Shown here in pieces: positions 1-64,000 of a stretch of 64,000 bases of DNA. How positions within the stretch are numbered: position 1 is the stretch's first letter; the number at the start of each line of letters is the position of its first letter. A model generated the notes under the pieces. That model was not told the origin of the DNA and ran no database searches. It worked only from the letters and a program-made list of their open reading frames with translations. The translations under genes and the position numbers were made by a program. This DNA is from Puniceicoccaceae bacterium (GTDB lineage Bacteria > Verrucomicrobiota > Verrucomicrobiia > Opitutales > Coraliomargaritaceae). The DNA is taken from the NCBI GenBank assembly GCA_017854655.1, contig JAFMHF010000003.1, positions 645 to 64,644 of the forward strand. The letters run 5' to 3'.

Positions 1-20
1 CCCCTAGGGTTGGCTGAAGT

Positions 21-3000
21 ATGCCGTCACAGAATAAAGAACCAGAGCCATCTCCCGATAAATTGCTTTCAAGCCCCATGTCGACCGGAGGTTTGGGCTC
101 GGTGTTCGAAATGAAGGTTCAAAGCGGCTTGCTGGCTTCTTTGCTGGTGCGTGCACATTTGCCCTTCTTTGATCGTGCTACAATCTGCGAATTACAGTTT
201 CAGTCCGAACTGAAAGGCTATGCCACTGATGATGTTCTAGTCGTTGCTGAAGATCTAACAGGCGGCAGGAGGAGGCAATTGTGGACAATTAAGCACAAAA
301 TTGCATTCACGGAAAAAGATTCTGTTTTTCAGAAGGTTATTCGCGAAACTTGGTCGGACTTCTCGGATCCGAAAACTTTTACAACCGATCAGGATGCAAT
401 CGTTCTAGCTACCGCAACGGGTTCTACCAAGAGTCTTCATGTCGTTCATCTTCTGGAGAGTGTTCGCGCGTCACTTAATCCAGCGGACTTTGACATACGG
501 CTTCGTGCTGATGGAGTCATTTCGAAAGAGGCAAAAGCGTATTATGATCTATTCTTTTCTGCTCTAAAGGAGGTTTCGGGGGACTCGAACTTGAGTGATG
601 AGGTTGTCTGGCGCTACCTTCATAGCTTCCATTGGGTTCGTTTTGATTTTGACCAAATCGCAAGCCAAAATGAAGCCTGCTTCAAAACGATGCTCTCACT
701 GGGATTGAAACGGGAAACCAGTGAAACGGGGGAATCTCTCTGGAACCGAGTTTTTAAGTGGGTTGCCGATAAGAATCCCAGAGCTGGAAATATAACATGG
801 GAATCGCTACCAGTCGAATGGCATGATTTTTGTGCCACACTAGCGCATCATTATGAGTCCGGTGTCATTTCTCGCTTAATCGAGCATTCTAAGAGGCACT
901 TAGCACGAGTGCAGAAGCATATTGGCAAAGAGGAGCAAATTCAGGTCGAACGAAGGGATTTGATCCGAAACTTAGCAGACGCACTGGAGAAGCATCCGGT
1001 GACTGTGGTATCCGGGCCTGCGGGAACCGGAAAATCAGCCGCAACCTTCATGGCATTGGATCAGTCTAATTCATATTGCCCTTGTTTTGTATTTCAGGCG
1101 AGAGAGTTTGCGTGCACCCACATAGACGAAGCACTCGGGAAAATGCGGATTAACGAGCCGTTATCTAGGGTTTCCGCCGCATTTGCACTGCACCCAAGGA
1201 AATTTCTCATCATCGAGAGTGCCGAGCATTTATTGGAATCGCCCGAGAACGACGCATTCTACATGCTCCTAGAGGAGGTAGTAGCCGATCCGACTTGGCA
1301 TGTCGTGATCACCACAAGATCACATGCTGCAGTACTTGTTGTAGAAACATTCCTCCGGAAAGCCGGAAACATCCAGACTTTTAGCATCCCGTTACTTGCT
1401 GACGTAGAGCGGGATGAAGTTTTAGAGCACTTTCCTATACTCAAGAATTCCGCCTTGGATCAAGATGCACTAGAACTGCTTCGGAATCCATGGTATCTGG
1501 ATGCTGCATGTTCTATCAACTGGGCAGTCACCGAAGACACTCGAATAAATCGCAGCAGCCTTCGTGAAATACTCTGGAAGCAGGTTGTTGCTAAAGAGAG
1601 TTTTCGCAGGGGAGGAATACACCTCTCCCGTGAACGGGTTTTTCGCGAGATCGCGATCAATAGAGCTCGGACAATGAAATCCTTTGTCGCCAGCCCTGAA
1701 AATGGAGAGGCTGCAGTGCAACAACTTATTGCTGACGATCTATTGATTGAAAGTGAAGTCTCCGGCCACTTCGCTCCATCCCATGACGTCTGGGAGGATT
1801 GGGCCCTTATCATGTGGGTGGGTCAAGAATTCGAAAGACACGGCAAGGACGTAGTAACTTTCTTTAAGTATTTGGGATATGAGTTGCCCATTCGCCGTGC
1901 ATACCGGAACTGGCTTAATGAAACATTGCTTGAAGGCAATATTGAGCGCATTCGTGAGCACCTTTCCAGTATCATATCAAATGATGGGGTCGAGCAGTAT
2001 TGGAAGGACGAAGTTATCGTTTCGATACTGTCTTCAGAGGAGTCTCTTTGTTTTCTTGACGATTATTCTGATTATATATTGCGCGAAGATTGCAGACTCC
2101 TTCGAAGAATGCTGCATCTGCTTCGCACGGCGTGCAAGAAACCAAACCCGTATCTAATTCTGAACGAGGAAGTTCTAGCGAAGTCGCTTGGCGACCTATA
2201 TCTTGTCCCAGACGGCCCCAGCTGGGGTGCGCTGGTCGGCTTCATACATCATAATATGGATCGAGTTGCCCCTAGCCTTCGTTTGTTGCTGATTGGTTTC
2301 CTTGAAGACTACAAATCGGGAATCGGTTTCAGAAACCCCAAGCCTCTAGGATACCAGGAGGCTTTTCGACTGGCGCTTCGTATGTGGGACATTCACTCAG
2401 TTGAGCGAGGCAACCGGAAGCTCTTGGAGCGTTTAGCTAAAGTGATTTTCACGATCCCGTATGCTGATACCGAAGCATTTCGAAATTTCCTTACCAATAT
2501 TTCTGCCGATGACGGTCGTTCGCCTGCCATTGAAGCGATAAAAGCTGAGTTATTCGGTTTTCCCGGCGGCACTGTAGCCTGCCACTCTTTCACCTCCGAG
2601 ATAGCCTCCTTCTGTCGAAAAATTTGGGAATTAGATCGCAAACCGAGTCCAGAGCTTAGAATTCGGCGGAGCAGTGACATAGACATAGCCTTCGGTCTTG
2701 AAAACGAACTCATGCGTTTTTACCCCCCCAGCAGACTCCAAGGTCCGTTCGGAGCATTGCTTTCATCAGGCAAACCCGACGAAGGAATAGATCTCATTCT
2801 AGATCTCGTCAACCACTGCACACTGTTCTACACAAAAAGCTGGTTAGATCGTGACGAAGAAGATGACACTGGAATGATTACGCTGGTCTTTGATTCCGGC
2901 AATGAGGTCGAGCAATTCTGCCATCCAAGACTGTGGTTATTATACCGGGGAGGTATGCCGGGGCCAAATCTCCTTGAAAGTGCATTGGCCGCCCTTGAAC

Positions 3001-5138
3001 ACTTCTTATTGGCGAAAGCAAAGCTCGGAGAAAGCCTTGAGGAACTGTCTCAAAGCCTGATTCTACGCAGCAATAGCATAGCAACGACTGCGGTGATTGC
3101 AAGTGTTGCAATGGCTTATCCACATCGAGTCGGACGAACTGGTGCAGTGATTCTTCAGAATCCCGAATTCTTCCAAATGGATCAGAGGCGCTACATGCAT
3201 GACCAGACTGGCGACATTGGTGACCATTTGCTTAGGCCAATTCAAAAGATCCATTATAATGAACGAAAAGAGAGCAGAAAGCTGGCACATCGTACGCTAA
3301 ACCTTGAGTCGCTGGCAGTCACATTGCAAGGTGGAGAGCTGAAAGAGGAAGTCTGGAAAACAATTGATAATTATAAAACTGAGGTATCCGGCTTATTGGA
3401 TCGAGCTAAAGGAAATGATGAGTCTCTAACCGATAGTCTTGAGACGTGGCAATTGCGGCTCCATCGAATGGATATTAGGAATTTTGTTCCCATTAAACAG
3501 TTGGAAAATGGTGAAACAATGTTTGCCGCAGGAGATCCTGGACCGGCGCTGAAAGCAATGCGGGCAAAAAAGCTGCCGGAAATTGAGAAAAAGGCGGCTG
3601 AAGCCGAGCTGCTCATGTGGGGCATGGCATTATTGGAGAACCCACAGTCGGAGAAATATGACACGAACCGTTGGAGGGAAATGTTAGCACTGGCATTGGA
3701 AACCCAGCCTAGCTCAATTAAGGACGATGTAGAGCTAATTAGCGATCCGTATGCCGGAGGCTCCGCGTATGTCGCAGCGGTTTGCCTTCGAGACCATCTT
3801 GAAGGCATGCCAACAGACGATGTATCAAAATGCTTGGATATACTCTGTTGCCTTCTTGAGGAGGAACCCCGGGGAGGTGGTATATTTTCAAGCGTTGCGA
3901 GCTTGGGCATGTCTGGCCACGTGGCAGCTGCACAGGTTCTTCCATGCCTTGTCGATACTTCAACAGAGTTGGATATTTCCCGAGTTAAACGCGCAGTGGC
4001 AACTGCTATCACACATTTTTCGAAAGAGGTTAGAGTGCGTGCTGCAAAATCGATCCGGGATTTTTTATGGGGAGCAGATCGGAAGTTTGCCGAATCTTGT
4101 TTGTTTGGAGTGTTACATTTTGCCCAGCTTCGTTCCACAAAACTGGAAGTATGGCGAGAGCTGAACTATCAAGAACGCGGGGATTTTGAAGCGTTCATTT
4201 TTAACGACGTTGTCGAGCTTCGTCGCTTGATTTATGATGAAAAAATTGACTTCGATGATGTGACGCTCTCGTTGGAAAATGTATGTGCAACCACTTTTTC
4301 ACATGCCCTCATGATCGCTTCAAGTGCGCCACGAGACGAAACCTTCAACGCTCTAGTCAAGTCCGCTGTGGCTTCATTGGTCACTTTGTGGCAGGCTGGT
4401 GAAGGTAGCCGCCGAGGACGCGAGAATAAGATCAATTATGAAGAAGAGCAGGTTATACGCAGAATTGCCGCTGGTTTTATTGTGGGCAGTAGCGCTAAGA
4501 TTGCTTTGGAAATTTTTCTTCCCTGCCTTGAAGCATTCGAGGATATCACTTCTGAAATTGCCGATTTCTTTAAGGATATGATTTCCAGCGAGGATCGACT
4601 CAGGGAGGGCGACTCATTTTGGGCGATTTGGCAGAGCTTGTTTGAGCAACTTTCAAGTAAGGTAAATGCCGACAATCACCAGCAGCTGTATGTATCTGAA
4701 GTGCTACTTTCGGCTTTGTTTTTAGACGTCTCATGGAAACAAGATGCCTTGGAATGGACGCCGCTTCATGGTCGAGAAAAGCAGATAAAAAGTCTCGTGT
4801 GTCTGGTAGGAAGTAGATCGAACGCATGTGGCTTGTTCATCCGATTACTTTCCGGAGTTGGGAATTTCATGCTTCCGAATGCGCTTCACTGGCTAGCCGA
4901 TTCATTGCGCAAGGATAATCCCCACGAGGCAATTCAACCTGAAGATTGCCAATACAATTTGGTCAAATTGCTTACGCCACTTGTATACGGCAAAGGAGCC
5001 ATGATCCGTCGAGATGCCTCACTTCAGGAAGACGTAATTTTTATCCTAAATGCCATGGTAGACAATGGCTCATCTGCTGCATTCCGGATGAGGGATTACT
5101 TAGTTTCCCCGTTACGAGAACAGCAACCGGTAGATTAA
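21..5138 (+). CDS. avs4: AVAST type IV (Avs4-like) STAND NTPase antiphage protein with an N-terminal PD-(D/E)xK-like effector
   Basis: Walker A GPAGTGKS, IIESAEHLLE, HVVITTR, LLRNPWYL, SHDVWEDWAL, LPIRRAYRNW, YWKDE, LLRTACK, RLWLLYRG and C-terminal LQEDVIFILNAMVDNGS parallel, in order, motifs I recall from E. coli Avs4; 1705 aa. Confidence 0.8.
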   Translation: MPSQNKEPEPSPDKLLSSPMSTGGLGSVFEMKVQSGLLASLLVRAHLPFFDRATICELQFQSELKGYATDDVLVVAEDLTGGRRRQLWTIKHKIAFTEKDSVFQKVIRETWSDFSDPKTFTTDQDAIVLATATGSTKSLHVVHLLESVRASLNPADFDIRLRADGVISKEAKAYYDLFFSALKEVSGDSNLSDEVVWRYLHSFHWVRFDFDQIASQNEACFKTMLSLGLKRETSETGESLWNRVFKWVADKNPRAGNITWESLPVEWHDFCATLAHHYESGVISRLIEHSKRHLARVQKHIGKEEQIQVERRDLIRNLADALEKHPVTVVSGPAGTGKSAATFMALDQSNSYCPCFVFQAREFACTHIDEALGKMRINEPLSRVSAAFALHPRKFLIIESAEHLLESPENDAFYMLLEEVVADPTWHVVITTRSHAAVLVVETFLRKAGNIQTFSIPLLADVERDEVLEHFPILKNSALDQDALELLRNPWYLDAACSINWAVTEDTRINRSSLREILWKQVVAKESFRRGGIHLSRERVFREIAINRARTMKSFVASPENGEAAVQQLIADDLLIESEVSGHFAPSHDVWEDWALIMWVGQEFERHGKDVVTFFKYLGYELPIRRAYRNWLNETLLEGNIERIREHLSSIISNDGVEQYWKDEVIVSILSSEESLCFLDDYSDYILREDCRLLRRMLHLLRTACKKPNPYLILNEEVLAKSLGDLYLVPDGPSWGALVGFIHHNMDRVAPSLRLLLIGFLEDYKSGIGFRNPKPLGYQEAFRLALRMWDIHSVERGNRKLLERLAKVIFTIPYADTEAFRNFLTNISADDGRSPAIEAIKAELFGFPGGTVACHSFTSEIASFCRKIWELDRKPSPELRIRRSSDIDIAFGLENELMRFYPPSRLQGPFGALLSSGKPDEGIDLILDLVNHCTLFYTKSWLDRDEEDDTGMITLVFDSGNEVEQFCHPRLWLLYRGGMPGPNLLESALAALEHFLLAKAKLGESLEELSQSLILRSNSIATTAVIASVAMAYPHRVGRTGAVILQNPEFFQMDQRRYMHDQTGDIGDHLLRPIQKIHYNERKESRKLAHRTLNLESLAVTLQGGELKEEVWKTIDNYKTEVSGLLDRAKGNDESLTDSLETWQLRLHRMDIRNFVPIKQLENGETMFAAGDPGPALKAMRAKKLPEIEKKAAEAELLMWGMALLENPQSEKYDTNRWREMLALALETQPSSIKDDVELISDPYAGGSAYVAAVCLRDHLEGMPTDDVSKCLDILCCLLEEEPRGGGIFSSVASLGMSGHVAAAQVLPCLVDTSTELDISRVKRAVATAITHFSKEVRVRAAKSIRDFLWGADRKFAESCLFGVLHFAQLRSTKLEVWRELNYQERGDFEAFIFNDVVELRRLIYDEKIDFDDVTLSLENVCATTFSHALMIASSAPRDETFNALVKSAVASLVTLWQAGEGSRRGRENKINYEEEQVIRRIAAGFIVGSSAKIALEIFLPCLEAFEDITSEIADFFKDMISSEDRLREGDSFWAIWQSLFEQLSSKVNADNHQQLYVSEVLLSALFLDVSWKQDALEWTPLHGREKQIKSLVCLVGSRSNACGLFIRLLSGVGNFMLPNALHWLADSLRKDNPHEAIQPEDCQYNLVKLLTPLVYGKGAMIRRDASLQEDVIFILNAMVDNGSSAAFRMRDYLVSPLREQQPVD

Positions 5139-5484
5139 ATATCCAACCGAAACTTCGGCGGGAAAACGCCATCCAAGCTTAGAAAGAAATGTCGGTCGTA
5201 GCGGATTCCGCAAATGAACTCTCTTGCTCGCTGAATCAGTCAATCGGGGGTGCCATACAATATACCGATGCTGGAGTTACTACCTGACCAAGATTGATAA
5301 CCTCTCGTTTGGATACGCGCTCTATTTTGCGGACCATCGTTTTGACTAATCTGGATGTGCTACAGCGAGCCATACCGTTAATCTACAAATCATTACTTAT
5401 CCCTACCAAGCTAAACCTAATAACTCCGAATATATCAAAATCACTTGCCGCCAAAAGGGCCAACTGTAGACTAAGCACTGAAGA

Positions 5485-6747
5485 ATGGAAAACTCCTCTT
5501 ACAGTCGAGCTCTAAGCCTTTTTGACCACCGCTATCGTAGCGTAATATCGGTGCTGTTCGATGCTCGGAATGAAGACTATCGCCTTTCAAGGCTGCGCGA
5601 GAACCCACAGGTCTCAGCTGAAGCAGTCGAATTTATGCGCGCGCTAGATTTGATTGAGATTGAGGACGGAACCATCGCATTGAACCGGGACCTTGTGGAG
5701 TTTTTGGAGCGCACCTTAGGCGTATCAGATTTTGTCATGACTGGGCGCATTGGTGAAATCAACGTCGACATCCAACGTTTCTATAATCTTTACGAGACCT
5801 GCTCAACTGGCCGAGACCGTGCCACGCTTGCACTCCGAATAAAGCGCTTGTCTAAGCAACTGATCGCTGACTTGCGGAATACGCAGCGGGATCTCCGCCG
5901 CTTACTGGACAACGAATTCCGCTTTGAAACCTCATTGCAACTCAAGCTCGAACAACTCGACATCTACCAACAGAAATCGAAAACTTTCGTCGAGGACTTA
6001 GAGAAGTGCCAGCGGATGTTTCAGGATCAGGCAACAATGCGGGCGTCGAGTAATGAGAGCCTCTTGATTACACGCAAGCAACTGGGGCGGCAGATTCATA
6101 TAGCAGGTAAGGCCGCCGCGACTTTGGCCTACGATATTTCAAGTTACATCCACAGGGCAAAGGAAGACCGGGATCACTTAAGCAAGCTGTCCCAGATATG
6201 TGAGTTGATTGATCGCCAGGAATTTCAGAGTCGCTCCAATCTGGTCGAGATTCTCGAATCGGGAGCGTTGGCTCATCTGCAGCGCGCCGAACCGATACGC
6301 ACCACTTTGCCCGCTGATCTAAATGGCGATGCCGTCCTTCAAAGTCGTCTTTTTCTACGAGCCGAACGAATGGGTATGGCGGAAAATCGTGAAGACGAGC
6401 ATCCAACGATGGAAGACGACGAAGATATCGGCACCGAGATATATCTACCGGACATACCAGACATGATTCAGACCTTTCAGAATCATCACGATGGGCGTGA
6501 TTTATTGTCCTTCCTTCTGGAAGCTCCGAATAATTTTCCGAAGGACGAACATCTGTTTGAGCGTATCTTGGAGAGTTTCTGCATGATTGCGACTTCCAAA
6601 GAATCAGACGGACTCTATGTCTTGCAGGAACTAGGCGAGAGGCAGAAGGAATATGTGCAGCTCAGATATTTGCAACTTCATGCCGAGCGTATTGATGGAG
6701 CTTCACCCCGCTCCGAAGTCGATCTTCCAATTATTTCCCGAACATGA
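5485..6747 (+). CDS. jetA: Wadjet JetA / MksF-like kleisin subunit
   Basis: First gene of a tightly packed four-gene operon that contains an SMC ATPase and a Toprim protein; 420 aa, helical; assigned by position and size. Confidence 0.65.
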   Translation: MENSSYSRALSLFDHRYRSVISVLFDARNEDYRLSRLRENPQVSAEAVEFMRALDLIEIEDGTIALNRDLVEFLERTLGVSDFVMTGRIGEINVDIQRFYNLYETCSTGRDRATLALRIKRLSKQLIADLRNTQRDLRRLLDNEFRFETSLQLKLEQLDIYQQKSKTFVEDLEKCQRMFQDQATMRASSNESLLITRKQLGRQIHIAGKAAATLAYDISSYIHRAKEDRDHLSKLSQICELIDRQEFQSRSNLVEILESGALAHLQRAEPIRTTLPADLNGDAVLQSRLFLRAERMGMAENREDEHPTMEDDEDIGTEIYLPDIPDMIQTFQNHHDGRDLLSFLLEAPNNFPKDEHLFERILESFCMIATSKESDGLYVLQELGERQKEYVQLRYLQLHAERIDGASPRSEVDLPIISRT

Positions 6748-7304
6748 ACGAAACAGCAAGTATTCCACCAAAACTCAAAGAGATCTTTCATGCATTGGTG
6801 CGCGGAGAGCGCCTGTTTCTATCTGACAATGGATCTCAAACTGAAACCGACCAGTTTTGGACTTTAAGCCGAAATCTGGATAACTTCAATGACTACCTCA
6901 ATCCCCTAGGTTTTGAAGTTCACGCAGGCGATGGCTATTTTTACATGTCAGGGGAAGAAACCACTAGTGCCACTCAGGACAAAATGGATCGCAACTTGAA
7001 TCTAATTCAAGTCTACGGCTTGCTCTCTGACGCCCTCGATGGCTTTGAAGCAGGAAAGGTTTTCAAAGCCTCGGATTTGGAGTCCCGATTCACGCAAAAC
7101 GGCGATCTGGCCGAACGTCTGACTCGCCTAACCCAAAAGCCGTCCACGAGTTACAGCATAAGTGATCAGATGGAGTCGATCATTAGAAAATTTGAGAAGA
7201 TCGGATTCATCCTGAACAGTTCGACATACGACCGCTCTTTCGTTGTGCTATCCTCTATCAATTATCTGCGCAGCATTATCCTAATGCTCAACTTCAAGGA
7301 CTAA
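6744..7304 (+). CDS. jetB: Wadjet JetB / MksE-like KITE subunit
   Basis: ATGA overlap with the upstream gene; 186 aa; LNPLGFEVHAGDGYFY resembles the MksE/JetB winged-helix pattern; directly before the SMC gene. Confidence 0.65.
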   Translation: MNETASIPPKLKEIFHALVRGERLFLSDNGSQTETDQFWTLSRNLDNFNDYLNPLGFEVHAGDGYFYMSGEETTSATQDKMDRNLNLIQVYGLLSDALDGFEAGKVFKASDLESRFTQNGDLAERLTRLTQKPSTSYSISDQMESIIRKFEKIGFILNSSTYDRSFVVLSSINYLRSIILMLNFKD

Positions 7305-7305
7305 T

Positions 7306-10300
7306 ATGAAAGGAATTGTCGGATACCATCTGATCAACGTCGCAGCATTCCGCTATTCCAAGTGCAATGTGGACGGACACTGTCAATTCATTGGGCACAA
7401 CGGTAATGGAAAAACCACGAATCTACGTGTCCCACTGTATTTTTACAATCCCTCAGGAGAACGGCGTGACCACGCGATTGAGAGTTCCAAGCACAGTTTC
7501 AATGAATTCTATTTTAATGGTGAGCGATCCTTCATTGTATATGAAATTTGCCGGGGACAATTTACCGATGGTGTGCGGGACCTTTACCACATCGCCGTCA
7601 ACCGACGCTCGGGTGCTCCCCGCTTCATCTTCATCGATGCACCCTTTGATAAAACGCTTTTCGAGAACGCAAATGGTCACATCTGTAACGAGCGTGAACT
7701 GATTGGTAACCTACAGGTAGCTGGGATCAAATCTGAATCGGTGAGTACCTACGAAGCATACCGGAGTGTAATTTACGGCGTTGACTATCATGAGCGCTTC
7801 AAGCGTTTCGTCTATGCCTTTCCAAAGGCTAATGCAGAGAAACACATCCGCACGATCCCGAAGATACTTTCTGCCATTTTCCGTGCCGAAAACTCAAAGA
7901 CTGAAACTTTGAAAGATGCATTGATTGCTTCGCTCGGAGAGGAGGAAGCATCCATCGACTTGCGTCAGACCGGCAAGGAAATGAAGCAGTTCAACAGGGA
8001 CCGGAACGAGTTGATGGTCTTAGAAGCTCAACTCGAACGGATTCGGTGTATCTGCAACGATTACGCTGAATACAAAGACCATAGGGCAGATTTGAGTAAT
8101 ATCATCAATCGAGTCCATCAGTGTCTACCTAGGGCCGAACATTGCTTGAATATGGAATCCGTTTCAATTCGAACCCTAGAAGCTGATTTATCTAGAGCGA
8201 AGGGCCTTTATCAAAATGCTTTAGAAGTGATTAATGGTAAAATCGAAGAATGCACCCGCTTGGAAGGTTCGCTAAACGAAACCATTAATGCGATTCGGGA
8301 AATTCAACAGAAATACCCGGAGGCTAAACTGAAGGCTTGGGAGCAGAGCGAGAGGGACATACCAAACCTGAAACAGAAGTTTGAAGTGTATGAGGCGAAG
8401 CTCAAGGCACGATCCAAGCACTACGAAGACATTCAAGAAAAATATCAGGTCTTGGAAGAGAAGGTACGTGCCAGTTATGATAAACTACGAAACAAAGCGA
8501 GAGAGACTTATCAATTGGTGGCGGTATCATGCACCGAGCAAATCGGATTTTTTCAACATGAATCCAGTGTAAAGCTCACCGAACTGCGCGAATCATTTGA
8601 TTCAAAACGGAGCAAATTAAACGAAGACGTAACTGAACTCCACCGTGATGAAGTACGCTTGAAACAAGTTAAATCTAGCCTCCGGCTGGATGATTTCAGA
8701 GGAGAGGTGATCAAGGAACAGCAAATCCAGCTGACTAAACTGAGAAATACAAGCGCCACAAATGAGACTGAGAGCAAGAGTTTGTTAGAGAAGCACAAGG
8801 CAATAGGCAGTCAGAGGGACTCCACATTGCTACAGATAGGGAAAAAGTATGACACCAGAATACTACAGTGGGAGCGAGAGGTCGAAAACCAGCAGGCTGC
8901 CATAGAGAAATTGCAACCAATCATTGAGCGCTATAATGGATCCCTTCTTGAAACTATTGATATCGAAGCTATTCATCCAGACGTGTTTCGTTCGGTCGTC
9001 AACGAGACGGTGTTACTCCAGCGCTCGGACAGCATACTCAAATCAGCTGAAACAAGCCCAAGAACCGCACTGTTAGGGCTACACATTGACACCGAATCTC
9101 TGCCAAAACCGGCTGAATTAAATCTGGAATCGGCTAAACAAGAGTTTTCGAAACTCAAATTAGAGCGCGATGCTCTATTGGAAAAAATTTCCATTGAGAA
9201 CGGCAAGAAGCACGAGGACTTGGATGAGTTAGAAGCATTCTATCAGCAGGAACTCAGAGACCATCAGGAATATGCCAACCATGTGCGCAGTGAGTCTCGT
9301 CGTATTCTCTCTGAGATAGAAATTTGCCAGGAAACCCTCGACTACGAATTGAGGTCCCAAAAGCAAGAGTTCGAATCGAAACTCAAGAGTCTAGAAACCG
9401 AATATCGAAGTGCCAACCAAGCTCTCATAAAGGCCGAGCAAGAGCGCAAGGAATTCAACACCAGTTGTGCAGCCCAAGAAAAAGCACTGCAAGAACAGTA
9501 TAACCTTCAGATTGAATCAACACGCAGGAAACAAAGAGCTTCGGCAGACAAACGTGACAGTGATATCAGTTGCACTGACAAACGCCTCAAAGAAGCACTT
9601 GTCGACCTGAATCGGGAAAAAACCGATGAACTTAAGGCAGGATCTAATAAACCAGATGAGATTGATCGGCTTAAAGAATTGGTCGATGACGCCATAAGCA
9701 AATTAGATGCCGCTCAGAGTGACTCTCAAGAATTAATTGCCTATCGAAAGCACAGCCTTTCTACAGTAGAAAAACTACCACAAACGATTGCGAGTCTTCA
9801 GAAAAACGAATCCGAAAAGAAAGCACTTGAAGCTCAGTTAGAATCTGAAGCGAAAAATTGGCAGAGACAGGAAATCGAGATTAACGATAAGCTGAAAGGC
9901 CACCGAGAACGGTATGAAAAGTCCCACGAAGATATTCAAGCGTTTAAAGGGTGGGATTTTTCCGCTGGTGAAAATGTTGCTGTTACAACTGAAACAAGCG
10001 TTTTCAATTACGCTCCCGGTGACATTCAAAAGCTTCTGACCCAATACCAGCAAACCAACAACCGCATGCGTGACCTGTGGGGCGGGAAGCCGGATACTCG
10101 AACTAGTCAAATCCATGATTGCGGAATAAAGAGCAATGTAGACTACCTTGTTAGCCGATTTGGTCATGGTAATCGCTTCAGTTTTCCAAGTAGCTTTGAA
10201 GCCGATGAGAGCATTCGAGAATTCATCGATTACAAGCTGTCTGTGATGTTGAGTACGGATTCGCTCGATAAGGAACGGAAGCAAGTACTGGAAGCATTTC

Positions 10301-11049
10301 GTCTCACAATGAGAAACCTCTCCCGCGAATACCAGCAGCTTGAGGACAGCAAAACCCGATTGTCGCGCATACTTACTGCCATCCAAAAATCAATTGCTAG
10401 TGACGGTATCTTTGTCGCCTCGATCAACAGCATCGAATTTGATCTTCAATCGTCGAAAACTCGAACGGGAGCTCTGCGCGACACCCTGAAAGTTTGTCTC
10501 GAAAAGTTGGATCCAACTAGAATTGACTTGGATACTGTTCAGAGTGATCTATTTGCTCAGAAACCAAGTCAGTCGGAAATAGTGAGTCTGATGGATCAGG
10601 TGGAAGCCATCAGCAATGAGGTTAACGACCACAACATTGAGCGCATCCGACTCGGCGACTTGGTTGATTTTGTAATACGCATCACCGAAAACGGTATCCC
10701 TCATGGCTGGAAACCCTTGGTTCAAGGAGTTGGTTCAGAGGGAACTGGTGCACTAGCCAAATTCATCATCTATTCTGGCATCCTTTCACATTTCAAGAAG
10801 GCCGTTTATAAGAATGCCGATGAGTTACACTTGCACTGCACAATCGACGAAATTGGCAAGATTTATGCCGGGTACGTCACCGAGCTACTGAACTACTGTC
10901 GAAAGCTGGGCATTTACTTAGCGACAGCTCAACCCAACACCCACAGCAAACCTGGCGATTTCGAACGAACTTTCATCATAGACAGAAATGAGAAGACTCA
11001 ACGCGCAAGAGTCACACCCGTTTATGAGGTGACAGTCAGAATTAGATGA
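7306..11049 (+). CDS. jetC: Wadjet JetC / MksB SMC-like ATPase (DUF3584-like)
   Basis: N-terminal Walker A GHNGNGKTT, long central coiled coil, signature-like GVGSEG, C-terminal Walker B/D-loop CTIDEIGKI; 1247 aa. Confidence 0.85.
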   Translation: MKGIVGYHLINVAAFRYSKCNVDGHCQFIGHNGNGKTTNLRVPLYFYNPSGERRDHAIESSKHSFNEFYFNGERSFIVYEICRGQFTDGVRDLYHIAVNRRSGAPRFIFIDAPFDKTLFENANGHICNERELIGNLQVAGIKSESVSTYEAYRSVIYGVDYHERFKRFVYAFPKANAEKHIRTIPKILSAIFRAENSKTETLKDALIASLGEEEASIDLRQTGKEMKQFNRDRNELMVLEAQLERIRCICNDYAEYKDHRADLSNIINRVHQCLPRAEHCLNMESVSIRTLEADLSRAKGLYQNALEVINGKIEECTRLEGSLNETINAIREIQQKYPEAKLKAWEQSERDIPNLKQKFEVYEAKLKARSKHYEDIQEKYQVLEEKVRASYDKLRNKARETYQLVAVSCTEQIGFFQHESSVKLTELRESFDSKRSKLNEDVTELHRDEVRLKQVKSSLRLDDFRGEVIKEQQIQLTKLRNTSATNETESKSLLEKHKAIGSQRDSTLLQIGKKYDTRILQWEREVENQQAAIEKLQPIIERYNGSLLETIDIEAIHPDVFRSVVNETVLLQRSDSILKSAETSPRTALLGLHIDTESLPKPAELNLESAKQEFSKLKLERDALLEKISIENGKKHEDLDELEAFYQQELRDHQEYANHVRSESRRILSEIEICQETLDYELRSQKQEFESKLKSLETEYRSANQALIKAEQERKEFNTSCAAQEKALQEQYNLQIESTRRKQRASADKRDSDISCTDKRLKEALVDLNREKTDELKAGSNKPDEIDRLKELVDDAISKLDAAQSDSQELIAYRKHSLSTVEKLPQTIASLQKNESEKKALEAQLESEAKNWQRQEIEINDKLKGHRERYEKSHEDIQAFKGWDFSAGENVAVTTETSVFNYAPGDIQKLLTQYQQTNNRMRDLWGGKPDTRTSQIHDCGIKSNVDYLVSRFGHGNRFSFPSSFEADESIREFIDYKLSVMLSTDSLDKERKQVLEAFRLTMRNLSREYQQLEDSKTRLSRILTAIQKSIASDGIFVASINSIEFDLQSSKTRTGALRDTLKVCLEKLDPTRIDLDTVQSDLFAQKPSQSEIVSLMDQVEAISNEVNDHNIERIRLGDLVDFVIRITENGIPHGWKPLVQGVGSEGTGALAKFIIYSGILSHFKKAVYKNADELHLHCTIDEIGKIYAGYVTELLNYCRKLGIYLATAQPNTHSKPGDFERTFIIDRNEKTQRARVTPVYEVTVRIR

Positions 11050-11942
11050 ATAAGGTTAGCAAAGCGCATTTGAAGTTCTACAAGCGTCTGATTGACACGC
11101 CTTCAGGGATACCTCAGTCATCAGTGCCCAGCACTCTTCCCCTAGACCAGTTGATGTCAGGCAACGCAATTGAGAGCAAACGCGTTGGCGCAGGAAATAC
11201 GCTAACCTGCAAGCCCTATTATCTCCGTGCGGCACTCAGGACACTCTTTGACATCCGAGACTTGGAAGGCGCACTTGATGCATTCGATACCGAGATCAGC
11301 AAGGGAGCCATTGCATTAGTTGGGGGTACGACAAAGTCGCTATCTGCTGGACGCAAGCGGCAGTCGACATCCATGCGTGCGTGTGCGCCAACTGGTAATC
11401 CTTGCGTCTCACTAAGTAAGGGGACACTGGAAATTCCCACACTACAATATGCGTGCCTTAACGTGGACTGTGGAGATGTGGATACCCTCACTAACATTAA
11501 TTGCGCTATAATATGTGAGAATATTGAAGATTTTGATATGCTCACATATCCGATGTTTGAACAGTTGTGCCAAAGCCCATCGTCAGCCATAGTCTTATCG
11601 AGGGATGACGGATTGGAGCGCATCGGGAGAGTCATTAAAAATACCGGTATCGCCCGAGTATGGCATTTCGGTGATTTCGACCTTTGCGGAATGCAAATCT
11701 TCGAAACAAACACAGTGCATCACATACCTAGTGCCCGTTTCCTTATGCCTGAACTGAATATGCTAGGCAGCATGATTCGATCTCACGGAAGTGAAGAGCT
11801 CTACTACAAGCAGCTCGACCGAACACGCAGATACATACCCAATTGGAGTGAAGGCAAAGAGCTGATGCATATCATCCATAAGTATAAAAAAGTCATCGAA
11901 CAAGAAACTGTTCGCGAACTTCTAAGCAGGAAGCATTTTTAA
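11046..11942 (+). CDS. jetD: Wadjet JetD / MksG Toprim nuclease
   Basis: Toprim motifs IICENIEDF and WHFGDFDLCG; ATGA overlap with the SMC gene. Confidence 0.8.
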   Translation: MNKVSKAHLKFYKRLIDTPSGIPQSSVPSTLPLDQLMSGNAIESKRVGAGNTLTCKPYYLRAALRTLFDIRDLEGALDAFDTEISKGAIALVGGTTKSLSAGRKRQSTSMRACAPTGNPCVSLSKGTLEIPTLQYACLNVDCGDVDTLTNINCAIICENIEDFDMLTYPMFEQLCQSPSSAIVLSRDDGLERIGRVIKNTGIARVWHFGDFDLCGMQIFETNTVHHIPSARFLMPELNMLGSMIRSHGSEELYYKQLDRTRRYIPNWSEGKELMHIIHKYKKVIEQETVRELLSRKHF

Positions 11943-12162
11943 TAGGTTAGACTAATCGACGTTCTAGGCGTTTCGACTCATCTTCAACTGCTGGGCTAAT
12001 CGTGTGATTAGCACACATTAAAGCATAGCTAATTTTCATCATTAGGGTGCATACCGAAAGACTAGTCTAAAGGGACTAGTTGATGCAGTGGATTTTATGG
12101 CCTGAGGTATGCGTGACATCCCCTGGAGGTGCCCTACCCACATTTCGGAAATGGCTTCGAGG

Positions 12163-12180
12163 CATTGAAAATTTTCAATG
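12163..12180. promoter_or_regulatory. 18-bp perfect palindrome CATTGAAAATTTTCAATG, putative operator (copy 1)
   Basis: Seen directly; the 16-bp core ATTGAAAATTTTCAAT recurs at 17464-17479; both copies are intergenic. Confidence 0.55.
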
Positions 12181-12374
12181 ATTTCAGTGAGTTATATGCA
12201 GGCTGAGAGTTACTCGGGAGGATTTTTTTTGAAAATTTGGTATTCAGCATACCAAGGATCACCAAACAGAAAAAAATTCCTTCGTTAGGCTTTCTAATGT
12301 CAGGGCACATTCCGTCCAGACAACCGGTGGTCTTCTAAGCCGGTGAAAGAGAAAACCAAACTAAGTAACACAAC

Positions 12375-13187
12375 ATGAGTGATGAAAATAAGAAAGCCGA
12401 TTCCAGCCAGTGGTTGGATCTGCCGCCCAAATTCTGCGAGAAACCTCCTAGCGATCCTGCCCGGATGCTAAAGGAATCGAAGGCTAGGATCAAAGCAGCA
12501 GTCGAGAATTACGCCCAATTGGGTCTCTGGTTCAGCCGAGTCCGTCGTTTCGGCCTCTGGCGCTACTCAAAGAGGCCTAAGTTCAAATCTTTCGCAGAGT
12601 TCTACAAACACATGGGCTACAGTGCAGATCAGGTATCTCACCAGATCGCAATTAGCACAGTGCTCCGGATGCTTTTGGAGGAATTCGGGAAAGCTGAAGT
12701 GAAGGTCAACGTGTATCATGCGACGATTCTTCTGCGGGGTGTGCGCGACGACGAGGCACGCTTTAAAGCTGACGGTGAATTGGCCTGCGACATCTTTCGC
12801 ACAGTTTTGGCAGCTGAAGCAAAGGTGACAGGGAAACTCCTGAAAAAAGAGATGACCGCGCGTGGCCTGCTAAAAGCAACTCCTAAGCAGAAGTCTCGCC
12901 ATACAGAAGAAGACAACGAACCAAAGAGTGATGTCAAAATCGGCGAACCAATTGATGGATTGAGCCTCGGCGAGAACGCTGGCAATGACTCGGAGAGTAA
13001 TCAGGCAGTATTGAAAACTAAAGAGGTGCTCCCTAGACAGGCAAGGAAGGAACTGAACGAGGCACGATCAGTCGCCGCTGCACTTGTCGAAGACACTGGA
13101 AATTCGACGGAGCATTTAGAGCTGCATAAAAAGCTCATTCAACTTCGTACACTATTGGAAGAGGTATACCGCCAAGTTAATTCGTAG
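12375..13187 (+). CDS. Hypothetical protein (weak resemblance to DUF3102-like MGE proteins)
   Basis: 270-aa ORF followed by a clear terminator; LGLWFSRVRRFGLWRY...FKSFAEFYKHMGYS resembles a pattern common in phage/plasmid DNA-binding proteins. Confidence 0.6.
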   Translation: MSDENKKADSSQWLDLPPKFCEKPPSDPARMLKESKARIKAAVENYAQLGLWFSRVRRFGLWRYSKRPKFKSFAEFYKHMGYSADQVSHQIAISTVLRMLLEEFGKAEVKVNVYHATILLRGVRDDEARFKADGELACDIFRTVLAAEAKVTGKLLKKEMTARGLLKATPKQKSRHTEEDNEPKSDVKIGEPIDGLSLGENAGNDSESNQAVLKTKEVLPRQARKELNEARSVAAALVEDTGNSTEHLELHKKLIQLRTLLEEVYRQVNS

Positions 13188-13210
13188 CGATTGTTGGACA
13201 CGAACAAGAG

Positions 13211-13242
13211 TGCGCAGGGAATGATTCCCTGCGCATTTTTTT
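13211..13242 (+). terminator. Intrinsic terminator between convergent genes
   Basis: TGCGCAGGGAA-TGA-TTCCCTGCGCA perfect 11-bp stem followed by T7. Confidence 0.85.
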
Positions 13243-13597
13243 ACGCTTCCACCTCATCGATAACGCGGATCGTTCGTGCACCTTGGCCGTGTTTCTCGAT
13301 CTCAGCGGGCTCGGAAACCGGTAAGTACTTCAATTCATGCAGGCAAATCCACTTAAAGTATCCACCCAGCTTACGCCCCGCCATTTCAATCTGGCAGAAT
13401 CCGTAGTCTAGTTTGATGAGATCTTCCCCATTGTGGCTAGAAAACTCGCAATGCAAGAGGAAGGCATAGGCGAATGCCCGGACTTTATCACTTTCTAGTT
13501 TGAGCACTAGCATGGGGGGATTTCCAGTTTCGTGGTGTTCGCGTTGTGGGGCTTTTTCGTCCTGAGCTGTAGGCTCGTTTGATTCGGAAGTTTCCAT
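13241..13597 (-). CDS. Small hypothetical protein downstream of the relaxase
   Basis: 118-aa ORF 32 nt after the relaxase stop on the same strand; ends at the terminator; composition is protein-like. Confidence 0.6.
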   Translation of the reverse strand: METSESNEPTAQDEKAPQREHHETGNPPMLVLKLESDKVRAFAYAFLLHCEFSSHNGEDLIKLDYGFCQIEMAGRKLGGYFKWICLHELKYLPVSEPAEIEKHGQGARTIRVIDEVEA

Positions 13598-13629
13598 AAA
13601 GTGTCGGATTTGAATTTAGTAGGTAACAG

Positions 13630-16458
13630 TCAGGCTTCAGGTGACTGGGACAGACTGCTTGCGATCGATGGTGTTTCGACTGTCGTCGGTTTCACCGATA
13701 TTGGCAACACTTTGCCAGGCCAAGCTTTGACCGTCGCGACGACACGCCTGAGCAGCGAAGGCTTTCGACTTGCCAAAGCTAATTTCGGATTGTGCCAATA
13801 GTCGCTGGCCGATTTGCGAATACGGGCGTGTTTTACGGCGTTGCGGAGTGCGTCCTTATCGTCTGTGTAAATGCGGATACGACGACGTCCGCGACTAGCC
13901 GACACATAAAACTGTTGCAAAGAAGACGCAACAAAACTGCCCGACGACTGCGCGATAAAAACGTTATCGACTGTCTTCCCCTGCGAGGCATGTGACGTCG
14001 TGCAGTATCCATGAGCGAAATGGACAGCATCGTTTGGCAGTGTCATACCCTCGCCGAAACTCACGCGCCCCGCGGCGTCGATGCTTTCGACGGTGTGGAG
14101 GGTTCCGTTATGGAGCGGATTGCCTTCAACCGATTTAGAATTTCGCGTGATGCGTACGCGATCACCGAGCATAAGCTCTACCATATCCAGTTTGAAAACA
14201 TCGAATTTATCGGCGTGCTGTTTCAAGTTTAAGGTATGCGTATCGCCTTTGTCGTCCCGAAGCCAGAGTTCTCCGTCATGTCCGGTATAGATTTTAGCCC
14301 TAAAATCTTTCGGAAGGTTTCCAGCCTTCTGATTGAGCTGGATGTAATAGTCATCCAGTTCCTTCGCGAATACCTTGTAACGAGATTCCTCGCCACGCTG
14401 CGCAACTGTCCAGTTTACTGATCGCAGAACCTGGCGCTCACTCACGTCACCCTTCAACTCTCCGTGAGCTTTTAGTAGACCGCGGATCGCTGTCGTCACA
14501 TATGCTGCTTCTTCGTGTGTTGGAGAGACGCAGAGCGTCGTACGCGGCTGATTTTTGTCGTTCAATTCCTTGATGCTCAAGATATAGTCTAACGCTAAGC
14601 GTTGGTAACGTTCATGCCAGCGTATCTCCTTGATTGCATTGACGCCCTCCAGTTGATCAAAGGCTCGATCAACTTGTCCATCCGAAATTAGCCGGACTGC
14701 TTCACGGTAGATCGGATCCTGTTGGCGATAGATACAGTCAAGTTCTGCTGGCTTGAGGCCACCATATCGCTCTAAGATGCGGAGGGCATCGCCTCGCTCG
14801 ACGGAGTTGTGCTGGGAGGTGTCACCAGACAGTATGAGACGGCAGTCGTGAGCTTGTGACAGCTCCGCGAGTCTGGCCATCTGCTTGGCAGATAGAAGCC
14901 CCGCTTCGTCTATCCAGAGGATCGATCCGTGAAGATTTTGTTGCATTTTGGGATCGACCAAAAGGCGTTGAACGGTGTCAGCGTCCTTGAATCCTTCCTT
15001 CCGCAGAGTGTTCTTCGCGGCATCACTCGTCGGGGCGAACGTTTTAACTCTGTGTCCGGCAGCGTGGAGCGCTTTGATCGTGGCAGTCATCATGGTCGTT
15101 TTGCCCGTGCCTGCACGACCACGTAACGCCGTCACCCGATTTCTGGAACTGAGAATTTGACGCATGGCGATGATCTGCTGATCAGAAAGGTGCGCCGTGT
15201 CCGCCCCCTTCGGATCGGCATTGAAGGCCTTGTGGGCGAATCGTCCATTTTTAGAATAATCGATAAATAAGCGCTCTTCGTCGAGCACTTCATCAGTTGT
15301 GCACCAAGTGCGCCCCGTATCATCATAACGTATCATTTTTCGGGAGTAGACCGCGCTTTCGATGGCGTCGTGCCGAGCCTCACCTAATCCTGATTTAATC
15401 GCTTCGGCGATCACGCCGCGTTCTGACTCTACCGACTTTCTCTCGAAGACGTGCTTCAATGCAAAGTCAGTTGCATTCTCGACGGCTTCCTTTGAATGTC
15501 GCGGCGAAGCCGTCACCCGGCGGTTACGAGCGCGCAGAAAGATCTCGTGTAGGTGTAATCGCTCATTTTGACCGATACGATCCAACCATTCGCTTTTGAG
15601 TTCTAAAGAAGTCATCTGTTCAGCGTCGCTTTTTTTACGACGAGTACGTTTCCCCAACTCCGCCTCCTGCTTGGTGGTTAAGTCATGTCCTCGCTTGGCT
15701 TTTTCGATTTCCTTGGTTCGATTGGAAAAGAGATCTCGAACCTGTTTGCTCACACCCGCGATCTCCCAACCACCTTTTTCGGTTCGCTCTATATCATAGC
15801 CCAAGTTCTGTAGCCTCTGAACAAGACGGCTGTAGAAGCAGGCCTCAAAGTAACGTGCGTCGAATTTGATCTCACCGAACTGACCTGCCTTCCATCGGTT
15901 TTCGACAGGATCCCAGGTGCCGTTAAATGCCACCGCATGCACATGTAGATGCGGGTCAGGGAGCACCTTTGCCTGTCCTTCAACGCCATCCTCAGCTACT
16001 GGACGAGTTGCAAGGTGGGTGAATTGCGACCAAACGAGATTTCCTGTGGTGCGGTCAACATCCTGGCCGTGCTTACGGACGCGTGTGGACATGTCTTTTT
16101 CGATTTGGCGCATGGTTTCATAGACAGAACGTTCGAAAGCGACGCAGATGGCCTCATCGCCCGTTAAGGCATGGAGTAAGGATACGGACTTCGGGGCGTG
16201 AAAGTTGAAATCGTAACCGACACGACGGTTCTTCTTATTGCGAGAGGTCCACTGTTTGCCCGTGCGCGGATTCTGATTGTCGCAAAGTTGATGAAAGTCT
16301 TCTTTGTTGACTGCGCCTTTGAGTCCAAGCTGATCCGCTCCGTGCCCGCCCCAAACGCCGGGCTTTTCAAGCCCGGCGGTGTAGTAGTCCACCGCCTGCG
16401 GGTCGGTGTAATATGTCTTGGCGGCCTCGGAGGACTTGATGGTGCAGATGCGAAGCAT
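13630..16458 (-). CDS. mobF: MOBF (TrwC/TraI-like) conjugative relaxase-helicase
   Basis: N-terminal TYY...DYY catalytic tyrosines, GVWGGHGA, HUH motif PDPHLHVH, SF1B helicase motifs GRAGTGKTT, WIDEAG, GDTSQH, HGYCTTSHASQGKTVD. Confidence 0.95.
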   Translation of the reverse strand: MLRICTIKSSEAAKTYYTDPQAVDYYTAGLEKPGVWGGHGADQLGLKGAVNKEDFHQLCDNQNPRTGKQWTSRNKKNRRVGYDFNFHAPKSVSLLHALTGDEAICVAFERSVYETMRQIEKDMSTRVRKHGQDVDRTTGNLVWSQFTHLATRPVAEDGVEGQAKVLPDPHLHVHAVAFNGTWDPVENRWKAGQFGEIKFDARYFEACFYSRLVQRLQNLGYDIERTEKGGWEIAGVSKQVRDLFSNRTKEIEKAKRGHDLTTKQEAELGKRTRRKKSDAEQMTSLELKSEWLDRIGQNERLHLHEIFLRARNRRVTASPRHSKEAVENATDFALKHVFERKSVESERGVIAEAIKSGLGEARHDAIESAVYSRKMIRYDDTGRTWCTTDEVLDEERLFIDYSKNGRFAHKAFNADPKGADTAHLSDQQIIAMRQILSSRNRVTALRGRAGTGKTTMMTATIKALHAAGHRVKTFAPTSDAAKNTLRKEGFKDADTVQRLLVDPKMQQNLHGSILWIDEAGLLSAKQMARLAELSQAHDCRLILSGDTSQHNSVERGDALRILERYGGLKPAELDCIYRQQDPIYREAVRLISDGQVDRAFDQLEGVNAIKEIRWHERYQRLALDYILSIKELNDKNQPRTTLCVSPTHEEAAYVTTAIRGLLKAHGELKGDVSERQVLRSVNWTVAQRGEESRYKVFAKELDDYYIQLNQKAGNLPKDFRAKIYTGHDGELWLRDDKGDTHTLNLKQHADKFDVFKLDMVELMLGDRVRITRNSKSVEGNPLHNGTLHTVESIDAAGRVSFGEGMTLPNDAVHFAHGYCTTSHASQGKTVDNVFIAQSSGSFVASSLQQFYVSASRGRRRIRIYTDDKDALRNAVKHARIRKSASDYWHNPKLALASRKPSLLRRVVATVKAWPGKVLPISVKPTTVETPSIASSLSQSPEA

Positions 16459-16467
16459 CGTCTTTAA

Positions 16468-17394
16468 TCAATCAGAGATTTTACTTAGTAGAGGGAACTT
16501 CGAGATATGTTCGATTACTTCATCAAATGAACTGAAGAACGAATCGTAAGCCTCTCCCTGAATAGGCAACGGATTGGAAGAGTTTTCCAAGTGAAGATAG
16601 ATCGTAGCAAAAGCATAGGCTTGAGATATGTGGTTCTCAGGTACTCCAAAATGTGTCATCAATTTGAATAGTCGGTCGATGCTTCTAGGATGAGTGCTCA
16701 TGGTGGTCTTTCCAAGGTGAACATCCCTGATGATTCCTACAGAATATGCATGAACCAAAAGCAGAAAGCGTTTCTGCAAATCGCTGGACTCAAAGTCCCT
16801 GCGATTGTTGATGATCCACTCCCAGGATTCTTGATCAGCGTCTTTCTCGATTTCTATGGTGCTTCCACCGCTGTGTTTTAATCCGATGTGAGCCAGTTCA
16901 TGATGGAGAAGGCATGCAACCGCCCCGAGCGTGAACTCATCAGCAACTCCACAATCTGAAGTATCACCAACGATCATTTGAGGCTTAGGAAGATCATCAG
17001 GCCATGCTGACTTATCCTTATTCATTAATTTCTGGATCGCCCATTGTAGAAGATTCATCGCTGCGACTACATCTGGGTCATCCCGCAAGGAAACTTCCGT
17101 TCTTGCCGAGAATTGCTTACCCTGGAATATTTTGGTATAAAATACAAAGTGTGCATAAGCGGTGGCCCAGAGAAACTCCAATACGAAGCTACTGATTTGG
17201 ATACGTTTGTCATCAGTAACACCTAGTATCCAATTGTGGCTATCCAAATACTCCAAAGTAAACTCGGGATATAGTTCATCAAGTTGAGCTTCTCGTTCTG
17301 GTGCGATATTTACTAGCGCAAGATGAACCTTAGGAAAAACGCACTTTACTGGAGAAGCCATTACCTCTAGGGCGGAGTTGTCTATGATACGCAT
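16468..17394 (-). CDS. lit: Lit-family (peptidase U49) phage-exclusion metallopeptidase
   Basis: HExxH motif LLHHELAH, followed by EKDAD and THPRSIDRL; N-terminal NIAPERE and LEFLWATAY resemble Lit-family proteins; 308 aa. Confidence 0.7.
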   Translation of the reverse strand: MRIIDNSALEVMASPVKCVFPKVHLALVNIAPEREAQLDELYPEFTLEYLDSHNWILGVTDDKRIQISSFVLEFLWATAYAHFVFYTKIFQGKQFSARTEVSLRDDPDVVAAMNLLQWAIQKLMNKDKSAWPDDLPKPQMIVGDTSDCGVADEFTLGAVACLLHHELAHIGLKHSGGSTIEIEKDADQESWEWIINNRRDFESSDLQKRFLLLVHAYSVGIIRDVHLGKTTMSTHPRSIDRLFKLMTHFGVPENHISQAYAFATIYLHLENSSNPLPIQGEAYDSFFSSFDEVIEHISKFPLLSKISD

Positions 17395-17461
17395 ATAAGC
17401 TTTCTAGCGTGAATGATCAGTGTATCGCAAGGCTACTTGCAGCGGTGCATGACTTTTTCCT

Positions 17462-17481
17462 ATATTGAAAATTTTCAATAT
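17462..17481. promoter_or_regulatory. 20-bp perfect palindrome ATATTGAAAATTTTCAATAT, putative operator (copy 2)
   Basis: Seen directly in the divergent intergenic region between lit and the 17649 ORF; shares a 16-bp core with 12163-12180. Confidence 0.55.
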
Positions 17482-17497
17482 CCTTGATCGACTGCAC

Positions 17498-17541
17498 CCT
17501 CAGACAGATACGTTCATGCACCGGTGCCGCTTCGCGGCATA
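17498..17541 (-). promoter_or_regulatory. Candidate oriT (MOBF nic-like site with hairpins)
   Basis: Minus strand reads TGCCGCGAAGCGGCACCGGTGCATGAACGTATCTGTCTGAG: inverted repeats followed by CGTATCTGTCT, loosely like the R388 nic region (GCACCG..GGTGCGTATTGTCT). It lies in the intergenic region upstream of the relaxase operon. Similarity is weak. Confidence 0.3.
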
Positions 17542-17648
17542 CATCTCCATTGTTATTACAGGCGTCTCCCCTAAGCTTCGCTTATGCTTGACGCTTTACT
17601 TGACGCTTGGCCATTGCGGTCAATGATTACGGATGTCGGCTTCGCCAT

Positions 17649-18104
17649 ATGCCCAAGAAAAATTCAGTCTATACACGTAACAAAGATTTTGTCGACGCTC
17701 TACGTCAGCAGGGAAAGTCGTGGCAAGAAGTTGCGTCGGCTCTGGCCGAAGTTGGCATAAAGTGCACTCGGGCAGGCCTTCATTCTGCCTATCAAACATG
17801 GCTTCGCCATGAAGCATCTAAGAACGAGGAAAAGACAGAAGAAACCGATTCGAAACCGCTAGAACCGCTCTTAATGCGGGCAAAGGATGAAGCGGAGGCA
17901 GCCAGAGTGGCTGGAAATTTAGAGATTTCTGATGCCGATCAGTTACGTCAATGGGCAAGAAATTTAGATTACTATAGCCCGACACTCGCGCATAAATTTC
18001 TAGATAGTTGTAAAGGGAAGGCGCTTCAGGGGTGCTTGAGCGAGTTTGAGAAGCACTTGGAAATCGTTAAAGAGGTCATCAAGCGAACGAACTGGAGGAC
18101 ATAA
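17649..18104 (+). CDS. Putative DNA-binding protein (TraK/StbA-like HTH); ORF caller start 17607
   Basis: GKSWQEVASALAEVGIKCTRAGLHSAY is HTH-like; lies next to the candidate oriT; ATG at 17649 preferred. Confidence 0.5.
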   Translation: MPKKNSVYTRNKDFVDALRQQGKSWQEVASALAEVGIKCTRAGLHSAYQTWLRHEASKNEEKTEETDSKPLEPLLMRAKDEAEAARVAGNLEISDADQLRQWARNLDYYSPTLAHKFLDSCKGKALQGCLSEFEKHLEIVKEVIKRTNWRT

Positions 18105-18154
18105 ACGATTTAAACTTCGAGCGGAGTCATGACTGCAAAACTTAAAAAGCAGTC

Positions 18155-19993
18155 ATGAAAAAGTATCTAAAAAAATCCTGCTTCCTTCGTTTTATAAAAT
18201 GCCCAACCAGTGCATATTTCGGCTGGCAAGGCTACACCTCAAAGAACGGCGATGACGAATTCCTCGCCTTCCTCTCAGAGGAAGGTCAGGCCGTTGGCCG
18301 CGCCGCCCACCGCCTCTTCGCGGAGGGGCAACATGTCGGGTACAAGCAGCCTGAACTGGCCTGCGCACAGACACGGGATCTCCTCCAGTGTGAGAACGCC
18401 GTTCTCTTCGAGGGCTGCCTGATAGCCGGGCAATTTCTGGCCCGTCCAGACGTCCTAATCCGCAAAGGCGACCAGCTATATCTGGTCGAGGTGAAATCCA
18501 AACTGGGCAATCTGGCCGACCATCGGGCGAGTAAGATGCTGTTCAATTGTTATGGGGACATTCGTGCCGCATGGAAAGATTACGTCCACGACCTCGCATT
18601 TCAGTGCCAGGTTGCCAAGCGTGCGTTCCCCAACTTGGAAATCATCCCGTGGCTACTTTTGCCCGAACAACAATCCCCAGCCACTAAGGATGAGATTTCG
18701 AGTCAAGATGAACCTTCAACAACCGACCAGATCGCGATCCAGGAGCGACGCGAACAGTCGGTTCTTAAGTTCTTCAACGCATCCAAAGCTGTCACCCATG
18801 TGAGCGCAAGTGTCGCTCAAACGATGGATAAAATGAGGCAAGTTTGGGAATCGGAAGAGCGTCCGGTTTCGCCGCTTCGCTACCAATGCCGGAATTGCGA
18901 ATTCAGGCTCGGCAACGGTCGGAACAAAAGCGACGGCTTTCACGAATGCTGGGGAGCACTGGCCGAACCAGACCCTCACATTTTCGATTTGAATCAGTTG
19001 TACGCGCTCAAGCAGCAGGACAATAAGCAGAAGCTTTTGGCCGATCAGAAAATCCAAGACGGCACGACTTCGCTCTATTCCATCTCGGTATCCGAGCTCC
19101 ACGGAGAGCATTCGAACAGGCAAGCCATCCAACTCCGAAACCAACTTCAGGGACAGGAATGGATCGCATCGGAGCTGGCCGAAGAAATCAATAACCTGCA
19201 ATGGCCGATTTGTTTTTTGGACTTCGAAACCACGATGGCGGCGGTTCCGAAACACAAAGGCATTCGACCCTACGAGACGCTCCCATTTCAGTTTTCGGCA
19301 CATGTTTTGCACGAAAACGGCCAATACGAGCACCGTGAATGGCTCAATACAATCGACCGAATTTCGACCTGGCCATTCGTCCGTGCACTCATGAAAGAAC
19401 TGGACGCAACAGGCAGCGTTCTGGTCTACACCGATTACGAAAACCGGATCCTCAAAGAGTCACTGGAGTTCCTCTCTCGATTCGGAAATGAATCGAGAAT
19501 CGAGCGCAGCTGGATCTTCGATTTGCTGAATTCGGGACGTATCTTGGATCAACATGAATGGGTGCATCGCTACTATTGGGCTCCACTCATGGGCGGCAAA
19601 ACGTCGATTAAAAAAGTGCTACCTGCCGTCTGGACAAATAACAAGACGCTACACAATCACACGGCTTTTAGGGAGTATTTTGAAAGGGTCGATGGCCGAA
19701 TCTTGAACCCTTACGAAACACTTCTATCAATCGTGTTGAACGGCAAAGAAGTGTCTGTTCGCGAGGGGTGTGGCGCGATGCAAGTTTACCGCGAAATGAT
19801 TCATGGCGAAGGCGCAAAATGCGCTGAGTCTAAAAAGGCCCTGGCCGGACTGCTTCGCGAATACTGTAAACTCGATACGGCGTCTCAGTGGATAATTTTC
19901 GAACATTGGAAGGAGCAACTTGGACTAGCGCCTGCGAAGTCTCAAATGCTCGACACAAGCATCTCCAATGACCCGAAAAGTGCTTTCCATTAG
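18155..19993 (+). CDS. DUF2779-domain protein (N-terminal PD-(D/E)xK-like nuclease plus RNase H/DEDD-like domain)
   Basis: ARPDVL...LVEVKS, HDLAFQ, CFLDFET, YETLPFQFSAH, SIKKVLPA, LREYCKLDT. Confidence 0.75.
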   Translation: MKKYLKKSCFLRFIKCPTSAYFGWQGYTSKNGDDEFLAFLSEEGQAVGRAAHRLFAEGQHVGYKQPELACAQTRDLLQCENAVLFEGCLIAGQFLARPDVLIRKGDQLYLVEVKSKLGNLADHRASKMLFNCYGDIRAAWKDYVHDLAFQCQVAKRAFPNLEIIPWLLLPEQQSPATKDEISSQDEPSTTDQIAIQERREQSVLKFFNASKAVTHVSASVAQTMDKMRQVWESEERPVSPLRYQCRNCEFRLGNGRNKSDGFHECWGALAEPDPHIFDLNQLYALKQQDNKQKLLADQKIQDGTTSLYSISVSELHGEHSNRQAIQLRNQLQGQEWIASELAEEINNLQWPICFLDFETTMAAVPKHKGIRPYETLPFQFSAHVLHENGQYEHREWLNTIDRISTWPFVRALMKELDATGSVLVYTDYENRILKESLEFLSRFGNESRIERSWIFDLLNSGRILDQHEWVHRYYWAPLMGGKTSIKKVLPAVWTNNKTLHNHTAFREYFERVDGRILNPYETLLSIVLNGKEVSVREGCGAMQVYREMIHGEGAKCAESKKALAGLLREYCKLDTASQWIIFEHWKEQLGLAPAKSQMLDTSISNDPKSAFH

Positions 19994-20571
19994 ATCGCAG
20001 GTTCGATCCACTGCAGTCGCCTTAACCAGAATCAATGTTTGCGCATTGGGATACTCTGTATGGTCAAGACGGATGAAGAAATCTTCAAATTTCTCGATAC
20101 GCTTGCGTGTGTCTTCATTATGCCTCCCGACGCGTGGGCGATTCGATTCCTATATCGATATAGCTCGATGAGCATATCAAGATTCGAACTTGAAAACACG
20201 GAAGCTTCTATCCCACATCTTTGTAACAGCGTGCGGCAACCCGACAGCCCAGCGATCCTTCAAATCACGCACCTGAAAGTCGATGCCACAGGCCCCGACG
20301 ATACGATCCGAGAAATCGATCATGTGGTGCTCAAAGAATGAGCATAAAGACAGCAACAGGCTTTCCCTATACAGAAAAGGGCACTCATTCGCATAATTTT
20401 CATAGTCCTCGATTAATGCGTCCATGTGATAGCTTTGCCTTCGTCATTGTCGAAGCCATCCGCCTGCTTCGACTTGGCCACAATGTCCTTAGCCCACCGC
20501 CTCATTATCGCTTCGATTTCAAGGCTCATCTGCCGAACATTCGACAGGTTGAAATCTAACGCATGCCTCAT
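19925..20571 (-). pseudogene. Frameshifted HEPN-domain (RxxxxH) gene remnant
   Basis: Joining minus-strand frames across three apparent single-base indels (~20425, ~20260, ~20120) gives ...YANECPFLYRESLLLSLCSFFEHH...DLK/GLSGCRTLLQRCGI...ELYRYRNRIAHASGG...; RNRIAH is encoded at 20134-20151. Confidence 0.6.
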
Positions 20572-20717
20572 CGCAATGAAGCGAGTCTTACCTGAAGACC
20601 TTCCACTCATACCTAAACAATTACGACAATCGCACCATCTTCAAATGAAATCAGCTCCAAGACGAAGGGTTTTGAGAACTAAAAATTGCGTAATTAAGCG
20701 CATTAAAAGTTCTCAAA

Positions 20718-21149
20718 ATGAATCAAAAGAAACGCTATAAAAATAATCGAAGTGCCCAGATGGCGCGCCAGATCGCTCGCAACCGCAAACAAAATGCTCC
20801 GCGTCTAAAGCTGCTAAAAGAAACAATGGGCTGCCACGCTTGTGGCCGTTGTGATGTTGATGGAGACCATCTTGATGGCCACCACTATGACGGAGATCGT
20901 CATAAATATAAGCCTTTGGCTCACCTAATAAATCGAAATTGGCAGCGAGTCATCCGTGAGATCCTCGGCCTTGATCGTGGCAAGAAGAACTGTGGGGGCC
21001 CGACAGTTTTCTGGTGCCAGAGGTATCATGAAGACTACGAGCAGGTAGGTCATCATGCCAAAACGTGCACTCAGTTACTAAAAGAAGGCCATACCTGTCC
21101 CGAGCGTGTTAAGAGCCGCAAACCAAGGCGAAAGGACGCTTCGCGCTAA
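20718..21149 (+). CDS. HNH-like / zinc-binding endonuclease-like protein
   Basis: CHAC...LDGHH...REI...C.RYH pattern typical of small phage HNH proteins; the second CxxC is degenerate (CQRY). Confidence 0.5.
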   Translation: MNQKKRYKNNRSAQMARQIARNRKQNAPRLKLLKETMGCHACGRCDVDGDHLDGHHYDGDRHKYKPLAHLINRNWQRVIREILGLDRGKKNCGGPTVFWCQRYHEDYEQVGHHAKTCTQLLKEGHTCPERVKSRKPRRKDASR

Positions 21150-21166
21150 ACTTAAAAACTTCTAAA

Positions 21167-21661
21167 ATGACTGAAATATACATTCACACTATCACCAAGG
21201 AGGAAATCACTGGCATGGACTTTAGTCGGTTCGAAAGCCTTTTTGGAGAGTGGCCTCAGCTACGTGGCGACTCACTTCGTAGGCGATATAATTCGCTTGC
21301 CATATTCGTCAGCGGTTACGACCTGCATCCCGACGAAATTTACGTTATCTCAGAGGTCAGGGCTTTCTTTTCTGAGCTTCACCGAAGATGGCCTTGGTGG
21401 CTATACTTCATACACAATTTGGAGGCTAGCATAGCCATTCTGTATCTATGCCTACTGGATCGAGTTGAATCTTTCAAGCGCGAGAACGATGCCATGTGCT
21501 CTGCTGCTTTCGACATCGAACAATTGCTAGAGCATATTCAAAATGACTTCATTCGAATGAACTTCTTGATGGATCGAGCCGGAATGACCGACGAGGAGAA
21601 TAATACGAGATCTCAGGAAATCCTCGATCTATTTGTTCCTAGTATTGGAGGTGCAAAATGA
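21167..21661 (+). CDS. CRR6 (DUF1817)-like protein
   Basis: LAIFVSGYDLHPDEIYVISEVRAFFSELHRRWPWWLYF matches the CRR6-family pattern (GYD..P.E...I.EVR.F...L...P..YF). Confidence 0.6.
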   Translation: MTEIYIHTITKEEITGMDFSRFESLFGEWPQLRGDSLRRRYNSLAIFVSGYDLHPDEIYVISEVRAFFSELHRRWPWWLYFIHNLEASIAILYLCLLDRVESFKRENDAMCSAAFDIEQLLEHIQNDFIRMNFLMDRAGMTDEENNTRSQEILDLFVPSIGGAK

Positions 21662-21918
21662 GTAGCGAAGCTGTCGAATACTGGTCACTTTTTGTCGTGA
21701 CTTCGATTTATTCCATCGTGCCAATGTATCCATCCTGGTTGCTGCTTTGGGTGACAATTGGCTTAATTTGGGACAGGCGCTATGGCCCCAGTTGGTGCCA
21801 ATATAATCGAAAGACAAGGACTTATAAATTTCTAATTCTAGATTTCCTCGTCTGCTTTCCTTTCGCACTTGTCTGCATGCTTGCAGTCATACTTTCGAAA
21901 GGAGCAAGCAATGAATAG
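21658..21918 (+). CDS. Small membrane protein
   Basis: Two or three hydrophobic segments; ATGA overlap upstream and overlap with the next gene. Confidence 0.55.
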   Translation: MSSEAVEYWSLFVVTSIYSIVPMYPSWLLLWVTIGLIWDRRYGPSWCQYNRKTRTYKFLILDFLVCFPFALVCMLAVILSKGASNE

Positions 21919-23335
21919 TTCAGACATAAATCACCTAGATGATAGCATTATAAATCTACCCTGTTATGAACCAGCAGGTTCCTCTGTTTCGATGACTATC
22001 GCTGATCTAATGGGGCACACACTGGTGACAGGCGGTAGTGGCACTGGAAAAACCACTCGTGTGATTTATCCGATGCTGAAGCAGCTGCTTGAAAAGACGG
22101 CAAGTTCTTCAGAAACGAAAGTGGGTCTATGCATTATCGATACGAAAGCCGATGGTGAAATGATCGCATATCTTAAGAAAGCCTGTCTTGAGGCTGGGCG
22201 CTTAAAAGATCTATGCGTCATTGATTGTGATAGTGATTACTGCGTGGATTTGTTGGATCCGGTAAAGCAGAACGGCATACAAGGAGCTGAGGTTATTTCT
22301 GGCCTGTTGGCGGCACTAATTCCCGAATCGGAAATCAATCGATACTGGGAGGTCACTTTTGAATCGATGCTTTTGCTTGCTCTACGACTGTATTTTTTGA
22401 CTGCCGAAATACAGAGCTACTCTGATATGGTGAAATTCCTAATTCGCTACTTGTTGTATTTCGATGTTCTTAACGATGAGTTTAAGGAGGCGCTGTATTC
22501 ACTACAGGAGGACAAGGAAACTAAAAATGCTGCTGTCATTGAGGAAACCCTCGCAGGGCATCGAATGTGGAAAACACTCGATGTGCGAACGCGAAGTGTC
22601 TTTCAATCAATGGCTGCGCCACTGCTTAATTCACTATCTAGTAAGACTGCTCGAAAATTCTTTTCAGGCGGTAAGGCGTGTAGTGTTCAAGACGCCACAA
22701 ACTTTGGAAAAGTCTTTGCCATTAGTGTCGATGCAATCCGAGAGCCAACAGTTGGTGCACTTGTGTCGACCATTATCAAAGGTCAATTTTACGATTCGAT
22801 TTTGAATCGACGGCATCGAGATCGAAATGAGCAGCGTATAGCTGGCTTGGTAATGGATGATTGGCCACTTTGTGCGACTGGAGGGGTGAATAACCGTCAC
22901 TCTGATGTTAGCGCACTCGGTATGATACGCTCCAGGCGTGGTTTTGTCATTGCCGCCACCCAAGGGCTGTCAGCGCTGGATTTAAAGATTGGAGCAGTTT
23001 CAAGACGCGCCGCTATGGGGAATTTTTCCAATGTATTTTTCTTTAGGGGGCGAGATTTTGAGTTAGACGCTTTTGCATCAACGTATCTGGGGGAGAGACG
23101 TAAGGTTCTTCAAGATCGCACAAAGCCGGCTAAAGAGCATACCTCACGCAGACAAGCTGAAGCACTGGAGCATGAGCGAGAAACATTCGTCCCTGCCGTT
23201 CCAGTTGGTGCACTCGCTCGTTTGCCACTAGGTGAAGCTTTTGCTCTAATCGGCGGGGCAGTTCATAGTCAGCCACTATGCCTAGTTCCTGACTATGCGC
23301 CAACGCTGGAGGTGGAACATGAGCAGGAAAGTTGA
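21911..23335 (+). CDS. VirD4/TraD-like type IV coupling ATPase (no N-terminal TM in this ORF); ORF caller start 21869
   Basis: HTLVTGGSGTGKTT, IIDTKADG, Walker B-like LVMDDW, IAATQGLSAL, NFSNVFFFR, LARLPLGEA. Confidence 0.7.
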   Translation: MNSSDINHLDDSIINLPCYEPAGSSVSMTIADLMGHTLVTGGSGTGKTTRVIYPMLKQLLEKTASSSETKVGLCIIDTKADGEMIAYLKKACLEAGRLKDLCVIDCDSDYCVDLLDPVKQNGIQGAEVISGLLAALIPESEINRYWEVTFESMLLLALRLYFLTAEIQSYSDMVKFLIRYLLYFDVLNDEFKEALYSLQEDKETKNAAVIEETLAGHRMWKTLDVRTRSVFQSMAAPLLNSLSSKTARKFFSGGKACSVQDATNFGKVFAISVDAIREPTVGALVSTIIKGQFYDSILNRRHRDRNEQRIAGLVMDDWPLCATGGVNNRHSDVSALGMIRSRRGFVIAATQGLSALDLKIGAVSRRAAMGNFSNVFFFRGRDFELDAFASTYLGERRKVLQDRTKPAKEHTSRRQAEALEHERETFVPAVPVGALARLPLGEAFALIGGAVHSQPLCLVPDYAPTLEVEHEQES

Positions 23336-23843
23336 CTTCCAAGCAGTCCATGAAAGGGCATTGGCTAGAGTTTCTCTGGATGCATCAATTGGGCGAATTC
23401 CGTTTTATGACTATAGCATTGAGTATCAATCGGCATTGGGTTTGCCGTTCCACAGTCCTGAACCTGAACTGATTCATTTTTTAGAATACTCTGAGAAAAT
23501 TGAGAATTCAAAAAATGCATGTGAGAAGATTGAAAGGTGCTATTCGAGATATTCCGTCGAGATACCTATCGGGCTACTAGATCTTCCGGTCTGGTGGACG
23601 CCTGCTATTATTGACTCGATTAAGGCAGCGAATTGGGTCGAAGCGGACTCTTCATGGACAAGAAAGGTCTTCGGATGGACTTACGTTCAGATGCAAGGTG
23701 CATTTTTGGACATTCAATTTGAAAATCCAATATCTTGTGATTCCAGCGATTGGTTTCAAATGGCACAGGCACTTCTTGATCTTCACCGTCGTCTAGAGCC
23801 CGGTCCACTAACGTCTCGAAAGCGACTCATCGAATTCGTATAA
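23319..23843 (+). CDS. Hypothetical protein; ORF caller start 23295
   Basis: Overlaps the coupling-protein stop; followed by a terminator; no family recognised. Confidence 0.55.
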   Translation: MSRKVDFQAVHERALARVSLDASIGRIPFYDYSIEYQSALGLPFHSPEPELIHFLEYSEKIENSKNACEKIERCYSRYSVEIPIGLLDLPVWWTPAIIDSIKAANWVEADSSWTRKVFGWTYVQMQGAFLDIQFENPISCDSSDWFQMAQALLDLHRRLEPGPLTSRKRLIEFV

Positions 23844-23870
23844 GGAATTCCGCACTAGACAGTCCCTCCT

Positions 23871-23902
23871 GAACCCCGCCAATCGGCGGGGTTCTTTGCT
23901 TT
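23871..23902 (+). terminator. Intrinsic terminator
   Basis: GAACCCCGCC-AATC-GGCGGGGTTC perfect 10-bp stem followed by TTTGCTTT. Confidence 0.8.
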
Positions 23903-23924
23903 CCATACCCGACAACTAAAATTT

Positions 23925-25064
23925 ATGGAAATACAATACACACGCGACTACCTGCTCACCTGCGAAACGGAGAGCTACTCACCATGGCCCAACTTTAAAC
24001 CAAATCAAACGATTCAGCTCGGAGGCCTTTGGCGCAGTGTCCACCTCTATCATGTATTAACCGCTGCTGACTTAAGCTGCGCTGCTTGGCGCGCGGCGAT
24101 CCCTAGCAATATACTACGGACATTACAGCAATTCTCCGAGTGCCATGCCGAGCTAATCGAGATGGCGCAAGTTGTCCCAGATTTTTACCTAAACACGGTA
24201 AGAAAAAGCCCAGCTCTTACCCTTCTATACGCCACATACTGGATCTATCACTCTATTGAAGAAGCTCCGTCGATTGATGAGCGAATGATCGTATGGGAGA
24301 ATTTGGATTCCCAGAACCTTCTGCAACATATGCGCTTTAATGCGTCAAAAAGCTTCATTCGAGCTTTGTCGAAGATCCCAATTGCAGACGCGACACACTA
24401 TTTGATCCGAGCAATTCGAGATCACTGGCAAGTCCCTGATAAGCGACGGCTTCTTCAGCACAGAGATAGTATAAAAATCGAGAACGCGTGGCTACTGTCA
24501 TGTTACCCCGCAATACTTGATCCAGGCATTCACCAGCTCGCTGCAGAAGCTCCAAACTATGAAGAGTATACACTTGTGGACGTCGTCTGTGATCTGTCAA
24601 ACCGCCGAGAACTGCATGGCTGGGAACCGTGGCCTTATAGGAATATGATTCTCACATGGGAACAGCTTTTGCGTGCATATAATAATTTTTTCAAGAAGAC
24701 CAATCACTTCCCAGAGACCTTTCCAAAACCGCCAGTCTATGGGGTTACGGATGAGAATTATCACATTGAAGCGCTGACCAATCTAACTGCGCTCAAGCGC
24801 GAGTCAAGAGAGATGGCGAACTGCACCGAGGATTACGCTGGCCCTATCGCTTATGGGAAATCTTACGCTTACCGGCTCCTGATACCTGAAAGAGCAACCG
24901 TGATGCTTGAGTATCGTTCAGGGCGCTGGGGCATCGAAGAAGCAATGATTTCCGAGAATCTACGTGCAGTCCTACCCAGTACATGGATTCAACTTCGAAA
25001 ATGGCTGAAAGAAAATTCGGAACTAAAAAATTCGTCAAAATTAAAACTAAATAACTATGAATAA
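23925..25064 (+). CDS. PcfJ-domain protein (paralogue 1)
   Basis: C-terminal IEALTNLTALKRESREMANCTEDY...YAYRLLIPERATVML resembles the PcfJ-like domain. Confidence 0.65.
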   Translation: MEIQYTRDYLLTCETESYSPWPNFKPNQTIQLGGLWRSVHLYHVLTAADLSCAAWRAAIPSNILRTLQQFSECHAELIEMAQVVPDFYLNTVRKSPALTLLYATYWIYHSIEEAPSIDERMIVWENLDSQNLLQHMRFNASKSFIRALSKIPIADATHYLIRAIRDHWQVPDKRRLLQHRDSIKIENAWLLSCYPAILDPGIHQLAAEAPNYEEYTLVDVVCDLSNRRELHGWEPWPYRNMILTWEQLLRAYNNFFKKTNHFPETFPKPPVYGVTDENYHIEALTNLTALKRESREMANCTEDYAGPIAYGKSYAYRLLIPERATVMLEYRSGRWGIEEAMISENLRAVLPSTWIQLRKWLKENSELKNSSKLKLNNYE

Positions 25065-26193
25065 ACTAGACAATTATCAATACCTATCAGACGCCTCTAT
25101 TCGCATCGATGACGTTACCTTTCGCCCTTGGCCTGACTTCTGCATCATTGGAGAAGTTGGCTGTGGAAAGAACCACTTATTGCCCAATCTGCTGGTCTCG
25201 TCTGACCCGCTTGCGATTATGTGGAGAGGGAAAATCCCTACAAAGGTGCTCGAACTTATTCGGCGCTTTCCAGTGTGTCTGTGGAGTGGCCTCCTCGAAC
25301 TCTCTCAACTGCATGCGGAGTATTTCCTACAATGGGGACAGAATTGTCCAGCGCTCATTGGTTTGCTTGCCATGCACTCAAGTGAAATACAAGCGGACCG
25401 AGATCTTGACCGAATTCGAGCATTGTATAAAGGACGCAAAGAAAGAATGAAAGTCGTTGGTCTGCCGCCGACGAGGGAAGCGTTCCGCATACTACAAAAA
25501 CTTACTGTAGAAGACTGCTACCCAACACAGCTTGAGCAACTTCGTTCGGCAGTGAATCATTCAAAGAAAAGGCGTCTAATGACGCACCTCAGTCGCATTA
25601 CATGCTCAACCCTAGAGACATTGCTTTTGCCTGATACTTTTTTGGACGTGAATTTGCTTCAACTAGAAGACGCCGGCGAGTTGCCCGATGATTATAATTC
25701 AGTCGCCGCACTCTGCTCAGATATTGCCGATTGCAGGCGTAAACTCGGAAAACTACCGGTCTGGCCGTATCGTGGTAGTAAAATTAGCGTGCACAAGCTG
25801 CTGCAAGCTCGTGATAGCTACGAACTAGAACTACTCCTGGGCGAAGAATATAAAGCAACAGTACTCCCTGATCCGCCTGTCGGCGGGATTGTAAGCAGTC
25901 AGATCAGAATCGAAGCACTCCGAACTGTGAGGGATATTTGCGACGAAGGAACTTGTATGAAGAACTGCCTCATTACGTATGCCCAGGCGATCATGAAAGG
26001 GACCCATTATGCCTATAAAATGATTTACCCTGAACGGGCAACGATACTGTTGAATCGGAAGATGGAAGACTGGTACCCTGTCGAGATTCGAGGGTACGAA
26101 AATAGTTATATCGATCCAAATCATGTAGATCTAATTTATACGTGGCTGGGAAATCTCAACCGAAAGGAGGTGCCAGATGACTTCCCTTTCTGA
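25057..26193 (+). CDS. PcfJ-domain protein (paralogue 2)
   Basis: C-terminal IEALRTVRDICDEGTCMKNCLITY...YAYKMIYPERATILL; collinear with the upstream ORF over its whole length. Confidence 0.65.
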   Translation: MNKLDNYQYLSDASIRIDDVTFRPWPDFCIIGEVGCGKNHLLPNLLVSSDPLAIMWRGKIPTKVLELIRRFPVCLWSGLLELSQLHAEYFLQWGQNCPALIGLLAMHSSEIQADRDLDRIRALYKGRKERMKVVGLPPTREAFRILQKLTVEDCYPTQLEQLRSAVNHSKKRRLMTHLSRITCSTLETLLLPDTFLDVNLLQLEDAGELPDDYNSVAALCSDIADCRRKLGKLPVWPYRGSKISVHKLLQARDSYELELLLGEEYKATVLPDPPVGGIVSSQIRIEALRTVRDICDEGTCMKNCLITYAQAIMKGTHYAYKMIYPERATILLNRKMEDWYPVEIRGYENSYIDPNHVDLIYTWLGNLNRKEVPDDFPF

Positions 26194-27226
26194 ACCATTT
26201 AAACGTCGAATGTTGGCTCCAATTGAGACTCTTCTAAAAGGTGCCATCGATGAAGGCACCCCATCGAGACCTAATTCCGGAGGACGTAACATTGAGCCGC
26301 CGATATTCGACGAAGAAGATCCTACATTTGAAAGCAACCACTCTTATGCTCCCGCCCGTAGTGGTCATGTCGGTAAGGTCGATAAAGAAGCTTATGAGCA
26401 GACGCTTTATCGGATGAACGGCTTGATCGGCTTGCAGTCGGCGAAGCAATCAATTCGGCGACTATCTGACTTCGCATGTATCGAGTCGGAACGCCGACGT
26501 CTCAAGCTTCCGCTGTCCGAAATTACCTTTCACTGTGTCTTCACCGGGGCACCTGGCACTGGAAAAACTTCGTTCGCGAGGCTACTGGGCAAGCTACTTC
26601 ATTCATTGGGGCTACTGGAGAGTGGACACACGATCGAGGTGTCCAAGTCCGACCTTGTGGGCGGTTACTTGGGGCAGACACCTTTGAAAGTTAAAAAGGT
26701 TTTCGACCATGCCGATGGCGGCGTTCTCTTCCTCGACGAAGCGTATTCGCTCACCCACGACGACCAAGATCTCTACGGCAAAGAAGCTATCGATATGATT
26801 GTCAAACTAATGGAAGATCGGCGCGACCGTGTCGTAGTGATCGTCGCGGGATACCCAAAACAAATGCGTGAATTCATCGCATCAAATCCCGGTCTGAGAT
26901 CACGATTTAGCCGTACTATTTTCTTCGACAATTTCGACGCTGAAGAACTGTACTCTATTGAGAAGCAGATGATCCGAAGTTCAGGATTTGACGGATCAGA
27001 TGGGTTCTTTCTTCGCAGTGAACTGATGTGGCAAAAGCTCTATGAGCAGCGTCTAACACATGGCTCCAATGCCCGTTTGGTTCGCAGCGCGATGGACATT
27101 ATATTAGAAAACCAAGCAGCACGCCTTAACAGAATTCCGCGAAAAAAGCGTCACGAACTATGTGAGCTGATCGCCGATGATTTGGACGGGGTTGAGACTC
27201 AACTAAGATGGAATCACGATGACTAA
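26177..27226 (+). CDS. CbbX/SpoVK/EccA-family AAA+ ATPase
   Basis: LIGLQSAK, HCVFTGAPGTGKT, DLVGGYLGQT, GGVLFLDEAYSL, VIVAGY, NPGLRSRF, NARLVR. Confidence 0.9.
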   Translation: MTSLSEPFKRRMLAPIETLLKGAIDEGTPSRPNSGGRNIEPPIFDEEDPTFESNHSYAPARSGHVGKVDKEAYEQTLYRMNGLIGLQSAKQSIRRLSDFACIESERRRLKLPLSEITFHCVFTGAPGTGKTSFARLLGKLLHSLGLLESGHTIEVSKSDLVGGYLGQTPLKVKKVFDHADGGVLFLDEAYSLTHDDQDLYGKEAIDMIVKLMEDRRDRVVVIVAGYPKQMREFIASNPGLRSRFSRTIFFDNFDAEELYSIEKQMIRSSGFDGSDGFFLRSELMWQKLYEQRLTHGSNARLVRSAMDIILENQAARLNRIPRKKRHELCELIADDLDGVETQLRWNHDD

Positions 27227-28403
27227 ACGCACACAAATTAAGGTTGTTCAGCAGGACATGTGGATGGATTCGTTGCCTCCCATTCTGCTGGATCGAATAC
27301 GTCTCTGTTCCAGTGAAAGAGAGGTGCCAGCGGAGATTCCACTGATGGTCGGACTGGCCGCTGTAGCAGCCAGCTTAGGCTCCGGTCTAGAAATTCAGTC
27401 GGGAACTAACCGTACAACACGCGCTAATCTTTTTGTTCTCCTCGGTGTCAGTTCTGGAATCGGAAAAAGTGAGGTTTTCAGAGACCTACTTGGCCCTCTG
27501 CTTGCTTTCGAAGATGCGTTGCACCGTTGGTGGGAAAACGAGCCATTGGTTAAAGCCAGAGCCGGTGAGGAATTGCTTAAAGCTAGGATTTCAGGTATGC
27601 GAACTGAAATTCGAAAACTTCACTCAGGACTTGCGACGAGTTTTTTCGAAAAGCTTCAAGAAGCCGAACGCGCTCGTATGGCATGCGAAACATTCCGGCA
27701 CGCACCAAGCCTTTTGGCCGATGATTCAACATCTGAGGCACTGGCTCAAATGATGTTTCGGTCGAATGAGGCTATCGCCTCCGTCTCTGCGGATGCTCGT
27801 TATTTCCTAAAGCGTCTGGGCACTCCAGACACAAAGGAGGAGTCATTTTTCCTAAAGGGGTTTAGCGGCGACTTAGCACTGACGAATCGCGTTTCCCGTA
27901 ATGCCGTTCGCCTGCGAAAACCTTGTTTGACGACACTGCTTCTTACGCAGCGCGATGCTTACAGGGATTTCATAGATAAGTCGGTGAAGAATCGTTCCGG
28001 TCTACTGCCCAGATTTCTGCATGCGCGAATCAACCACTCAAAGTCAGACTTGGTCAGGATCGATGGACGGACAACTAGCCGGATCCGCAACGATTACGCT
28101 GAACGTATAAAAGACATCATTGAAGCATATCGCTTCGAATCAAGTCCGACAACAGTCGAAGTCTCTGACTCAGCTAAACAGTTCATCGAGAGCATCGAAC
28201 GTGAATGTCGAAACGCTGCCATGACCGACGAAAGTCTACATGGCGAAATAATGCGACGCCGGGCCGAACAAACTTGGAGGGTCAGTCTGTGCCTGCATGC
28301 TCTGCGGTATGGAACAACTTCCACCCTGCATCCACTGGAACTCAGTGACGCTCAAACCGCAGTTCAGATCGTGACTCGATTCACCGCTACACCTGAAAAC
28401 TGA
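27219..28403 (+). CDS. DUF3987/YfjI-family P-loop protein (helicase-like)
   Basis: NLFVLLGVSSGIGKS, ADDSTSEAL, RSGLLPRFL and C-terminal RRRAEQTWRVSLCLH. Confidence 0.7.
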   Translation: MTKRTQIKVVQQDMWMDSLPPILLDRIRLCSSEREVPAEIPLMVGLAAVAASLGSGLEIQSGTNRTTRANLFVLLGVSSGIGKSEVFRDLLGPLLAFEDALHRWWENEPLVKARAGEELLKARISGMRTEIRKLHSGLATSFFEKLQEAERARMACETFRHAPSLLADDSTSEALAQMMFRSNEAIASVSADARYFLKRLGTPDTKEESFFLKGFSGDLALTNRVSRNAVRLRKPCLTTLLLTQRDAYRDFIDKSVKNRSGLLPRFLHARINHSKSDLVRIDGRTTSRIRNDYAERIKDIIEAYRFESSPTTVEVSDSAKQFIESIERECRNAAMTDESLHGEIMRRRAEQTWRVSLCLHALRYGTTSTLHPLELSDAQTAVQIVTRFTATPEN

Positions 28404-28417
28404 AATACATAATAGCC

Positions 28418-28609
28418 ATGAAAAAACTTAACGAAAAGCTCGATAGGATCAAAGCGGAAGCCCTTGAGCTAACAACAGTCATTGATCGCTTGATAGTAGA
28501 GGTTCAGTCTCTTCGTGTCGAAGCCACATCCGCAGAAGACGCGAAGCGACGTCATCGACTGGAAATGGATCTGCTGAACATGAAAGACTTTATGTGGATT
28601 CGTAGATAG
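28418..28609 (+). CDS. Small coiled-coil hypothetical protein
   Basis: 63 aa with heptad-like pattern; 14 nt after the previous gene. Confidence 0.45.
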   Translation: MKKLNEKLDRIKAEALELTTVIDRLIVEVQSLRVEATSAEDAKRRHRLEMDLLNMKDFMWIRR

Positions 28610-28760
28610 CGTAAAGCAGAGCCAATCAGTCCCGAGAAACATTTGAAGATTGGGGCCCCTTCGTGGAATGCTCCGCAGTGTGCTGCAACTCACTGTATTC
28701 TCTCGAAGCAATCTGCGTCTTCGCCGAGCATTATCTCGACGCCTTCGAGTTGTCCTTTTT

Positions 28761-29558
28761 CTATTGCGACAGCTTCAAAATACGGAGTGCTCCGCGCATT
28801 ACGAATCCGAACACGATTCCACCCACTAGGAGGTCAGGCCATGGGCTCCCCAGCCAGTATACGAGCAGACCTGCCGTGATTACGCCTCCGTTGACGATGA
28901 TGTCGTTCGAGGTAAAAATCGCGGACGCCTGCATATGGGCCTCCTCCGACCGGGCTTTTTGAATCAACCAGAGGCAGACCACATTGGCTACTAGAGCTAC
29001 AGCAGCCACGATGATCATCGTCTTGAAGTCCGGCATTGTCTCTGAATAGAAAAACCGGCGGATCACCTCCGAAAAGCCGACGAGTGCTAATAGCATTTGG
29101 AGAAGTCCACTAATTTTCGCGACCTTCTTCTTGGTCGCTACTGCAGTGCCTACAGCCATTAAACTCAATGCGTAGACGATGGCGTCGGCTAGCATGTCGA
29201 GCGAGTCTGCGATCAGGCCCATCGAGTTCGAAAACAAGCCAAAGCCCATTTCGATAACGAAGAAAGCAGCATTGATGCCGAGCACCCACCACAGAATGCG
29301 TTTTTGAGTATCTCGATTTTCGGTCGTATCTGTTTCTACCTCCTCGGAGGTCTCTAATCGTGATCCCAATCCCAATTCTGAAAGCGCCTTCGAGATTGGC
29401 TCCACATCGCCACGATGGACGACACTGACCATACGTTCTTGGATGTTTACTGATATGCATAGGACGGCCTCAAGTCCTTCCATCTTGAGCCGAATCATTT
29501 GCTCCTCCGAGGTACAGTCCAATTTTTCGACGTGGTAGCTGGATTTAAACAAAGACAT
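28761..29558 (-). CDS. Cation diffusion facilitator with N-terminal HMA-like domain and no C-terminal cytoplasmic domain
   Basis: YHVEKLDCTSEEQMIR HMA-like start; TM motifs LIADSLDMLADA and HMQASAIFTSND; WPDL in the last helices. Confidence 0.85.
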   Translation of the reverse strand: MSLFKSSYHVEKLDCTSEEQMIRLKMEGLEAVLCISVNIQERMVSVVHRGDVEPISKALSELGLGSRLETSEEVETDTTENRDTQKRILWWVLGINAAFFVIEMGFGLFSNSMGLIADSLDMLADAIVYALSLMAVGTAVATKKKVAKISGLLQMLLALVGFSEVIRRFFYSETMPDFKTMIIVAAVALVANVVCLWLIQKARSEEAHMQASAIFTSNDIIVNGGVITAGLLVYWLGSPWPDLLVGGIVFGFVMRGALRILKLSQ

Positions 29559-32500
29559 TACATTTGAGTTTCGTCACCTTGGCCATCGTTGCGACCGCCA
29601 AACAACTCGTAGAGCAGTGGAAGAACCAACAGCGTCAATAAAGTCGAAGTCAGAATGCCGCCGACAACGACAGAGGCCAAAGGTCGCTGAATCTCCGAAC
29701 CGACTCCAGTAGACACGGCCATGGGCAAGAATCCTGCAGCGGAGGTCAAAGCCGTTGCTAATACGGGACGCAGGCGTTGGCAGGCAGCTTGTGTGACTGC
29801 CTCACGCATATCTGCCGTGCGTTCGCGATAAGACCGGATCGCTGAAATCAGAATTTGACCATTCAGGACGGCGATACCGCTCAAGGCAATAAAGCCGACG
29901 GCTGCACTCACACTAAAAGGGATGCCTCTAAACCAGAGAGTAAGGATGCCCCCAATGAGGGCGAGTGGGATGCCGCTGTAGATGAGCAATACGTCACGCA
30001 TATCTTTCAAGCTGAAGTAGAGCAGGAAGAAGACAGCCGCAAGCGTCACGGGCACTACGATGGCGAGGCGTGTCTGAGCGCGTTCGAGGTTCTCAAACTG
30101 GCCACCCCAATCGAGCACATAGCCCTCGGGCAGTTCCAATGATTCGTTAATCTTCTCTTTCGCCTCGGCGACGAATGAGGAAACGTCACGGTCATCTACA
30201 TTGACCTGCACACGAATCAAGCGTCGTCCCCATTCGCGGTTGATCGTGGCAGAGCCATCTTCAATCCGAATGTCGGCGAGTCTGTGTAGTGGTAATTGCT
30301 GCCCTTCGGCTGTAGGGATGATTGTATTACGCAATGCTTCCATGTCAGTTCGCAATGCATCCGGCAGGCGCAGCACGAGGGGAAAGTTGCGTTGTCCCTC
30401 AAACACTTGTCCAGCTCGGGTGCCACCGATGGACTCTACAATACTCATCACATGATGCGTGGAGATACCATGCTGTGCGATCACGTCCTGGTTGATGTCG
30501 ATCTTCAGCGTCGGCTGTCCGGTCAACTGATCGACGGAGATGTCCCCATGCCCTTCGACATCAAGCAGAATACGCTGCACCTGGTCACTCAGTCGCACAA
30601 GTTCGTCAAAATCGTCGCCGTAGATCTTGATACCTACGTCGGAACGGATGCCGGATTCCATCTCATTGAGTCGCATCTCAATCGGTTGGGTAAAGGCCAT
30701 GTTTAAGCCTGGTAGCTCGGCAACAGACGCTTGCATAGCCGCCACTAGCTCAGATTGACTTTTGGCTTTGGTCCACTGTTCCCGAGGATGCAAGGAGACG
30801 AAAATATCTGTCAGTTCTGTTCCCATCGGATCGGTGGCTACTTCCGCCGAGCCGATACGGCTCCAGATGTGACGAATCTCATCGGGGTAGTTTTCCAATA
30901 AGAGTTGTTCAATACGTGTATTGTATTTGACCGACTCAGGAATCGAAACCCCGGCGAGGCGAATCGTATTGATGGTGATGGCACCCTCGCTAAGACGGGG
31001 CACAAATTCGCCGCCCATTTTCGCGCCGACCCATAGCGTCAGCGCGAACACGATGGCTACCGTCGCCAAAACATATGTGCGGGCACGCATCGCAAACCGC
31101 AAACTCGCAGTATATGCCTTAGTTAATGCTCCCGCAATACCGCCCCCTTCTTCTTTAGCACTGGGCTTGATGAAATAGTAATTGAGGATCGGAGTGACAG
31201 TTAGCGCATAAATCAGCGCCCCAGCCAATGCGAAGATGAAGGTGAGAGCCATCGGGCGGAACATCTTACCTTCAGTTCCTTCGAGCGTCAGTATCGGAAA
31301 AAATACTACGATAGTGATACCCATTCCGAAGATCACGGGGCGTGCCACTTCCTTGGCTGAACTGATGACGATCTCCAAGCGTTCTGCCTTTGTGAGGGGG
31401 CGTCCGAGTTCGATGCGTCGCTGCCCCAGCTTACGCATGTTCGATTCGGTCATGACGACAGAGCCATCCACAATCATACCGAAATCGACCGCGCCGAGGC
31501 TCAACAAGCTGGCGGCGATGCCAAAGTAACTCATGCCGAACGCAGAGAAGAGCATGGATATCGGGATCACTGAAGCGACCAAAAGGCCCGCCCTAAAGTT
31601 TCCCAACAGAGCAAAGAGAATCGCCACAACAAGAATGGCTCCCGCAGCGAGATTGTGTTGAACTGTGCCGATTACCTGACTGGTGAGCTCTGTGCGATCA
31701 TAGACGATATTAACGACCACATCTTCAGGCAGCGAGCGTCGGAGGCTGTCTAAACGTATCTTGAGTTCTTCGGTCACAACCTTGCCGTTTTCACCCATCA
31801 ACATAAATGCCAGACCGAGCACGACTTCACCTTGGCCTTGTGCGGAGACAGCACCTCTACGAATTTCGTAGCCGATCTTTACCTCGTCCGCTACATCTCT
31901 GACACGTAGCGGACTGCCGCCATAGGAAGCGATGACGATATTCTCGATCTCTTCAATCGACTCCACGCGACCAAGGCCGTGAATCAGCAGCGACTGACCA
32001 CCTCGGGTGAGAATGCCGCCGCCTGCGTTGCTGTTATTCGCCTGCAATGCTTCAGACACCTCGTCGAGAGTGAGCCCGAACTTTACCAAGTTTTGCGGCG
32101 AGACGATCACATGATACTGGCGCTCGTAGCCGCCCCAGGAGTTGACCTCGGCGACTCCGGAGACTTTTCGCAACTCAGGCTTAATCACCCAGTCATGCAA
32201 GGTTCGCAACTCCTCTAGAGAACGATCAGGGGCGGTGGAGCTGAGTGTATAGTGAAAGATCTCACCCAGTCCGGTCGAGATCGGCCCGAGTTGGGGGCGT
32301 TCGATTTCTTCCGGTAGTTCAACTGTGGACAGCCGTTCGGATATATACTGCCTTGCTTCTGAAATCTCCGTGGCATCCGAGAATGTCGCGACGACTTGTG
32401 AAAATCCGAACTTTGAAACCGAGCGAACGCTTTCCAGTCCTGGCAATCCGCCCATCGCTAGCTCGACGGGTAAGGTGATCTGTTGTTCGATCTCCTCTGG

Positions 32501-32668
32501 ATTCAATGCAGGTGCGACCGTGTTGATCTGCACTTGGACAGGCGTCGTGTCCGGAAAGGCATCGACAGGCAGCTGGAACAGTTTCCATGAGCCAAGACCG
32601 ATGAAGATAGCTGAGAGCAGCAGAACCAGTAAACGGTTTTGCAGAGAGAGTTTAGAAAGTGATTCCAT
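29558..32668 (-). CDS. czcA: CzcA-type heavy-metal RND permease (divalent-cation type)
   Basis: LPVDAFPD, AVDFGMIVDGSVVMTE, EGKMFRPMA, RLNEMESGIRSD, RLRPVL, EIQRPLASVV; the CusA methionine triad is not evident. Confidence 0.9.
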   Translation of the reverse strand: MESLSKLSLQNRLLVLLLSAIFIGLGSWKLFQLPVDAFPDTTPVQVQINTVAPALNPEEIEQQITLPVELAMGGLPGLESVRSVSKFGFSQVVATFSDATEISEARQYISERLSTVELPEEIERPQLGPISTGLGEIFHYTLSSTAPDRSLEELRTLHDWVIKPELRKVSGVAEVNSWGGYERQYHVIVSPQNLVKFGLTLDEVSEALQANNSNAGGGILTRGGQSLLIHGLGRVESIEEIENIVIASYGGSPLRVRDVADEVKIGYEIRRGAVSAQGQGEVVLGLAFMLMGENGKVVTEELKIRLDSLRRSLPEDVVVNIVYDRTELTSQVIGTVQHNLAAGAILVVAILFALLGNFRAGLLVASVIPISMLFSAFGMSYFGIAASLLSLGAVDFGMIVDGSVVMTESNMRKLGQRRIELGRPLTKAERLEIVISSAKEVARPVIFGMGITIVVFFPILTLEGTEGKMFRPMALTFIFALAGALIYALTVTPILNYYFIKPSAKEEGGGIAGALTKAYTASLRFAMRARTYVLATVAIVFALTLWVGAKMGGEFVPRLSEGAITINTIRLAGVSIPESVKYNTRIEQLLLENYPDEIRHIWSRIGSAEVATDPMGTELTDIFVSLHPREQWTKAKSQSELVAAMQASVAELPGLNMAFTQPIEMRLNEMESGIRSDVGIKIYGDDFDELVRLSDQVQRILLDVEGHGDISVDQLTGQPTLKIDINQDVIAQHGISTHHVMSIVESIGGTRAGQVFEGQRNFPLVLRLPDALRTDMEALRNTIIPTAEGQQLPLHRLADIRIEDGSATINREWGRRLIRVQVNVDDRDVSSFVAEAKEKINESLELPEGYVLDWGGQFENLERAQTRLAIVVPVTLAAVFFLLYFSLKDMRDVLLIYSGIPLALIGGILTLWFRGIPFSVSAAVGFIALSGIAVLNGQILISAIRSYRERTADMREAVTQAACQRLRPVLATALTSAAGFLPMAVSTGVGSEIQRPLASVVVGGILTSTLLTLLVLPLLYELFGGRNDGQGDETQM

Positions 32669-32689
32669 TTTAAATGAGCAGCAAAAGGT

Positions 32690-34552
32690 TTAATCGTCGA
32701 CGCAACCTGCGCCCAAACGTGATTTAAGAAATTCCGACATGGCAATGAAGGCACCTTCAGTCACGACGAGTTCGTTCGCTCCAAGGCCTTCAGTCACGGC
32801 AACCGTATCGTTCCCGGATTGTCCGAGACTCACGTGGCGCAATGCGTAAAGGTCAGGCGCTTCTTTAACAAAAACATAGGGCCTGCCTTCATGATGCTGG
32901 ATTGCATCTCGCGGCAGTAAAACAGCGTTTCCCGCGCCTGTTAGGACTAGTTCAGCATGCCCGAACATGCCTTGCCGTATGACTCCATCCGGGTTTTGTA
33001 TTTCAGCACGAGCTTTTAGCATTCGGTTGCGCGGGTCGATTGCTGAGTCCACCCAAGTGATGACCCCTGTATATTTGATGTCTTTGGCACCGCCGTCTAG
33101 ACGTGCCGTTAATATCTGCCCGACTTGAACAGAATCGGCATACTCAGGGCTTACTGATAAATCCAGCCAGAGGGTCGATAAATCGGTCACTTTGAACAGT
33201 GCTTTTCCTTCGGATACAGCTTCCCCGGTAACAGCTTCACGTGCAACTAGCGTCCCCGCGAATGGCGCACGTAATTTGATGGTGGAGCTGCTGTCTTGCT
33301 CTTCGGCGATTTGTGCAATTTCTCCATCGGAGAACCCCAGATTGAGGAGTTTTTGACGAGCCATTTTACTCTTCAACTGGGCTACTTCATGAGCTGCTTC
33401 AGCCTCAAGAAAATCACGGGCAGCTGAAATCTTTTCCTCTTTCAACTTCTTTTCGCGCTGATACGCCAACTCTGCGATACGTTCGTCTACTTGTCGGGTG
33501 AGAAACTCTGCCTTAGCCTCTGCTACTTCGTCGGAACTGATCTCGACAAGCACATCTCCTTTTTTGACGGACTGCCCCACGTCCGCATGGACGGTGCGAA
33601 CGATCCCATCGGCGAGAGGTGTCACGAGTGCCAACTTGTTGCGGTTGTAGCTCACTTCGAAGAAAGCCGAGACTGTTGGCTGCGCAAGACCCTCTGTCGG
33701 ATGTGTGGTAACAATACCTGCTTTAGATGAGGACTCGGCAGAAGCAAAGCGAACTTTCACACTTTTGCCCGGTGCTAGCTGGCCGGCGAGTTGAGGCTGA
33801 CAAATGCCACATTCCAATTCGGCAACATCATGCTCCTTACACCAGAGCACTGGGGCATCGGACTGTCCTTTAGAACCTTGCTGCGTGCCATGATCCGCCC
33901 GAGCCGGGTCGCAGTAGAAACATTCGTCCTCGTAGAGGCTGTGCTCTTCGCACCAAAGCCGATCCTTATCTTCCAACTGTGGTTGGCAAATCCAGCAACG
34001 ATCTTCGTAGCGGTCGTGTCCATTGCACCAGAGCCGTCCTGCTTCCCTTTTTGATGGGTCGCAGATATAGCAGAGGTCAACAGATACATCGTGGGCTTCG
34101 CAGACTTCGGAAGAGAGTGAAGGACTTGCTTGTGGAGATGTCGAAGAAGCTGCTTCTGAAGCATTTTGTTTCTCGGCTATTTCTGGATGACAATAAAAGC
34201 ACTCGTCCTCATAGAGGCTGTGCTCTTCACACCAAAGCCGATCCTTGTCTTCCAATTGTGGCTGGCAGATCCAGCAACGATCTTCGTAGCGGTCGTGTCC
34301 ATTGCACCACAGTCGTCCTGCTTCCCTTTTTGATGGATCACAGATATAACAGAGGTCAGCAGATACTCCATGAGCTTCGCAAAGTGCTGTAGCTTTCGGA
34401 GCCACGTCTGTTTCGCAGCTTGAACAATCTTCGGCGTTCTCAGGACTGGCGGTTTTTTTCGAATCCGTGTCGGCGAGTAGTGAGTTTGAGGCGTAGACAA
34501 GTGCAATCGCGAGTAGCGCGGTGCATCCAAATATATTGATGAGTTTTTTCAT
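32690..34552 (-). CDS. RND periplasmic adaptor (CzcB-like) with N-terminal duplicated Cys/His-rich repeats
   Basis: Signal peptide, CEAHxVxxDLCYICDP...WCEEHSLYEDECFYC twice, then an MFP body (LRAPFAG, LWLDL, RQGMFG, VTEGL). Confidence 0.9.
   Translation of the reverse strand: MKKLINIFGCTALLAIALVYASNSLLADTDSKKTASPENAEDCSSCETDVAPKATALCEAHGVSADLCYICDPSKREAGRLWCNGHDRYEDRCWICQPQLEDKDRLWCEEHSLYEDECFYCHPEIAEKQNASEAASSTSPQASPSLSSEVCEAHDVSVDLCYICDPSKREAGRLWCNGHDRYEDRCWICQPQLEDKDRLWCEEHSLYEDECFYCDPARADHGTQQGSKGQSDAPVLWCKEHDVAELECGICQPQLAGQLAPGKSVKVRFASAESSSKAGIVTTHPTEGLAQPTVSAFFEVSYNRNKLALVTPLADGIVRTVHADVGQSVKKGDVLVEISSDEVAEAKAEFLTRQVDERIAELAYQREKKLKEEKISAARDFLEAEAAHEVAQLKSKMARQKLLNLGFSDGEIAQIAEEQDSSSTIKLRAPFAGTLVAREAVTGEAVSEGKALFKVTDLSTLWLDLSVSPEYADSVQVGQILTARLDGGAKDIKYTGVITWVDSAIDPRNRMLKARAEIQNPDGVIRQGMFGHAELVLTGAGNAVLLPRDAIQHHEGRPYVFVKEAPDLYALRHVSLGQSGNDTVAVTEGLGANELVVTEGAFIAMSEFLKSRLGAGCVDD
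33912..34381. repeat. Intragenic direct duplication of ~190 nt (33912-34102 and 34191-34381; offset 279 nt = 93 codons)
   Basis: Two near-identical blocks are visible in the DNA, with mostly third-position differences. Confidence 0.9.
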
Positions 34553-34573
34553 GATGTATGATCTCTGTTTTAT

Positions 34574-35941
34574 TTAAAATTTTTCGTATTCGTTGTTCTC
34601 ATTCGAATTGATCTCTGAAAGCGGACGTCCAGCTAAGGCTTCCAGTTCGAAGAAGGCTTTGTTGTATTCGACCAGCGTCTCTGTGTGTCGGATGCGTGCT
34701 TCGGCAAACATCCGTTGTGCGTCGATGACTTCCAGATAACTGGCTTTGCCTTCCTGATACGCACGCCAGGTCTTTTCCTGCACGCTTTGAGATGAGCTTA
34801 AAAGGTTCCGTTCGATGTTCTCCACTTCATCACGCAGGAACTCCAGCTTTCGATGGGTGCTCGTCAACGCGACTAAGGCGTTGATACGGATTGCTCGTGA
34901 GTTTTCATGTGCTTTGCCGAGTTCTTCTCGCGCCTTTCGAATATTACCTTGGTTCCGGTCGAAGAGCGGAAGCGGCACACTGAATTGAACGACGCCGGAT
35001 AGGTTATCGTCCCCGTTGAAGTGTTTGAGTCCGACACCCACGGTCAGATCTGGAATCGCCTTTGACTCTTCAAGAGCAACAACCTGGCGGTGTTGTTCGA
35101 GGAGTGCCGCCCAGCGAAGCATCTCGGGATGACGCTCTAAGGTTTGCTTCAAAGATAGCTGCGTCGGCAGCTGTATTGATTGTCGTAACTTTCCGGACAC
35201 GTGGGAGAACTTAGGATCGTCGCTGCCGTAGAGTTCGGCGAGTTGACGCCTTGCTGCATCCAACTTCCGTTCGGCTTGCCGTGCACTGATTTCTTCAGAT
35301 GCCAAGACAGACTGGGCCTTGAGCTGTTCGAGTGGAGAAGCTTCACCGCTTTCTACCCGCGTTTTCGCTCCATCGAGCGCTTCCGATGCCAGCTTAGCGT
35401 TTTTCTGAAGTAACTCCAATTGCTCCTGAGCCGCTAATACTGAGATAAATGCCTTAGAGACTTCCGTAAGCAGAAGCATACGGGCTTGTTCGTAAGCGAA
35501 TCGACTCACGTCTTCGCTCAACTTTGCAGTCTTTACTCGATGTTTGCGCTTCCCCCCCAATTCAAGCAACTGGCTCAGTAGCACGGTTGATTCCGCATTG
35601 TCGAAACCTGACGTCTCGTCGGAGCCACCGAACTCCTCCGCTTCGACCTCCAGTTCAGGATTTGGAAGGAGTCCTGACTGAAGTGTCTCAGCTTCAGCAA
35701 TCCGGATGTCGATTGCGTATCCCGCTAGTCTAGGGCTGTTGACCAGCGCGTAAGAGTAAGCTTTCCGAAGAGTCAATTCGCCCTGAGGTTCGCCGACGTG
35801 TGGCGGATCAATTGTATTCGCCTGCGCGGCTGAGAGTGTGCCCGCAGCGAAGGAGCAGATCGCAAAGGCAATAGTAAATGGTTTATAGTAGATACATGCG
35901 CGAGTGGGCATGCTTTGTTTACGTTTTGAAAATAGGTGCAT
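34574..35941 (-). CDS. TolC/CzcC-family outer-membrane factor
   Basis: PNPELEV, LELGGKR, PDLTVGVG, VPLPLFDRNQG, YQEGKASYLEVIDAQR. Confidence 0.9.
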   Translation of the reverse strand: MHLFSKRKQSMPTRACIYYKPFTIAFAICSFAAGTLSAAQANTIDPPHVGEPQGELTLRKAYSYALVNSPRLAGYAIDIRIAEAETLQSGLLPNPELEVEAEEFGGSDETSGFDNAESTVLLSQLLELGGKRKHRVKTAKLSEDVSRFAYEQARMLLLTEVSKAFISVLAAQEQLELLQKNAKLASEALDGAKTRVESGEASPLEQLKAQSVLASEEISARQAERKLDAARRQLAELYGSDDPKFSHVSGKLRQSIQLPTQLSLKQTLERHPEMLRWAALLEQHRQVVALEESKAIPDLTVGVGLKHFNGDDNLSGVVQFSVPLPLFDRNQGNIRKAREELGKAHENSRAIRINALVALTSTHRKLEFLRDEVENIERNLLSSSQSVQEKTWRAYQEGKASYLEVIDAQRMFAEARIRHTETLVEYNKAFFELEALAGRPLSEINSNENNEYEKF

Positions 35942-36045
35942 AAAAAATCCTGATAGAAGTTAAATACTGCGAATCCACAGAAGGTGGTTTGCGCAGTGGA
36001 GGTGCCCTCAACGAGAGGGCCTAACCAACTAACTTTATCAGAATA
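35942..36045 (-). promoter_or_regulatory. Structured 104-nt spacer; stop-proximal arm (36030-36043) pairs with the tolC SD region (35948-35962)
   Basis: mRNA UUCUGAUAAAGUUA is complementary to UAACUUCUAUCAGGA (one bulge, one G-U); the AGGA sits 6 nt before ATG; two internal hairpins. Confidence 0.6.
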
Positions 36046-36465
36046 TCAGAGACGCAGATTTACGGTCTGCGCGACGAGCACACACGTGTCCATCAACTCC
36101 GGCGGTGCCTGAGCCTGAACAATGTGAGCAATTTCTTTTAACGTAAAATTCGGTGCGGAGACATCGGATCCCGCAGATTGAAGTGCAGTCAAAGTCGGAA
36201 TGGATTCTCCTTTGTCGATGCACACTTGCGGTAGTTCGACTGCTTTAAGTTCAAGGTCCACACAGGAGTCTTCGTCTGAGAAACGACGCTCCTCAGCTAG
36301 TCCGCTAACACACACAGGCGGACAGTCAGAGCATTTGGCGGAGCTCAACTCGGGAGAGAGGTCCGAGCTTTTGTTAAGACACAGCAACAGTCCTCCGACG
36401 CCACCAAAGAGGACGTTCCAAGCAAACAAGCTCAAGAGAGCAACTGCTGTTATTTTGCGTTTCAC
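36046..36465 (-). CDS. CzcI-like exported Cys-rich leader protein with QAPP motif
   Basis: Hydrophobic N-terminus, CSDC, QAPP plus 17 residues ending LRL; first gene of the czcCBA-like operon. Confidence 0.65.
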   Translation of the reverse strand: MKRKITAVALLSLFAWNVLFGGVGGLLLCLNKSSDLSPELSSAKCSDCPPVCVSGLAEERRFSDEDSCVDLELKAVELPQVCIDKGESIPTLTALQSAGSDVSAPNFTLKEIAHIVQAQAPPELMDTCVLVAQTVNLRL

Positions 36466-36710
36466 TGATTTAACTAGTTCGCCGATAGATCATTTAAGTC
36501 AAGGCTTTGCATTTAATTTTTCACCGATGTTTCTTTGAGTGAGCTGTCTAGGGGGTATATTTACCACACTAGTCGATCATTACAGCTTAACAGATTCATA
36601 TACCAACCGCGTGTTACTCCAGTTGGTATTTGTTCGGGTGAGTTAATCATATTGTTTTGGGAATAATAAATGTTTGTATCATTCTTACCTATTAAGTAAT
36701 CCACTGAGAA

Positions 36711-37097
36711 ATGTTTTCTAACTTCATTCATCTGCTGATGGCGCTCGCCATCTTTAATCCGTTCTGCTGTTGCACGGCGGCGGGTTTGTTTGCGGATGAT
36801 TCTGGAGTGGCAGCGATTCCGAGTTGCTGTGAGAGCACTGGCGATCAGCAGAGTTCGCAAGATCAGCATGATCCAGAGAATTGTCCGCACAAAGCTTTAG
36901 ATGACTTCGAAATTACATCTAATAAGGAGGCGGGCACTCACAACTCCACGCTTTCGCTACTTCCAGTGCTTTTTGTTGTTCGCGACTTGCTGGTCTATGA
37001 ACCAGTTGTCGAATTAATTCATCCCAAGGTGCTAGAGTCAGTGCTTGGGTCCCCACCTGTTTCGTTATCACAGGTGTATTGTGTCTATAGGATCTGA
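36711..37097 (+). CDS. CzcI-like exported Cys/His-rich leader protein with GSPP motif
   Basis: Hydrophobic N-terminus, CCC/CC/CPH, GSPP plus 12 residues ending YRI; first gene of the cus-like operon. Confidence 0.65.
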   Translation: MFSNFIHLLMALAIFNPFCCCTAAGLFADDSGVAAIPSCCESTGDQQSSQDQHDPENCPHKALDDFEITSNKEAGTHNSTLSLLPVLFVVRDLLVYEPVVELIHPKVLESVLGSPPVSLSQVYCVYRI

Positions 37098-37198
37098 TTG
37101 ATCCGTGTTGTTAACGTGCCGCTTTTGTGCGGCGCATCCATGCCACGTCCTATTCGGGATGACAGGCTTTTGAGCAATTACCGAATCAATCATGATCT
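37091..37198 (+). promoter_or_regulatory. Structured spacer; GATCTGATTGAT (37091-37102, over the stop codon) pairs with ATCAATCATGATC (37185-37197) next to the tolC ATG
   Basis: 12-bp complementarity with one bulge, seen directly; internal hairpin GTGCCGC-TTTTGT-GCGGCGC. Confidence 0.6.
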
Positions 37199-38461
37199 AT
37201 GTATACAAAACACTTTTTTAAGGGTGCCTATCGTGGCACTCAACTAAGCCTTCTATTGGGGCTATCCATTTCAATCGCATATGCGGAGAGTCTGAGTCTC
37301 GACCAAGCGCTTGCACGGGCGGAGTCGAAAAATCCTAGCTTAGAGGCTTTTCGTGAAAGTCGCCTGAGTGCAACGGAGCGCGTTGGCGCTTCGAATGCCT
37401 TGCCGAATCCGAAACTACAAGTTTCCTATTTCGGTGAGTCCGTGGAGACACGAACAGGTTCGCAAGAGGCCATCTATTCGTTTAGCCAGACGGTGCCCTG
37501 GCTGAGTAAGCTCTCTACGCGTAAAGATATCGCCTTGAGTGATGCCAACATGAGTGGCTTTGCCTATGAGCACGCTTTGGCCCAGCTTCAAAGGGAGGTA
37601 ACCATTACTTATGTCGAGCTACTTTATTTGAAGAACTCGGTCATAACGACAGAGCAGAACTTAGGGCTCATACAGGACATGCGTTCTATCGTAGAGGAGC
37701 AAGTCAGCGGCGGGGCTTCGGTTAATTCCATGCTTCGTCTGGAGCTGGAGTATGAGCGAAAGCGAGATGATCTGGATAAACTCGAACAGGAGCGAATCGA
37801 ACAACGCCATCGATTAGCTGCCTTGCTTGCGATGCCAGAAGCTCAGCTCTCTTTAGCTGGTGAACTAGAAGGGGTTGGGCCGTCAGTAGACAACGCAAGC
37901 TCGTTCCATCGGAAACTAGTTGAAAATAACCCTGAGCTGCTGGCTCTACGTCAAAGTAGCATTCGAGCTAGCCAGCAAGCGGAGTTGAGCCGATTGGCAC
38001 GTCGTCCTGATTTCACGGTGGGGCTGAACTACATTCAAGTCGATGGCAGCGGTATCGCGGCGCGAGATGCAGGCAAGGATCCATGGAATGTCTCTTTGGC
38101 CGTCAGTCTCCCGATTTGGGCGGGGAAGGATCGTGCCAACATACGTGCGACCAAGGCAAACAGGCGTTCTGTAGACAGCTCCTACCTCAATAGAGAGTTG
38201 GCACTAAAGGCCGAGCTGAGTGCAACGCTGGCGTCCTTTCAGGATAGCGCGAGGCGTATGCAACGCTACGAGGAGACGCTGATCCCGCTGGCGGACCAAG
38301 CTTTGGATAATTCGAGAGCCGCCTACGAGAGCGACCAGCTCAGTGCTCTGGAAATGATCGATAGCGAGCGCTCCTTGCTCGAACTGAAACTGAACTACTG
38401 GCGAGCCGCCGCAAACGCGCGTCAAGCGGTCGCCAAAATCAACGCCCTGATCGGCGAATAA
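37199..38461 (+). CDS. TolC/CusC-family outer-membrane factor
   Basis: LPNPKL, QTVPWLSKL, RPDFTVGLNY, VSLPIW, LEMIDSER. Confidence 0.88.
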   Translation: MYTKHFFKGAYRGTQLSLLLGLSISIAYAESLSLDQALARAESKNPSLEAFRESRLSATERVGASNALPNPKLQVSYFGESVETRTGSQEAIYSFSQTVPWLSKLSTRKDIALSDANMSGFAYEHALAQLQREVTITYVELLYLKNSVITTEQNLGLIQDMRSIVEEQVSGGASVNSMLRLELEYERKRDDLDKLEQERIEQRHRLAALLAMPEAQLSLAGELEGVGPSVDNASSFHRKLVENNPELLALRQSSIRASQQAELSRLARRPDFTVGLNYIQVDGSGIAARDAGKDPWNVSLAVSLPIWAGKDRANIRATKANRRSVDSSYLNRELALKAELSATLASFQDSARRMQRYEETLIPLADQALDNSRAAYESDQLSALEMIDSERSLLELKLNYWRAAANARQAVAKINALIGE

Positions 38462-38485
38462 TCTAGAACGGAAAATTTAAATCGA

Positions 38486-40654
38486 ATGAAAACGAAACAA
38501 ATACTTATGGCTCTCGGGCTGTTAATTCTCGGTCTGCTTGCAGGTCGATTCCTCCTGCCTTCTAAAGCATCGCAAGATGCCGTTGGCCACAACCATGGGA
38601 CTGGGGACGCCGAACTTAGCGAGCCAGAAGTATGGACTTGTTCCATGCACCCTCAGATTCAACAGCCGGAATCAGGCGATTGCCCGATCTGCGGCATGGA
38701 CCTGATTCCCCTCGCAAATGATAGCGACGGTGACGAAGGTGAACGTGTTTTAAGCATGAGCGAGAGCTCGCGCGCATTGGCTGATATTCAAACGACTCTG
38801 GTTAAAGAAGAGTCTCCCGAGATAAACATCCGCCTCGTCGGAAAGCTCGGCTATGACGAGACTTTGGAAAAATCACTCACTGCACGATTTCCTGCACGTA
38901 TCGATGAACTGTTCGTCAACTTTACGGGTGCGAAAGTTCGTGCTGGCGATCCATTAGCCAAGGTCTACAGCCCCGAACTTCGCACCGCACAACGCGAATT
39001 GCTCAATGCTTACCGAGCCGACCCCGAAAGCATCTACACCGTGGCTGCTCGCAAGAAGCTCCGTCTCTGGGATCTGTTGCCCGAGCAAATTGATGCGATT
39101 CTTGATAACGGCGAAGCGCAGGATCACTTTACGATCAAAGCACCGGTGGGCGGGGTCGTTGTGGCCAAAAATGTAAGTGAAGGTGATTACCTTAAAGCAG
39201 GTGAAGTCCTCTTCCGTATCGTTGATCTGAGTAATATCTGGGCTGAACTGGATGCCTACGAGTCAGATCTGGGATGGCTGAAGGTAGGCCAATCAGCGGC
39301 GCTTTCTTTAAAAGCGTTTCCCGGTGAAGCCTTTGAGGGAGAGGTCGCTTTTATCGAACCAGAGATCAATGCGGCTACTCGAACCGTTCCCGTTCGTGTC
39401 AATGTTCCCAACTCGGAAGCTCGCCTGAAACCTGGAATGTTTGTCGAGGCGACAGTTAGTGGTTCAAGCGATAGTAGCGGTGCCTCGATTTTGGTTCCGT
39501 CTACAGCCGTCTTACGGACGGGGCAGCGGGCCGTTGTCTACGTCGAAAAACCTGATGCGGATCGCCCGACTTATGAAGGGCGGGAAATCGAGTTGGGTGT
39601 GAGGGCTGGCGATAGTTACGTTGTTACTTCAGGCCTCGAAGTGGGCGAACGGGTCGTCACTAATGGAGCCTTCAAGATTGATAGTGCACTTCAAATTAAG
39701 GCAAAGCCCAGTATGATGAATCCAGACGCTGGCTCTGAGACTGTCGGACATGACCACAGCGAGATGGCTATGGCTCCGGCTCCACCTGCGCTGTCAGTGG
39801 AAATGGCACTCTCTTTATTGGATGACTATTTGAAATTACAAGCGAGCTTGGCCGCCGACGATCTTGGCGCATCCAAGTCGGCGCTTAAAGCGATGATGCA
39901 GGTAACCGGCCATCAAGGCGATCTACCCGACTTGATACATGCGATGCTCGCAGCGGATAGTCTGGATGCGATCCGGCGTCCGCATTTTGAAACACTTTCG
40001 AATTCGCTGATCGCAGCAGTCATGGATACGCCATCGAGCTTTCCCGAAGGGCTTCTCGTGATGCACTGTCCGATGGTCTATGATGACCGTGGAGCCGATT
40101 GGATTCAAGCGACCGAGCCCCTTCAGAATCCTTACTATGGAGCGATGATGCTGAAATGTGGTGAGGTTAAATCGAAGGTGGATAGTTTGAAAGGCGCTGA
40201 GATCGAAGCGGCTACAGATACGAATTCCGAGAAATTGTTTGTGTCTTTGGTGCCCGGTTATTTGAAGCTGCAAGCCGCCCTTGCTGCGGATGATTTGGAT
40301 GCATCAAAAGTTGCTCTAAAGTCGGTGATGCAGGCAACCGGTCATGAGGGGGATATTCCCGATTTGATACATGCGATGCTTGCAGCAGACAGTCTGGATG
40401 CGATCAGACGGCCTCATTTTGAGACGCTTTCGAACGCACTGATCGAAGCCGTGGAATCCAATCCGAACTCATTTGAAACGGATCTCTATCTGATGCATTG
40501 CCCGATGGTTTACGGCGACCGTGGAGCCAGTTGGCTTCAAGCTGAGGATTCACTCCTGAACCCTTACTTCGGGGACATGATGTTACGCTGTGGCGAAGTG
40601 AAAGGTCTGCTTGTTGAGCCAGAGCTCACTAAAGAAGCTGAACACAAACATTAA
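38486..40654 (+). CDS. CusB-like RND adaptor with heavy-metal-binding domain and two C-terminal DUF3347-like domains
   Basis: WTCSMHPQI...CPICGMDL, MFP body (LKPGMF, TVPVR), tandem YLKLQ..LAADD...HCPMV...NPY.G..ML.CG units. Confidence 0.9.
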   Translation: MKTKQILMALGLLILGLLAGRFLLPSKASQDAVGHNHGTGDAELSEPEVWTCSMHPQIQQPESGDCPICGMDLIPLANDSDGDEGERVLSMSESSRALADIQTTLVKEESPEINIRLVGKLGYDETLEKSLTARFPARIDELFVNFTGAKVRAGDPLAKVYSPELRTAQRELLNAYRADPESIYTVAARKKLRLWDLLPEQIDAILDNGEAQDHFTIKAPVGGVVVAKNVSEGDYLKAGEVLFRIVDLSNIWAELDAYESDLGWLKVGQSAALSLKAFPGEAFEGEVAFIEPEINAATRTVPVRVNVPNSEARLKPGMFVEATVSGSSDSSGASILVPSTAVLRTGQRAVVYVEKPDADRPTYEGREIELGVRAGDSYVVTSGLEVGERVVTNGAFKIDSALQIKAKPSMMNPDAGSETVGHDHSEMAMAPAPPALSVEMALSLLDDYLKLQASLAADDLGASKSALKAMMQVTGHQGDLPDLIHAMLAADSLDAIRRPHFETLSNSLIAAVMDTPSSFPEGLLVMHCPMVYDDRGADWIQATEPLQNPYYGAMMLKCGEVKSKVDSLKGAEIEAATDTNSEKLFVSLVPGYLKLQAALAADDLDASKVALKSVMQATGHEGDIPDLIHAMLAADSLDAIRRPHFETLSNALIEAVESNPNSFETDLYLMHCPMVYGDRGASWLQAEDSLLNPYFGDMMLRCGEVKGLLVEPELTKEAEHKH
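39827..40604 (+). repeat. Tandem DUF3347-like domain duplication in the CusB-like adaptor (offset 432 nt = 144 codons)
   Basis: Both copies share PDLIHAMLAADSLDAIRRPHFETLSN exactly at the protein level. Confidence 0.85.
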
Positions 40655-40673
40655 TCTTTAAGAGAACTTAACA

Positions 40674-41411
40674 ATGAAGAAAAAGGCGATAATCTACAGA
40701 ATGGTGACACCCGATCACCTGTGCCCTTGGGGTATCAAGGCTTGGGACTTATTGAAGCGCAATGGATACGAAGTTGATGACCGTCATCTCGAATCGATGG
40801 ATGCGAATAAGCGATATAAAGAAGAAAACGGTGTCGATGAGACGCCGCAGATCTTGATCGATGGAGAACTCATCGGCGGTTATGACCAATTGCGTGAGCA
40901 CTTGAAGCTCGGCTCCGATCCGAAGGAAGGAAAGACCTATCAACCAATCATCGCCATCTTCGCAGTCACGTTTGGGATGGCCTTGACGACGGCATGGGCA
41001 ATTCACGGTAGTCTCCATATCATACCAGTTCTCGAATTATTTATCGCATTCAGCATGTGCGTGTTGGGTGTTCTAAAACTCCAGAATCTGCAGTCCTACG
41101 CTAACGGATTCATCCAATACGATCTGCTCGCACGGCGTTATGTGCCTTACGCTTACGTCTATGCTTTTATCGAGGCGATTGGTGGAATCTTGATGATCTC
41201 GGGGCTCTTTATCTGGGTCGTCGCTCCCATCGTTCTTCTGGCGACGACGCTTGGTGCTATCTCGATTATAAAAGCAGTCTATATTGATAAGCGCGACTTG
41301 AGCTGCGCCTGTGTCGGCGGGGGGAGCGACGTGCCACTAGGTTTCATTTCCCTCACCGAGAATCTCATGATGATGGGAATGGCAATATGGATGATCTCTA
41401 AAGCCTTCTAA
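40674..41411 (+). CDS. Glutaredoxin-like plus MauE/DoxX-like membrane fusion protein
   Basis: HLCPWG, ETPQILIDGELIGGYD (Grx fold), then four TM segments and LSCACVGG...SLTEN. Confidence 0.8.
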   Translation: MKKKAIIYRMVTPDHLCPWGIKAWDLLKRNGYEVDDRHLESMDANKRYKEENGVDETPQILIDGELIGGYDQLREHLKLGSDPKEGKTYQPIIAIFAVTFGMALTTAWAIHGSLHIIPVLELFIAFSMCVLGVLKLQNLQSYANGFIQYDLLARRYVPYAYVYAFIEAIGGILMISGLFIWVVAPIVLLATTLGAISIIKAVYIDKRDLSCACVGGGSDVPLGFISLTENLMMMGMAIWMISKAF

Positions 41412-41414
41412 ACT

Positions 41415-44400
41415 ATGAGCACCAATCCAAAAAATCCGATCAATCAGCTCATCCGTTTCTGTCTCGAGAACAAGCTGGTCGTCATACTCTTCACCGTCGT
41501 TCTCATCTTCTGGGGAATTGCCGTCGCTCCCTTTGATTGGGAGTCTGATTTCTTGCCACGCGATCCGGTTCCCGTCGATGCGATTCCCGACATCGGCGAG
41601 AACCAGCAAATTGTTTTCACCGAGTGGATGGGGCGCTCTCCGCAGGATATCGAAGATCAAATCACATATCCGCTGACGACTGCATTACTGGGTCTGCCAG
41701 AAGTGAAGACGATCCGCAGTTACTCGATGTTCGGCTTCTCCTCGATCTATATCATCTTCAAGGAAGATGCTGAGTTTTATTGGACGCGTAGTCGCATCCT
41801 CGAAAAGCTCAATAGCCTGCCATCGGGCACCTTGCCGCAAGGAGCGTCACCCCAGTTGGGGCCGGATGCCACCGCCTTAGGGCAAGTCTTTTGGTATACA
41901 CTGGAAGGCATGGACACGGACGGTAATCCAACGGGTGGCTGGGACTTGGACGAGCTACGTAGCACGCAGGATTGGTATGTGCGCTATGCGCTGCAGGGTG
42001 TCGACGGGGTCGCCGAAGTTGCCTCTATCGGGGGCTATGTGAAAGAGTATCAGATCGACGTCGATCCGGATGCACTTCGGACCTATGATGTCGCGTTACA
42101 TGAAGTGTTTGCCGCGGTTAAGGGGAGCAATCTCGATGTCGGAGCGCGCACGATTGAAATCAATGCGGTTGAATACGTGATTCGGGGGCTGGGGTTTATC
42201 GATAGTCTGGATGACCTTCGTAAGACAGTCATTACCCAACGCGACAATGTGCCGGTGACGCTCGATCAAATCGCCTCTATCGAATACGGCCCCGCGCTGC
42301 GGCGTGGCGCATTGGACAAGGCGGGAGCTGAAGCAGTCGGTGGTGTTGTCGTCACGCGTTATGGAGAAAACCCGCTCGAAGTGATCAAGCGGGTGAAAGC
42401 AAAAATCGGTGAAATTTCGGCGGGCATGCCTAAAAAGACGCTTGAAGACGGCACAGTCAGCCAAGTCGAGGTGGTTCCTTTTTATGATAGAACCGGCCTC
42501 ATCTACGAGACCCTCGGCACGCTGGAGAATGCCGTGCGGCAACAGATACTCGTCACGATCATCGTTGTCGTGCTCATGGTGATGCATTTGCGCAGCGCTT
42601 CATTGATCGCAGGTGTGTTGCCACTCGCGGTGCTCTTTTCTTTTATCGGCATGAAGCTGTTTAAAGTCGATGCGAACGTCGTCGCGCTATCTGGAATCGC
42701 GATCGCGATTGGCACCATTGTGGATATGGGTGTTGTTCTGGTTGAGAACATCCTCAAGCATATTGACAAAGCACCACCGGATGAGAATCGTCTGGAAGTC
42801 GTCTACCGAGCTTGTAGCGAAGTGGGTGGGGCAGTGGTCACCGCTGTGCTCACAACGGTGATCAGCTTTCTGCCTGTCTTCACGATGCAGGCTGCAGAGG
42901 GTAAATTGTTTCAGCCGCTCGCTTATACCAAAACGTTCGCGCTGATCGGTTCTATCCTTGTGGCGATTACGATTATACCTCCACTGGCACACTGGGTATT
43001 GGCGAGACGGATACGAAAAAAAGCGAAGGCCGTCCCTAGATGGCTCGGCTTCCTCAAAAAGTATTCCCGTTATGTGATTTGTCTTACAGTCGCACTCATC
43101 ACTGCGTGGTTCTTGGCCGCAGACTGGAAGCCATTGGGTGTAGAAGCAACTTTGATGAACTTTCTCTTTGTCGTTCTCACCATTGGTGGACTTTTAGGAT
43201 TCTTCTATGTGTTCGTCCATTTCTATGGGCGTATCCTCGCTTTCCTCTTAAAAGCGAAAACAGTTTTTCTCGCTGGTTGTGTGTGTATTATTCTTTTCGG
43301 GTTCACAATCTGGTTGGGCTGGGGGAAGGTTTTTGGGTGGATGCCTGAATTTGTTAAAAAATCTGATCCCTATGTAGCAGTGGCCCATGCAGTGCCCGGG
43401 TTGGGCAAAGAATTTATGCCGGACCTCGATGAAGGTTCCTATCTTTTGATGCCAACGACTATGCCGCATGCCTCCATCGGCGAGGTCATGGATGTGCTGC
43501 GCAAACAGGACATGGCAATCAACGCGATTCCAGAAGTGGAGATGGCGGTGGGTAAATTGGGGCGCGTTGAAAGTCCGCTCGATCCTGCGCCGATTTCCAT
43601 GATCGAAACGATTATCAATTATAAGTCGGAGTATCTAAGCGATGAGGATGGTCGGATCCTGACTTTTGCTTATGATCACGCTGCGGGCGTGTTTGAGCGC
43701 GACGCATCCGGCGATCTAGTAGCGGATGAAGACGGTCGTCCTTTCCGACAGTGGCGCGACGAGATTCAGAGTCCTGACGATATCTGGGATGAAATCGTAA
43801 AGGCAGCCACGATCCCCGGGACGACCTCCGCACCTAAGCTTCAGCCTATTGCCGCACGCATCGTCATGCTGCAAAGTGGTATGCGGGCACCGATGGGCCT
43901 GAAAGTCTACGGCCCGGATTTGGAAACACTCGAACAGGTCGCGTTGGACATCGAGGACTCTCTCAAGCAGGTGCCTTCCATCAAAGCCGAGGCCGTGTTG
44001 GCCGACCGAATTGTCGGCAAACCCTATTTGGAAATCGACATCGATCGTGATGCCATTGCCCGCTTCGGTATCACAATTAAAATGGTGCAGGACGTGATCG
44101 AGGTTGCCGTTGGCGGAAAGCCGATTACAATGACGGTCGAAGGTCGTGAACGCTATCCTGTCCGCGTGCGGTATATGCGCGAGCGGCGTGACAGCATCGA
44201 ATCCATTGAACAGGTCTTAGTCGCTGCACCCGATGGCACTCAAGTTCCACTGCGTGAGCTGGCTTCGATTAACTACGTCAGAGGACCTCAAGTGATTAAG
44301 AGTGAGGACACCTTTCTTGTCGGCTACGTCATCTTTGATAAGCGCGACGGTTTTGCTGAGGTTGAAGTCGTTGAGCAGGCTAGCGAGTTTCTTCAGCAAA

Positions 44401-45074
44401 AAATCGATAGTGGCGAACTCAACATACCAGCCGGAGTGAGCTATAAATTCACGGGTAGCTACGAGAACCAAGTGCGTGCAGAGAAGCGGCTACGTGTCGT
44501 TCTGCCTATTGCGCTCTTCGCCATTTGGTTGATCCTCTATTTCCAGTTCAAGCGTTTTGCCACCACCATGCTCGTCTTCTCTGGGATCGCATTCGCTTGG
44601 TCGGGTGGATTCATCATGCTCTGGCTGTATGCGCAGCCTTGGTTCTTTGACCTGAACTTGTTTGGGCATAATCTGCGTGAACTTTTCCAGATGGACGTGA
44701 TCAATCTAAGTGTCGCCGTTTGGGTCGGTTTTCTCGCTTTGTTCGGCATCGCAACCGACGACGGCGTCATCATGTCGACCTATCTTGAACAACGCTTCAG
44801 AGAATCACCTCCGATGAACCGGGACGAGATTCACCAGCGGGTGATCGAAGCCGCGTCGCGTCGCGTGCGTCCTGCTTTGATGACGAGTGCCACTACGATT
44901 CTGGCGTTACTTCCAGTGCTCACCTCTACCGGGCGTGGATCTGACATTATGCTCCCGATGGCAATTCCATCCTTCGGTGGCATGCTACTCGCCATCCTCA
45001 CCATCTTCGTGGTGCCCGTGCTTTACTGCGGACTAGCGGAAATCGCACACCGGTTCACTTCACCCAAAAAATAG
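41415..45074 (+). CDS. cusA: CusA-type Cu(I)/Ag(I) RND permease
   Basis: PVDAIPDIGENQQIV, LGPDATALG, IGTIVDMGVVLVEN; methionines at the positions of the CusA triad (LLMPTT, PISMIET, RIVMLQSG). Confidence 0.9.
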   Translation: MSTNPKNPINQLIRFCLENKLVVILFTVVLIFWGIAVAPFDWESDFLPRDPVPVDAIPDIGENQQIVFTEWMGRSPQDIEDQITYPLTTALLGLPEVKTIRSYSMFGFSSIYIIFKEDAEFYWTRSRILEKLNSLPSGTLPQGASPQLGPDATALGQVFWYTLEGMDTDGNPTGGWDLDELRSTQDWYVRYALQGVDGVAEVASIGGYVKEYQIDVDPDALRTYDVALHEVFAAVKGSNLDVGARTIEINAVEYVIRGLGFIDSLDDLRKTVITQRDNVPVTLDQIASIEYGPALRRGALDKAGAEAVGGVVVTRYGENPLEVIKRVKAKIGEISAGMPKKTLEDGTVSQVEVVPFYDRTGLIYETLGTLENAVRQQILVTIIVVVLMVMHLRSASLIAGVLPLAVLFSFIGMKLFKVDANVVALSGIAIAIGTIVDMGVVLVENILKHIDKAPPDENRLEVVYRACSEVGGAVVTAVLTTVISFLPVFTMQAAEGKLFQPLAYTKTFALIGSILVAITIIPPLAHWVLARRIRKKAKAVPRWLGFLKKYSRYVICLTVALITAWFLAADWKPLGVEATLMNFLFVVLTIGGLLGFFYVFVHFYGRILAFLLKAKTVFLAGCVCIILFGFTIWLGWGKVFGWMPEFVKKSDPYVAVAHAVPGLGKEFMPDLDEGSYLLMPTTMPHASIGEVMDVLRKQDMAINAIPEVEMAVGKLGRVESPLDPAPISMIETIINYKSEYLSDEDGRILTFAYDHAAGVFERDASGDLVADEDGRPFRQWRDEIQSPDDIWDEIVKAATIPGTTSAPKLQPIAARIVMLQSGMRAPMGLKVYGPDLETLEQVALDIEDSLKQVPSIKAEAVLADRIVGKPYLEIDIDRDAIARFGITIKMVQDVIEVAVGGKPITMTVEGRERYPVRVRYMRERRDSIESIEQVLVAAPDGTQVPLRELASINYVRGPQVIKSEDTFLVGYVIFDKRDGFAEVEVVEQASEFLQQKIDSGELNIPAGVSYKFTGSYENQVRAEKRLRVVLPIALFAIWLILYFQFKRFATTMLVFSGIAFAWSGGFIMLWLYAQPWFFDLNLFGHNLRELFQMDVINLSVAVWVGFLALFGIATDDGVIMSTYLEQRFRESPPMNRDEIHQRVIEAASRRVRPALMTSATTILALLPVLTSTGRGSDIMLPMAIPSFGGMLLAILTIFVVPVLYCGLAEIAHRFTSPKK

Positions 45075-45098
45075 TAATACAAAAATAAAGATAGAAAT

Positions 45099-45671
45099 AT
45101 GAAAAACATACTACACATGGCTCTGGGCCTACTACTAAGCATTTCTGTGCTTCAAGCGCACAGTGACGCCTTCAAACCTACGTTCGTCGATACATTAGTC
45201 GATCCATACCTCTCCATGCAAAAAGGCTTGGCGGCTGACGATCTGCAAGCTGCTCAAGTAGGCGCCGCCGCTTTTCTTAAAGCGATGAAACATGCGCCGC
45301 ACGAGGGGGGAGCTCACGAAGAAGCCATGGATCTGAGCAATCCAGCAAAGACAATCTCAGGGGCGGAAGACATCAAAGTGGCACGCACTGCCTTTTTGGA
45401 TCTGTCCCAGCAGATGACCTCGCTGATTCAGCATGTCGGCACTACCGCCGACACACCGCTTTACACCGCATTCTGCCCAATGGCATTCGATAACAAAGGC
45501 GGTCAGTGGATCCAGTCCGAGAAAACCGTATCCAACCCATACTACGGATCGATGATGCTACGTTGCGGCAGCGTTAAAAAGAAAATCGCCGGAAGTGCAG
45601 AACATTCTGACGATTCTAAGCATGGAAAGATGCCGATAAAGAAAGACGACCATTCCGGCCATTCACACTAA
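45099..45671 (+). CDS. Exported DUF3347-like metal-binding protein
   Basis: Signal peptide; YLSMQKGLAADD, FCPMAFDNKGGQW, NPYYGSMMLRCG; His-rich tail. Confidence 0.8.
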   Translation: MKNILHMALGLLLSISVLQAHSDAFKPTFVDTLVDPYLSMQKGLAADDLQAAQVGAAAFLKAMKHAPHEGGAHEEAMDLSNPAKTISGAEDIKVARTAFLDLSQQMTSLIQHVGTTADTPLYTAFCPMAFDNKGGQWIQSEKTVSNPYYGSMMLRCGSVKKKIAGSAEHSDDSKHGKMPIKKDDHSGHSH

Positions 45672-45685
45672 ACCCTAGGAAACGG

Positions 45686-45720
45686 TGCCCTCTGGTGTCC
45701 GTCCATGACACTGGAGGGCA
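45686..45720. terminator. Hairpin between convergent operons (probable terminator)
   Basis: TGCCCTCTGGTGTC / GACACTGGAGGGCA 14-bp stem with two G-U pairs; U-tract is weak. Confidence 0.5.
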
Positions 45721-45841
45721 TCGTATCTTTGATGAGACTTCGTCACTATTTTTTCTGAGCACTCAGCGTCTTCCTTTTCAGTGCAGTGGCATCGAGGAAC
45801 TGAAATTTCTTAGACCGGACTGGAACCTCAGAGCAGTGAGC

Positions 45842-46765
45842 CTAAGAACTGCAATTTGCTCCGCCTTTGATATTGTGGCAGCGATTTTCCGCTGATTCGA
45901 ATTCTAGGGTGCTGTGGTGAATCGAAAAGTGTTCTCTCAAGTAGGTTTTGACCGTCTCCTTGATTGATTCCAGTTCCTCCATGCTGGAGGCTTCCCCGAT
46001 CACGACATGCGCCTCAAGTGCACGGTGATGTTCGTCGAGCTCCCACACGTGGATATGGTGCACATTTTCGATTCCATCGAGGTTTTGCAAGGCCTCCTTG
46101 ATCTCATCCACAGAGAGATTGGTGGGGGTGCCTTCCATCAGGATACGCGAGGTTTTCTTTAACATGCCAAATGACATATAGAGTATATATCCCGCGATGA
46201 TGAGTGTGATAAGGGGATCCACCCAAGTCCAATCGAGCCATAGAATCGCAGCGCCGCCAAGCAAGACGGCGACTGAAGCACCGGCGTCGGTCAGGTTATG
46301 TAGGAACGCTGCCTTCACATTTAGGCTTCCCTTGGACATCGACCACAGGAGCCAAGCGGTAATTACATCCACCACGAGTGCGACGCCAGCCGCTGTCATG
46401 ATCCAGCCCCCAAGTAGTGGCTCGGGGTCGAAGAATCGGCGCACCGCCTCGTAGATGAGGTATAGCCCTACGAGTATCAGTGCGGTCAACTGGATCATCG
46501 CGCCGATCAGCTCGGCTCGTCGATACCCGAAAGTATATTGCTCGTCAGCACCCTTGCGGGAAATCTTACGGGCAATATAGGCGATGAGCAGTGCCGCAGC
46601 ATCATTGGTATTATGCAGCGCATCGGCCATCAAGGCCACGCTCCCCGAGATCGCCCCAGCGACAAATTCGAAGACCGAGAGTCCTAAATTAACAATGACC
46701 GTCCACAATAGAACGCCGTCGCTGACATTTTCAGTGCCGTGAGAGTGGTTGTGATCGTGTCCCAT
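45842..46765 (-). CDS. czcD: CzcD/ZitB-type cation diffusion facilitator
   Basis: His-rich N-terminus, ADALHNTND, TFGYRRAE, AFLHNLTD, DPLIT, HIHVWELD, HSTLEFE. Confidence 0.9.
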   Translation of the reverse strand: MGHDHNHSHGTENVSDGVLLWTVIVNLGLSVFEFVAGAISGSVALMADALHNTNDAAALLIAYIARKISRKGADEQYTFGYRRAELIGAMIQLTALILVGLYLIYEAVRRFFDPEPLLGGWIMTAAGVALVVDVITAWLLWSMSKGSLNVKAAFLHNLTDAGASVAVLLGGAAILWLDWTWVDPLITLIIAGYILYMSFGMLKKTSRILMEGTPTNLSVDEIKEALQNLDGIENVHHIHVWELDEHHRALEAHVVIGEASSMEELESIKETVKTYLREHFSIHHSTLEFESAENRCHNIKGGANCSS

Positions 46766-46791
46766 TGTTAATGTCCTTTGTTTTGGCTGCG

Positions 46792-46821
46792 AACTGCTGG
46801 CGTGAATACACGCCAGCAGTT
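46792..46821. terminator. Perfect 13-bp hairpin upstream of czcD
   Basis: AACTGCTGGCGTG-AATA-CACGCCAGCAGTT; T-rich flank only on the plus side. Confidence 0.45.
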
Positions 46822-46833
46822 TATTTCTTCAGC

Positions 46834-47451
46834 TTAATGGTCGTGTCCTTCGTGACTATCTTCTCCGTGTTCGCAGACACAGGCATACTCCTTGTATTTG
46901 CAAGTCGGGCAGTCGCTGAGGTTTAGATTGAATTTCTCGCGAACGGTTTTCGATTTCGCATCTGCCTTAATCGAGAGAACGATCGGTAGGTTGTTACCCT
47001 CTGGCAGAGCTTTATCGGACAGTAGAACGCTGCCTTTCTTCGTGAAGCGTAGACGGACAGGGTTTTGACGGTCACCACCTATAAGCGAGAGCGCCTGATC
47101 TTTCGGAGCGACAGCTTTGCCGTCGTCATTGAGGAACGTGATCTGTATGAGTCGCGTATCAGTCACGAAGAATTCTAGATGGGGTTCAACCGATGTGATG
47201 ATACGACCGCCATTGGGGCCTGCTTTCACATCGCCATGGTCGTGCTCATCATGATCGTCTTCGTGAGCCTCGTGGTCATGGTCGGAGTGGTCCTCTTCTG
47301 GCTTTGCCTTGGCATGCGCTGCATGATCGTGGCCTTCGTGAGCAGAATGGTCATGGTCCGCATCATTTCCGTGGTGATCCGCATAGCTGGTGCTCCACGA
47401 AAGCAAAGCGAATGTGATCAACGTAGTGAGTAGTGTTTTTTTGTATTTCAT
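46834..47451 (-). CDS. Exported His-rich putative metallochaperone
   Basis: Signal peptide, HxxHxH-rich tract, AGPNGGR domain, C-terminal CPTCKYKEYACVCEH. Confidence 0.75.
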   Translation of the reverse strand: MKYKKTLLTTLITFALLSWSTSYADHHGNDADHDHSAHEGHDHAAHAKAKPEEDHSDHDHEAHEDDHDEHDHGDVKAGPNGGRIITSVEPHLEFFVTDTRLIQITFLNDDGKAVAPKDQALSLIGGDRQNPVRLRFTKKGSVLLSDKALPEGNNLPIVLSIKADAKSKTVREKFNLNLSDCPTCKYKEYACVCEHGEDSHEGHDH

Positions 47452-47479
47452 AGTATATGTATGTATTTGTAATGTGTGA

Positions 47480-50400
47480 TTATTCAGACGCAGCAGATTT
47501 GCGTTGGACGGATGTTTCCGCCGACTTGCGGCAGAAGGTGTAGAAAATCGCAGGCGTCACACCGAGCCCCAGTAGGGTGGAGGTGACGAGGCCTCCGACG
47601 ATGACGACTGCAATTGGATTTAGGATTTCTTTTCCCGGTTCATCGGTTGCTAAGAGAAGCGGCACCAGAGCAAGGCCAGCAGAGATTGCAGTCATGAGAA
47701 TCGGGATTAGGCGTTCCTGCGTGCCTCGTTCGACCATCTTTCGGGTAAATCGCTCGCCTTCATGGCGCATTAGGTGAAGATAGTGCGAAATCAGCATAAT
47801 ATTATTACGCGCCGCAATCCCACTCACCGCGATGAAACCGACAAGAGTGGCGATACTAATATTGTTCAGCGTCATCCCCGTCAGGAATATACTGCCAACT
47901 AGAGAGATCGGCACGATGGTGAAGACTAGTAGCACAAACGCAAAATTCTTGAAGTAACTGTAGAGTAGAAACGAGATGACCAAGAGCACGATTGCCGATG
48001 TGATCAGAATCGTCCGTTTTGCTTTGGCCTGTGCTTCATATTCGCCTTCGTAAGAGAGCGTATAGCCTTCAGGGAGCTTCACCCGTTCGTTGACCTCGCG
48101 CTGCAACTCCTCGACCGCGGCATTCAAGTCGTCGACGGTCGGATTGATGGAAACCACAAAACGTCTCACGGTGTTTTCCCGCAAGATGTTGTTGGGCCCC
48201 GTCGCGTGCCTTATATCCGCGACATAACTGAGTGGGATTCGCTGCCCGCTCAGAGTGTCAATGTAGAGCTTCGATAGTTTTTGGGGTGATTCTCGCCACT
48301 CCAATGGCAAGCGTATGACTAGGTCGTAGACGCGTTGCCCTTCGTAGATTTCACTCACAGCTTCGCCTCCCATGAGCGCAGAGAGTTCCGCATTGAGGGC
48401 ACCTGGTGTCACTCCATAAGCCATGGCGCGTTTACGATCCACCTCGATTCGAAGTTGTGGGATGGGTGCCTGCTGCTCGACACGTGCTTCTTCCATTCCC
48501 GGCACTTCGCGTGCGATCTCGGCAATTTCAGTGCCGATGCGACGCAACTCATCCAAATCGGGGCCGAAGACCTTAACGGCTACCTTGGCTGAGACACCAC
48601 TGAGCATGTGACCGATACGGTCTGCCAATGGCCCGCTGAGCGCACTAAAAGTTCCAGGGATGGTCTGCATGGTGCTGCGAATATCTTCCAAGATCTCGCT
48701 ACGTTCACGCTTCACGTCGTGAGTGAATTCGATGTCGATTTCCACGGTCGAGACAGGCACAACATGATCCCCACGTTCGGCGCGGCCGACCCGATAGCCG
48801 ACTGTTTCAATTTCAGGGATCTTCAGTAGTAGATCCTGAGCGGTATCGGCTAGTTCACGTGTTTGTTTAAGTGAGGTTCCTGGAGCTGTCGTCATGGCGA
48901 CTAGAACGGTAGGCTCCCGAAATGCCGGCAGGAAGTTGCCGCCCATTTTTGTAAATGAGATGCCTGCAGCCACAACAAGTGCTCCCGTTGCGAACAGCAC
49001 AATCAATGGTTGCGAGAGTGAAAAACGCAACCAAGTCACATTGAACAGTTTCTTGAAACCTCGCTCGATGACACCGTCTGCATGCTTTTGCCCCGCTTTG
49101 GGCTTCAGCAAATACGAACTCAGAACTGGTATCACTGTGAGTGAAACGAGAAAGGACGCTGCCATACTGACAATAGTAGCGACTGCAATCGGAGTGAACA
49201 GTCGCCCCTCGACCCCGCTCAGAGCCATCAGCGGCAAGAAAACCAGAATAATCAGCACGGTTGCATATAAGATCGAGGATCGGACTTCGGCAGATGCTTT
49301 GGCGATGACCTCTAGTCTATTTCGTGGTTCATCGAGCATCGCATTCTCCCGTAGTCGTCGGAATACGTTCTCGACATCCACAATGGCATCATCGACCACC
49401 ATACCAATGGCCACCGCAAGCCCACCGAGTGTCATTGAGTTGACGCTCAAATCCAAGAGGCCAAATACCAGCACTGTCATTCCTAAAGATAATGGAATCG
49501 CGGTGAGAGTAATCAGTGTGATACGCACATTCAGTAAGAAAAGGAACAAGATCACGGCCACCATGATGGCACCATCACGCAAGGCTTCTTCCAGATTCCC
49601 CACGGCAAGGTCGATGAAGTCGGACTGACGATACAATGTCACAAGTTCCACGCCCTCGGGCATTGAGGTTTTCAAATCCTCCAACGCGGCTTCGACTTGA
49701 TCGGTGAGTGCCAATGTGTCGAACCCAGGGGACTTCGTGACGCTTAGGATCACGCCGGGATAGCCCTTCGTGTCCGCGTCATCCAATAGCTTGGTTCCCA
49801 TGCCTGCATCTCCGCGCATCGGTTCGATGTCCCAAGCAACTGTAGCGACATCTTTGATACGGATCGGGCGATCATTGACGTGTGTGACCACCGTATTACC
49901 AATTGCATCGAGGTCTGTCGTCATGGCTAGGTTGCGCACCATAATCTCTTGGGCGGACTCGGTTAGAAAGCCTCCAGTTCGATTACTCACCGCATTGGCG
50001 GCAGCTTCTCGAAGTGCTTCGTAGTCAATCCCCAACGCCAACATTTTATCTGGATTGGGCTGAACTTGCAGTTGTTTGACACCGCCCCCCATGCCGAGCA
50101 CTTCAGCCACCCCAGGGATGGATTGCAGACGCCTGGAGACCGTCCAGTCGGCAATGGTTCGAAGGTCCATCGGCTCTGTGTTCCCCGATGGGTCAACGAG
50201 TCCTACCAGCATGATATTGCCCATTAAGGAGGCGACTGGCGTCATGTAAGGGCTGACCCCATCCGGAAGTGTTTCACTGGCTCCTGTTAGGCGCTCCTGC
50301 ACGAACTGACGTGCTTGATAGATATCGGTGCCCCATTCGAATTCGATGAAGATCAAGGAAAGGCCAATATCGTTTACCGATCGTAGACGCGTCACGCCAG

Positions 50401-50629
50401 TGACTCCCATCAATGAGTTTTCAAGTGGTATGGTTACCAGGGTTTCGACTTCTTCAGGGGAGAAACCTGCGGATTCCGTGAGAATCGTGACGGTTGGCTT
50501 GGTTAAGTCCGGCAGCACTTCAACAGGAAGCTCGCTGGCTGTTTTGATGCCTAAGATGAAGAGCACCAAGGCCAGTGCTAATATGAGTGGCCTTTGCGAA
50601 AGCGAAAACTGAATGAGCTTATTAAGCAT
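47480..50629 (-). CDS. CusA/CzcA-family heavy-metal RND permease (third system)
   Basis: LPVEVLPD, IGMVVDDAIVDVEN, EGRLFTPIA, RLIPILMTA, GKEILNPIA. Confidence 0.9.
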   Translation of the reverse strand: MLNKLIQFSLSQRPLILALALVLFILGIKTASELPVEVLPDLTKPTVTILTESAGFSPEEVETLVTIPLENSLMGVTGVTRLRSVNDIGLSLIFIEFEWGTDIYQARQFVQERLTGASETLPDGVSPYMTPVASLMGNIMLVGLVDPSGNTEPMDLRTIADWTVSRRLQSIPGVAEVLGMGGGVKQLQVQPNPDKMLALGIDYEALREAAANAVSNRTGGFLTESAQEIMVRNLAMTTDLDAIGNTVVTHVNDRPIRIKDVATVAWDIEPMRGDAGMGTKLLDDADTKGYPGVILSVTKSPGFDTLALTDQVEAALEDLKTSMPEGVELVTLYRQSDFIDLAVGNLEEALRDGAIMVAVILFLFLLNVRITLITLTAIPLSLGMTVLVFGLLDLSVNSMTLGGLAVAIGMVVDDAIVDVENVFRRLRENAMLDEPRNRLEVIAKASAEVRSSILYATVLIILVFLPLMALSGVEGRLFTPIAVATIVSMAASFLVSLTVIPVLSSYLLKPKAGQKHADGVIERGFKKLFNVTWLRFSLSQPLIVLFATGALVVAAGISFTKMGGNFLPAFREPTVLVAMTTAPGTSLKQTRELADTAQDLLLKIPEIETVGYRVGRAERGDHVVPVSTVEIDIEFTHDVKRERSEILEDIRSTMQTIPGTFSALSGPLADRIGHMLSGVSAKVAVKVFGPDLDELRRIGTEIAEIAREVPGMEEARVEQQAPIPQLRIEVDRKRAMAYGVTPGALNAELSALMGGEAVSEIYEGQRVYDLVIRLPLEWRESPQKLSKLYIDTLSGQRIPLSYVADIRHATGPNNILRENTVRRFVVSINPTVDDLNAAVEELQREVNERVKLPEGYTLSYEGEYEAQAKAKRTILITSAIVLLVISFLLYSYFKNFAFVLLVFTIVPISLVGSIFLTGMTLNNISIATLVGFIAVSGIAARNNIMLISHYLHLMRHEGERFTRKMVERGTQERLIPILMTAISAGLALVPLLLATDEPGKEILNPIAVVIVGGLVTSTLLGLGVTPAIFYTFCRKSAETSVQRKSAASE

Positions 50630-51827
50630 CCGACGCCTCGCTTTCCTTTTGTCGACGCTTCAAGAGCATCTGCGTGGTAACTAACGCGAAGAGCGTCACT
50701 AATCCCGCATATATCATGAGTGGCTTAGTGAGAGCTCCACTGGCTTTAGAGTTCTCAGCATGGCCATGATCGTCTGGATCGCCAGAGGCACTGTCTTCCT
50801 CGGTCAGCTCGGATCCATCTTCGGCATGGGCATGCCCATGAGCAGCATCAAGTGCTTCCTTGAGTGACATACCTGAGCCTCCACCGACAAAACTGAGTGC
50901 ATAGGAACCCTGTGCAACGACTTCATCGCCTGGGAATACCCCGTTGAGCACTTCGACATATGCGTCGTTTTCTCCGCCGAGTGTGACGGGGACTCGAATG
51001 AAGGCATTTGGCAGCTCATAGTCTTTAACAAAAACGACTCGGCTGGCGGGGTCTCCTTGAATTGCAGTGCGTGGAACTGAGAGGACAAAAGGCTGTGAAT
51101 CGAGCACGACAGAGAATTCTGCCCGCATGCCAGGACGCAATTTTCCATCTACGTTATCTAATTCAAAAATCGCTTCGATGGTGCCTGCCTCGCGGTCTGC
51201 TTCGACGCCAAAGCGTGTCAGTTCGGCTTCGAACACCTCATCGCCGAGTGCTGGGATGTGAATTCGTGCAGCAGTCCCAATCGCGACTTGAGCCGCTTCT
51301 TGTTCCGGGATTTTGGCCACAGCCCACAACTTTGAGCGGTCTGAAATATCCAGTAATTCGGCCGATGGCTCCACTGGTTGTCCAAGTCTGACATGTGAGG
51401 CGACGACTAAGCCACCTTGAGGTGCCTTGAGCTCCACACTGGGCGGTGGATCCCCCAACTGACGACTTTCGACGACAGCCAAAACTTCGCCTGCCTCAAC
51501 GGTATCGCCTTCGAACGCATTCAGTGCGCTGACCCGCCCTGCAATACGTGATGACAGGACTGAGCGACTGGACGGAATTTCTTCGATGCGTCCGATCGCG
51601 AAGACTGTGGTTTCAAAGTCACGCTCCTCGGCCTCTTCAGTTTGAATGCGGAGGTTTTTGACCGCAATCTCGTCTAGAATGATTGTATTTTGTGCACGCG
51701 CTTCTTCAGCTGCGTGTATTGTGGAGATTGAGAGTAGAGAAAGGAAAATTATGCTATTTAGTTTCATTGGAAAGGTCTCCGATAGAGTGAGTCGAAAGGT
51801 TGCGAGCAGTAGCTGCGCGCCATTCAA
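50622..51827 (-). CDS. RND periplasmic adaptor; likely start near 51767 (MKLNS)
   Basis: LKAPQGG, LWAVAKIPE, LRPGMRAEF, VVAQGSY; His-containing tail with C-terminal TM. Confidence 0.85.
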   Translation of the reverse strand: MNGAQLLLATFRLTLSETFPMKLNSIIFLSLLSISTIHAAEEARAQNTIILDEIAVKNLRIQTEEAEERDFETTVFAIGRIEEIPSSRSVLSSRIAGRVSALNAFEGDTVEAGEVLAVVESRQLGDPPPSVELKAPQGGLVVASHVRLGQPVEPSAELLDISDRSKLWAVAKIPEQEAAQVAIGTAARIHIPALGDEVFEAELTRFGVEADREAGTIEAIFELDNVDGKLRPGMRAEFSVVLDSQPFVLSVPRTAIQGDPASRVVFVKDYELPNAFIRVPVTLGGENDAYVEVLNGVFPGDEVVAQGSYALSFVGGGSGMSLKEALDAAHGHAHAEDGSELTEEDSASGDPDDHGHAENSKASGALTKPLMIYAGLVTLFALVTTQMLLKRRQKESEASDA

Positions 51828-53052
51828 TCAAGATTTGCTCGAGCTCATGCCAGAGATCGAGTTGAGCGGTTTGGATGTTTAAGTGCTGTTCTTGCACTCG
51901 AAAGACTTCGCCGAGGTCGACGAGTCCAGCAGCATACGCTGCATTGATGTCTTTGTGGTTTTGCTCCACCAACTTCAGTGCGCTTTCTTTGTAGGTGGAC
52001 GCTTGTTTATAGGCTGCAGCGGCATTACTGCGCAGTGCTTCAGCATCGTTTTGTAACTGCAGCGACATAGCGTTCATCTCATGGTAAATCTGCTTTTCGC
52101 GAAAGCGACTGGCTTCAACTTCACCACGGTAATTACTCCGGAGGGGGAGTGGAATCGAGACACCGATCCCGAAGAAACGATCTCGACCTAAACCATCCGG
52201 CTCATCGACGGATTTCTCTTCTTCAAAGAAAATTTCTACTGCGATGTCAGCCCAGCGACTGGCTTTAGCCAAATTTGTTTGCTCCTGCGCGATATCCGCA
52301 AGTAAGGCTCGAAGTTGATACTCGGGATGCTGCTTTAGGTCATCCAAGTTGAATGCTTCCATCTCAGGTAGCGTTGGCATTTGGACTGAATCGGCGAGCA
52401 CCTCTAGCTCACGATCTGGCTCAAGGCCAAGGAGGCTACGTAAGTCTCCAAGTGCTCGATTACGTTCTTTCGTCCGATTTTCAATCTCCTGCTTTACTGA
52501 AAACAGTGCGACACGCACCTGATTCAAAGCGAGTGTCGACGCCTCGCCAGCGTCGATTCTCTTCTCCATAAATGCCGCAAATTCCTCCTGCAGCCGAATC
52601 ATTCCACTCAGCAGAGACAGTTGTTTGTCGAGACTGGCGATCAGTGCCATAGAGCCTTCGACATCGCGTATCAGCAACCTCTGCTGATTGAGAAGTTCCG
52701 CCTCGGCGAGTTTGACCTCAATGGCAGAGACGTTCTTTAGTCGCTTGAGTCGATTGGTAATCGGAAAGCGTTGCTCGAAGCCAATGGAGTAAGACTGTTC
52801 CCCCTCATCGTTGAAAGCGCGATCGGACGCATAACCCAAATTGAGTTCAGGGTTGTCGAGCCTGCCTGCGTATTGCGAGTAAGCACCCGCTTCATTAATT
52901 GCAGAACGAGCAGCCTGTAACGACTGGTTCTTCTGCAAAGCCAGTGCAACAGCGTCTTGGCTTGTGAGTTTTAGAGAGCTCTCTGGCGTAGCATATGCCA
53001 GAGAAGCGTAGAAAATGAATAATGTTGTCAGTAAATAGTTATATGTGTGCAT
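51754..53052 (-). CDS. TolC-family outer-membrane factor
   Basis: LDNPELNL, EQRFPIT, GVSIPLPL, YAAGLVDLGEV. Confidence 0.88.
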   Translation of the reverse strand: MHTYNYLLTTLFIFYASLAYATPESSLKLTSQDAVALALQKNQSLQAARSAINEAGAYSQYAGRLDNPELNLGYASDRAFNDEGEQSYSIGFEQRFPITNRLKRLKNVSAIEVKLAEAELLNQQRLLIRDVEGSMALIASLDKQLSLLSGMIRLQEEFAAFMEKRIDAGEASTLALNQVRVALFSVKQEIENRTKERNRALGDLRSLLGLEPDRELEVLADSVQMPTLPEMEAFNLDDLKQHPEYQLRALLADIAQEQTNLAKASRWADIAVEIFFEEEKSVDEPDGLGRDRFFGIGVSIPLPLRSNYRGEVEASRFREKQIYHEMNAMSLQLQNDAEALRSNAAAAYKQASTYKESALKLVEQNHKDINAAYAAGLVDLGEVFRVQEQHLNIQTAQLDLWHELEQILIEWRAATARNLSTHSIGDLSNETK

Positions 53053-53150
53053 GAAAAAACCTGTTTAGTTGAAATCGTCATAAGACACGTTCGAACGTGC
53101 CAAAGTCACACGAAGGAAATCCTACGTGCATATTTCACTAATCAGGTTTT
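53053..53150 (-). promoter_or_regulatory. Structured 96-nt spacer; arm over the stop codon (53132-53150) pairs with the tolC initiation region (53056-53075)
   Basis: mRNA AAAACCUGAUUAGUGAAAU is complementary to AUUUCAACUAAACAGGUUUU (one mismatch, one bulge); internal palindrome CACGTTCGAACGTG. Confidence 0.65.
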
Positions 53151-53607
53151 AAATTCGGAGCACTGTCGTGCGCACACACTGCTCTAATGTGCCACAGAAA
53201 ATGGGTGGCGCTCGTGTCGCTAAACGTATCTGAGGAGCCGCGTTTGCTTTAATGATCGGAACAAATAGCTGATACGAGTGGTTTGCGGCTACTGGTTTCT
53301 TAATCGAAATAAAATCAGCGACTCGCTGTATCGGCTCATTCGATGAGCTGATCAAAATGTCGATGCAGTGTTGGTCACTAACTGCAGAAAGGCCATCATC
53401 TGCTTCGCCGGAATGGGAATCGTGATTGTGTGATTCCGTCTCATGTCCATGGCATGTGTCACCATGATCAGAGTGTTGCCCCGTGAGCACATGACCAAAA
53501 TTATGATCATGCAGGCACAGCACCGCCCCACCAGCAGTAGCTAGTAGGCCGTTCATTGCCATCATCAGGGTAAGGCAATATGCTGTGTATTTTTTTAACA
53601 TGAACAA
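53149..53607 (-). CDS. CzcI-like exported His/Cys-rich leader protein with RAPP motif
   Basis: Hydrophobic N-terminus, LCLHDH and His-rich middle, TRAPP plus 17 residues ending LRI; first gene of the third RND operon. Confidence 0.7.
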   Translation of the reverse strand: MFMLKKYTAYCLTLMMAMNGLLATAGGAVLCLHDHNFGHVLTGQHSDHGDTCHGHETESHNHDSHSGEADDGLSAVSDQHCIDILISSSNEPIQRVADFISIKKPVAANHSYQLFVPIIKANAAPQIRLATRAPPIFCGTLEQCVRTTVLRI

Positions 53608-53813
53608 GTTGGAATGAATACAGCTCGGAATTATTCCAAGTCAATAGCGATTTCCGATCGCCAGATTTGAATTTGTGATCAATGCAGTGCAATATGCCTG
53701 TGCGTTCCAGAGCCGATGTGAGCATCAGTTTAAATTATGAAATATGCGCCTACGTCATTTACATGCTCTTGATCGACTGGATCTAACCAAACGCTACGAT
53801 CCAAATACTGGCA

Positions 53814-54038
53814 TTAGTCGCTGTCTTTTTCGAGGTGTTCCTCCATTTTACACTCCACGTATATCAATTCTTCGCGGATAAAGAAATCTGGGACGTATGT
53901 GACCTTAGTCATTCGTCCATACATAAGGCCTAGTAACTCGGAATGGTAAGGCTGTGAGCTCCATATCCGTATCTCAAATCCATTATTGCCCGATAGGTTA
54001 AGAGGGTTCCCAGTCTCTGGACTAGGCCTCTTGAGCAT
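53814..54038 (-). pseudogene. TnsA-like endonuclease N-terminal fragment
   Basis: SQP...YVPDFFIR...YVECK matches the TnsA-type Y.PDF...E.K motif; truncated after about 74 aa; no tnsB/C nearby. Confidence 0.4.
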
Positions 54039-54768
54039 TTTTCAGTTTCTTTGGCTTGCGGGTCTTTTTTACTTTTCGTTTCTTGGGATTTAATTTGAGA
54101 AACGCCTTAGCTTCTTTTTCGGCCTCCTTCATCGATTCTGAGAATTCTTCTACTTTCCACTTTCGCCAGCGGTCTCCGAATAACTGGTCGGTAGCTTCCG
54201 GAACTTGATCAGCCATAGCCCGCGCAAGTTCATTGACCGTGGGCTCCATTTTTTTGCCTTTGTCATCTCGTTGAAGTCCGATAGCCGCATTTATTTTATC
54301 AAGTTCTGTTCCTAGAAAAAAGAGGGTGGAAAGAAAGCCAAGACCCTCCCGATCTACAAGCAAATCGATAGTCTCCTCAAACCGCGTTTGGATAATATTT
54401 ACGATGTCATTCCTCCAAACCTGACTAGCGAAATTAAATGAACTTTGGTAATTCCTATAGTCATGTTTGGTGAATTTACCAGATTCACCGTTCGGCCTAA
54501 GCTGGTTCTGTAACAGACGTTTCGGAGAAACTCCGGTGACTGCAGCGATTCGGTAAGCATTTTCTGCGCTCAAGCCGCCACCATTGCCGTCCTGCCTCTT
54601 AATCAGCGTCTTGTATGAGTTGATTTTGATATTACAGAGCGCAGCAAACTCCGTTTGCGATAAGCCAGTAACCTTGCGAAGGCGCTCAACTGAAGAGTTT
54701 GGATAGGCGTTTTTTTTGTCTGTCTGGTCTTTCATCTTAATGGTGCTCATGTGGACAGTCTCACTCAA
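54022..54768 (-). CDS. XRE-like HTH transcriptional regulator
   Basis: VERLRKVTGLSQTEFAALCNI...LSAENAYRIAAVTG; divergent from the integrase operon. Confidence 0.7.
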   Translation of the reverse strand: MSETVHMSTIKMKDQTDKKNAYPNSSVERLRKVTGLSQTEFAALCNIKINSYKTLIKRQDGNGGGLSAENAYRIAAVTGVSPKRLLQNQLRPNGESGKFTKHDYRNYQSSFNFASQVWRNDIVNIIQTRFEETIDLLVDREGLGFLSTLFFLGTELDKINAAIGLQRDDKGKKMEPTVNELARAMADQVPEATDQLFGDRWRKWKVEEFSESMKEAEKEAKAFLKLNPKKRKVKKTRKPKKLKNAQEA

Positions 54769-54852
54769 TGTTGCTACAAAGACAAGATCGTAGGTATTCA
54801 GAACCCCCCTTGGTAACGTTCTTTTTTTATATTTTCGCCCAATACTGCTTAC

Positions 54853-55206
54853 ATGCGCAATGCAGTAGACAGTTTAGGAAGCGAAGAGCGCCTCGGTGAG
54901 ATCGGCGAGATCCTCTCCCGTGGCGTCGAGCTACTCCTGCAATCGCGCGTGCGAGTTATCGAAAAAGAAACCACAAGAAATGAAGAACTAAATGGCGAGG
55001 CTCACGAAGTAGTCCACGACAGCCCCATTATTCAAATGACGACAAGGTTCGGCTCAATCTCGACAGCGGACGTGATCGAAAAAATGGGGATGACTCGTTC
55101 AACGGCACGTCGTCGCCTCGCCGAACTGGTCGATTCTGGAGATCTGGTTGCTGAGGGCAAAGGTCGTGGAGCTCGCTACCGCGTCGCCTCCAAATCTGGA
55201 AACTAA
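54853..55206 (+). CDS. Small winged-HTH protein, candidate recombination directionality factor or regulator
   Basis: N-terminal EERLGEIGEILSRG; C-terminal wHTH ISTADV...STARRRLAELVDSG...GKGRGARY; 18 nt upstream of the recombinase. Confidence 0.6.
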   Translation: MRNAVDSLGSEERLGEIGEILSRGVELLLQSRVRVIEKETTRNEELNGEAHEVVHDSPIIQMTTRFGSISTADVIEKMGMTRSTARRRLAELVDSGDLVAEGKGRGARYRVASKSGN

Positions 55207-55224
55207 AAATTAAAATAGAACACT

Positions 55225-57021
<1,797 letters not shown>

Positions 57022-57193
57022 GATAGAGAAGCGGTTCAAATCTGCTTGGCAAGCCTTGACTGAAATCTGTCACATGTTCTGCTTCGCTACGCGACCTGTC
57101 TGGTCGTCGCGGCGCAGCAGCCAATTTCAGCTCGCGGCGCTTTCTTGTCGATAAAGGCGGTTTTATTCATACGGTGCGGTGTTGATCGAAACT

Positions 57194-58567
57194 ATGAGTC
57201 ACACAGAATTCAAAGACCTGCCTTTAATCGAACCGCTCCAGCGTGCACTGGCGGAGAAAGGCTATGCGGAGCCGTCGCCGATTCAGGCGCAGGCCATACC
57301 TCTGTTGCTCGAGGGGCGCGACCTATTGGCCTGCGCGCAGACTGGCACGGGTAAAACCGCAGCGTTTGCTTTGCCGATGCTCAACCGTATCGCGACGCAG
57401 GGGCGTAAGCCGTTCCGGCGCGGGGTGCGTAATCTGATTCTAGTGCCGACGCGTGAGTTGGCGGTGCAGGTGACCGAGAGTTTTCGCACCTATGGGGCGC
57501 ATTTGGATCTAAAGATCGCGATGATCTATGGTGGCGTATCGCAAACGCCGCAGACCAAGGAGCTGTATTTCGGCTTGGATGTGCTGGTGGCGACGACTGG
57601 GCGCTTGCTGGATTTGATCAAGCAGGGACACGCGAATTTGAGCGGTGTGGAGTGCTTGGTGCTCGATGAGGCGGACCGCATGCTGGCGATGGGCTTTATT
57701 GATGACTTGCGCGAGATCGTCAGTGATGTGCCTAAGGAGCGACAGACGCTGCTCTTTTCGGCGACGATGGCAAAGGGCGTAGCCAAGTTGGCTGCGGGAC
57801 TGTTGAATAATCCCGAGGAGATCCGAATCACGCCAGAAGGCACCACCGCCGAGAAGATTGATCAGTCGGTGCTGTTTGTGCGACTGCGCGATAAGCCTGC
57901 GTTGTTACTGGATCTACTGCACAGCCAATACTTTGAAAAAAAAGAAGAGCTCTGCCTTATTTTTACTCGGACCAAGCGGGATGCTCGGTTGATTGCGACC
58001 CATTTGAATCGCGACGGGATTCGTTCGGATACCATCCACGGGGATCGCACGCAGGCGGCACGTGAGGATGCCTTGCGCCGCTTTAAGCTAGGTGAAACGC
58101 CGGTGTTGGTCGCCACAGACGTCGCAGCGCGAGGGATTGACGTCAAAAATATCGGCTTGGTAATTAATTACGATTTACCGATGGATGCGGAGAATTACGT
58201 GCACCGTATCGGGCGCACCGCGCGTGCGGGCGAGAGTGGCAGGGCGATGAGTTTCTGCTCTGAGATTGATCAAGATGTGTCGCGATTTAAGGCAATCGAG
58301 CGCTTGATTAAGCAAACGATTTCGACGGTGCGAGCGCATGACTTTCATGACGAAGCGATCGAGGGGCTGCATCGCGAAGGCATCCCGCTGCCGGAGGATG
58401 CCAAGGATCGCCGTCCGGCGCGTGGTGTGCGTGCCTCGGGCAAACGAGTTGCGAAGACCCGCGCGCCGAAGGAAAAACCAAAGGATAAAGATGTCTCCGC
58501 AGGCCGAGCCGCGAAGCAGAAACGTGCGGGCCGTCCGTTTCGAGGTTTTGGGCGCGGGCGTCCGTAG
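57194..58567 (+). CDS. DEAD-box RNA helicase (RhlE-like); ORF caller start 57179
   Basis: Q motif PSPIQ, AQTGTGKT, PTRELA, LDEADRM, FSAT, ATDVAARGID, YVHRIGRTAR; basic C-tail. Confidence 0.93.
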   Translation: MSHTEFKDLPLIEPLQRALAEKGYAEPSPIQAQAIPLLLEGRDLLACAQTGTGKTAAFALPMLNRIATQGRKPFRRGVRNLILVPTRELAVQVTESFRTYGAHLDLKIAMIYGGVSQTPQTKELYFGLDVLVATTGRLLDLIKQGHANLSGVECLVLDEADRMLAMGFIDDLREIVSDVPKERQTLLFSATMAKGVAKLAAGLLNNPEEIRITPEGTTAEKIDQSVLFVRLRDKPALLLDLLHSQYFEKKEELCLIFTRTKRDARLIATHLNRDGIRSDTIHGDRTQAAREDALRRFKLGETPVLVATDVAARGIDVKNIGLVINYDLPMDAENYVHRIGRTARAGESGRAMSFCSEIDQDVSRFKAIERLIKQTISTVRAHDFHDEAIEGLHREGIPLPEDAKDRRPARGVRASGKRVAKTRAPKEKPKDKDVSAGRAAKQKRAGRPFRGFGRGRP

Positions 58568-58628
58568 TGCCAACTCGATCGAGGTTTGCGCTTGTCCCTG
58601 AGTGCCCGCAGACTGATTGATAGCAACG

Positions 58629-59465
58629 ATGAAAAAATCACTTAACCGGCAAGCACAGGCGCAGTTTGATCTGCAGTTGCGCCACCGCATCAATGCGGGG
58701 CGAGTGGCAGTGAAAGCGCAGACGGCGTTTTTCGGTCGTCAGTTTGGCCAAGTCGCCAGTGAGTGGAAGGCGGATGACACCCGGGTGACCTTTGCTGACT
58801 TTGCGATCTCGGAGAATGTGTTTGCGGCGCTGCGGCGAGATTTCGCAGAGGATGACTATTGCAGCGAAGAGGCGAATCCGCTCGATGAGGTGTTAACACT
58901 CGGCGCTGGATTCGCTTGGGTGATCGATCCGATCGATGGCACTAATAATTATGCGCTCGGCTTTCCTGTCTGTGCCATTTCGTTGGCCTTACTGCACGAT
59001 GGGATGCCGGTGTATGGCTTTATTTACGATTACAGCACCGATGCGTTGCTAGAGGGCGGCGCTGGTTTTGGCCTACAACGCAATCAAAAGACGGTGAATC
59101 GCGATCGCATGGCGGCCGATGCGCAGACGATGTTAGGCCTGCATTTTCCGATCGATCTTGAGCTGCTGGATAAGCTCAAGCCCTTGCTCGCAAAATACCG
59201 TGTGCGCTGCCTGGGCAGTGGCGCGCTGAGCGCTGCGTACGTGGCGACTGGCTATTTGACCGGGGTGGTCGATTTTCGCGTCAAGGTCTGGGACATCGCC
59301 GCGGCCTACTCGCTGTGTGCCGGCGCGGGCGTCGCGTTTAGATTTCTCGAAGCGAGTCCGTTTCCATTAAGAGCGTTTCACCCGCAGACGGATTTCTGTC
59401 CATACCTGGCGGGTACGGACGCGGTCTGCGAGGAACTGCAGGCGCAGCTGTGCAGTGAGACGTGA
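58629..59465 (+). CDS. Inositol monophosphatase family protein; ORF caller start 58617
   Basis: SEE, WVIDPIDGTNNY, LGSGAL, VWDIAAA. Confidence 0.9.
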   Translation: MKKSLNRQAQAQFDLQLRHRINAGRVAVKAQTAFFGRQFGQVASEWKADDTRVTFADFAISENVFAALRRDFAEDDYCSEEANPLDEVLTLGAGFAWVIDPIDGTNNYALGFPVCAISLALLHDGMPVYGFIYDYSTDALLEGGAGFGLQRNQKTVNRDRMAADAQTMLGLHFPIDLELLDKLKPLLAKYRVRCLGSGALSAAYVATGYLTGVVDFRVKVWDIAAAYSLCAGAGVAFRFLEASPFPLRAFHPQTDFCPYLAGTDAVCEELQAQLCSET

Positions 59466-59701
59466 GCCAGTGTTTGGTAAGCAAAGAGGCTTGTACGCTG
59501 TCTTGGTTAAAATCCAGGCAAGTCGTAGGGTTGATAGTGAGGCGAAGATGTCACAATCACATGGTTGAGGCTAATCAAGTAATCGCAGGTTTTTTTAACG
59601 AGTCGAAGGTCAACCCTAGATGGCTTAGTCACTGCTTCGAATACGGAACAGCGACTCGAAATAGAGAACCTCTAATACATCAAAGAGTGTATAAGCAAAA
59701 G

Positions 59702-60727
59702 TTACAGGAAGTAGCGCACGTAGCCGTCTTCGCGCACCTGCTGTAGCCAGCGGTCTTGGGTCTCGCGGGCGATTTCGCCGACTAGCACATTTTCGATTGC
59801 ATCGCGTACTTCGGTTACGGGCTGAATGAGTTCCTCGCGCTTAGCTTCACAGTAAAGGATGAAGATGGTGTTGTTCATCTCCACGGGTTGACTGTAGCTA
59901 CCAGGCTGAAGGCCGAAGGCGACGGTACTGAGTTCTTTACGGATGTCTTGGCGCTCGATCCAACCCCAGTCACCACCCTTGCGGCTCATTTCGTCCTGAC
60001 TGTATTTGCGTGCGAGATCGCCAAAGTTGCCGCCTTCAGCGAGCTCTTGAATGATCTTGTTGGCGGTTTGATGTAGCAGGTCGGGACCTTCGTCTGCCAT
60101 TGGCGACAGGATGATCTGGCGCAGATGCATAGCCTCTTCCTGGTAAAAGCGAATTTTGTTTTGGATATAAAAAGCTTGGATGCGCTCAGGGCTGATCTCT
60201 GATTGAGACCTGCGATTTTCTTGGCGCATCACGTTGACCACCACTCGGTTATAGATACTTTCGCGGTACTCGCGCGCGGTGAGACCTTGCGCACGTAAAT
60301 ATGCTAAGAAGCGGCCACGGTCGCCGCCAAAATCGCGGTTGAGGACTTCGTCGTATTCCTGGTCGATGTATGACTGTGGTAGAAGTAAGCCTTTTTCTTT
60401 GGCTGCTTGGACGATCAAAATACGGTCGATTAAGTTTTGTAGCACCTCACGGCTCATGCGGTCGATGCTCTCGGAGAATTCTTTTTCAGAGCGGGCTTCG
60501 GCGCGCAGGCGTGGAATGATCGGTTCGAGCTCTCTGCGGAGCTGCTCGATAGTGATGATTTCACCTTCTGCGATGGCGGCGATGCCGTTACCCATGCGGA
60601 TCAGGGCAGCATCTTGCTGGGCATATGCGTGCTGCGAGAGGCCGAGGAGCGCGAAGGAAGCGAAGAGAAAAGAAAGAGAGCGTTTAAGCGACATAATGCA
60701 CGTGGCTGATGAGTGAATTTTGAACAA
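59702..60727 (-). CDS. SurA-like PpiC (parvulin) peptidylprolyl isomerase
   Basis: Signal peptide, SurA N-domain-like region, [16 protein letters not shown]...GGDWGW, YSQPV. Confidence 0.85.
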
Positions 60728-60780
60728 TAAACAACAGTAGAAAGGGATCTGGTGTGGTCAAGCGGCGAAAGTGGCCCTTA

Positions 60781-63700
60781 TCAGGCAGACGACTTTTGGT
60801 TGCGGATCAAGTATTTCTGGATCTCTCGCAATCTCTTCAGCGGATCTTTGGCCGTGAGTCTTGGGAAGCGTGCGCCCGTCTTGAGGAATTCGCCGCTTTT
60901 GCGGGGTTGTGCGAGGCGGCAAATTAGGCGTTCGCTCTCGCTTTCGACGCGGCGCACACCAGCGCCCTCGGCAAACACGCGCACGCGGCTTAGTTCGATC
61001 AGCGCTTGAGTGGCGCGGGGCAATGGTCCAAAGCGGTCAGCCATTTCTGCGGCGATTTCCTTAATGATCGCGTCGCTGTTGGCCAGTGCGAGGCGGCGAT
61101 AGAGGTCGATCCGTAGGCGCGGCTCGGCGACGTAGTCGGCGGGCAGGGCGGCTTCGATCAGTTGATCCGAATGATCAGTATATTCGGCGTCTTTGATCGC
61201 GGCGAAGGCGAAGCTGCCCGTGGTGCGGCGCGAGCGCGAACCACCTTCACCGGTAGCGATGAAGTCGAGCTTCACTTCGGCACGAATGCGATCGGCGCCG
61301 GGCTCACCCTTGAGGCGGGCGACGCTTTGTTTGAGCAATTGGCAATAGAGCTCGAAGCCGACACCAGCGATGTGGCCACTTTGTTGCGAGCCGAGCAGAT
61401 TGCCTGCACCGCGAAGTTCGAGGTCGCGCATCGCAATGCGAAAGCCTGCGCCGAGCTGATTGTGCTGCTTGAGCGCGTTCAGGCGCTTTTGCGCGCTATC
61501 AACCAGTGCGGCGTGGCGATGCAGTAGCAGGTAGGCGTAGGCTTGCCGTTTGAAGCGACCCACGCGGCCACGAATCTGGTAGAGCTGGGCCAGCCCAAAA
61601 CGGTCGGCGCCTTCGATGATCAGCGTATTACAATTGGGGATGTCGATGCCTGACTCAATGATCGTGGTGCAGACCAATACATCGAACGCACCAGCGACGA
61701 ACTGGGTCATGATTTTTTCCAGTTGGCCTTCATCCATTTGTCCGTGGCCGACGGCAACGCGCAACTTCGGGTGCATTTCGCGGACTTGGTGCGCCACGCC
61801 TTCGATGGTCGAGACGCGGTTGTGCAGGTAGAAGACTTGGCCGCCGCGATCTGTCTCGGCCTGAATCGCACTTTTGATGAGATCGGCCGAGTAACTTTTA
61901 ACGATAGTCTCGATCGGGCGGCGATTGACGGGCGGGGTCTCGATCACACTCATTGCACGGGCTCCTGCGAGCGCCATATATAGTGTGCGCGGGATTGGCG
62001 TGGCGCTGAGTGTGAGGATGTCGACGTTGGCGCGCAGCTGCTTGATGCTTTCCTTCTGCTTTACACCAAAGCGCTGCTCCTCATCGACGACCAGTAGCCC
62101 AAGGTCCTGGAAGTGGACATCTTTGCTCAGCAGTCGGTGCGTGCCGATCACGATGTCGATTCGGCCTTCGGCAAGGTTAGCAATGATTTCTTTGTTCTGC
62201 TTCGCGCTGCGGAAGCGACTGACCATATCAATAATGATTGGGTATTCGGCCATGCGCTCGCGAAAGGTGTTGAGGTGCTGTTGGCAAAGCACGGTGGTTG
62301 GCACCAGCAGGGCGACTTGTTTGCCGGCTAGTACGGCTTTGAGCGCAGCACGGATTGCGACTTCGGTTTTGCCAAAGCCCACGTCACCGCAAATCAGACG
62401 GTCCATCGGCAATGCTGCCTCCATGTCCGATTTGGTGGCTTCGATGGCAGTGAGCTGATCGGGTGTTTCGGTGAACGGGAAGGCCCCTTCGAAGGTCGCT
62501 TGCCAAGGGTGATCTGGCGGAAAGGCGTAGCCGCCGTGTTGACTGCGCTCGGCGTGCAGGGTGAGTAGCTCGGCGGCATAATCGAGCGTGGCGACCTCGG
62601 CGGCGGCGCGCGTCTTATCCCATGCGGCTCCGCCGATCTTGCCGAGCTTAGGGCTCGATTTGGTCAGGCCGACGTAGCGCGTCAGCAGGTGCGACTCGTG
62701 CAGTGGTACATGCACCGTCATTTGATCCGCAAATTCGACGGTGATCACTTCTTTGCTGCCGCCTTGGATCTCTAACTTACTGAGTCCACGAAATCGGCAC
62801 ACGCCATGTTGCAGGTGGACCAGTGGATCGCCGTCCGCGAGCTCTGTGAAATCGAGCAATTGATCGACTTGCGAAATGGTCGGCCGCGCGCGTTCCTGAG
62901 TACGGCTAATTTTGCGCCGCTGACGTCCGAAGTATTCGGTGTCGGTAATTAGAACAATGCCCGAGGAGGCCTTCGTCTGCTTGAGTGGCAGCCATGTTGG
63001 CGACCCTTGACAGATGAATCCGCCAGAGATGGTGCCGTGCAGATACTTGGGCTTGAGCTTCGCGGTGAGCGGATTCTCGGCCAGTAGCTCTGCGATGCGC
63101 GCCGCCTCACTCTCGCTGGCAGTGACAAAGTAGAGTGTGCGCTTCTCTTTTTTCGACCAGTCGGCGATACTGCTTTCAAACTTGGTGCGCGCACTTTGCT
63201 CGGACTCGAAGCGATCGAATCCGACCTGCACCGCGTCTGTGTGATGGCGGTAATTGGCTGTTGGTTCGGTGGCGAGTTCGACGCGTTGGGCTTGGTCAAA
63301 CAGTGCGGGATCTGTATCCACTGAGCAAATACCTAGGCGCAGGTCGTTGGCTCGCGCGCGGTGTGCAAAGACTTGCTCGAAGCTACGGGTCTTGCTGCTG
63401 CTAGCCGTCAACTTTTCAAAGCGATAAGGATGCTCGCGGACAAGTTGCGAGGGTTCTTCAAGAATCCATGTAATCGGCTGATCAGTTAAATAATCGATCA
63501 GCTGCCCATCTGCGGCGTTGGTTTCTTTAGCACTTTCGGCGGCCGAGATCGTAATGTTGCCAACCTTTTCTAGTGTGCGTTGAGAGCTGGGGTCAAAGCT
63601 GCGAATGCTCTCAATCTCGTCGCCAAAGAAGTCGAGTCGGTAAGGCTGATTGGCATCGTAGGGATAGACATCAATCAGGCCGCCGCGTGTGGCGATCTGG

Positions 63701-64000
63701 CCGGGATGTTCGCAGAGCGCTTCGGAGTCGTAGTCGAGCTCGCAGGTGAGTGTGTCGACCAGTTGTTTGAAGGAATGCGCTTCGCCAGTGCGTAGTTTGA
63801 GTTGGCGGCTTTCAAATTGAGTGCGCTCCGGGCAGCTGCCCAGGATCGCTTCAGGCGTGGCTACGATTAGGCGGGCGTTGTTACTGGAGCGCAGCAAGGT
63901 GCTGAGCACGGATAGACGCTCGCAGATGCGGTCTGCGCGTCGAGTGGCGTCGATGTCTGGTGGCGGCACTTCTGGAAAGTGCAGCACCTCCAGTACGACC
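60781..64000 (-). CDS. mfd: Transcription-repair coupling factor, 5'-truncated by the window edge
   Basis: [88 protein letters not shown]; frame open to 64000. Confidence 0.95.

What the first reader, a model, noticed from the sequence alone, without database searches (positions are those of the whole stretch)
23925..28609. Uncharacterised coupled operon: two PcfJ-like paralogues, CbbX/SpoVK AAA+, DUF3987 ATPase and a small coiled coil
After a strong terminator, four genes overlap by 8-17 nt (25064/25057, 26193/26177, 27226/27219), indicating a translationally coupled unit. The two ~379-aa PcfJ-like proteins are collinear but diverged (E-S-R-E-M-A-N-C versus E-G-T-C-M-K-N-C). CbbX/EccA/SpoVK ATPases are established substrate remodellers, and DUF3987 proteins are helicase-like. 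Inference: a heterodimeric PcfJ client or sensor, an AAA+ remodeller and a DNA motor form a system for element replication, anti-defence or defence. I know of no description of this combination.
Basis: partly seen in the sequence, partly recalled or inferred. Interest (0 to 1): 0.65.

Follow-up and report, generated by a model that had tools for sequence, protein, structure and literature searches.

The report
Mobile-element operon with SSB-tail mimic
The four overlapping genes are real and form a conserved backbone operon of a family of mobilizable genomic islands in marine Verrucomicrobia, most likely serving the island's own DNA replication or establishment, and one of the two PcfJ proteins ends in a copy of the tail that the host's single-stranded-DNA-binding protein uses to recruit other proteins.

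Summary
Observation confirmed. ORFs, overlaps of 8, 17 and 8 nt, upstream hairpin, family assignments and quoted motifs are all as described.

The operon is backbone, not cargo. It belongs to integrative mobilizable elements with a TrwC relaxase, a coupling-protein-like ATPase and a large serine recombinase beside a tRNA gene. No VirB4 was found in any host genome.

All four genes recur in this order in 10 distinct loci at 30-71% identity. In 401 genomes of the phylum, the PcfJ pair and the orthologous helicase occur in the same five genomes, adjacent. The unit can still be split:
- one element has a single PcfJ;
- one has the PcfJ pair without the AAA+ ATPase or helicase;
- two are deletion derivatives.

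New here: every PcfJ2-type protein ends in a disordered acidic tail, ...DD[F/Y]PF-COOH. Host SSB ends ...DEDVPF. Only SSB, a DUF3127 protein and PcfJ2 carry such an end among 2752 host ORFs. 26 of 150 diverse PcfJ representatives end in PF.

Best reading (0.42): a replication or establishment module made of a DUF3987 5'-3' helicase, a CbbX-like remodeller and a PcfJ hub that mimics the SSB tip. PcfJ and the 182-aa partner have confidently predicted folds with no solved relative. An anti-defence role is the main rival. A defence role is unlikely.

The parts
23295..23843 (+). o182: 182-aa (or 174-aa) protein of unknown fold that precedes the PcfJ genes
   Evidence: It is conserved upstream of PcfJ1 in nearly all related loci, including the Mob_Pre element L014. 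Its family has only 26 database members, all from this element family. The AF2 model has pLDDT 92 and no PDB fold match.
23871..23894 (+). GC-rich hairpin followed by a T run (intrinsic terminator or attenuator) ahead of the operon. An A-rich leader follows it.
   Evidence: Seen. A hairpin at the same place is found in L003, L004, L008, L009, L047, L053, L060, L061 and L062. The outer stem bases differ in a compensating way, and an AAACA(T/A)AAAAA leader lies before the start codon.
23925..25064 (+). PcfJ1: PcfJ-like paralogue without the C-terminal tail
   Evidence: Pfam PcfJ gives 18.2 bits, below the cut-off. It is 25-26% identical to PcfJ2 with E=1.3e-29. It falls in a tail-less clade of 16 that is sister to the PcfJ2-type clade.
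25057..26193 (+). PcfJ2: PcfJ-like protein
   Evidence: Pfam PcfJ gives 27.2 bits, above the cut-off of 25. The AF2 model has pLDDT 93.9. There is no PDB fold match. BFVD matches are phage PcfJ-like proteins.
26149..26190 (+). Disordered C-terminal tail of PcfJ2, GNLNRKEVPDDFPF-COOH, resembling the SSB C-terminal tip
   Evidence: pLDDT falls to 79 and then 48 over the last residues. The tail is kept in all PcfJ2 orthologues. Host SSB ends DEDVPF. Only 3 of 2752 host ORFs have an acidic ...PF end.
26177..27226 (+). CbbX/SpoVK/EccA-type AAA+ ATPase. Walker A is at 26546-26572, the pore loop DLVGGYLGQT at 26651-26680 and Walker B at 26723-26752. The N-terminal helix FKRRMLAPIETLL is conserved.
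27219..28403 (+). Stand-alone DUF3987 P-loop protein, a putative 5'-3' helicase. Walker A GVSSGIGKSE is at 27444-27473 and the Walker-B-like LLADD at 27708-27737.
   Evidence: Pfam gives 142 bits over the full model. PHROG 2373 is labelled 'DNA helicase'. Helicase activity of the family was shown for AgaPH (PMC11724360).
28418..28609 (+). o63: small helical protein that closes the operon
   Evidence: It is 46-54% identical in L009 and L065. A similar 69-aa gene follows the PcfJ pair in L014.
21869..23335 (+). Context: coupling-protein-like (TraG/TraD/VirD4) ATPase of the backbone
   Evidence: It matches TraG-D_C and TIGR03743/03754 weakly. It is conserved in all related loci.
13630..16458 (-). 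Context: TrwC (MOBF) relaxase-helicase
   Evidence: Seen. A 45% identical orthologue lies at the same place in C. algicola.
55225..57021 (+). Context: large serine recombinase at the island's right end. It abuts and overlaps tRNA-Ser(cga) at 56922-57011 on the minus strand.
   Evidence: Seen. Orthologues lie directly after the operon and next to tRNA genes in L003, L012 and L047.

Best explanation
The operon is the conserved DNA replication or establishment module of a family of integrative mobilizable elements of marine Verrucomicrobia (Opitutales relatives). These elements have a TrwC relaxase, a coupling-protein-like ATPase and a large serine recombinase that integrates beside tRNA genes. 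They have no mating-pore genes of their own.

Proposed working (inferred):
- After excision, or after entry as single-stranded DNA, read-through of a conserved attenuating hairpin expresses five coupled genes.
- The DUF3987 protein is the element's own 5'-3' helicase.
- PcfJ2, probably together with its tail-less paralogue PcfJ1, acts as a hub on the element's DNA.
- PcfJ2's flexible acidic ...DDFPF-COOH tip imitates the C-terminal tip of host SSB. It would dock proteins that normally read that tip: either host primosome, polymerase or recombination factors, or the element's own helicase.
- The CbbX-type AAA+ ATPase threads a polypeptide through its pore to assemble, recycle or switch this complex. 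A flexible C-terminal tail such as PcfJ2's is the kind of handle that CbbX uses on Rubisco.

Shown: gene structure, conservation, family membership, intact motifs, and the existence, rarity and recurrence of the tail.

Inferred: every interaction and the replication or establishment role.
For: 1. Backbone position. The block DUF2779, o143, o164, coupling-like ATPase, o182, PcfJ1, PcfJ2, AAA+, DUF3987 and o63 is collinear in 10 distinct loci. Cargo differs between elements: Wadjet, nSTAND and metal efflux here, and a KAP NTPase cluster plus an OLD/UvrD pair in C. algicola.

2. Co-occurrence. In 401 genomes of the phylum, the PcfJ pair and the orthologous DUF3987 gene occur in the same 5 genomes, adjacent, and in none of three same-genus genomes.

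3. Coupling. The overlaps and the strong AAGGAGG before the AAA+ start are conserved. A distant PcfJ (L016) still overlaps a remnant of the AAA+ N-terminus.

4. Helicase. A DUF3987 protein, AgaPH, is a 5'-3' helicase proposed to replicate its mobile element (PMC11724360). Walker A and B are intact here.

5. AAA+ ATPase. It is closest to CbbX (E=3e-48) and EccA1. Its pore loop aligns with that of CbbX and keeps the Tyr.

6. The tail.
- All PcfJ2 orthologues end in (D/E)D[FY]PF.
- The tail is disordered in the model.
- SSB of this host and of four other host genomes ends D[ED]DVPF.
- Only SSB, a DUF3127 protein and PcfJ2 have an acidic ...PF end among 2752 ORFs.
- 26 of 150 PcfJ representatives end in PF against 5 of 2752 in the background (odds ratio 115).
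- At least 8 changes of this state are forced on the family tree.
- The tail is present in distant PcfJs that have no overlapping AAA+ gene (L055, L057).
- Substitutions in the overlap are synonymous in the PcfJ frame and non-synonymous in the AAA+ frame (TTCCCTTTC versus TTTCCCTTC).

7. Absence of an own SSB. The element carries no SSB gene of its own. The only PF00436 hit in the genome is on another contig.

8. Precedents. Prophage DUF669 ssDNA-binding proteins carry DDDIPF (PMC13687109). The SSB-Ct hexapeptide is the docking site for many partner proteins (PMC5872125).
Against: - No interaction, DNA binding or replication function has been tested.
- The PcfJ fold has no solved relative, is not an OB fold, and gives no hint of DNA binding.
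- No primase or polymerase was recognised in the element, although DUF3987 helicases usually accompany one.
- CbbX-type AAA+ proteins are protein remodellers, not known helicase loaders.
- The unit can be split. L014 has the PcfJ pair without the AAA+ ATPase or helicase. L011 has a single PcfJ. Tail-bearing PcfJs exist without a nearby AAA+ gene.
- In pCF10 the name-giving pcfJ is coupled to an AcrIIA9-family (PcfK) gene among anti-defence-type genes and has no PF tail. That points towards anti-defence rather than replication.
- PcfJ and o182 evolve faster (30-54% identity) than the AAA+ ATPase and helicase (49-71%).
- Relaxase linkage is not universal: none was found in G138, and in G297 it is on another contig.
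Confidence: 0.42

Rival explanations
1. Anti-defence or decoy module. PcfJ2's SSB-like tip titrates host proteins that dock on SSB, such as exonucleases acting on incoming single-stranded DNA, or blinds defence sensors that watch SSB-type proteins. The AAA+ ATPase and helicase strip or remodel host defence complexes. The operon would protect the element on entry into a new cell.
For: - The name-giving pcfJ of pCF10 overlaps an AcrIIA9-family (PcfK-domain) gene and lies next to DpnD/PcfM (PMC6739104).
- PcfJ-like proteins are also common in virulent phages.
- PcfJ genes on two plasmids lie beside AbiE and type I restriction-modification genes.
- PcfJ and o182 diverge faster than the ATPases.
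- The C. algicola helicase is fused to RadC. By my own recollection, RadC is a domain frequent in leading regions.
Against: - No similarity to any known anti-defence protein was found.
- The most conserved genes are a helicase and an AAA+ motor, which are unusual for anti-defence.
- The position of oriT, and so whether this is the leading region, is unknown.
- The association with AcrIIA9 is seen in pCF10 only, and no PcfK-domain gene was detected among the window genes scanned.
Confidence: 0.22
2. The genes are neighbours in a backbone but not one machine. There would be two independent modules: o182, PcfJ(s) and o63 on one side, and the AAA+ ATPase with DUF3987 on the other. They would have separate functions and happen to be co-transcribed.
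For: - L014 has o182, PcfJ, PcfJ and an o63-like gene without the AAA+ ATPase or DUF3987. There the small gene directly follows the PcfJ pair, as if AAA+ and DUF3987 were an insertion in the other elements.
- Tail-bearing PcfJs occur without a nearby AAA+ gene.
Against: - The PcfJ2 stop and AAA+ start overlap is kept in every locus that has both genes, and as remnants in L016 and L048.
- Co-occurrence in the phylum sample is strict.
Confidence: 0.2
3. An anti-phage or anti-plasmid defence system carried by the island, with PcfJ as sensor, the AAA+ ATPase as switch and the helicase as effector motor.
For: - The island carries other defence genes: Wadjet-like, nSTAND and a Lit-like peptidase.
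- The AAA+ ATPase has weak hits to IetA and TRIP13 models.
Against: - Neither PcfJ hits any PADLOC model, and the AAA+ hits are P-loop-level only.
- The operon is invariant backbone, always with the coupling protein, DUF2779 and recombinase, while defence cargo varies.
- No nuclease, toxin or other effector domain was recognised.
Confidence: 0.07

Closest known systems
AgaPP/AgaPH replication module of a Seonamhaeicola mobile element (PriCT-DUF3987 helicase; PMC11724360)
   Same: - Both have a DUF3987 P-loop protein with Walker A and B.
- Both are encoded in the conserved core of an integrated mobile element next to an integrase.
- The AgaPH helicase was shown to unwind 5'-3', and the authors proposed that it replicates the element.
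   Different: - Here DUF3987 stands alone, with no PriCT domain.
- No primase-polymerase gene is adjacent.
- Its partners are a CbbX-like AAA+ ATPase and PcfJ proteins instead.
CbbX (red-type Rubisco activase), EccA1 and SpoVK AAA+ ATPases
   Same: - The AAA plus AAA_lid_6 architecture is shared.
- Identity to the CbbX core is roughly 45% by eye from the printed alignment (E=3e-48).
- Walker A and B, the Arg-rich NPGxRSR motif and the pore-loop Tyr are conserved.
   Different: - Scores are far below the equivalog cut-offs of all three families.
- It has its own conserved N-terminal helix and a disordered linker.
- It is encoded in a mobile element with no Rubisco, type VII secretion or sporulation context.
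C-terminal tip of bacterial SSB (SSB-Ct, DDDIPF in E. coli; PMC5872125) and SSB-tip-bearing prophage DUF669 proteins (PMC13687109)
   Same: - The tail sits at the very C-terminus after a flexible segment.
- It is an acidic run followed by hydrophobic-Pro-Phe-COOH.
- It matches the host's own SSB tip (DEDVPF versus DDFPF).
   Different: - PcfJ2 has no OB fold and no SSB or DUF669 domain.
- Its ssDNA binding is unknown.
- The residue at position -3 is Phe or Tyr rather than Val, Ile or Leu.
PcfJ of Enterococcus faecalis plasmid pCF10 (Pfam PF14284)
   Same: - The C-terminal alpha/beta domain is homologous, with conserved E...NC...Y.Y...PER.T residues.
- Both are encoded on a conjugative or mobilizable element.
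   Different: - The pCF10 protein is 447 aa and has no PF tail.
- It is coupled to a PcfK/AcrIIA9-family gene rather than to an AAA+ ATPase and helicase.
- The function of the family is unknown.

Membership tests
PcfJ-like (Pfam PF14284) | Score at or above the Pfam gathering cut-off of 25 bits | tested here: met
   PcfJ2 scores 27.2 bits. PcfJ1 alone scores 18.2 bits, below the cut-off. PcfJ1 is homologous to PcfJ2 over its full length (E=1.3e-29), and a joint profile finds 3297 family representatives.
CbbX (TIGR02880), SpoVK (TIGR02881) and EccA (TIGR03922) equivalogs | Score above the curated equivalog cut-off (459, 423 and 467 bits) | tested here: not met
   The scores are 192, 228 and 180 bits. 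It belongs to the same AAA+ subgroup but is not an orthologue of any of the three.
Classical-clade AAA+ protein remodeller | Walker A, Walker B, Arg residues and a pore-loop aromatic residue | tested here: met
   The motifs GAPGTGKTS, VLFLDEAY and NPGLRSRF are present, and the pore loop DLVGGYLGQT aligns with DLVGQYIGHT of CbbX.
DUF3987 helicases (PF13148; AgaPH type) | Full-length domain match with Walker A and B | tested here: met
   It scores 142 bits over model positions 2-355 of 364. GVSSGIGKSE and LLADD are present.
DUF3987 helicases (PF13148; AgaPH type) | ATP-dependent 5'-3' unwinding | not testable with these tools
   Shown only for AgaPH (PMC11724360).
SSB C-terminal tip (SSB-Ct) | Acidic run plus hydrophobic-Pro-Phe at the free C-terminus, after a disordered linker | tested here: met
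   The tail is ...EVPDDFPF-COOH with pLDDT below 50 at residues 374-378. SSB of five host genomes ends D[ED]DVPF.
SSB family proper (PF00436, OB fold) | OB-fold ssDNA-binding domain | tested here: not met
   There is no SSB Pfam hit. The model is helical plus a small alpha/beta domain. PcfJ2 is therefore at most a mimic of the tip, not an SSB.
SSB C-terminal tip (SSB-Ct) | Binds the pockets of SSB-interacting proteins | not testable with these tools
   This needs peptide-binding assays or multimer modelling.
Integrative mobilizable element | Relaxase, integrase at the element's edge next to a tRNA gene, patchy distribution, and no mating-pore genes | tested here: met
   A TrwC relaxase is present. 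A serine recombinase lies beside tRNA-Ser. The element is present in 5 of 401 genomes and absent from 3 genomes of the same genus. No VirB4 (PF03135) was found in the 5 host genomes. Attachment sites and other VirB4 types were not tested.
Known anti-phage defence systems (PADLOC-DB 2.0) | Match of the component proteins to a system model | tested here: not met
   Neither PcfJ has a hit. The AAA+ ATPase gives only weak IetA and TRIP13 matches, and DUF3987 gives nothing meaningful.

The most novel reading that the evidence does not exclude
PcfJ is a large family with no assigned function, found on conjugative plasmids, integrative elements and phages. In this reading it would be a new, non-OB class of mobile-element hub proteins. 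A recurrent subfamily carries a molecular mimic of the host SSB C-terminal tip. It would use the mimic to capture the host's SSB-interacting replication and repair proteins, or the element's own DUF3987 helicase, for the incoming or excised element. A dedicated CbbX-like AAA+ ATPase would pull on that same tail to switch the complex on or off.
Probability: 0.25. Interest if true: 0.75.

Novelty: new variant of a known kind. Interest (0 to 1): 0.55.

Why it matters
PcfJ-like proteins number in the thousands. A profile search found 3297 cluster representatives. They sit on conjugative plasmids, integrative elements and large phages, yet no function is recorded for them in the searchable literature.

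The SSB-like tip on a recurrent subfamily turns "unknown" into a bench-testable hypothesis: peptide binding to SSB partners, tail deletions, and copy number or establishment of the element.

The work also defines a family of serine-recombinase mobilizable islands that ferry defence and metal-resistance cargo among marine Verrucomicrobia. One member lies in a complete genome of a named species, Coraliomargarita algicola.

If the CbbX-like ATPase acts on the PcfJ2 tail, it would be a new client type for this AAA+ subgroup.

Tried and rejected
- Megablast of the operon against plasmids found no match.
- tblastn of PcfJ2 against plasmids gave two weak C-terminal hits only.
- tblastn of the AAA+ ATPase against plasmids gave only generic CbbX/SpoVK-like relatives.
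- The PcfJ profile against PDB sequences gave nothing significant.
- Foldseek of the PcfJ2 model against PDB gave no match at E<=1. GNAT-like hits of about 90 residues had probability at most 0.66, and I do not accept them. I considered a PD-(D/E)XK reading of the C-terminal domain and dropped it, because the Lys position is not conserved between the paralogues.
- The o182 model against PDB gave no match. Its family is confined to these elements.
- DUF3987 against PDB sequences gave nothing.
With PcfJ2 orthologues it returned only 3 loci.
- The viral-contig scan returned no relatives, so there is no sign of a phage or satellite nature.
- L048 (DUF2779, AAA+, DUF3987 without PcfJ) first looked like an ancestral minimal module. 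I rejected that reading because the last PcfJ2 codons (DDRDDFPF*) remain in front of the AAA+ start, so it is a deletion derivative.
- I tested whether the PF tail is a by-product of dual coding with the AAA+ start, and rejected it.
- Literature searches for PcfJ, PcfJ-like, PcfK and DUF2779 gave no functional study.

Full report
**Observation**

- The junction sequences show an 8-nt overlap between PcfJ1 and PcfJ2 (ATGAATAA).
- PcfJ2 and the AAA+ gene overlap by 17 nt. The AAA+ start is preceded by AAGGAGGTG.
- The AAA+ gene and DUF3987 overlap by 8 nt.
- A 10-bp hairpin with 8 G-C pairs and a T-rich tail lies at 23871-23894, between the preceding 182-aa gene and PcfJ1.

Pfam assigns PcfJ to the second protein (27.2 bits, cut-off 25). 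The first protein scores only 18.2 bits. The two are collinear homologues (26% identity, E=1.3e-29). The motifs ESREMANC and EGTCMKNC are as quoted.

The third protein has AAA and AAA_lid_6 domains. It scores best against SpoVK, CbbX and EccA models, but far below their equivalog cut-offs. Its nearest solved structures are CbbX (E=3e-48) and EccA1. Walker A, Walker B, the Arg-rich motif and the pore-loop tyrosine are retained.

The fourth protein matches the whole DUF3987 model (142 bits) and has Walker A and B motifs.

**Context**

The window lies on a contig of a 2.3-Mb Verrucomicrobial assembly. Close relatives of its proteins are in Coraliomargarita and related genomes.

Upstream of the operon lie:
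- an nSTAND NTPase, a Wadjet/Mks-like cluster, a TrwC relaxase and a Lit-like peptidase;
- a DUF2779 protein, several small genes and a coupling-protein-like ATPase.

Downstream lie about 25 kb of metal-efflux genes. After them comes a large serine recombinase whose 3' end runs across a tRNA-Ser gene. G+C content rises beyond that point.

The whole stretch is therefore an integrated island. No VirB4 (PF03135) was found in this genome or in four other host genomes. The island is best called an integrative mobilizable element.

**Synteny**

The order DUF2779, o143, o164, coupling-like ATPase, o182, PcfJ1, PcfJ2, AAA+, DUF3987, (o63) recurs in these loci:
- Coraliomargarita algicola CP138858;
- Thalassobacterium sedimentorum;
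- two further genomes of the phylum sample (G138 and G297, the latter a Verrucomicrobiia assembly);
- several marine or saline metagenome contigs.

With the window, this makes ten distinct loci. Identities to the window proteins are:

| Protein | Identity to the window protein |
|---|---|
| PcfJ1 | 30-53% |
| PcfJ2 | 34-54% |
| AAA+ | 49-68% |
| DUF3987 | 54-71% |

. Two partial contigs agree with this order.

In C. algicola, L012 and L047 the serine recombinase follows the operon almost directly, and a tRNA gene follows the recombinase. The metal-resistance block in the window is therefore inserted cargo. The C. algicola element carries different cargo upstream of the relaxase: a KAP NTPase/TatD cluster and an OLD/UvrD pair.

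In a sample of 401 genomes of the phylum, the PcfJ pair and the orthologous DUF3987 gene are found in the same five genomes, adjacent. They are absent from three genomes of the same genus.

**Limits of the unit**

- One element (L011/L012) has a single PcfJ before the AAA+ gene and DUF3987.
- L014 has o182, two PcfJ genes and a small o63-like gene next to a Mob_Pre relaxase, without the AAA+ gene or DUF3987.
- L008 has a truncated AAA+ gene and no DUF3987.
- L048 has DUF2779, AAA+ and DUF3987 but no PcfJ. The last PcfJ2 codons (DDRDDFPF*) remain before the AAA+ start, so this is a deletion derivative.
- A distant PcfJ (L016) overlaps a remnant of the AAA+ N-terminus, which shows that the junction is old.

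On a family tree, the PcfJ1 type (16 rows) and the PcfJ2 type (20 rows) are sister clades. The duplication is therefore old.

**The PcfJ proteins**

A profile of both paralogues finds 3297 representatives at E<=1e-3, and most of them match nearly the full length. AlphaFold2 with 125 sequences gives a confident model (pLDDT 93.9). It has three short N-terminal strands, a helical middle part and a C-terminal alpha/beta domain that carries the nearly invariant E297, C304, Y320, P325, R327 and T329.

Foldseek finds no solved relative. In the viral library it finds only phage proteins already labelled PcfJ-like. The partner o182 also has a confident model with no solved relative, and its family is confined to these elements. 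The literature library holds no functional study of PcfJ.

**The tail**

All PcfJ2-type proteins end in an acidic stretch followed by [F/Y/A]-P-F at the free C-terminus. In the window this is RKEVPDDFPF. These residues follow the last helix and have low confidence in the model.

The tail is not a side effect of the overlapping AAA+ start, for two reasons:
- Between loci the overlap changes from TTCCCTTTC to TTTCCCTTC. That change is silent for Phe-Pro-Phe but alters the AAA+ frame from Ser-Leu-Ser to Phe-Pro-Ser.
- Distant PcfJ proteins with IDLPF-, DADMPF- or EDAPF-type ends have no overlapping gene downstream.

26 of 150 representatives end in PF. The tree requires at least eight changes of this state.

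The host's SSB ends ...LDEDVPF. SSBs of four other host genomes end D[ED]DVPF. Among 2752 ORFs of at least 100 aa in the host assembly, five end in PF. Only three of those have an acidic run: SSB, a DUF3127 protein and PcfJ2. The odds ratio against the PcfJ family is 115. The family rows are related, so the p-value overstates independence.

The SSB C-terminal hexapeptide is the docking site for many partner proteins (PMC5872125). Prophage DUF669 ssDNA-binding proteins are reported to carry the same motif (PMC13687109). PcfJ1 has no such tail. The element has no SSB gene of its own.

**Mechanism proposed**

The DUF3987 family contains a shown 5'-3' helicase that its authors assign to mobile-element replication (PMC11724360). 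From my own knowledge of the field, two points bear on the reading:
- CbbX works by pulling the C-terminal tail of the Rubisco large subunit into its pore.
- Integrative elements such as ICEBs1 replicate autonomously after excision.

Taken together, the best-supported reading is a replication or establishment module:
- The element supplies its own helicase.
- PcfJ2, probably together with PcfJ1, is a hub whose SSB-like tip captures SSB-interacting proteins or the element's helicase.
- The AAA+ ATPase assembles or recycles the complex, perhaps through that same tail.

The conserved hairpin and the A-rich leader suggest expression by attenuated read-through from the coupling-protein genes. All interactions are inferred. 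I put this reading at 0.42.

**Rivals**

| Reading | Confidence | Basis |
|---|---|---|
| Anti-defence or decoy | 0.22 | In pCF10 the name-giving pcfJ overlaps an AcrIIA9-family (PcfK) gene beside DpnD/PcfM. PcfJ occurs in virulent phages. PcfJ and o182 evolve faster than the ATPases. |
| Two independent co-transcribed modules | 0.20 | Fits L014 and the tail-bearing PcfJs without a nearby AAA+ gene, but not the conserved junction. |
| Defence system | 0.07 | Unlikely: invariant backbone position, no PADLOC hit for PcfJ and no effector domain. |

**Comparison and novelty**

Each enzyme belongs to a known family. The element is an ordinary kind of thing, a serine-recombinase mobilizable island. 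The specific combination, and above all the SSB-tip-like tail on a subfamily of the uncharacterised PcfJ family, were not found described. I rate it a new variant of a known kind, with interest 0.55.

Earlier AI notes from this scan mention two related things, and I did not test either:
- T1-like phage DUF3987 helicases coupled to small partners with acidic Phe-terminated tails;
- PcfJ inside a replication and recombination block elsewhere.

Both are consistent leads, not evidence.

I could not run multimer modelling or any binding test.

Noticed in passing
G000 contig C22:13848-14189 (minus strand), outside the window: A 113-aa DUF3127 protein (94 bits) ends ...DEVLDEEPPF. It is the only other non-SSB ORF in the host with an acidic ...PF C-terminus, so it may be a second SSB-tip bearer.
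   Followed up: partly
window 55225-57021 and 56922-57011: The large serine recombinase ORF runs antisense across the whole tRNA-Ser(cga) gene at the island's right end. Related elements sit beside tRNA-Ser(gct) (L003) and tRNA-Asn (L047). Attachment sites were not mapped.
   Followed up: partly
L059 (pCF10, NC_006827.2: 35873-37983): The name-giving pcfJ overlaps by 10 nt the upstream gene annotated as Cas9 inhibitor AcrIIA9 family (PcfK domain). It lies beside a DpnD/PcfM gene. The pCF10 PcfJ has no PF tail, whereas the plasmid's own SSB ends DHDLPF.
   Followed up: partly
L003 12175-13680 (Coraliomargarita algicola CP138858): The DUF3987 orthologue is fused to a C-terminal RadC domain (501 aa). 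It is followed by a small HTH gene and the serine recombinase.
   Followed up: no
L051 7038-16274 (C. algicola, upstream of the relaxase): The cargo of the related element differs from the window's Wadjet, nSTAND and metal-efflux cargo. It comprises a KAP-family NTPase with two unknown genes and a TatD DNase, then an OLD-TOPRIM ATPase with a UvrD helicase (Gabija-like), then an IS.
   Followed up: partly
L048 2969-3046; L008 11127-11354; L016 1482-1575: These are decayed versions of the operon. L048 keeps only the last PcfJ2 codons before an intact AAA+ gene. L008 has an AAA+ gene truncated to about 77 aa and has lost DUF3987. L016 has a distant PcfJ that overlaps a 27-codon remnant of the AAA+ N-terminus.
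   Followed up: yes
window 23895-23924 and the same place in L003, L004, L008, L009, L047, L053 and L060-L062: A conserved A-rich leader, AAACA(T/A)AAAAA, lies 3-6 nt before the PcfJ1 start and there is no Shine-Dalgarno sequence. The AAA+ gene, by contrast, has a perfect AAGGAGG. Only about 30 nt separate the terminator from the start codon, so there is no room for a standard promoter.
   Followed up: partly
window 21658-21918 versus L003 7907-8149: The 86-aa membrane-like ORF lies before the coupling-protein gene in the window but after it in L003, L004, L053, L060 and L061. This is a small rearrangement within the backbone.
   Followed up: no
L054 7934-9200 (G297): About 1.3 kb is inserted between o182 and PcfJ1 in this element, where the others have only the hairpin and leader. 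The content was not examined.
   Followed up: no
L055 6562-7852: A distant tail-bearing PcfJ (ending DADMPF) sits downstream of Nmad3 and DUF1643 genes, which is a different context from the conjugative ones.
   Followed up: no

Follow-up and report, generated by a model that had tools for sequence, protein, structure and literature searches.

A mobile island in a marine Verrucomicrobium carries three efflux operons for heavy metals, and in each of them the first gene encodes a small exported Cys/His leader. This raises the question of whether these leaders serve the pump as proteins or control its translation while they are being made. All three operons have the order leader, OEP (PF02321), CusB/CzcB-like adaptor and CusA/CzcA-family RND pump (Table 1; the window is the whole 64,000-nt stretch of DNA analysed). 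A sequence-only reading had proposed that each nascent leader controls the following genes through a late PP motif and a stem over the OEP initiation region. The parts it had listed are all present, namely N-terminal signals, Cys/His-rich middles, the motifs QAPP, GSPP and RAPP (leaders A, B and C, respectively), the ends LRL, YRI and LRI, and spacers whose stop-proximal end pairs with the OEP initiation region. It had also suggested that the leaders replace transcription factors. No regulator gene was found between 28 and 55 kb and leader C has a conserved promoter, which is compatible with this suggestion but does not demonstrate it. In metatranscriptomes, single RNA contigs span leader to OEP, showing that the two are co-transcribed in situ, and no RNA contigs were found upstream of the leader C promoter.

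Table 1. Features of the three leader-headed efflux operons (positions in the window).
Feature	Position	Strand	Remarks
CDF, operon A	28761-29558		
CusA/CzcA RND, operon A	29558-32668		
MFP, operon A	32690-34552		
OEP (TolC/CzcC-like), operon A	34574-35941	-	
Spacer RNA A	35942-36045	-	104 nt, three-way junction
Closing stem A, 3' strand	35947-35963	-	…CUAUCAGGAU; then UUUUUU-AUG
Closing stem A, 5' strand	36029-36044	-	AUUCUGAUAAAGUUAG
Leader A	36046-36465	-	139 aa; 48 relatives, APP and tail invariant
PP codons, leader A	36100-36105	-	QAPP, no Arg; placed from stop 36046-36048 plus 17 codons
Leader B	36711-37097	+	128 aa
PP codons, leader B	37053-37058	+	GSPP
Competing local hairpin, spacer B	37090-37104	+	
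Closing stem B	37095-37112 with 37173-37192	+	takes in the UGA stop
Spacer RNA B	37098-37198	+	101 nt; two hairpins enclosed by stem
OEP, operon B	37199-38461	+	
HMBD-containing CusB-like MFP, operon B	38486-40654		
Grx-MauE/DoxX fusion, operon B	40674-41411		
CusA/CzcA RND, operon B	41415-45074		
DUF3347 protein, operon B	45099-45671		
CDF, operon C	45842-46765		
Unknown 205-aa protein, operon C	46834-47451		
CusA/CzcA RND, operon C	47480-50629		
MFP, operon C	50622-51827		
OEP, operon C	51754-53052	-	
Spacer RNA C	53053-53148	-	96 nt
Closing stem C, 3' strand	53056-53075	-	AUUUCAACUAAACAGGUUUU; then UUC-AUG
Closing stem C, 5' strand	53132-53150	-	AAAACCUGAUUAGUGAAAU; with two A of the UAA stop
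Leader C	53149-53601	-	150 aa from likely ATG start
R-A-P-P codons, leader C	53203-53214	-	PP = 53203-53208; predicted arrest site
Sigma-70-like promoter of leader C, conserved	53615-53644	-	TTGACT, 18 nt, TG-n-TATTCA; ~10 nt before ATG

Leaders A and C are homologous (BLASTP E 8e-8) and belong to a family of 136 clusters at 50% identity that has no Pfam or NCBIfam model and in which every named member is from Verrucomicrobiota. The family signature consists of a TM/signal helix, LCLH, CxD, 48±2 residues, R-[AG]-P-P, usually exactly 17 residues, and L-R-[LIV]-stop. Leader A contains a TM/signal helix with W-N...GG, followed by LCLN, CxxCxxxC, CxD, QAPP and a 17-residue tail, and leader C contains a TM/signal helix, LCLHDHxFGH, CH, HCxD, canonical RAPP and the 17-residue tail IFCGTLEQCVRTTVLRI. 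The ORF listing for leader C (53149-53607, 152 aa) starts at a TTG at 53607, but relatives begin at the ATG at 53601, which is therefore the likely true start. Among 82 superfamily sequences, the ligand residues C, H, H, C and D are near-invariant, and W-N and G are invariant polar residues within the TM helix. The LCLH-CxD distance ranges from 29 to 57, while 150 of 159 proteins have a distance of 48±2 residues between CxD and R[AG]PP. AlphaFold places the C/H/D ligands on three short adjacent strands after the TM helix and predicts residues 100-135 as coil, with low confidence (pLDDT 69). An OEP gene and a CzcB/CusB-type adaptor gene lie downstream of the leader in every relative examined. 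The leaders are under purifying selection at the protein level while synonymous sites vary, which supports the view that they are conserved, translated genes.

Leader B has a hydrophobic N-terminus with NPFCCC, followed by CC, HDxxxCPH, GSPP and a 12-residue tail VSLSQVYCVYRI. Its last eight codons are near-invariant at the nucleotide level, and the residue before PP varies among its relatives (S/A/P/L/D). It is not detectably related to A or C. The three leaders are therefore two homologues and one analogue, and the architecture seen three times in the earlier reading does not represent three independent inventions.

The spacer RNAs have a common fold, in which a stop-proximal strand and the 17-20 nt just before the OEP AUG form a closing stem around two hairpins. 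Fold energies were -39.8, -37.4 and -33.6 kcal/mol for A, B and C (z = -5.6, -3.6 and -5.2), and none of 200 dinucleotide shuffles was as stable as the native spacers. The spacer measures 104 nt at all eight A loci examined and 90-96 nt at C loci, and pairing of the 5' and 3' ends was found in 26 spacers of all types (mean z -4.2). The core of the closing stem, UCCUG/CAGGA, is universal, with compensatory changes beside it in distant members. In the alignment to a covariance model built from C spacers, nine of 17 closing-stem pairs had changed on both sides, and 91% of closing-stem cells were paired versus at most 47.5% in slid controls; the stem thus covaries across subfamilies. The two inner hairpins covary in the C family as well, and spacer C shows compensatory changes in both. 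AGGA is kept before the OEP, and most genes in the window have no SD. The placement of the stop codon relative to the anti-SD strand is strictly conserved; its identity varies, with UGA in most types and UAA in C and L042. These features of the spacer RNA are conserved and are not due to chance.

Such an RNA could act autonomously, as a riboswitch, protein site, attenuator or element of RNase processing or stability, in which case leader translation would be irrelevant. It is structured and covarying, a search of 28-56 kb with 4227 Rfam covariance models returned no match at E≤1, and the A and C types have a U-tract after the stem. In addition, in one metatranscriptome a contig of the C spacer alone had a word depth of 165-290 versus 62 for the OEP, but related strains whose reads accumulate on the conserved stem can account for the difference. 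The U-tract is absent from B, and neither the sequence nor the length of the inner hairpins and junction is constrained, so there is no conserved ligand pocket; conservation is confined to the stop-to-start stem. When 240 kb were searched with the C covariance model, matches occurred only at leader-OEP junctions, never apart from a leader stop codon. We therefore consider an autonomous RNA element very improbable.

The position of the stem shows where a ribosome could act on it. In A and C the first 1-6 nt after the stop precede the closing stem, and in B the stem includes the stop itself. A ribosome with PP in its P site still has 57 nt to go to the first nucleotide of the stop in A and C, and 42 nt in B. 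As a ribosome protects only ~15 nt downstream of its P site, a stall at PP cannot melt the stem as it does in SecM or CutF. The same distance counts against the version of the sequence-only reading, which follows CutF/SecM logic: a metal-induced stall at the PP codons would itself place the ribosome to melt the stem and turn the operon on. This is the published model for CutF, and the loci studied here have both the PP motifs and the RBS-occluding stems, but the stalled ribosome would be clear of the stem. A conserved alternative pairing between tail RNA and stem was sought and not found; a candidate helix between the tail and the OEP start showed no covariation, and synonymous diversity in the tail is high. 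Regulation of this kind is thus quite improbable at these loci.

The best model in our judgement, though a tentative one, is translational coupling gated by an upstream arrest. An anti-SD-like strand, which reads UCCUGAU in the A/C family, follows the leader stop at a distance of 0-6 nt and pairs, across the two-hairpin insert, with an AGGA segment 4-8 nt upstream of the OEP start. Only a ribosome at the last leader codons or the stop covers and unwinds this strand. We infer that OEP translation is coupled to finished leader translation, so that the OEP, and presumably the pump genes behind it, would be translated in step with leader completion. In leader C and most relatives, R-[AG]-P-P is 19 codons before the stop. 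As a ribosome arrested at that distance cannot open the stem, the motif would most likely act as a gate: in the arrested state the stem would be closed and the pump off, and after release the ribosome would reach the stop, open the stem and turn the pump on. By analogy with the CruR proposal, release may be metal-dependent, driven by folding or pulling of the exported mini-domain (the LCLH, H and CxD strands), whose last ligand motif is a fixed 48±2 residues away from the predicted arrest site. Leaders A (QAPP) and B (xSPP) share the coupling device, with a pause that is probably weaker or otherwise different.

The case for arrest differs among the leaders. RAPP and RGPP are the two strongest arrest motifs, are EF-P-refractory and are otherwise depleted from proteomes (PMC12992588). 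RAPP is invariant across the C family (22 sequences), and RAPP (51) or RGPP (20) is found in 71 of 95 PP-bearing cluster representatives. The number of residues after PP is 17 in leaders A and C, as the sequence-only reading had counted, and 12 in B; among the PP-bearing representatives 17 is modal (71, with 16 residues in another 15). The Arg that is essential in tested RAPP peptides is absent from A and B, leaving only C canonical, and 30 of 125 family representatives (24%) have no PP at all. As these members still keep the tail and the RNA stem, PP arrest is dispensable for the core device. The missing Arg in A and B and the PP-less members, together with the low AlphaFold confidence, count against gated coupling.

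Of the proteins studied in this gene position, CzcI is the nearest, and its reported action on the pump in trans (PMC10127602) is a further point against gated coupling. The leaders could likewise be stable membrane-anchored or periplasmic metal-binding partners of the pump, either quenchers or metallochaperones acting in trans, with PP as a linker, the tail as a binding helix and the stem serving ordinary coupling or stoichiometry. Amino-acid conservation over the whole length, including the tail after PP, would be expected of such a protein, as would the invariant polar residues of the TM helix and the loss of PP in some members, and CzcI has a similar C-x-H ... C-x-(C/D) layout along with its reported quenching of CzcCBA. 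However, RAPP and RGPP are strong arrest motifs in which ordinary proteins are depleted, yet they prevail in this family at a constant position; the distance of 48±2 residues is kept across a predicted coil, and the placement of the stop against the anti-SD strand is strict. On balance we find this explanation rather doubtful.

The conserved tail is not predicted by a pure PP arrest leader and is left unexplained by the gate model. It is selected at the amino-acid level, with fixed length and an L-R-[LIV] end; Leu(-3) and Arg(-2) are more than 90% conserved in 82 sequences, with six different codons used for the Arg, C-terminal extensions are almost absent, and in all three families conservation is highest at the very C-terminus. 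These features would fit a leader whose C-terminal …T-x-V-L-R-[LIV] slows release at the stop, which would keep the ribosome on the anti-SD strand and the OEP site open, with pulling by the exported domain modulating the pause and R[AG]PP as a second checkpoint or tunnel contact. The retention of tail and stem in PP-less members also agrees with this, as does a stem that only a ribosome at the stop could open. However, we know of no termination-arrest peptide ending in R-[LIV], the stop varies between UGA and UAA, and a class-II PDZ/protease degron (hydrophobic-x-hydrophobic-COOH) would account for the same conservation. We consider a termination pause unlikely. The two ideas may be combined in a so far undescribed two-checkpoint nascent-chain switch, to which we give only a small chance. 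In such a switch R[AG]PP would be the metal-released gate and …TxVLR[LIV]-stop would pause termination where the ribosome unzips the anti-SD:SD stem. The three-way junction would keep the OEP start by the stop, so that the same ribosome might cross the base of the helix and start again, by termination-reinitiation or a bacterial counterpart of shunting, and paralogous leaders, each with its own ligands (Cys-rich A, CCC/CPH B, His-rich C), could give metal-specific pump control on a mobile island without a transcription factor.

If gated coupling holds, metal-sensing nascent leaders extend beyond proteobacterial DUF2946 proteins, and a wiring opposite to that of SecM and CutF is possible, in which arrest keeps the operon off and termination turns it on. 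It would also suggest that efflux operons on mobile islands carry their own regulation into a new host, without host regulators. The protein family and the structured RNA are both unannotated and offer a means of annotating HME-RND operons in Verrucomicrobiota. They also provide a natural case in which RAPP/RGPP keeps a constant distance of 17 residues to the C-terminus and a conserved peptide follows it, so that the roles of arrest and termination could be separated.

The concept of a CutF/CruR-type metal-sensing leader is already published for DUF2946. CutF-like/DUF2946 proteins are reported to be most often encoded upstream of RND OEP/CusC/CzcC genes, and CzcI is placed in that superfamily (PMC9973294). 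The Pfam model PF11162 (DUF2946, gathering threshold 23.7 bits) gave leader C a score below threshold (12.8 bits, E 0.2), with a weak alignment ending exactly at PP (profile 24-117 of 117), and did not match A or B even at E 10; at E<1 it detected 5 of 22 C-family and 2 of 82 superfamily members. The motifs shared family-wide are LCLH and CxD, not the conserved CXXC/CxxxC of DUF2946; A adds CxxCxxxC, and B has CCC/CC/CPH. Leaders A and C (PP at -19/-18) fall outside the filter of Öztürk et al. 2023, which requires PP within 15 residues of the C-terminus, and leader B (PP at -14/-13, 128 aa) passes their criteria for length, PP and gene order.

CutF of Rhodobacter capsulatus (cutFOG; PMC9973294; 10.1101/2025.02.05.636593) is likewise a small Sec-exported protein that combines a Cys/His metal motif with a proline motif at the C-terminus. 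Its gene directly precedes one for metal detoxification, an intergenic stem shields the next RBS, and the protein acts in cis as a nascent chain. Unlike in CutF, PP is here 17 (A, C) or 12 (B) residues from the C-terminus, with a conserved tail after it, and CxD and LCLH take the place of CxxxC as ligand motif. The RNA forms a three-way junction, and since its closing stem starts from the stop, a PP stall cannot melt it. CruR (Bp2923, Bordetella pertussis, DUF2946; PMC9426467; arrest PMC12992588) shares the RAPP arrest motif and a conserved distance from metal motif to RAPP (45 residues from CXXC, PMC9426467, versus 48±2 here), and its proposed metal-relieved arrest fits the geometry here. It differs in having RAPP 3 residues from the C-terminus and a dispensable signal peptide, and in being proteobacterial. 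Its output is Rho-dependent termination before a TonB-dependent importer, with metal as the off signal, whereas here the output would be the opening of an SD-sequestering stem before an exporter, with metal as the on signal.

CzcI (Cupriavidus metallidurans pMOL30, upstream of czcCBA) is also encoded immediately before an HME-RND OEP gene, and has a signal sequence, a C-x-H ... C-x-x-C/C-x-D layout, R-A-P-x near the C-terminus and a marginal score on the DUF2946 model (15.7 bits). Against the family profile, hhalign gave a probability of 28% (E 6e-4 in a single comparison), aligning C-x-H and C-x-(C/D). In contrast to the family, CzcI has RAPD, not RAPP, 8 residues from its end, no TVLR[LIV] tail, and a 75-nt spacer with a local hairpin and no stop-to-start closing stem. 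ApdA, ApdP, ApcA and SecM (RAGP) share the R-A-P-P/R-G-P-P core arresting at the peptidyl-transferase centre, an exported or membrane N-terminus that supplies force, and a downstream RBS that sits in structure. In those systems the stall is within reach of the structure and means on, and Sec/YidC components are regulated, whereas in the present family 19 codons separate the motif from the stop, and the target is a metal efflux operon. The leaders described here are a new, unannotated branch of the recently described CutF/CruR type, apparently wired differently from the published cases.

Each of the three heavy-metal efflux operons in the window begins with a short leader ORF (A, B and C, lettered as their operons), whose basic N-terminus leads into some 20 hydrophobic residues (maximum Kyte-Doolittle 1.75-1.93). 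The leaders are rich in Cys and His (7 C/1 H in A, 7 C/5 H in B and 6 C/12 H in C), carry a late PP motif (QAPP, GSPP and RAPP, respectively) and end in LRL (A), YRI (B) and LRI (C), with 17 residues between PP and the end in A and C and 12 in B. Downstream of each are a TolC/CzcC-like outer-membrane gene (OEP, PF02321), a CusB/CzcB-type adaptor and a pump that passed the TIGR00914 (CusA/CzcA) cut-off in all three operons. The sequence-only reading had described these ORFs, the coordinates of their PP codons and the 17 residues after PP in two leaders correctly, and its observation of three leader-spacer-OEP units is confirmed, well beyond chance.

Leaders, spacers and neighbouring features (window coordinates; spacers run from leader stop to OEP AUG)
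Feature	Position	Strand	Size or remark
Leader A	36046-36465	-	139 aa
Leader B	36711-37097	+	128 aa
Leader C	53149-53607	-	relatives begin at ATG 53601, giving 150 aa
Spacer A			104 nt
Spacer B			101 nt
Spacer C			96 nt
Operon A adaptor	32690-34552		620 aa
Operon B glutaredoxin-MauE/DoxX fusion	40674-41411		between adaptor and pump
Operon B RND pump	41415-45074		1219 aa
Operon B DUF3347 protein	45099-45671		follows the pump gene
ORF without Pfam match	21-5138		1705 aa
Wadjet-like defence cluster and nearby peptidase U49 (Lit-like) gene	5485-11942 and 16468-17394
TrwC relaxase	13630-16458	-
TraG/TraD-like coupling protein	21869-23335
PcfJ-like, AAA and DUF3987 genes	25057-28403
Large serine recombinase	55225-57021

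The operons are carried by an apparent integrative mobilisable/conjugative island (window 1-57021). GC content is about 0.48-0.52 and rises to 0.56-0.57 after 58 kb, from where core genes are found (DEAD helicase, inositol monophosphatase, SurA-like and Mfd). The Wadjet-like cluster encodes an unknown 420-aa protein, MksE, a 1247-aa DUF3584/JetC-like protein and a JetD-like protein. The glutaredoxin-MauE/DoxX fusion gene of operon B is unusual, and the pump encoded next to it matched the CusA/CzcA model in three stretches, indicating a large insertion. The adaptor of this operon bears HMBD and DUF3347 domains, and the DUF3347 protein encoded after the pump is weakly similar to the Leptospira LIC13259 family. 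The operon A adaptor has an N-terminal extension of about 290 residues without a Pfam match.

None of the leaders had a significant match in Pfam or NCBIfam. BLASTP showed A and C to be homologues (E 8e-8); no relationship of B to either could be detected, and its homology to them was rejected, as both BLASTP and hhalign were negative. Database relatives (48 of A, 9 of B and 33 of C) are all unnamed or 'hypothetical', and their named hosts are Opitutales/Opitutaceae, Thalassobacterium/Coraliomargarita and Puniceicoccaceae. Loci of the A type and of a D type occur in Thalassobacterium or Coraliomargarita, which are cultivable. A profile built from A and C retrieved 136 clusters at E≤1e-3 from 1.84 billion representatives, nearly all of them 130-155 aa long and aligned end to end. 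The family signature consists of a basic N-terminus, a hydrophobic helix with W-N and G…G, L-C-L-H with a His about six residues on, a variable Cys/His-rich stretch, C-x-D, about 48 residues, R-[AG]-P-P, about 17 residues and T-x-V-L-R-[LIV]-stop. PP occurs within the last 30 residues in 95 of the 125 full-length representatives (RAPP in 51, RGPP in 20) and is absent from the other 30. Exactly 17 residues follow it in 71 representatives and 16 in 15, and about 90 end in [LFIM]-R-[LIVC]. CxD and R[AG]PP are 46-51 residues apart (mode 48) in 153 of 159 proteins, and the separation of LCLH and CxD is 29-57. QAPP is conserved as such within the A subfamily, while the B family has xxPP with variable residues before PP. 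AlphaFold2 (82-sequence alignment) predicted, with only moderate confidence (pLDDT 69, pTM 0.38), a helix at 2-23, three short strands at 26-30, 36-40 and 80-84 on which the conserved residues (C, H, H, C and D) lie, coil at 100-135 and a short tail helix at 138-145. This verrucomicrobial protein family, with its fixed R[AG]PP-17-residue-stop design, is new and unannotated.

Each spacer folds so that its stop-proximal end pairs with the 17-20 nt directly upstream of the OEP AUG, forming a closing stem around two hairpins, which bears out the spacer lengths and the pairing with the OEP initiation region proposed earlier. Fold energies were -39.8, -37.4 and -33.6 kcal/mol for A, B and C (z = -5.6, -3.6 and -5.2), and 200 shuffled sequences included no fold of equal stability. 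Spacer length is characteristic of the type, at 104 nt in all eight A loci, 98-102 nt in B and 90-96 nt in C. C-type loci have closing stems whose strands hardly vary in sequence, and two inner hairpins that vary freely yet remain paired; RNAalifold gave 33 pairs, 11 with double changes. Six distant loci with about 20-25% protein identity (L042, L049, L051, L052, L054 and L056) and two with PP-less leaders (L011 and L012) have spacers of 70-143 nt, and all retain the stem, its 5' strand starting 1-6 nt past the stop. The core pairs UCCUG(A/U)(U/C) with …CAGGA(A/U)U, 4-8 nt before the AUG, and adjoining positions show compensatory changes (GAU-AC/GU-AUC, GAC-AA/UU-GUC and GUU-UC/GA-AAC). A duplex test on 26 spacers gave a mean z of -4.2.

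A covariance model built from C-type spacers only, searched against 240 kb on both strands, matched solely at leader-OEP junctions, always at full length, and also recognized A-type and two distant types. The covariance-model alignment is biased towards the model; in it, both sides were changed in 9 of the 17 pairs of the closing stem, 91% of cells were paired versus at most 47.5% in slid controls, and no shuffle reached the observed covariation. The closing stem and inner hairpins thus covary, a check that the sequence-only reading had named. Rfam gave no match to the spacer RNA, and assignment to a known RNA family was rejected. The start regions of 38 ORFs in the window mostly have A/U-rich upstream sequences instead of a Shine-Dalgarno motif, so the AGGA conserved upstream of all three OEP genes stands out, as does its UCCU partner. 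The three-way-junction RNA, which is conserved and closed by a UCCUG/CAGGA stem, is new.

The leaders of L011 and L012 (L011:5001-5640 and L012:5001-5620, Thalassobacterium maritimum/sedimentorum) form a fourth type, which ends in …ESLPESAWLTEYYLQTTVLRV and has no PP, but retains the same UUCCUGAUAC…GUAUCAGGAA closing stem over a 143-nt spacer. The arrest motif has therefore been lost here while tail and RNA were kept.

That a PP stall itself opens the stem is at odds with the geometry. Downstream of the P site, a ribosome extends over about 15 nt. In RAPP arrest the two Pro codons occupy the P and A sites (PMC12992588), which in A and C places the P site 57 nt before the first stop-codon base. 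As the stem begins at or after the stop, a ribosome stalled at PP in these leaders would leave about 40 nt of tail mRNA free and the stem untouched; in B, PP lies 12 codons from the stop, likewise out of reach. In contrast, once the stop codon has entered the A site, the ribosome covers the UCCUG strand, which makes the architecture a probable translational-coupling device set off by arrival at the stop. Arrest at PP can only lower the arrival of ribosomes there. The sole candidate for an alternative structure relaying a PP stall to the stem was a helix between the QCVR tail codons and the OEP start (AUGCACACAU) from MFE folds, but it is without covariation or compensatory changes, loses 3 of 8 pairs and is broken in several relatives, and it was rejected. 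Since the 30 of 125 representatives without PP retain tail and stem, the core device would work without arrest.

Where arrest at PP occurs, it would leave the stem closed and the pump off. Metal bound by an exported N-terminal domain might then supply the releasing force and relieve the arrest, as proposed for CruR of Bordetella, whereupon the ribosome would reach the stop, the stem would open, OEP translation would rise and the pump would be on. If metal does relieve arrest in this way, the logic is coherent. The motif is canonical in C, but QAPP in A and GSPP in B lack the Arg that is essential in CruR (PMC9426467) and in Apd-type peptides (PMC12992588), so a RAPP-type stalling motif applies to one of the three leaders only. 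The earlier interpretation is partly supported. The leaders are very probably cis-acting, translated and linked to an RNA switch, after the pattern of CruR and of CutF from Rhodobacter, but stem opening by the stall disagrees with the geometry, C alone has a canonical arrest motif and the general concept had been published before.

This arrest-gate model does not explain why the tail has a fixed length and an L-R-[LIV] end set directly against the stop codon. Synonymous diversity of the tail codons in the C family is 0.37, as high as elsewhere in the ORF, and Arg(-2) is encoded across the superfamily by six codons (CGU, CGA, CGG, CGC, AGG and AGA). The tail is therefore conserved as protein and not as RNA, and an RNA-level cause was rejected for A and C. 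In the B family, where an RNA-level cause may apply, the last eight codons are almost invariant in nucleotides, down to 42% protein identity, and a local hairpin at the end of leader B (37090-37104) competes with its closing stem. A PEP-CTERM or an outer-membrane-protein beta-signal C-terminus was also rejected, because hydrophobicity is too low (mean KD 0.6-0.8) and by inspection the leaders are not beta-barrels. The tail may be a termination-slowing peptide that keeps the stem open longer. It may instead act as a C-terminal degron of the hydrophobic-x-hydrophobic kind, recognized by a PDZ protease in the periplasm; rapid degradation after export has been reported for CutF (PMC9973294). Directly upstream of one leader is a gene for a 538-aa trypsin-like (HtrA/DegP-type) protease (L051:820-2436), a single case that is of interest only because the leader ends are of the kind bound by PDZ proteases. 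Alternatively, the tail may be a helix that affects the pump in trans, a mode of action reported for CzcI (PMC10127602).

The sequences were found in estuarine and marine metatranscriptomes, where RNA contigs cover leader, spacer and OEP in all three operons. Coverage ends just inside the leader ORFs (4-16 nt in), with none upstream, and promoters are predicted to start transcription about 10-25 nt upstream of the leader ATGs, so that contigs end about 23-28 nt downstream of the predicted starts. Such ends would fit the loss of terminal sequence during assembly, though the leader mRNAs may instead be leaderless. The promoter of leader C, about 10 nt before the ATG, is sigma-70-like and conserved (TTGACa, 18 nt, TG-n-TATTCA), and the B and C promoters (36640-36710 and 53611-53650) have a common block, TTG(TTT/ACT)-TGGGAATAAT…TGTAT(C/T)CAT. 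A MerR-type operator in the C promoter (GGAATAATTCC, a palindrome between -35 and -10) was not supported, as relatives do not share the second half-site and an 18-nt spacer is ordinary. No MerR, two-component or ECF regulator gene was found within 28-55 kb, which fits the earlier suggestion that no transcription factor is needed; post-transcriptional control is compatible with this, not proven by it. In metatranscriptome run X29, a contig of the C spacer alone (53048-53160) had a word depth of 165-290 versus 62 for OEP, and in runs X25 and X29 contigs break at the conserved 3' strand (53046-53077). The high depth could be due to a stable processed RNA fragment or to related-strain reads piling up on the conserved stem, and this multi-strain pile-up confounds its use as proof of such a fragment.

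The concept put forward in the sequence-only reading is the published DUF2946 mechanism. CruR contains CXXC and RAPP at a 45-residue spacing, with RAPP three residues from the end, and copper relieves its arrest, after which Rho terminates transcription (PMC9426467). CutF combines a Sec signal with CxxxC and PPP, the cutO Shine-Dalgarno is covered by a stem-loop, and copper induces stalling (PMC9973294). Öztürk et al. found RND-system OEP genes to be the commonest neighbours of CutF-like proteins and placed CzcI in the CutF-like superfamily (PMC9973294), so the suggested reinterpretation of CzcI-position genes had already been made. The published CutF-like filter (PP ≤15 residues from the C-terminus, PMC9973294) would have excluded the A/C family. 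Pfam DUF2946 membership was rejected, since C scored 12.8 bits against a threshold of 23.7 and only 2 of 82 relatives matched at E<1; the weak alignment of C ends exactly at PP. CzcI of pMOL30 (L057:15177-15608) scored 15.7 bits on DUF2946 and ends …NARAPDRPQWQRLA, where RAPD-RPQWQRLA has its near-RAPP motif 8 residues before the end of the protein. Its alignment to the family profile, at 28% probability, covers the C-x-H and C-x-(C/D) motifs, and its spacer has a local hairpin, unlike the stop-to-start stem of the present family. CzcI and the present family may plausibly be remotely related. In SecM and CutF the stall itself opens the stem, whereas the wiring implied here is the opposite, and this implied inverted logic, with arrest off and release on, is also new.

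Follow-up and report, generated by a model that had tools for sequence, protein, structure and literature searches.

The window, that is the whole stretch of 64,000 nucleotides analysed here, carries on its minus strand an efflux operon (Locus 1). The gene whose regulation is considered (34574..35941) encodes an outer-membrane efflux protein (OEP) of the CzcC/IhpA-like type (Pfam OEP, 2.5e-44), the best NCBIfam match of which is IhpA (1.8e-65, under the curated cut-off of this model). The rest of the operon (28761..34552, same strand), assigned by Pfam and NCBIfam, encodes a CzcB-type adaptor (32690-34552; PF16576, and TIGR01730 above cut-off), an RND pump of the CusA/CzcA family (29558-32668; PF00873, and TIGR00914 with 1156.7 bits for a cut-off of 701) and a CDF transporter (28761-29558). 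The association of OEP, adaptor and RND permease (PF02321, PF16576 and PF00873) is that of an HME-RND operon of the CzcCBA type. These matches bear out the original prediction of a czc-type operon, which proves to encode a CzcCBA-type HME-RND pump together with a CDF transporter. No recognisable metal-responsive transcription factor is encoded by the operon genes of Loci 1 to 3 or by the large ORFs located at 54-61 kb.

An upstream ORF (uORF; 36046..36465, minus strand) precedes the OEP gene. It encodes 139 aa, starts with GTG, ends with UGA (36046..36048) and is separated from the OEP gene by a 104-nt spacer. A -35-like TTGACT (36497..36502, minus strand), located about 38 nt 5' of the uORF start, is conserved in the alignment of the upstream regions of orthologs; it may be a promoter element, in which case the 5' leader of the uORF would be very short or absent. 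A promoter scan found no full sigma-70 consensus site. The frame of the uORF stays open for about 88 codons past the UGA in the window copy and is broken by indels in orthologs, while the OEP frame is open through the spacer at only 8 of 21 family loci. Read-through of the UGA, or an OEP frame extending across the spacer, was rejected, these open frames being attributed to chance.

A conserved family of signal-anchored proteins

The uORF had been described as a QAPP leader. It does carry an arrest-type motif, but its product is a 139-aa signal-anchored protein belonging to a large conserved family and not a short peptide. We found 48 homologues sharing 53-99% identity with it, and the whole family comprises about 393 representative clusters (50% identity; E<=1e-3), mostly from Opitutales. 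The protein matches no Pfam or NCBIfam family, and its own family has no informative annotation. The downstream gene encodes an OEP at all 10 family loci examined. The hallmarks of the family are, in order, a TM helix, CxH, (C)xxCxD, 52-56 residues, [R/Q][A/G]PP and a tail of about 17 residues that ends with TVxLR[ILV] and is followed by UGA.

The N-terminal region has KRK and then a hydrophobic segment of about 25 residues. The predicted signal anchor or TM helix (residues 2-30; 36376..36462, minus strand) ends with LLLC29-L-(H/N)31 and is among the best-conserved stretches of the ortholog alignment; AF2 also predicts a helix there (residues 2-22, pLDDT about 90). C29 and H31 are near-invariant in the alignment of 110 family sequences. 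Further along, the putative metal-ligand motif (C-x-x-)C-x-D is represented by C68-V-D70 (36256..36264, minus strand), in which C68 and D70 are invariant and which lies 53 residues before the first Pro of the PP. Of 108 representatives, 98 have a Cys-to-PP spacing of 52-56. The AF2 model of the whole protein is mostly coil (pLDDT 67.7, pTM 0.30), with no globular domain and only two strands (68-74 and 25-31), which may pair with each other. In the clade of Locus 1, the CxxC of the family no longer has its first Cys, and the window copy also lacks H31; this copy could be a weakened sensor.

A long-range helix over the start of the OEP gene

On the mRNA (all coordinates on the minus strand), a 5' arm that begins 2 nt 3' of the uORF stop (UUCUGAUAAAGUUA, 36030..36043; UCCUGAU in relatives), hereafter the anti-RBS arm, pairs with a 3' arm (UAACUUCUAUCAGGA, 35948..35962). 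The latter contains the SD-like AGGA (35948-35951) and is followed by a U6 tract (35942..35947) that separates the helix from the AUG of the OEP gene (35939-35941). This closing helix encloses hairpin 1 (GCCCUC-UCGUU-GAGGGC, 36004..36020) and hairpin 2 (CUGCGC...CCAC-loop-GUGG...CGCAG, 35967..35996), and a tail hairpin (GCGCAGA-CCGUAAA-UCUGCGU, 36052..36072) lies in the last codons of the uORF. Unconstrained folding of 35925-36110 yields the closing helix, both enclosed hairpins and the tail hairpin in the MFE as well as in the centroid structure, with an energy of -60.1 kcal/mol (z = -3.25; none of 200 shuffled sequences folds as well). The predicted pairing of 36030-36043 with 35948-35962, including the AGGA located 6 nt before the AUG, hence proves right both in its coordinates and in the two folds. 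The RNAalifold consensus of 13 distinct orthologous loci is the same structure, which confirms the two enclosed hairpins. No Rfam match was found over 35800-37300 at a permissive threshold.

The arms of the closing helix are invariant among these 13 loci, except for one C->U change in the window copy that gives a G.U pair. Hairpin 1 shows compensatory changes at two pairs (C-G to U-A and G-C), and hairpin 2 is retained in all orthologs through one-sided (G-U) changes. The tail hairpin, also part of the original prediction, is present in the folds, and in orthologs its arms are invariant at synonymous sites while its loop varies. However, it is conserved in the QAPP clade only: the family-wide test was not significant (mean z -0.44 versus -0.15 for control windows, p=0.08).

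Intergenic regions often fold, and arms that are invariant in close orthologs provide by themselves no covariation for the closing helix; the structure might then be incidental, or the remnant of a repeat or mobile element, without any regulatory role. The wider family argues strongly against this reading. The helix is retained with differing arm sequences at 21 family loci from different genera across the order, and the same architecture occurs at paralogous as well as orthologous loci whose arm sequences differ. Cognate arms form a duplex of -19.97 kcal/mol, versus -15.01 kcal/mol for non-cognate arms, a value reached by none of 10000 permutations, and compensatory changes affect four core pairs (positions -1, 4, 6 and 7). 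Moreover, the registers to both stop and start are fixed: the anti-RBS core begins 0-4 nt past the uORF stop at all 21 loci and, in the consensus structure, the UGA pairs with a U(C/U)A whose A is that of the downstream AUG. The arm-motif pair is confined to efflux loci in this genome, with no Rfam or repeat match. An incidental origin is therefore strongly disfavoured, and we regard it as having hardly any chance of being correct. The closing helix is real biology: it is conserved, it co-varies and it occludes the start region of the OEP gene. The proposal that a long-range helix hides the start of this tolC/czcC-like gene is thus upheld by family-wide conservation and covariation. An origin of the arms from a dispersed repeat or MITE was also considered and rejected; the only other exact copy of the arm-motif pair in the genome is at a paralogous efflux locus, on contig C115.

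The nature of what is hidden deserves a more careful wording. An SD-like AGG or AGA is found 5-8 nt before the AUG at all 21 loci, with a full AGGA, at -10, in 19 of them (L003 has CAGGU and L017 has AGAA). The 3' end of the 16S rRNA is GGAUCACCUCC in three genomes of the same order, the MAG itself lacking this end. No SD enrichment was found in this genome 5' of 288 unambiguous starts, where the aSD dG averages -0.38 close to the start and -1.6 in the control window. Since the genome makes no general use of SD sequences, the role of the AGGA is uncertain. The claim that an SD is sequestered therefore stands as far as the pairing of the AGGA is concerned, but "RBS occlusion" is the safer wording. 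The AGGA is probably rather an exceptional SD-like element than the normal initiation mode of the organism.

The U-tract invites another reading, in which transcription is the regulated step: the main role of the helix and U6 would be that of an intrinsic terminator preceding the czcC AUG, antitermination would result from a ribosome that covers the 5' arm while on the stop codon, a ribosome held at QAPP would let the terminator form and occlusion of the RBS would be secondary. A run of at least four U directly follows the helix at 18 of the 21 family loci, as compared with 4.9% of the 288 unambiguous starts of the genome. In addition, the pairs adjoining the U-tract include two G-C pairs, the 5' arm adjoins the stop as in ribosome-mediated attenuators, and the UGAUAU located before this arm can pair weakly with the U-tract. 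However, the "loop" of this would-be terminator measures about 75 nt instead of 3-8 nt and is a junction with two hairpins, and a scan for consensus terminators does not call it. Furthermore, the U-tract is only 4-6 nt long and is degenerate at some loci (UUUCAC, UUUCAA), and a U-rich unstructured stretch before the AUG would also suit initiation in an organism that does not rely on SD sequences. Such attenuation, as all or part of the output, is possible, but we consider it improbable. It is compatible with the explanation favoured below and predicts a response of the same sign.

Arrest motif, tail and position of the ribosome

The candidate arrest peptide, N106-FTLKEIAHIVQAQAPP-122 (36100..36150, minus strand), ends with the QAPP codons (36100-36111). 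Among 13 orthologs, only 2 of its 17 positions vary in amino acid, while 62% of the codons vary synonymously. Since the residues are near-invariant whereas synonymous sites vary freely, the 17 residues ending in QAPP are under peptide-level selection. P121-P122 is invariant in 38 orthologs, and the first residue of the motif is Q in 37 of them and R in the remaining one. The family consensus is R[AG]PP, found in this exact form in about 60% of representatives, and its distance to both the Cys motif and the stop is fixed. RAPP motifs stall ribosomes (PMC9426467), and QAPP does so in another uORF, in which a Q-to-A change weakens the arrest (PMC10987492). By analogy, the ribosome would also arrest at the QAPP in the organism that carries Locus 1.

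The motif is followed by a 17-codon tail (ELMDTCVLVAQTVNLRL, 36049..36099, minus strand) that extends to the stop. The tail has 17 residues in 84 of 111 representatives and 16-18 across the family. The stop is UGA at 20 of 21 family loci, while UGA, the rarest stop of this genome, ends only 18.8% of its long ORFs. Members without PP retain the helix as well as the tail with its TVxLR[ILV] end, which fits a helix that is the core device and an arrest that is an added gate.

The same members can be viewed differently. If the two genes were simply coupled in translation, without any sensing, the uORF product would be a CzcI-like component of the efflux system and its PP an ordinary structural feature. 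The retention of helix and tail in the absence of PP, the N-terminal TM segment and extreme C-terminus being the best-conserved regions, a pattern that a mature protein with partners would show, and the precedent of CzcI, which precedes czcCBA and has no Pro motif (PMC9973294), all agree with this proposal. Nevertheless, plain coupling does not account for the high frequency of R[AG]PP, a known arrest motif, at fixed distances, nor for the strong selection acting at the peptide level on the residues that lead to PP; the AF2 model, devoid of a globular domain, is hardly that of a structural component either. Plain coupling is in our opinion unlikely, somewhat more so than attenuation.

The position of the motif limits how an arrest could act on the helix. 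QAPP sits 18 codons before the stop, at a distance of 54 nt from this codon and of 56 nt from the 5' arm. Constraint folding was applied to 10 loci, 9 of which have AGGA. For the free mRNA, the probability that the RBS is unpaired was 0.00-0.02 in 8 of these 9. Placing a ribosome on PP left it at 0.00-0.02 in 9 of all 10 loci (8 of those carrying AGGA), whereas a ribosome placed on the stop raised it to 0.18-0.70 in 7 of the 9 that carry AGGA. L029 gave 0.25-0.26 with the ribosome on PP and never opens in the model; in L029 and L057, the freed RBS re-pairs elsewhere. We found no conserved alternative pairing of the tail-coding RNA with either arm that would let a PP-stalled ribosome open the helix.

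These results bear directly on the switch implied by the original prediction, in which, as in SecM or CutF, stalling at QAPP would be enough to melt the stem and expose the SD. This is the published logic of CutF, SecM and uDF_RQH, and its ingredients, i.e. motif, export signal and SD-shielding stem, are all present at Locus 1. However, the RBS stays closed under a ribosome on PP, the stall is too far from the 5' arm, no other pairing relays it and the 16-18-codon tail that imposes this distance is a constant of the family. The idea that the stall melts the stem thus does not fit these results, and we judge a switch of this type very unlikely. As the RBS remains closed in the models during a stall at QAPP and becomes accessible when a ribosome is on the stop, the most plausible reading is an arrest that gates upstream and a termination event that does the opening. 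Furthermore, since the helix links the bases that follow the stop to the RBS of the pump, the pump is probably translated only when ribosomes complete the uORF.

Therefore, the explanation that we favour, and that we consider somewhat likelier to be right than wrong, is that Locus 1 carries a sensor module that acts through the nascent chain, as CutF and CruR do, but is wired differently: arrest would gate upstream and termination would open the helix. The uORF protein would be inserted co-translationally through its N-terminal signal anchor, its Cys ligands (C29, C45/48/52 and C68-x-D70) facing the periplasm. Once the ribosome is at Q119-A-P-P122, about 53 residues separate this motif from the C-x-D, roughly the combined length of exit tunnel and translocon, and the ribosome would arrest there, the motif being of the RAPP type. 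On the mRNA, and independently of the arrest, the 14-16 nt that begin 2 nt past the stop pair with the AGGA-containing stretch that ends 6 nt before the czcC AUG; this helix closes a three-way junction, hides the ribosome-binding region and keeps the stop and start codons side by side. Only a ribosome with its A site on the UGA would have the anti-RBS core (UCCUGAU) in its mRNA channel and would thereby unzip the helix, so that translation of the pump would be tied to that of the entire uORF. Upstream, the arrest at QAPP would be a gate, or brake, on the number of ribosomes that arrive at the stop. In the most likely logic, binding of metal or folding at the translocon exit would free the arrest, as reported for CruR, and turn the efflux pump on. 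Both metal as the signal and this sign of the response are presumed.

The strong conservation of the 17-residue tail sequence and of the UGA is left unexplained by this brake model. A more elaborate scheme would be a switch with two checkpoints. RAPP/QAPP arrest would be the metal-released brake, the invariant tail and the near-obligatory UGA would programme a prolonged termination over the anti-RBS arm, and the helix with its U-tract would in addition be a ribosome-controlled terminator. Arrest would then mean OFF and termination ON, contrary to known arrest-peptide switches such as SecM, CutF and TnaC. This scheme is speculative and has, in our view, the same limited likelihood as attenuation.

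Whatever its details, a braked sensor opened by termination would have several implications. A large family not covered by Pfam (about 393 clusters) heads pumps of the czcCBA type and would have been missed by published surveys. Three spacings are fixed across this family, from Cys motif to PP, from PP to stop and from stop to anti-RBS arm, which provides an explicit and testable wiring diagram. If the favoured explanation is true, it would illustrate the way in which one sensor design can pass from "stall = ON" to "stall = OFF" when a short tail is added, and it would account for the regulation, after horizontal transfer, of metal-resistance islands devoid of transcription factors.

Comparison with known systems

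To our knowledge, arrest-peptide sensors of extracytoplasmic metal that act via the translocon have only two experimental prototypes, CutF and CruR, which have opposite signs. CutF is encoded by the cutFOG locus of Rhodobacter capsulatus, where a stem-loop shields the SD of cutO (PMC9973294; bioRxiv 10.1101/2025.02.05.636593). The uORF of Locus 1 resembles it: directly 5' of a metal-homeostasis gene, it encodes a small exported protein that has a Cys motif and, C-terminally, a Pro motif, and the RBS of the downstream gene is shielded by a stem-loop of the intergenic region. Furthermore, the most frequent neighbours of CutF-like proteins are OEP genes of RND pumps (PMC9973294). However, CutF has its PPP at the C-terminus and its Cu-induced stall itself melts the stem (PMC9973294; bioRxiv 10.1101/2025.02.05.636593), whereas in the family of Locus 1 PP precedes a conserved 17-residue tail and, in the models, only a terminating ribosome opens the helix. 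The survey of CutF-like proteins by Ozturk et al. (2023) demanded a PP in the last 15 residues (PMC9973294). The uORF product passes the other filters, with its 139 aa, its signal anchor and its 104-nt spacer, and is excluded by this one, 17 residues following PP; the family lies outside the published survey because of this distance of PP from the C-terminus. CzcI of Cupriavidus metallidurans is likewise a small exported protein encoded directly 5' of czcC. The study that placed it among the CutF-like proteins proposes that it is a regulator sensing metal (PMC9973294); unlike the uORF product, it has no C-terminal Pro motif.

CruR (Bp2923, a DUF2946 protein of Bordetella pertussis) is closer in sign: Cu relieves its RAPP arrest, and its CXXC-RAPP spacing is conserved (PMC9426467). 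Like the members of the Locus 1 family, it has an export signal at its N-terminus and ligands of the CXXC type separated from RAPP by a conserved distance, and it is encoded by the first gene of a metal-related operon; the relief of arrest by metal is what we propose for Locus 1. However, RAPP is located 3 residues from the stop in CruR, with 45 residues between CXXC and RAPP, while the Locus 1 family has a 17-residue tail and about 50 intervening residues. Their outputs also differ, CruR acting by Rho-dependent termination that turns an importer off and Locus 1 through an RBS-occluding helix before an exporter. Like DUF2946 proteins, the uORF product has an N-terminal export signal or N-in TM segment, according to its sequence and the AF2 prediction. 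Nevertheless, the DUF2946 HMM (PF11162, gathering score 23.7 bits) gave no match for the Locus 1 protein even at E<=10 and matched none of 110 family members at E<=0.01; the RAPP paralogue at 53152-53607 scored 12 bits (E=0.37). When the 110-sequence family profile was compared by hhalign with 13 verrucomicrobial DUF2946 proteins, only 21 columns aligned, in the N-terminal TM segment. The spacing from Cys to arrest motif is 45 +/- 2 intervening residues in DUF2946 and is also tightly conserved in the Locus 1 family, at a different value (about 50), and 1-6 residues follow PP in the verrucomicrobial DUF2946 proteins versus 16-18 in the Locus 1 family.

A third group comprises RAPP-like or RQH arrest peptides such as SecM, ApdA/ApdP and uA_RQH_Myxococcales (PMC10987492), which also have a C-terminal [R/Q/H][A/G]PP, an N-terminal localisation signal and a downstream SD in a stem. 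The uORF product displays the combination of C-terminal [R/Q/H][A/G]PP and N-terminal localisation signal seen in the RQH peptides of Fujiwara et al. (2024). The passage of translating ribosomes opens stems of this kind for a short time, an effect that is lost when a premature stop is introduced (PMC10987492). However, RQH peptides monitor Sec/YidC and precede secA, secDF or yidC, whereas the uORF of Locus 1 precedes the OEP gene of a metal-efflux system. Moreover, their arrest site abuts the stem, so that arrest means ON, while that of Locus 1 is remote from it.

The opening step itself recalls the "Min Jou" interaction between the coat and replicase genes of phage MS2, in which the downstream RBS is paired to an upstream sequence and is opened only by ribosomes translating the upstream cistron. 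The masking arm of Locus 1 differs in that it lies immediately beyond the upstream ORF, where a terminating ribosome covers it, and in that it is combined with an arrest motif and an exported sensor domain.

A conserved helix between the uORF stop and the OEP start

On the minus strand, the uORF of Locus 1 runs from a GTG at 36465 to a UGA at 36048-36046, encodes 139 aa according to its ORF translation and is followed, after a spacer of 104 nt, by an OEP/TolC-type gene (34574-35941). Every pairing listed in the original prediction for this region is present at its predicted position, and all of them belong to both the MFE and the centroid structures in the unconstrained fold of 35925-36110 (-60.1 kcal/mol, z = -3.25; 0/200 shuffles as stable). 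These include a closing helix of 16 bp joining 36043-36030 to 35962-35948, the two hairpins that it encloses and a hairpin in the last uORF codons. In the 13 loci of the QAPP clade (close orthologs of Locus 1), both arms of the closing helix are invariant (consensus UAUCCUGAUAAAGUUA / UAACUUCUAUCAGGAUUUUUYAUG), hairpin 1 shows two compensatory pairs and a C to U change in the window's helix gives a G.U pair. Within this clade, synonymous sites do not vary in the arms of the hairpin formed by the last codons; this hairpin is not a feature of the wider family.

The same design recurs in 21 wider-family loci from different genera, which were found through protein similarity and not through an RNA motif: (i) the stop codon, 0-4 nt, (A)UCCUGAU with a locus-specific extension and 1-3 variable G+C-rich hairpins, then (ii) the complementary extension with AUCAGGA, 5-8 mostly U residues and AUG. 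Four core positions show compensatory double changes, for instance UCCUAAU/AUUAGGA at three loci (L002, L013 and L059); UCCUGAA/UUCAGGA and GUUCC/GGAAC are further examples. Furthermore, cognate arms pair with a mean energy of -19.97 kcal/mol versus -15.01 kcal/mol for arms from other loci, and 0/10000 permutations reach the cognate value. The closing helix is conserved and co-varies across the family. Rfam gives nothing at the helix region of Locus 1, and the arm pair was rejected as a dispersed repeat.

CUGAUA occurs twice in tandem within 36030-36051 (cuCUGAUAuuCUGAUAaag; CUCUGAUAUCCUGAUA in orthologs) and therefore the 3' arm UAUCAGGA has two possible pairing registers, one taking in the stop codon itself. 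At one family locus (L026, genome G094), the spacer is G+C-rich and 316 nt long and UCCUGAU is missing beside the stop, with AAUCAGGAU still before the AUG; hence, an insertion may have uncoupled the module.

The AGGA in the 3' arm had been proposed to be a Shine-Dalgarno (SD) sequence hidden by the stem. Among 288 unambiguous starts of the window genome, no SD enrichment was found upstream of start codons: AGGA is near 3.1% of starts versus 4.2% of control windows, and duplexes with the anti-SD have a mean energy of -0.38 near starts, weaker than the -1.6 of controls. Leaders of this genome are poor in G and rich in A/U. The MAG lacks the 3' end of its 16S rRNA; the canonical GGAUCACCUCC is present in three complete genomes from the same order. 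The AGGA before efflux OEP genes is an exception in this non-SD genome. Since SD sequences are not in general use there, occlusion of the RBS can safely be retained, whereas a functional SD is only plausible.

The uORF protein family and its operon setting

Downstream of the OEP gene lie genes for a CzcB-type adaptor, a CusA/CzcA-family RND permease (1156.7 bits against TIGR00914, cut-off 701) and a CDF transporter, so that the label of czc-type operon is right. An OEP gene follows in all family loci tested (10/10). A large serine recombinase (55225-57021) flanks a block of three efflux operons (28.7-54 kb), probably a mobile island for metal resistance. The ORFs scanned there (the operon genes of Loci 1-3 and the large ORFs at 54-61 kb) include no two-component, MerR or ArsR regulator, which fits self-contained post-transcriptional control. 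Loci 1 and 2 are divergent around a 245-bp region (36466-36710). A CTTGACT, with its conserved TTGACT, is shared by orthologs of the Locus 1 uORF some 38 nt before the GTG/ATG start; its position points to a uORF transcript that is leaderless or has only a very short 5' leader.

The uORF had been taken for a leader, but it encodes a real, conserved protein. Its 48 homologues have 53-99% identity to it, are 116-153 aa long or fragments, and stem from marine metagenomes or from genomes of Opitutales and Coraliomargarita. The original interpretation holds in part: for the conserved helix occluding the RBS region and for the operon, and not for a short leader or a certain SD. At E<=1e-3, a profile search of 1.84 billion representatives gave 393 clusters. 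Of 401 genomes sampled from the phylum, 20 were positive, 17 of them from the same order as the window, and one genome can hold as many as five copies. The window genome carries at least four paralogues, every one before an OEP gene: Locus 1 (QAPP), 36711-37097 (GSPP), 53149-53607 (RAPP) and one on its contig C115 (RGPP). Two genomes of relatives each bear two near-identical QAPP-type copies 8-14 kb apart on one contig (G223:C78 and G015:C74), implying duplicated efflux modules.

Family members share an N-terminal K/R-rich segment, a hydrophobic helix of about 25 residues ending LLLC-L-H, a further His, a (C-x-x-)C-x-D-x-E motif, 52-56 poorly conserved residues and [R/Q][A/G]PP (among 145 representatives, RAPP in 56, RGPP in 27, QAPP in 3 and QGPP in 2). 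The tail after PP counts 16-18 residues (17 in 84/111) and ends in TVxLR[ILV], the most conserved part of the family. At three loci (L027, L060 and L061), PP is lost and both a ...VLR[LV] tail and UCCUGAU after the stop are kept, L027 also having AAUCAGGAU as its counterpart ahead of the AUG. The first Cys of CxxC is lost in the Locus 1 clade, and the window copy has Asn in place of His31. An AF2 model from a 110-sequence alignment is of low confidence (pLDDT 67.7), with the TM helix, only two strands (25-31 and 68-74) and mostly coil elsewhere; we infer from it that the strands may pair, bringing C29/H31 beside C68/D70.

Ribosome position and modelled opening of the helix

When the A site holds the stop codon, the anti-RBS core UCCUGAU, which begins 2 nt past the UGA, spans about positions +9 to +15 counted from the first base of the P site. 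These positions fall within the channel for mRNA and the helicase zone of the ribosome. The size of the ribosomal footprint is well established, and Takyar 2005 is cited for it in the literature. Partition-function folding with blocked nucleotides was applied to nine loci having AGGA. The modelled probability that AGGA is unpaired is 0.00-0.02 in 8/9 loci in free mRNA, is again 0.00-0.02 in 8/9 with the ribosomal P site on the first Pro codon, and is 0.18-0.70 in 7/9 with the ribosome on the stop. A switch of the SecM/CutF type, in which stalling itself melts the stem, does not fit this closed RBS, nor a stall site 54 nt from the uORF stop, nor the fact that no conserved alternative pairing of the tail-coding RNA with either arm was found. 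The helix would thus have to be opened by ribosomes completing the uORF, and arrest at QAPP could then act only upstream, gating the flux of ribosomes to the stop. For an exporter, release of the arrest by metal, as reported for CruR, would be the sensible sign. Tail and helix persist in family members that lack PP, an argument for termination-coupled opening as the core device.

A run of at least four U (U4-U6; 35942-35947 in the window) directly follows the helix in 18/21 loci versus 4.9% of the 288 genome starts, so the helix might double as a ribosome-controlled intrinsic terminator. The brake model, in which arrest gates the flux of ribosomes that open the helix on terminating, accounts neither for the TVxLR[ILV] conservation nor for the preference for UGA, which is the uORF stop in 20/21 family loci (36046-36048 in the window) and the rarest stop among the genome's long ORFs (18.8%). 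The UGA and the conserved tail might reflect programmed slow termination or a C-terminal degron. In the consensus of the orthologs, the UGA is paired to U(C/U)A, whose A is also that of the czcC AUG. Read directly from the sequence, the uORF frame has no further stop for some 88 codons past the UGA in the window (35700-36048); a read-through fusion is unlikely since ortholog indels break this frame.

The QAPP motif and known metal-sensing uORFs

P121-P122 are invariant among 38 orthologs, the first motif residue being Q in 37, and the remaining ortholog has RAPP. When the codons of 13 distinct orthologous loci are aligned, the amino acid varies at 75 of the first 105 positions and at only 2/17 positions of N106-P122, where 62% of codons show synonymous variation. 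This segment, exactly what the exit tunnel would hold, is therefore under peptide-level purifying selection. Fujiwara et al. 2024 defined an 'RQH family' of RAPP-like arrest motifs and found no stalling for most RAPP-like motifs of ordinary proteins (PMC10987492). Hence, arrest at the Locus 1 QAPP is plausible but unproven.

Membership of the uORF family in DUF2946 was rejected: the Locus 1 protein has no match to the Pfam model at E<=10, 0/110 family members match at E<=0.01, and only the TM segment aligns in a profile-profile comparison with 13 bona fide verrucomicrobial DUF2946 proteins. The latter end 1-6 residues past PP, versus 16-18 in the uORF family, which would be filtered out by the survey of Ozturk 2023 since it required PP within the last 15 residues. 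This survey reported OEP genes as the commonest neighbours of CutF-like proteins and the general genomic pattern is therefore already known. The family architecture parallels that of two published copper sensors: CruR, with an export signal, CXXC, 45 intervening residues and RAPP, whose arrest is relieved by Cu (PMC9426467), and CutF, with CxxxC and a C-terminal PPP. The rewired geometry of the Locus 1 module merits an experimental test. Locus 1 is the founding example of an unannotated family and a variant of the known CutF/CruR-type metal-sensing uORF modules.
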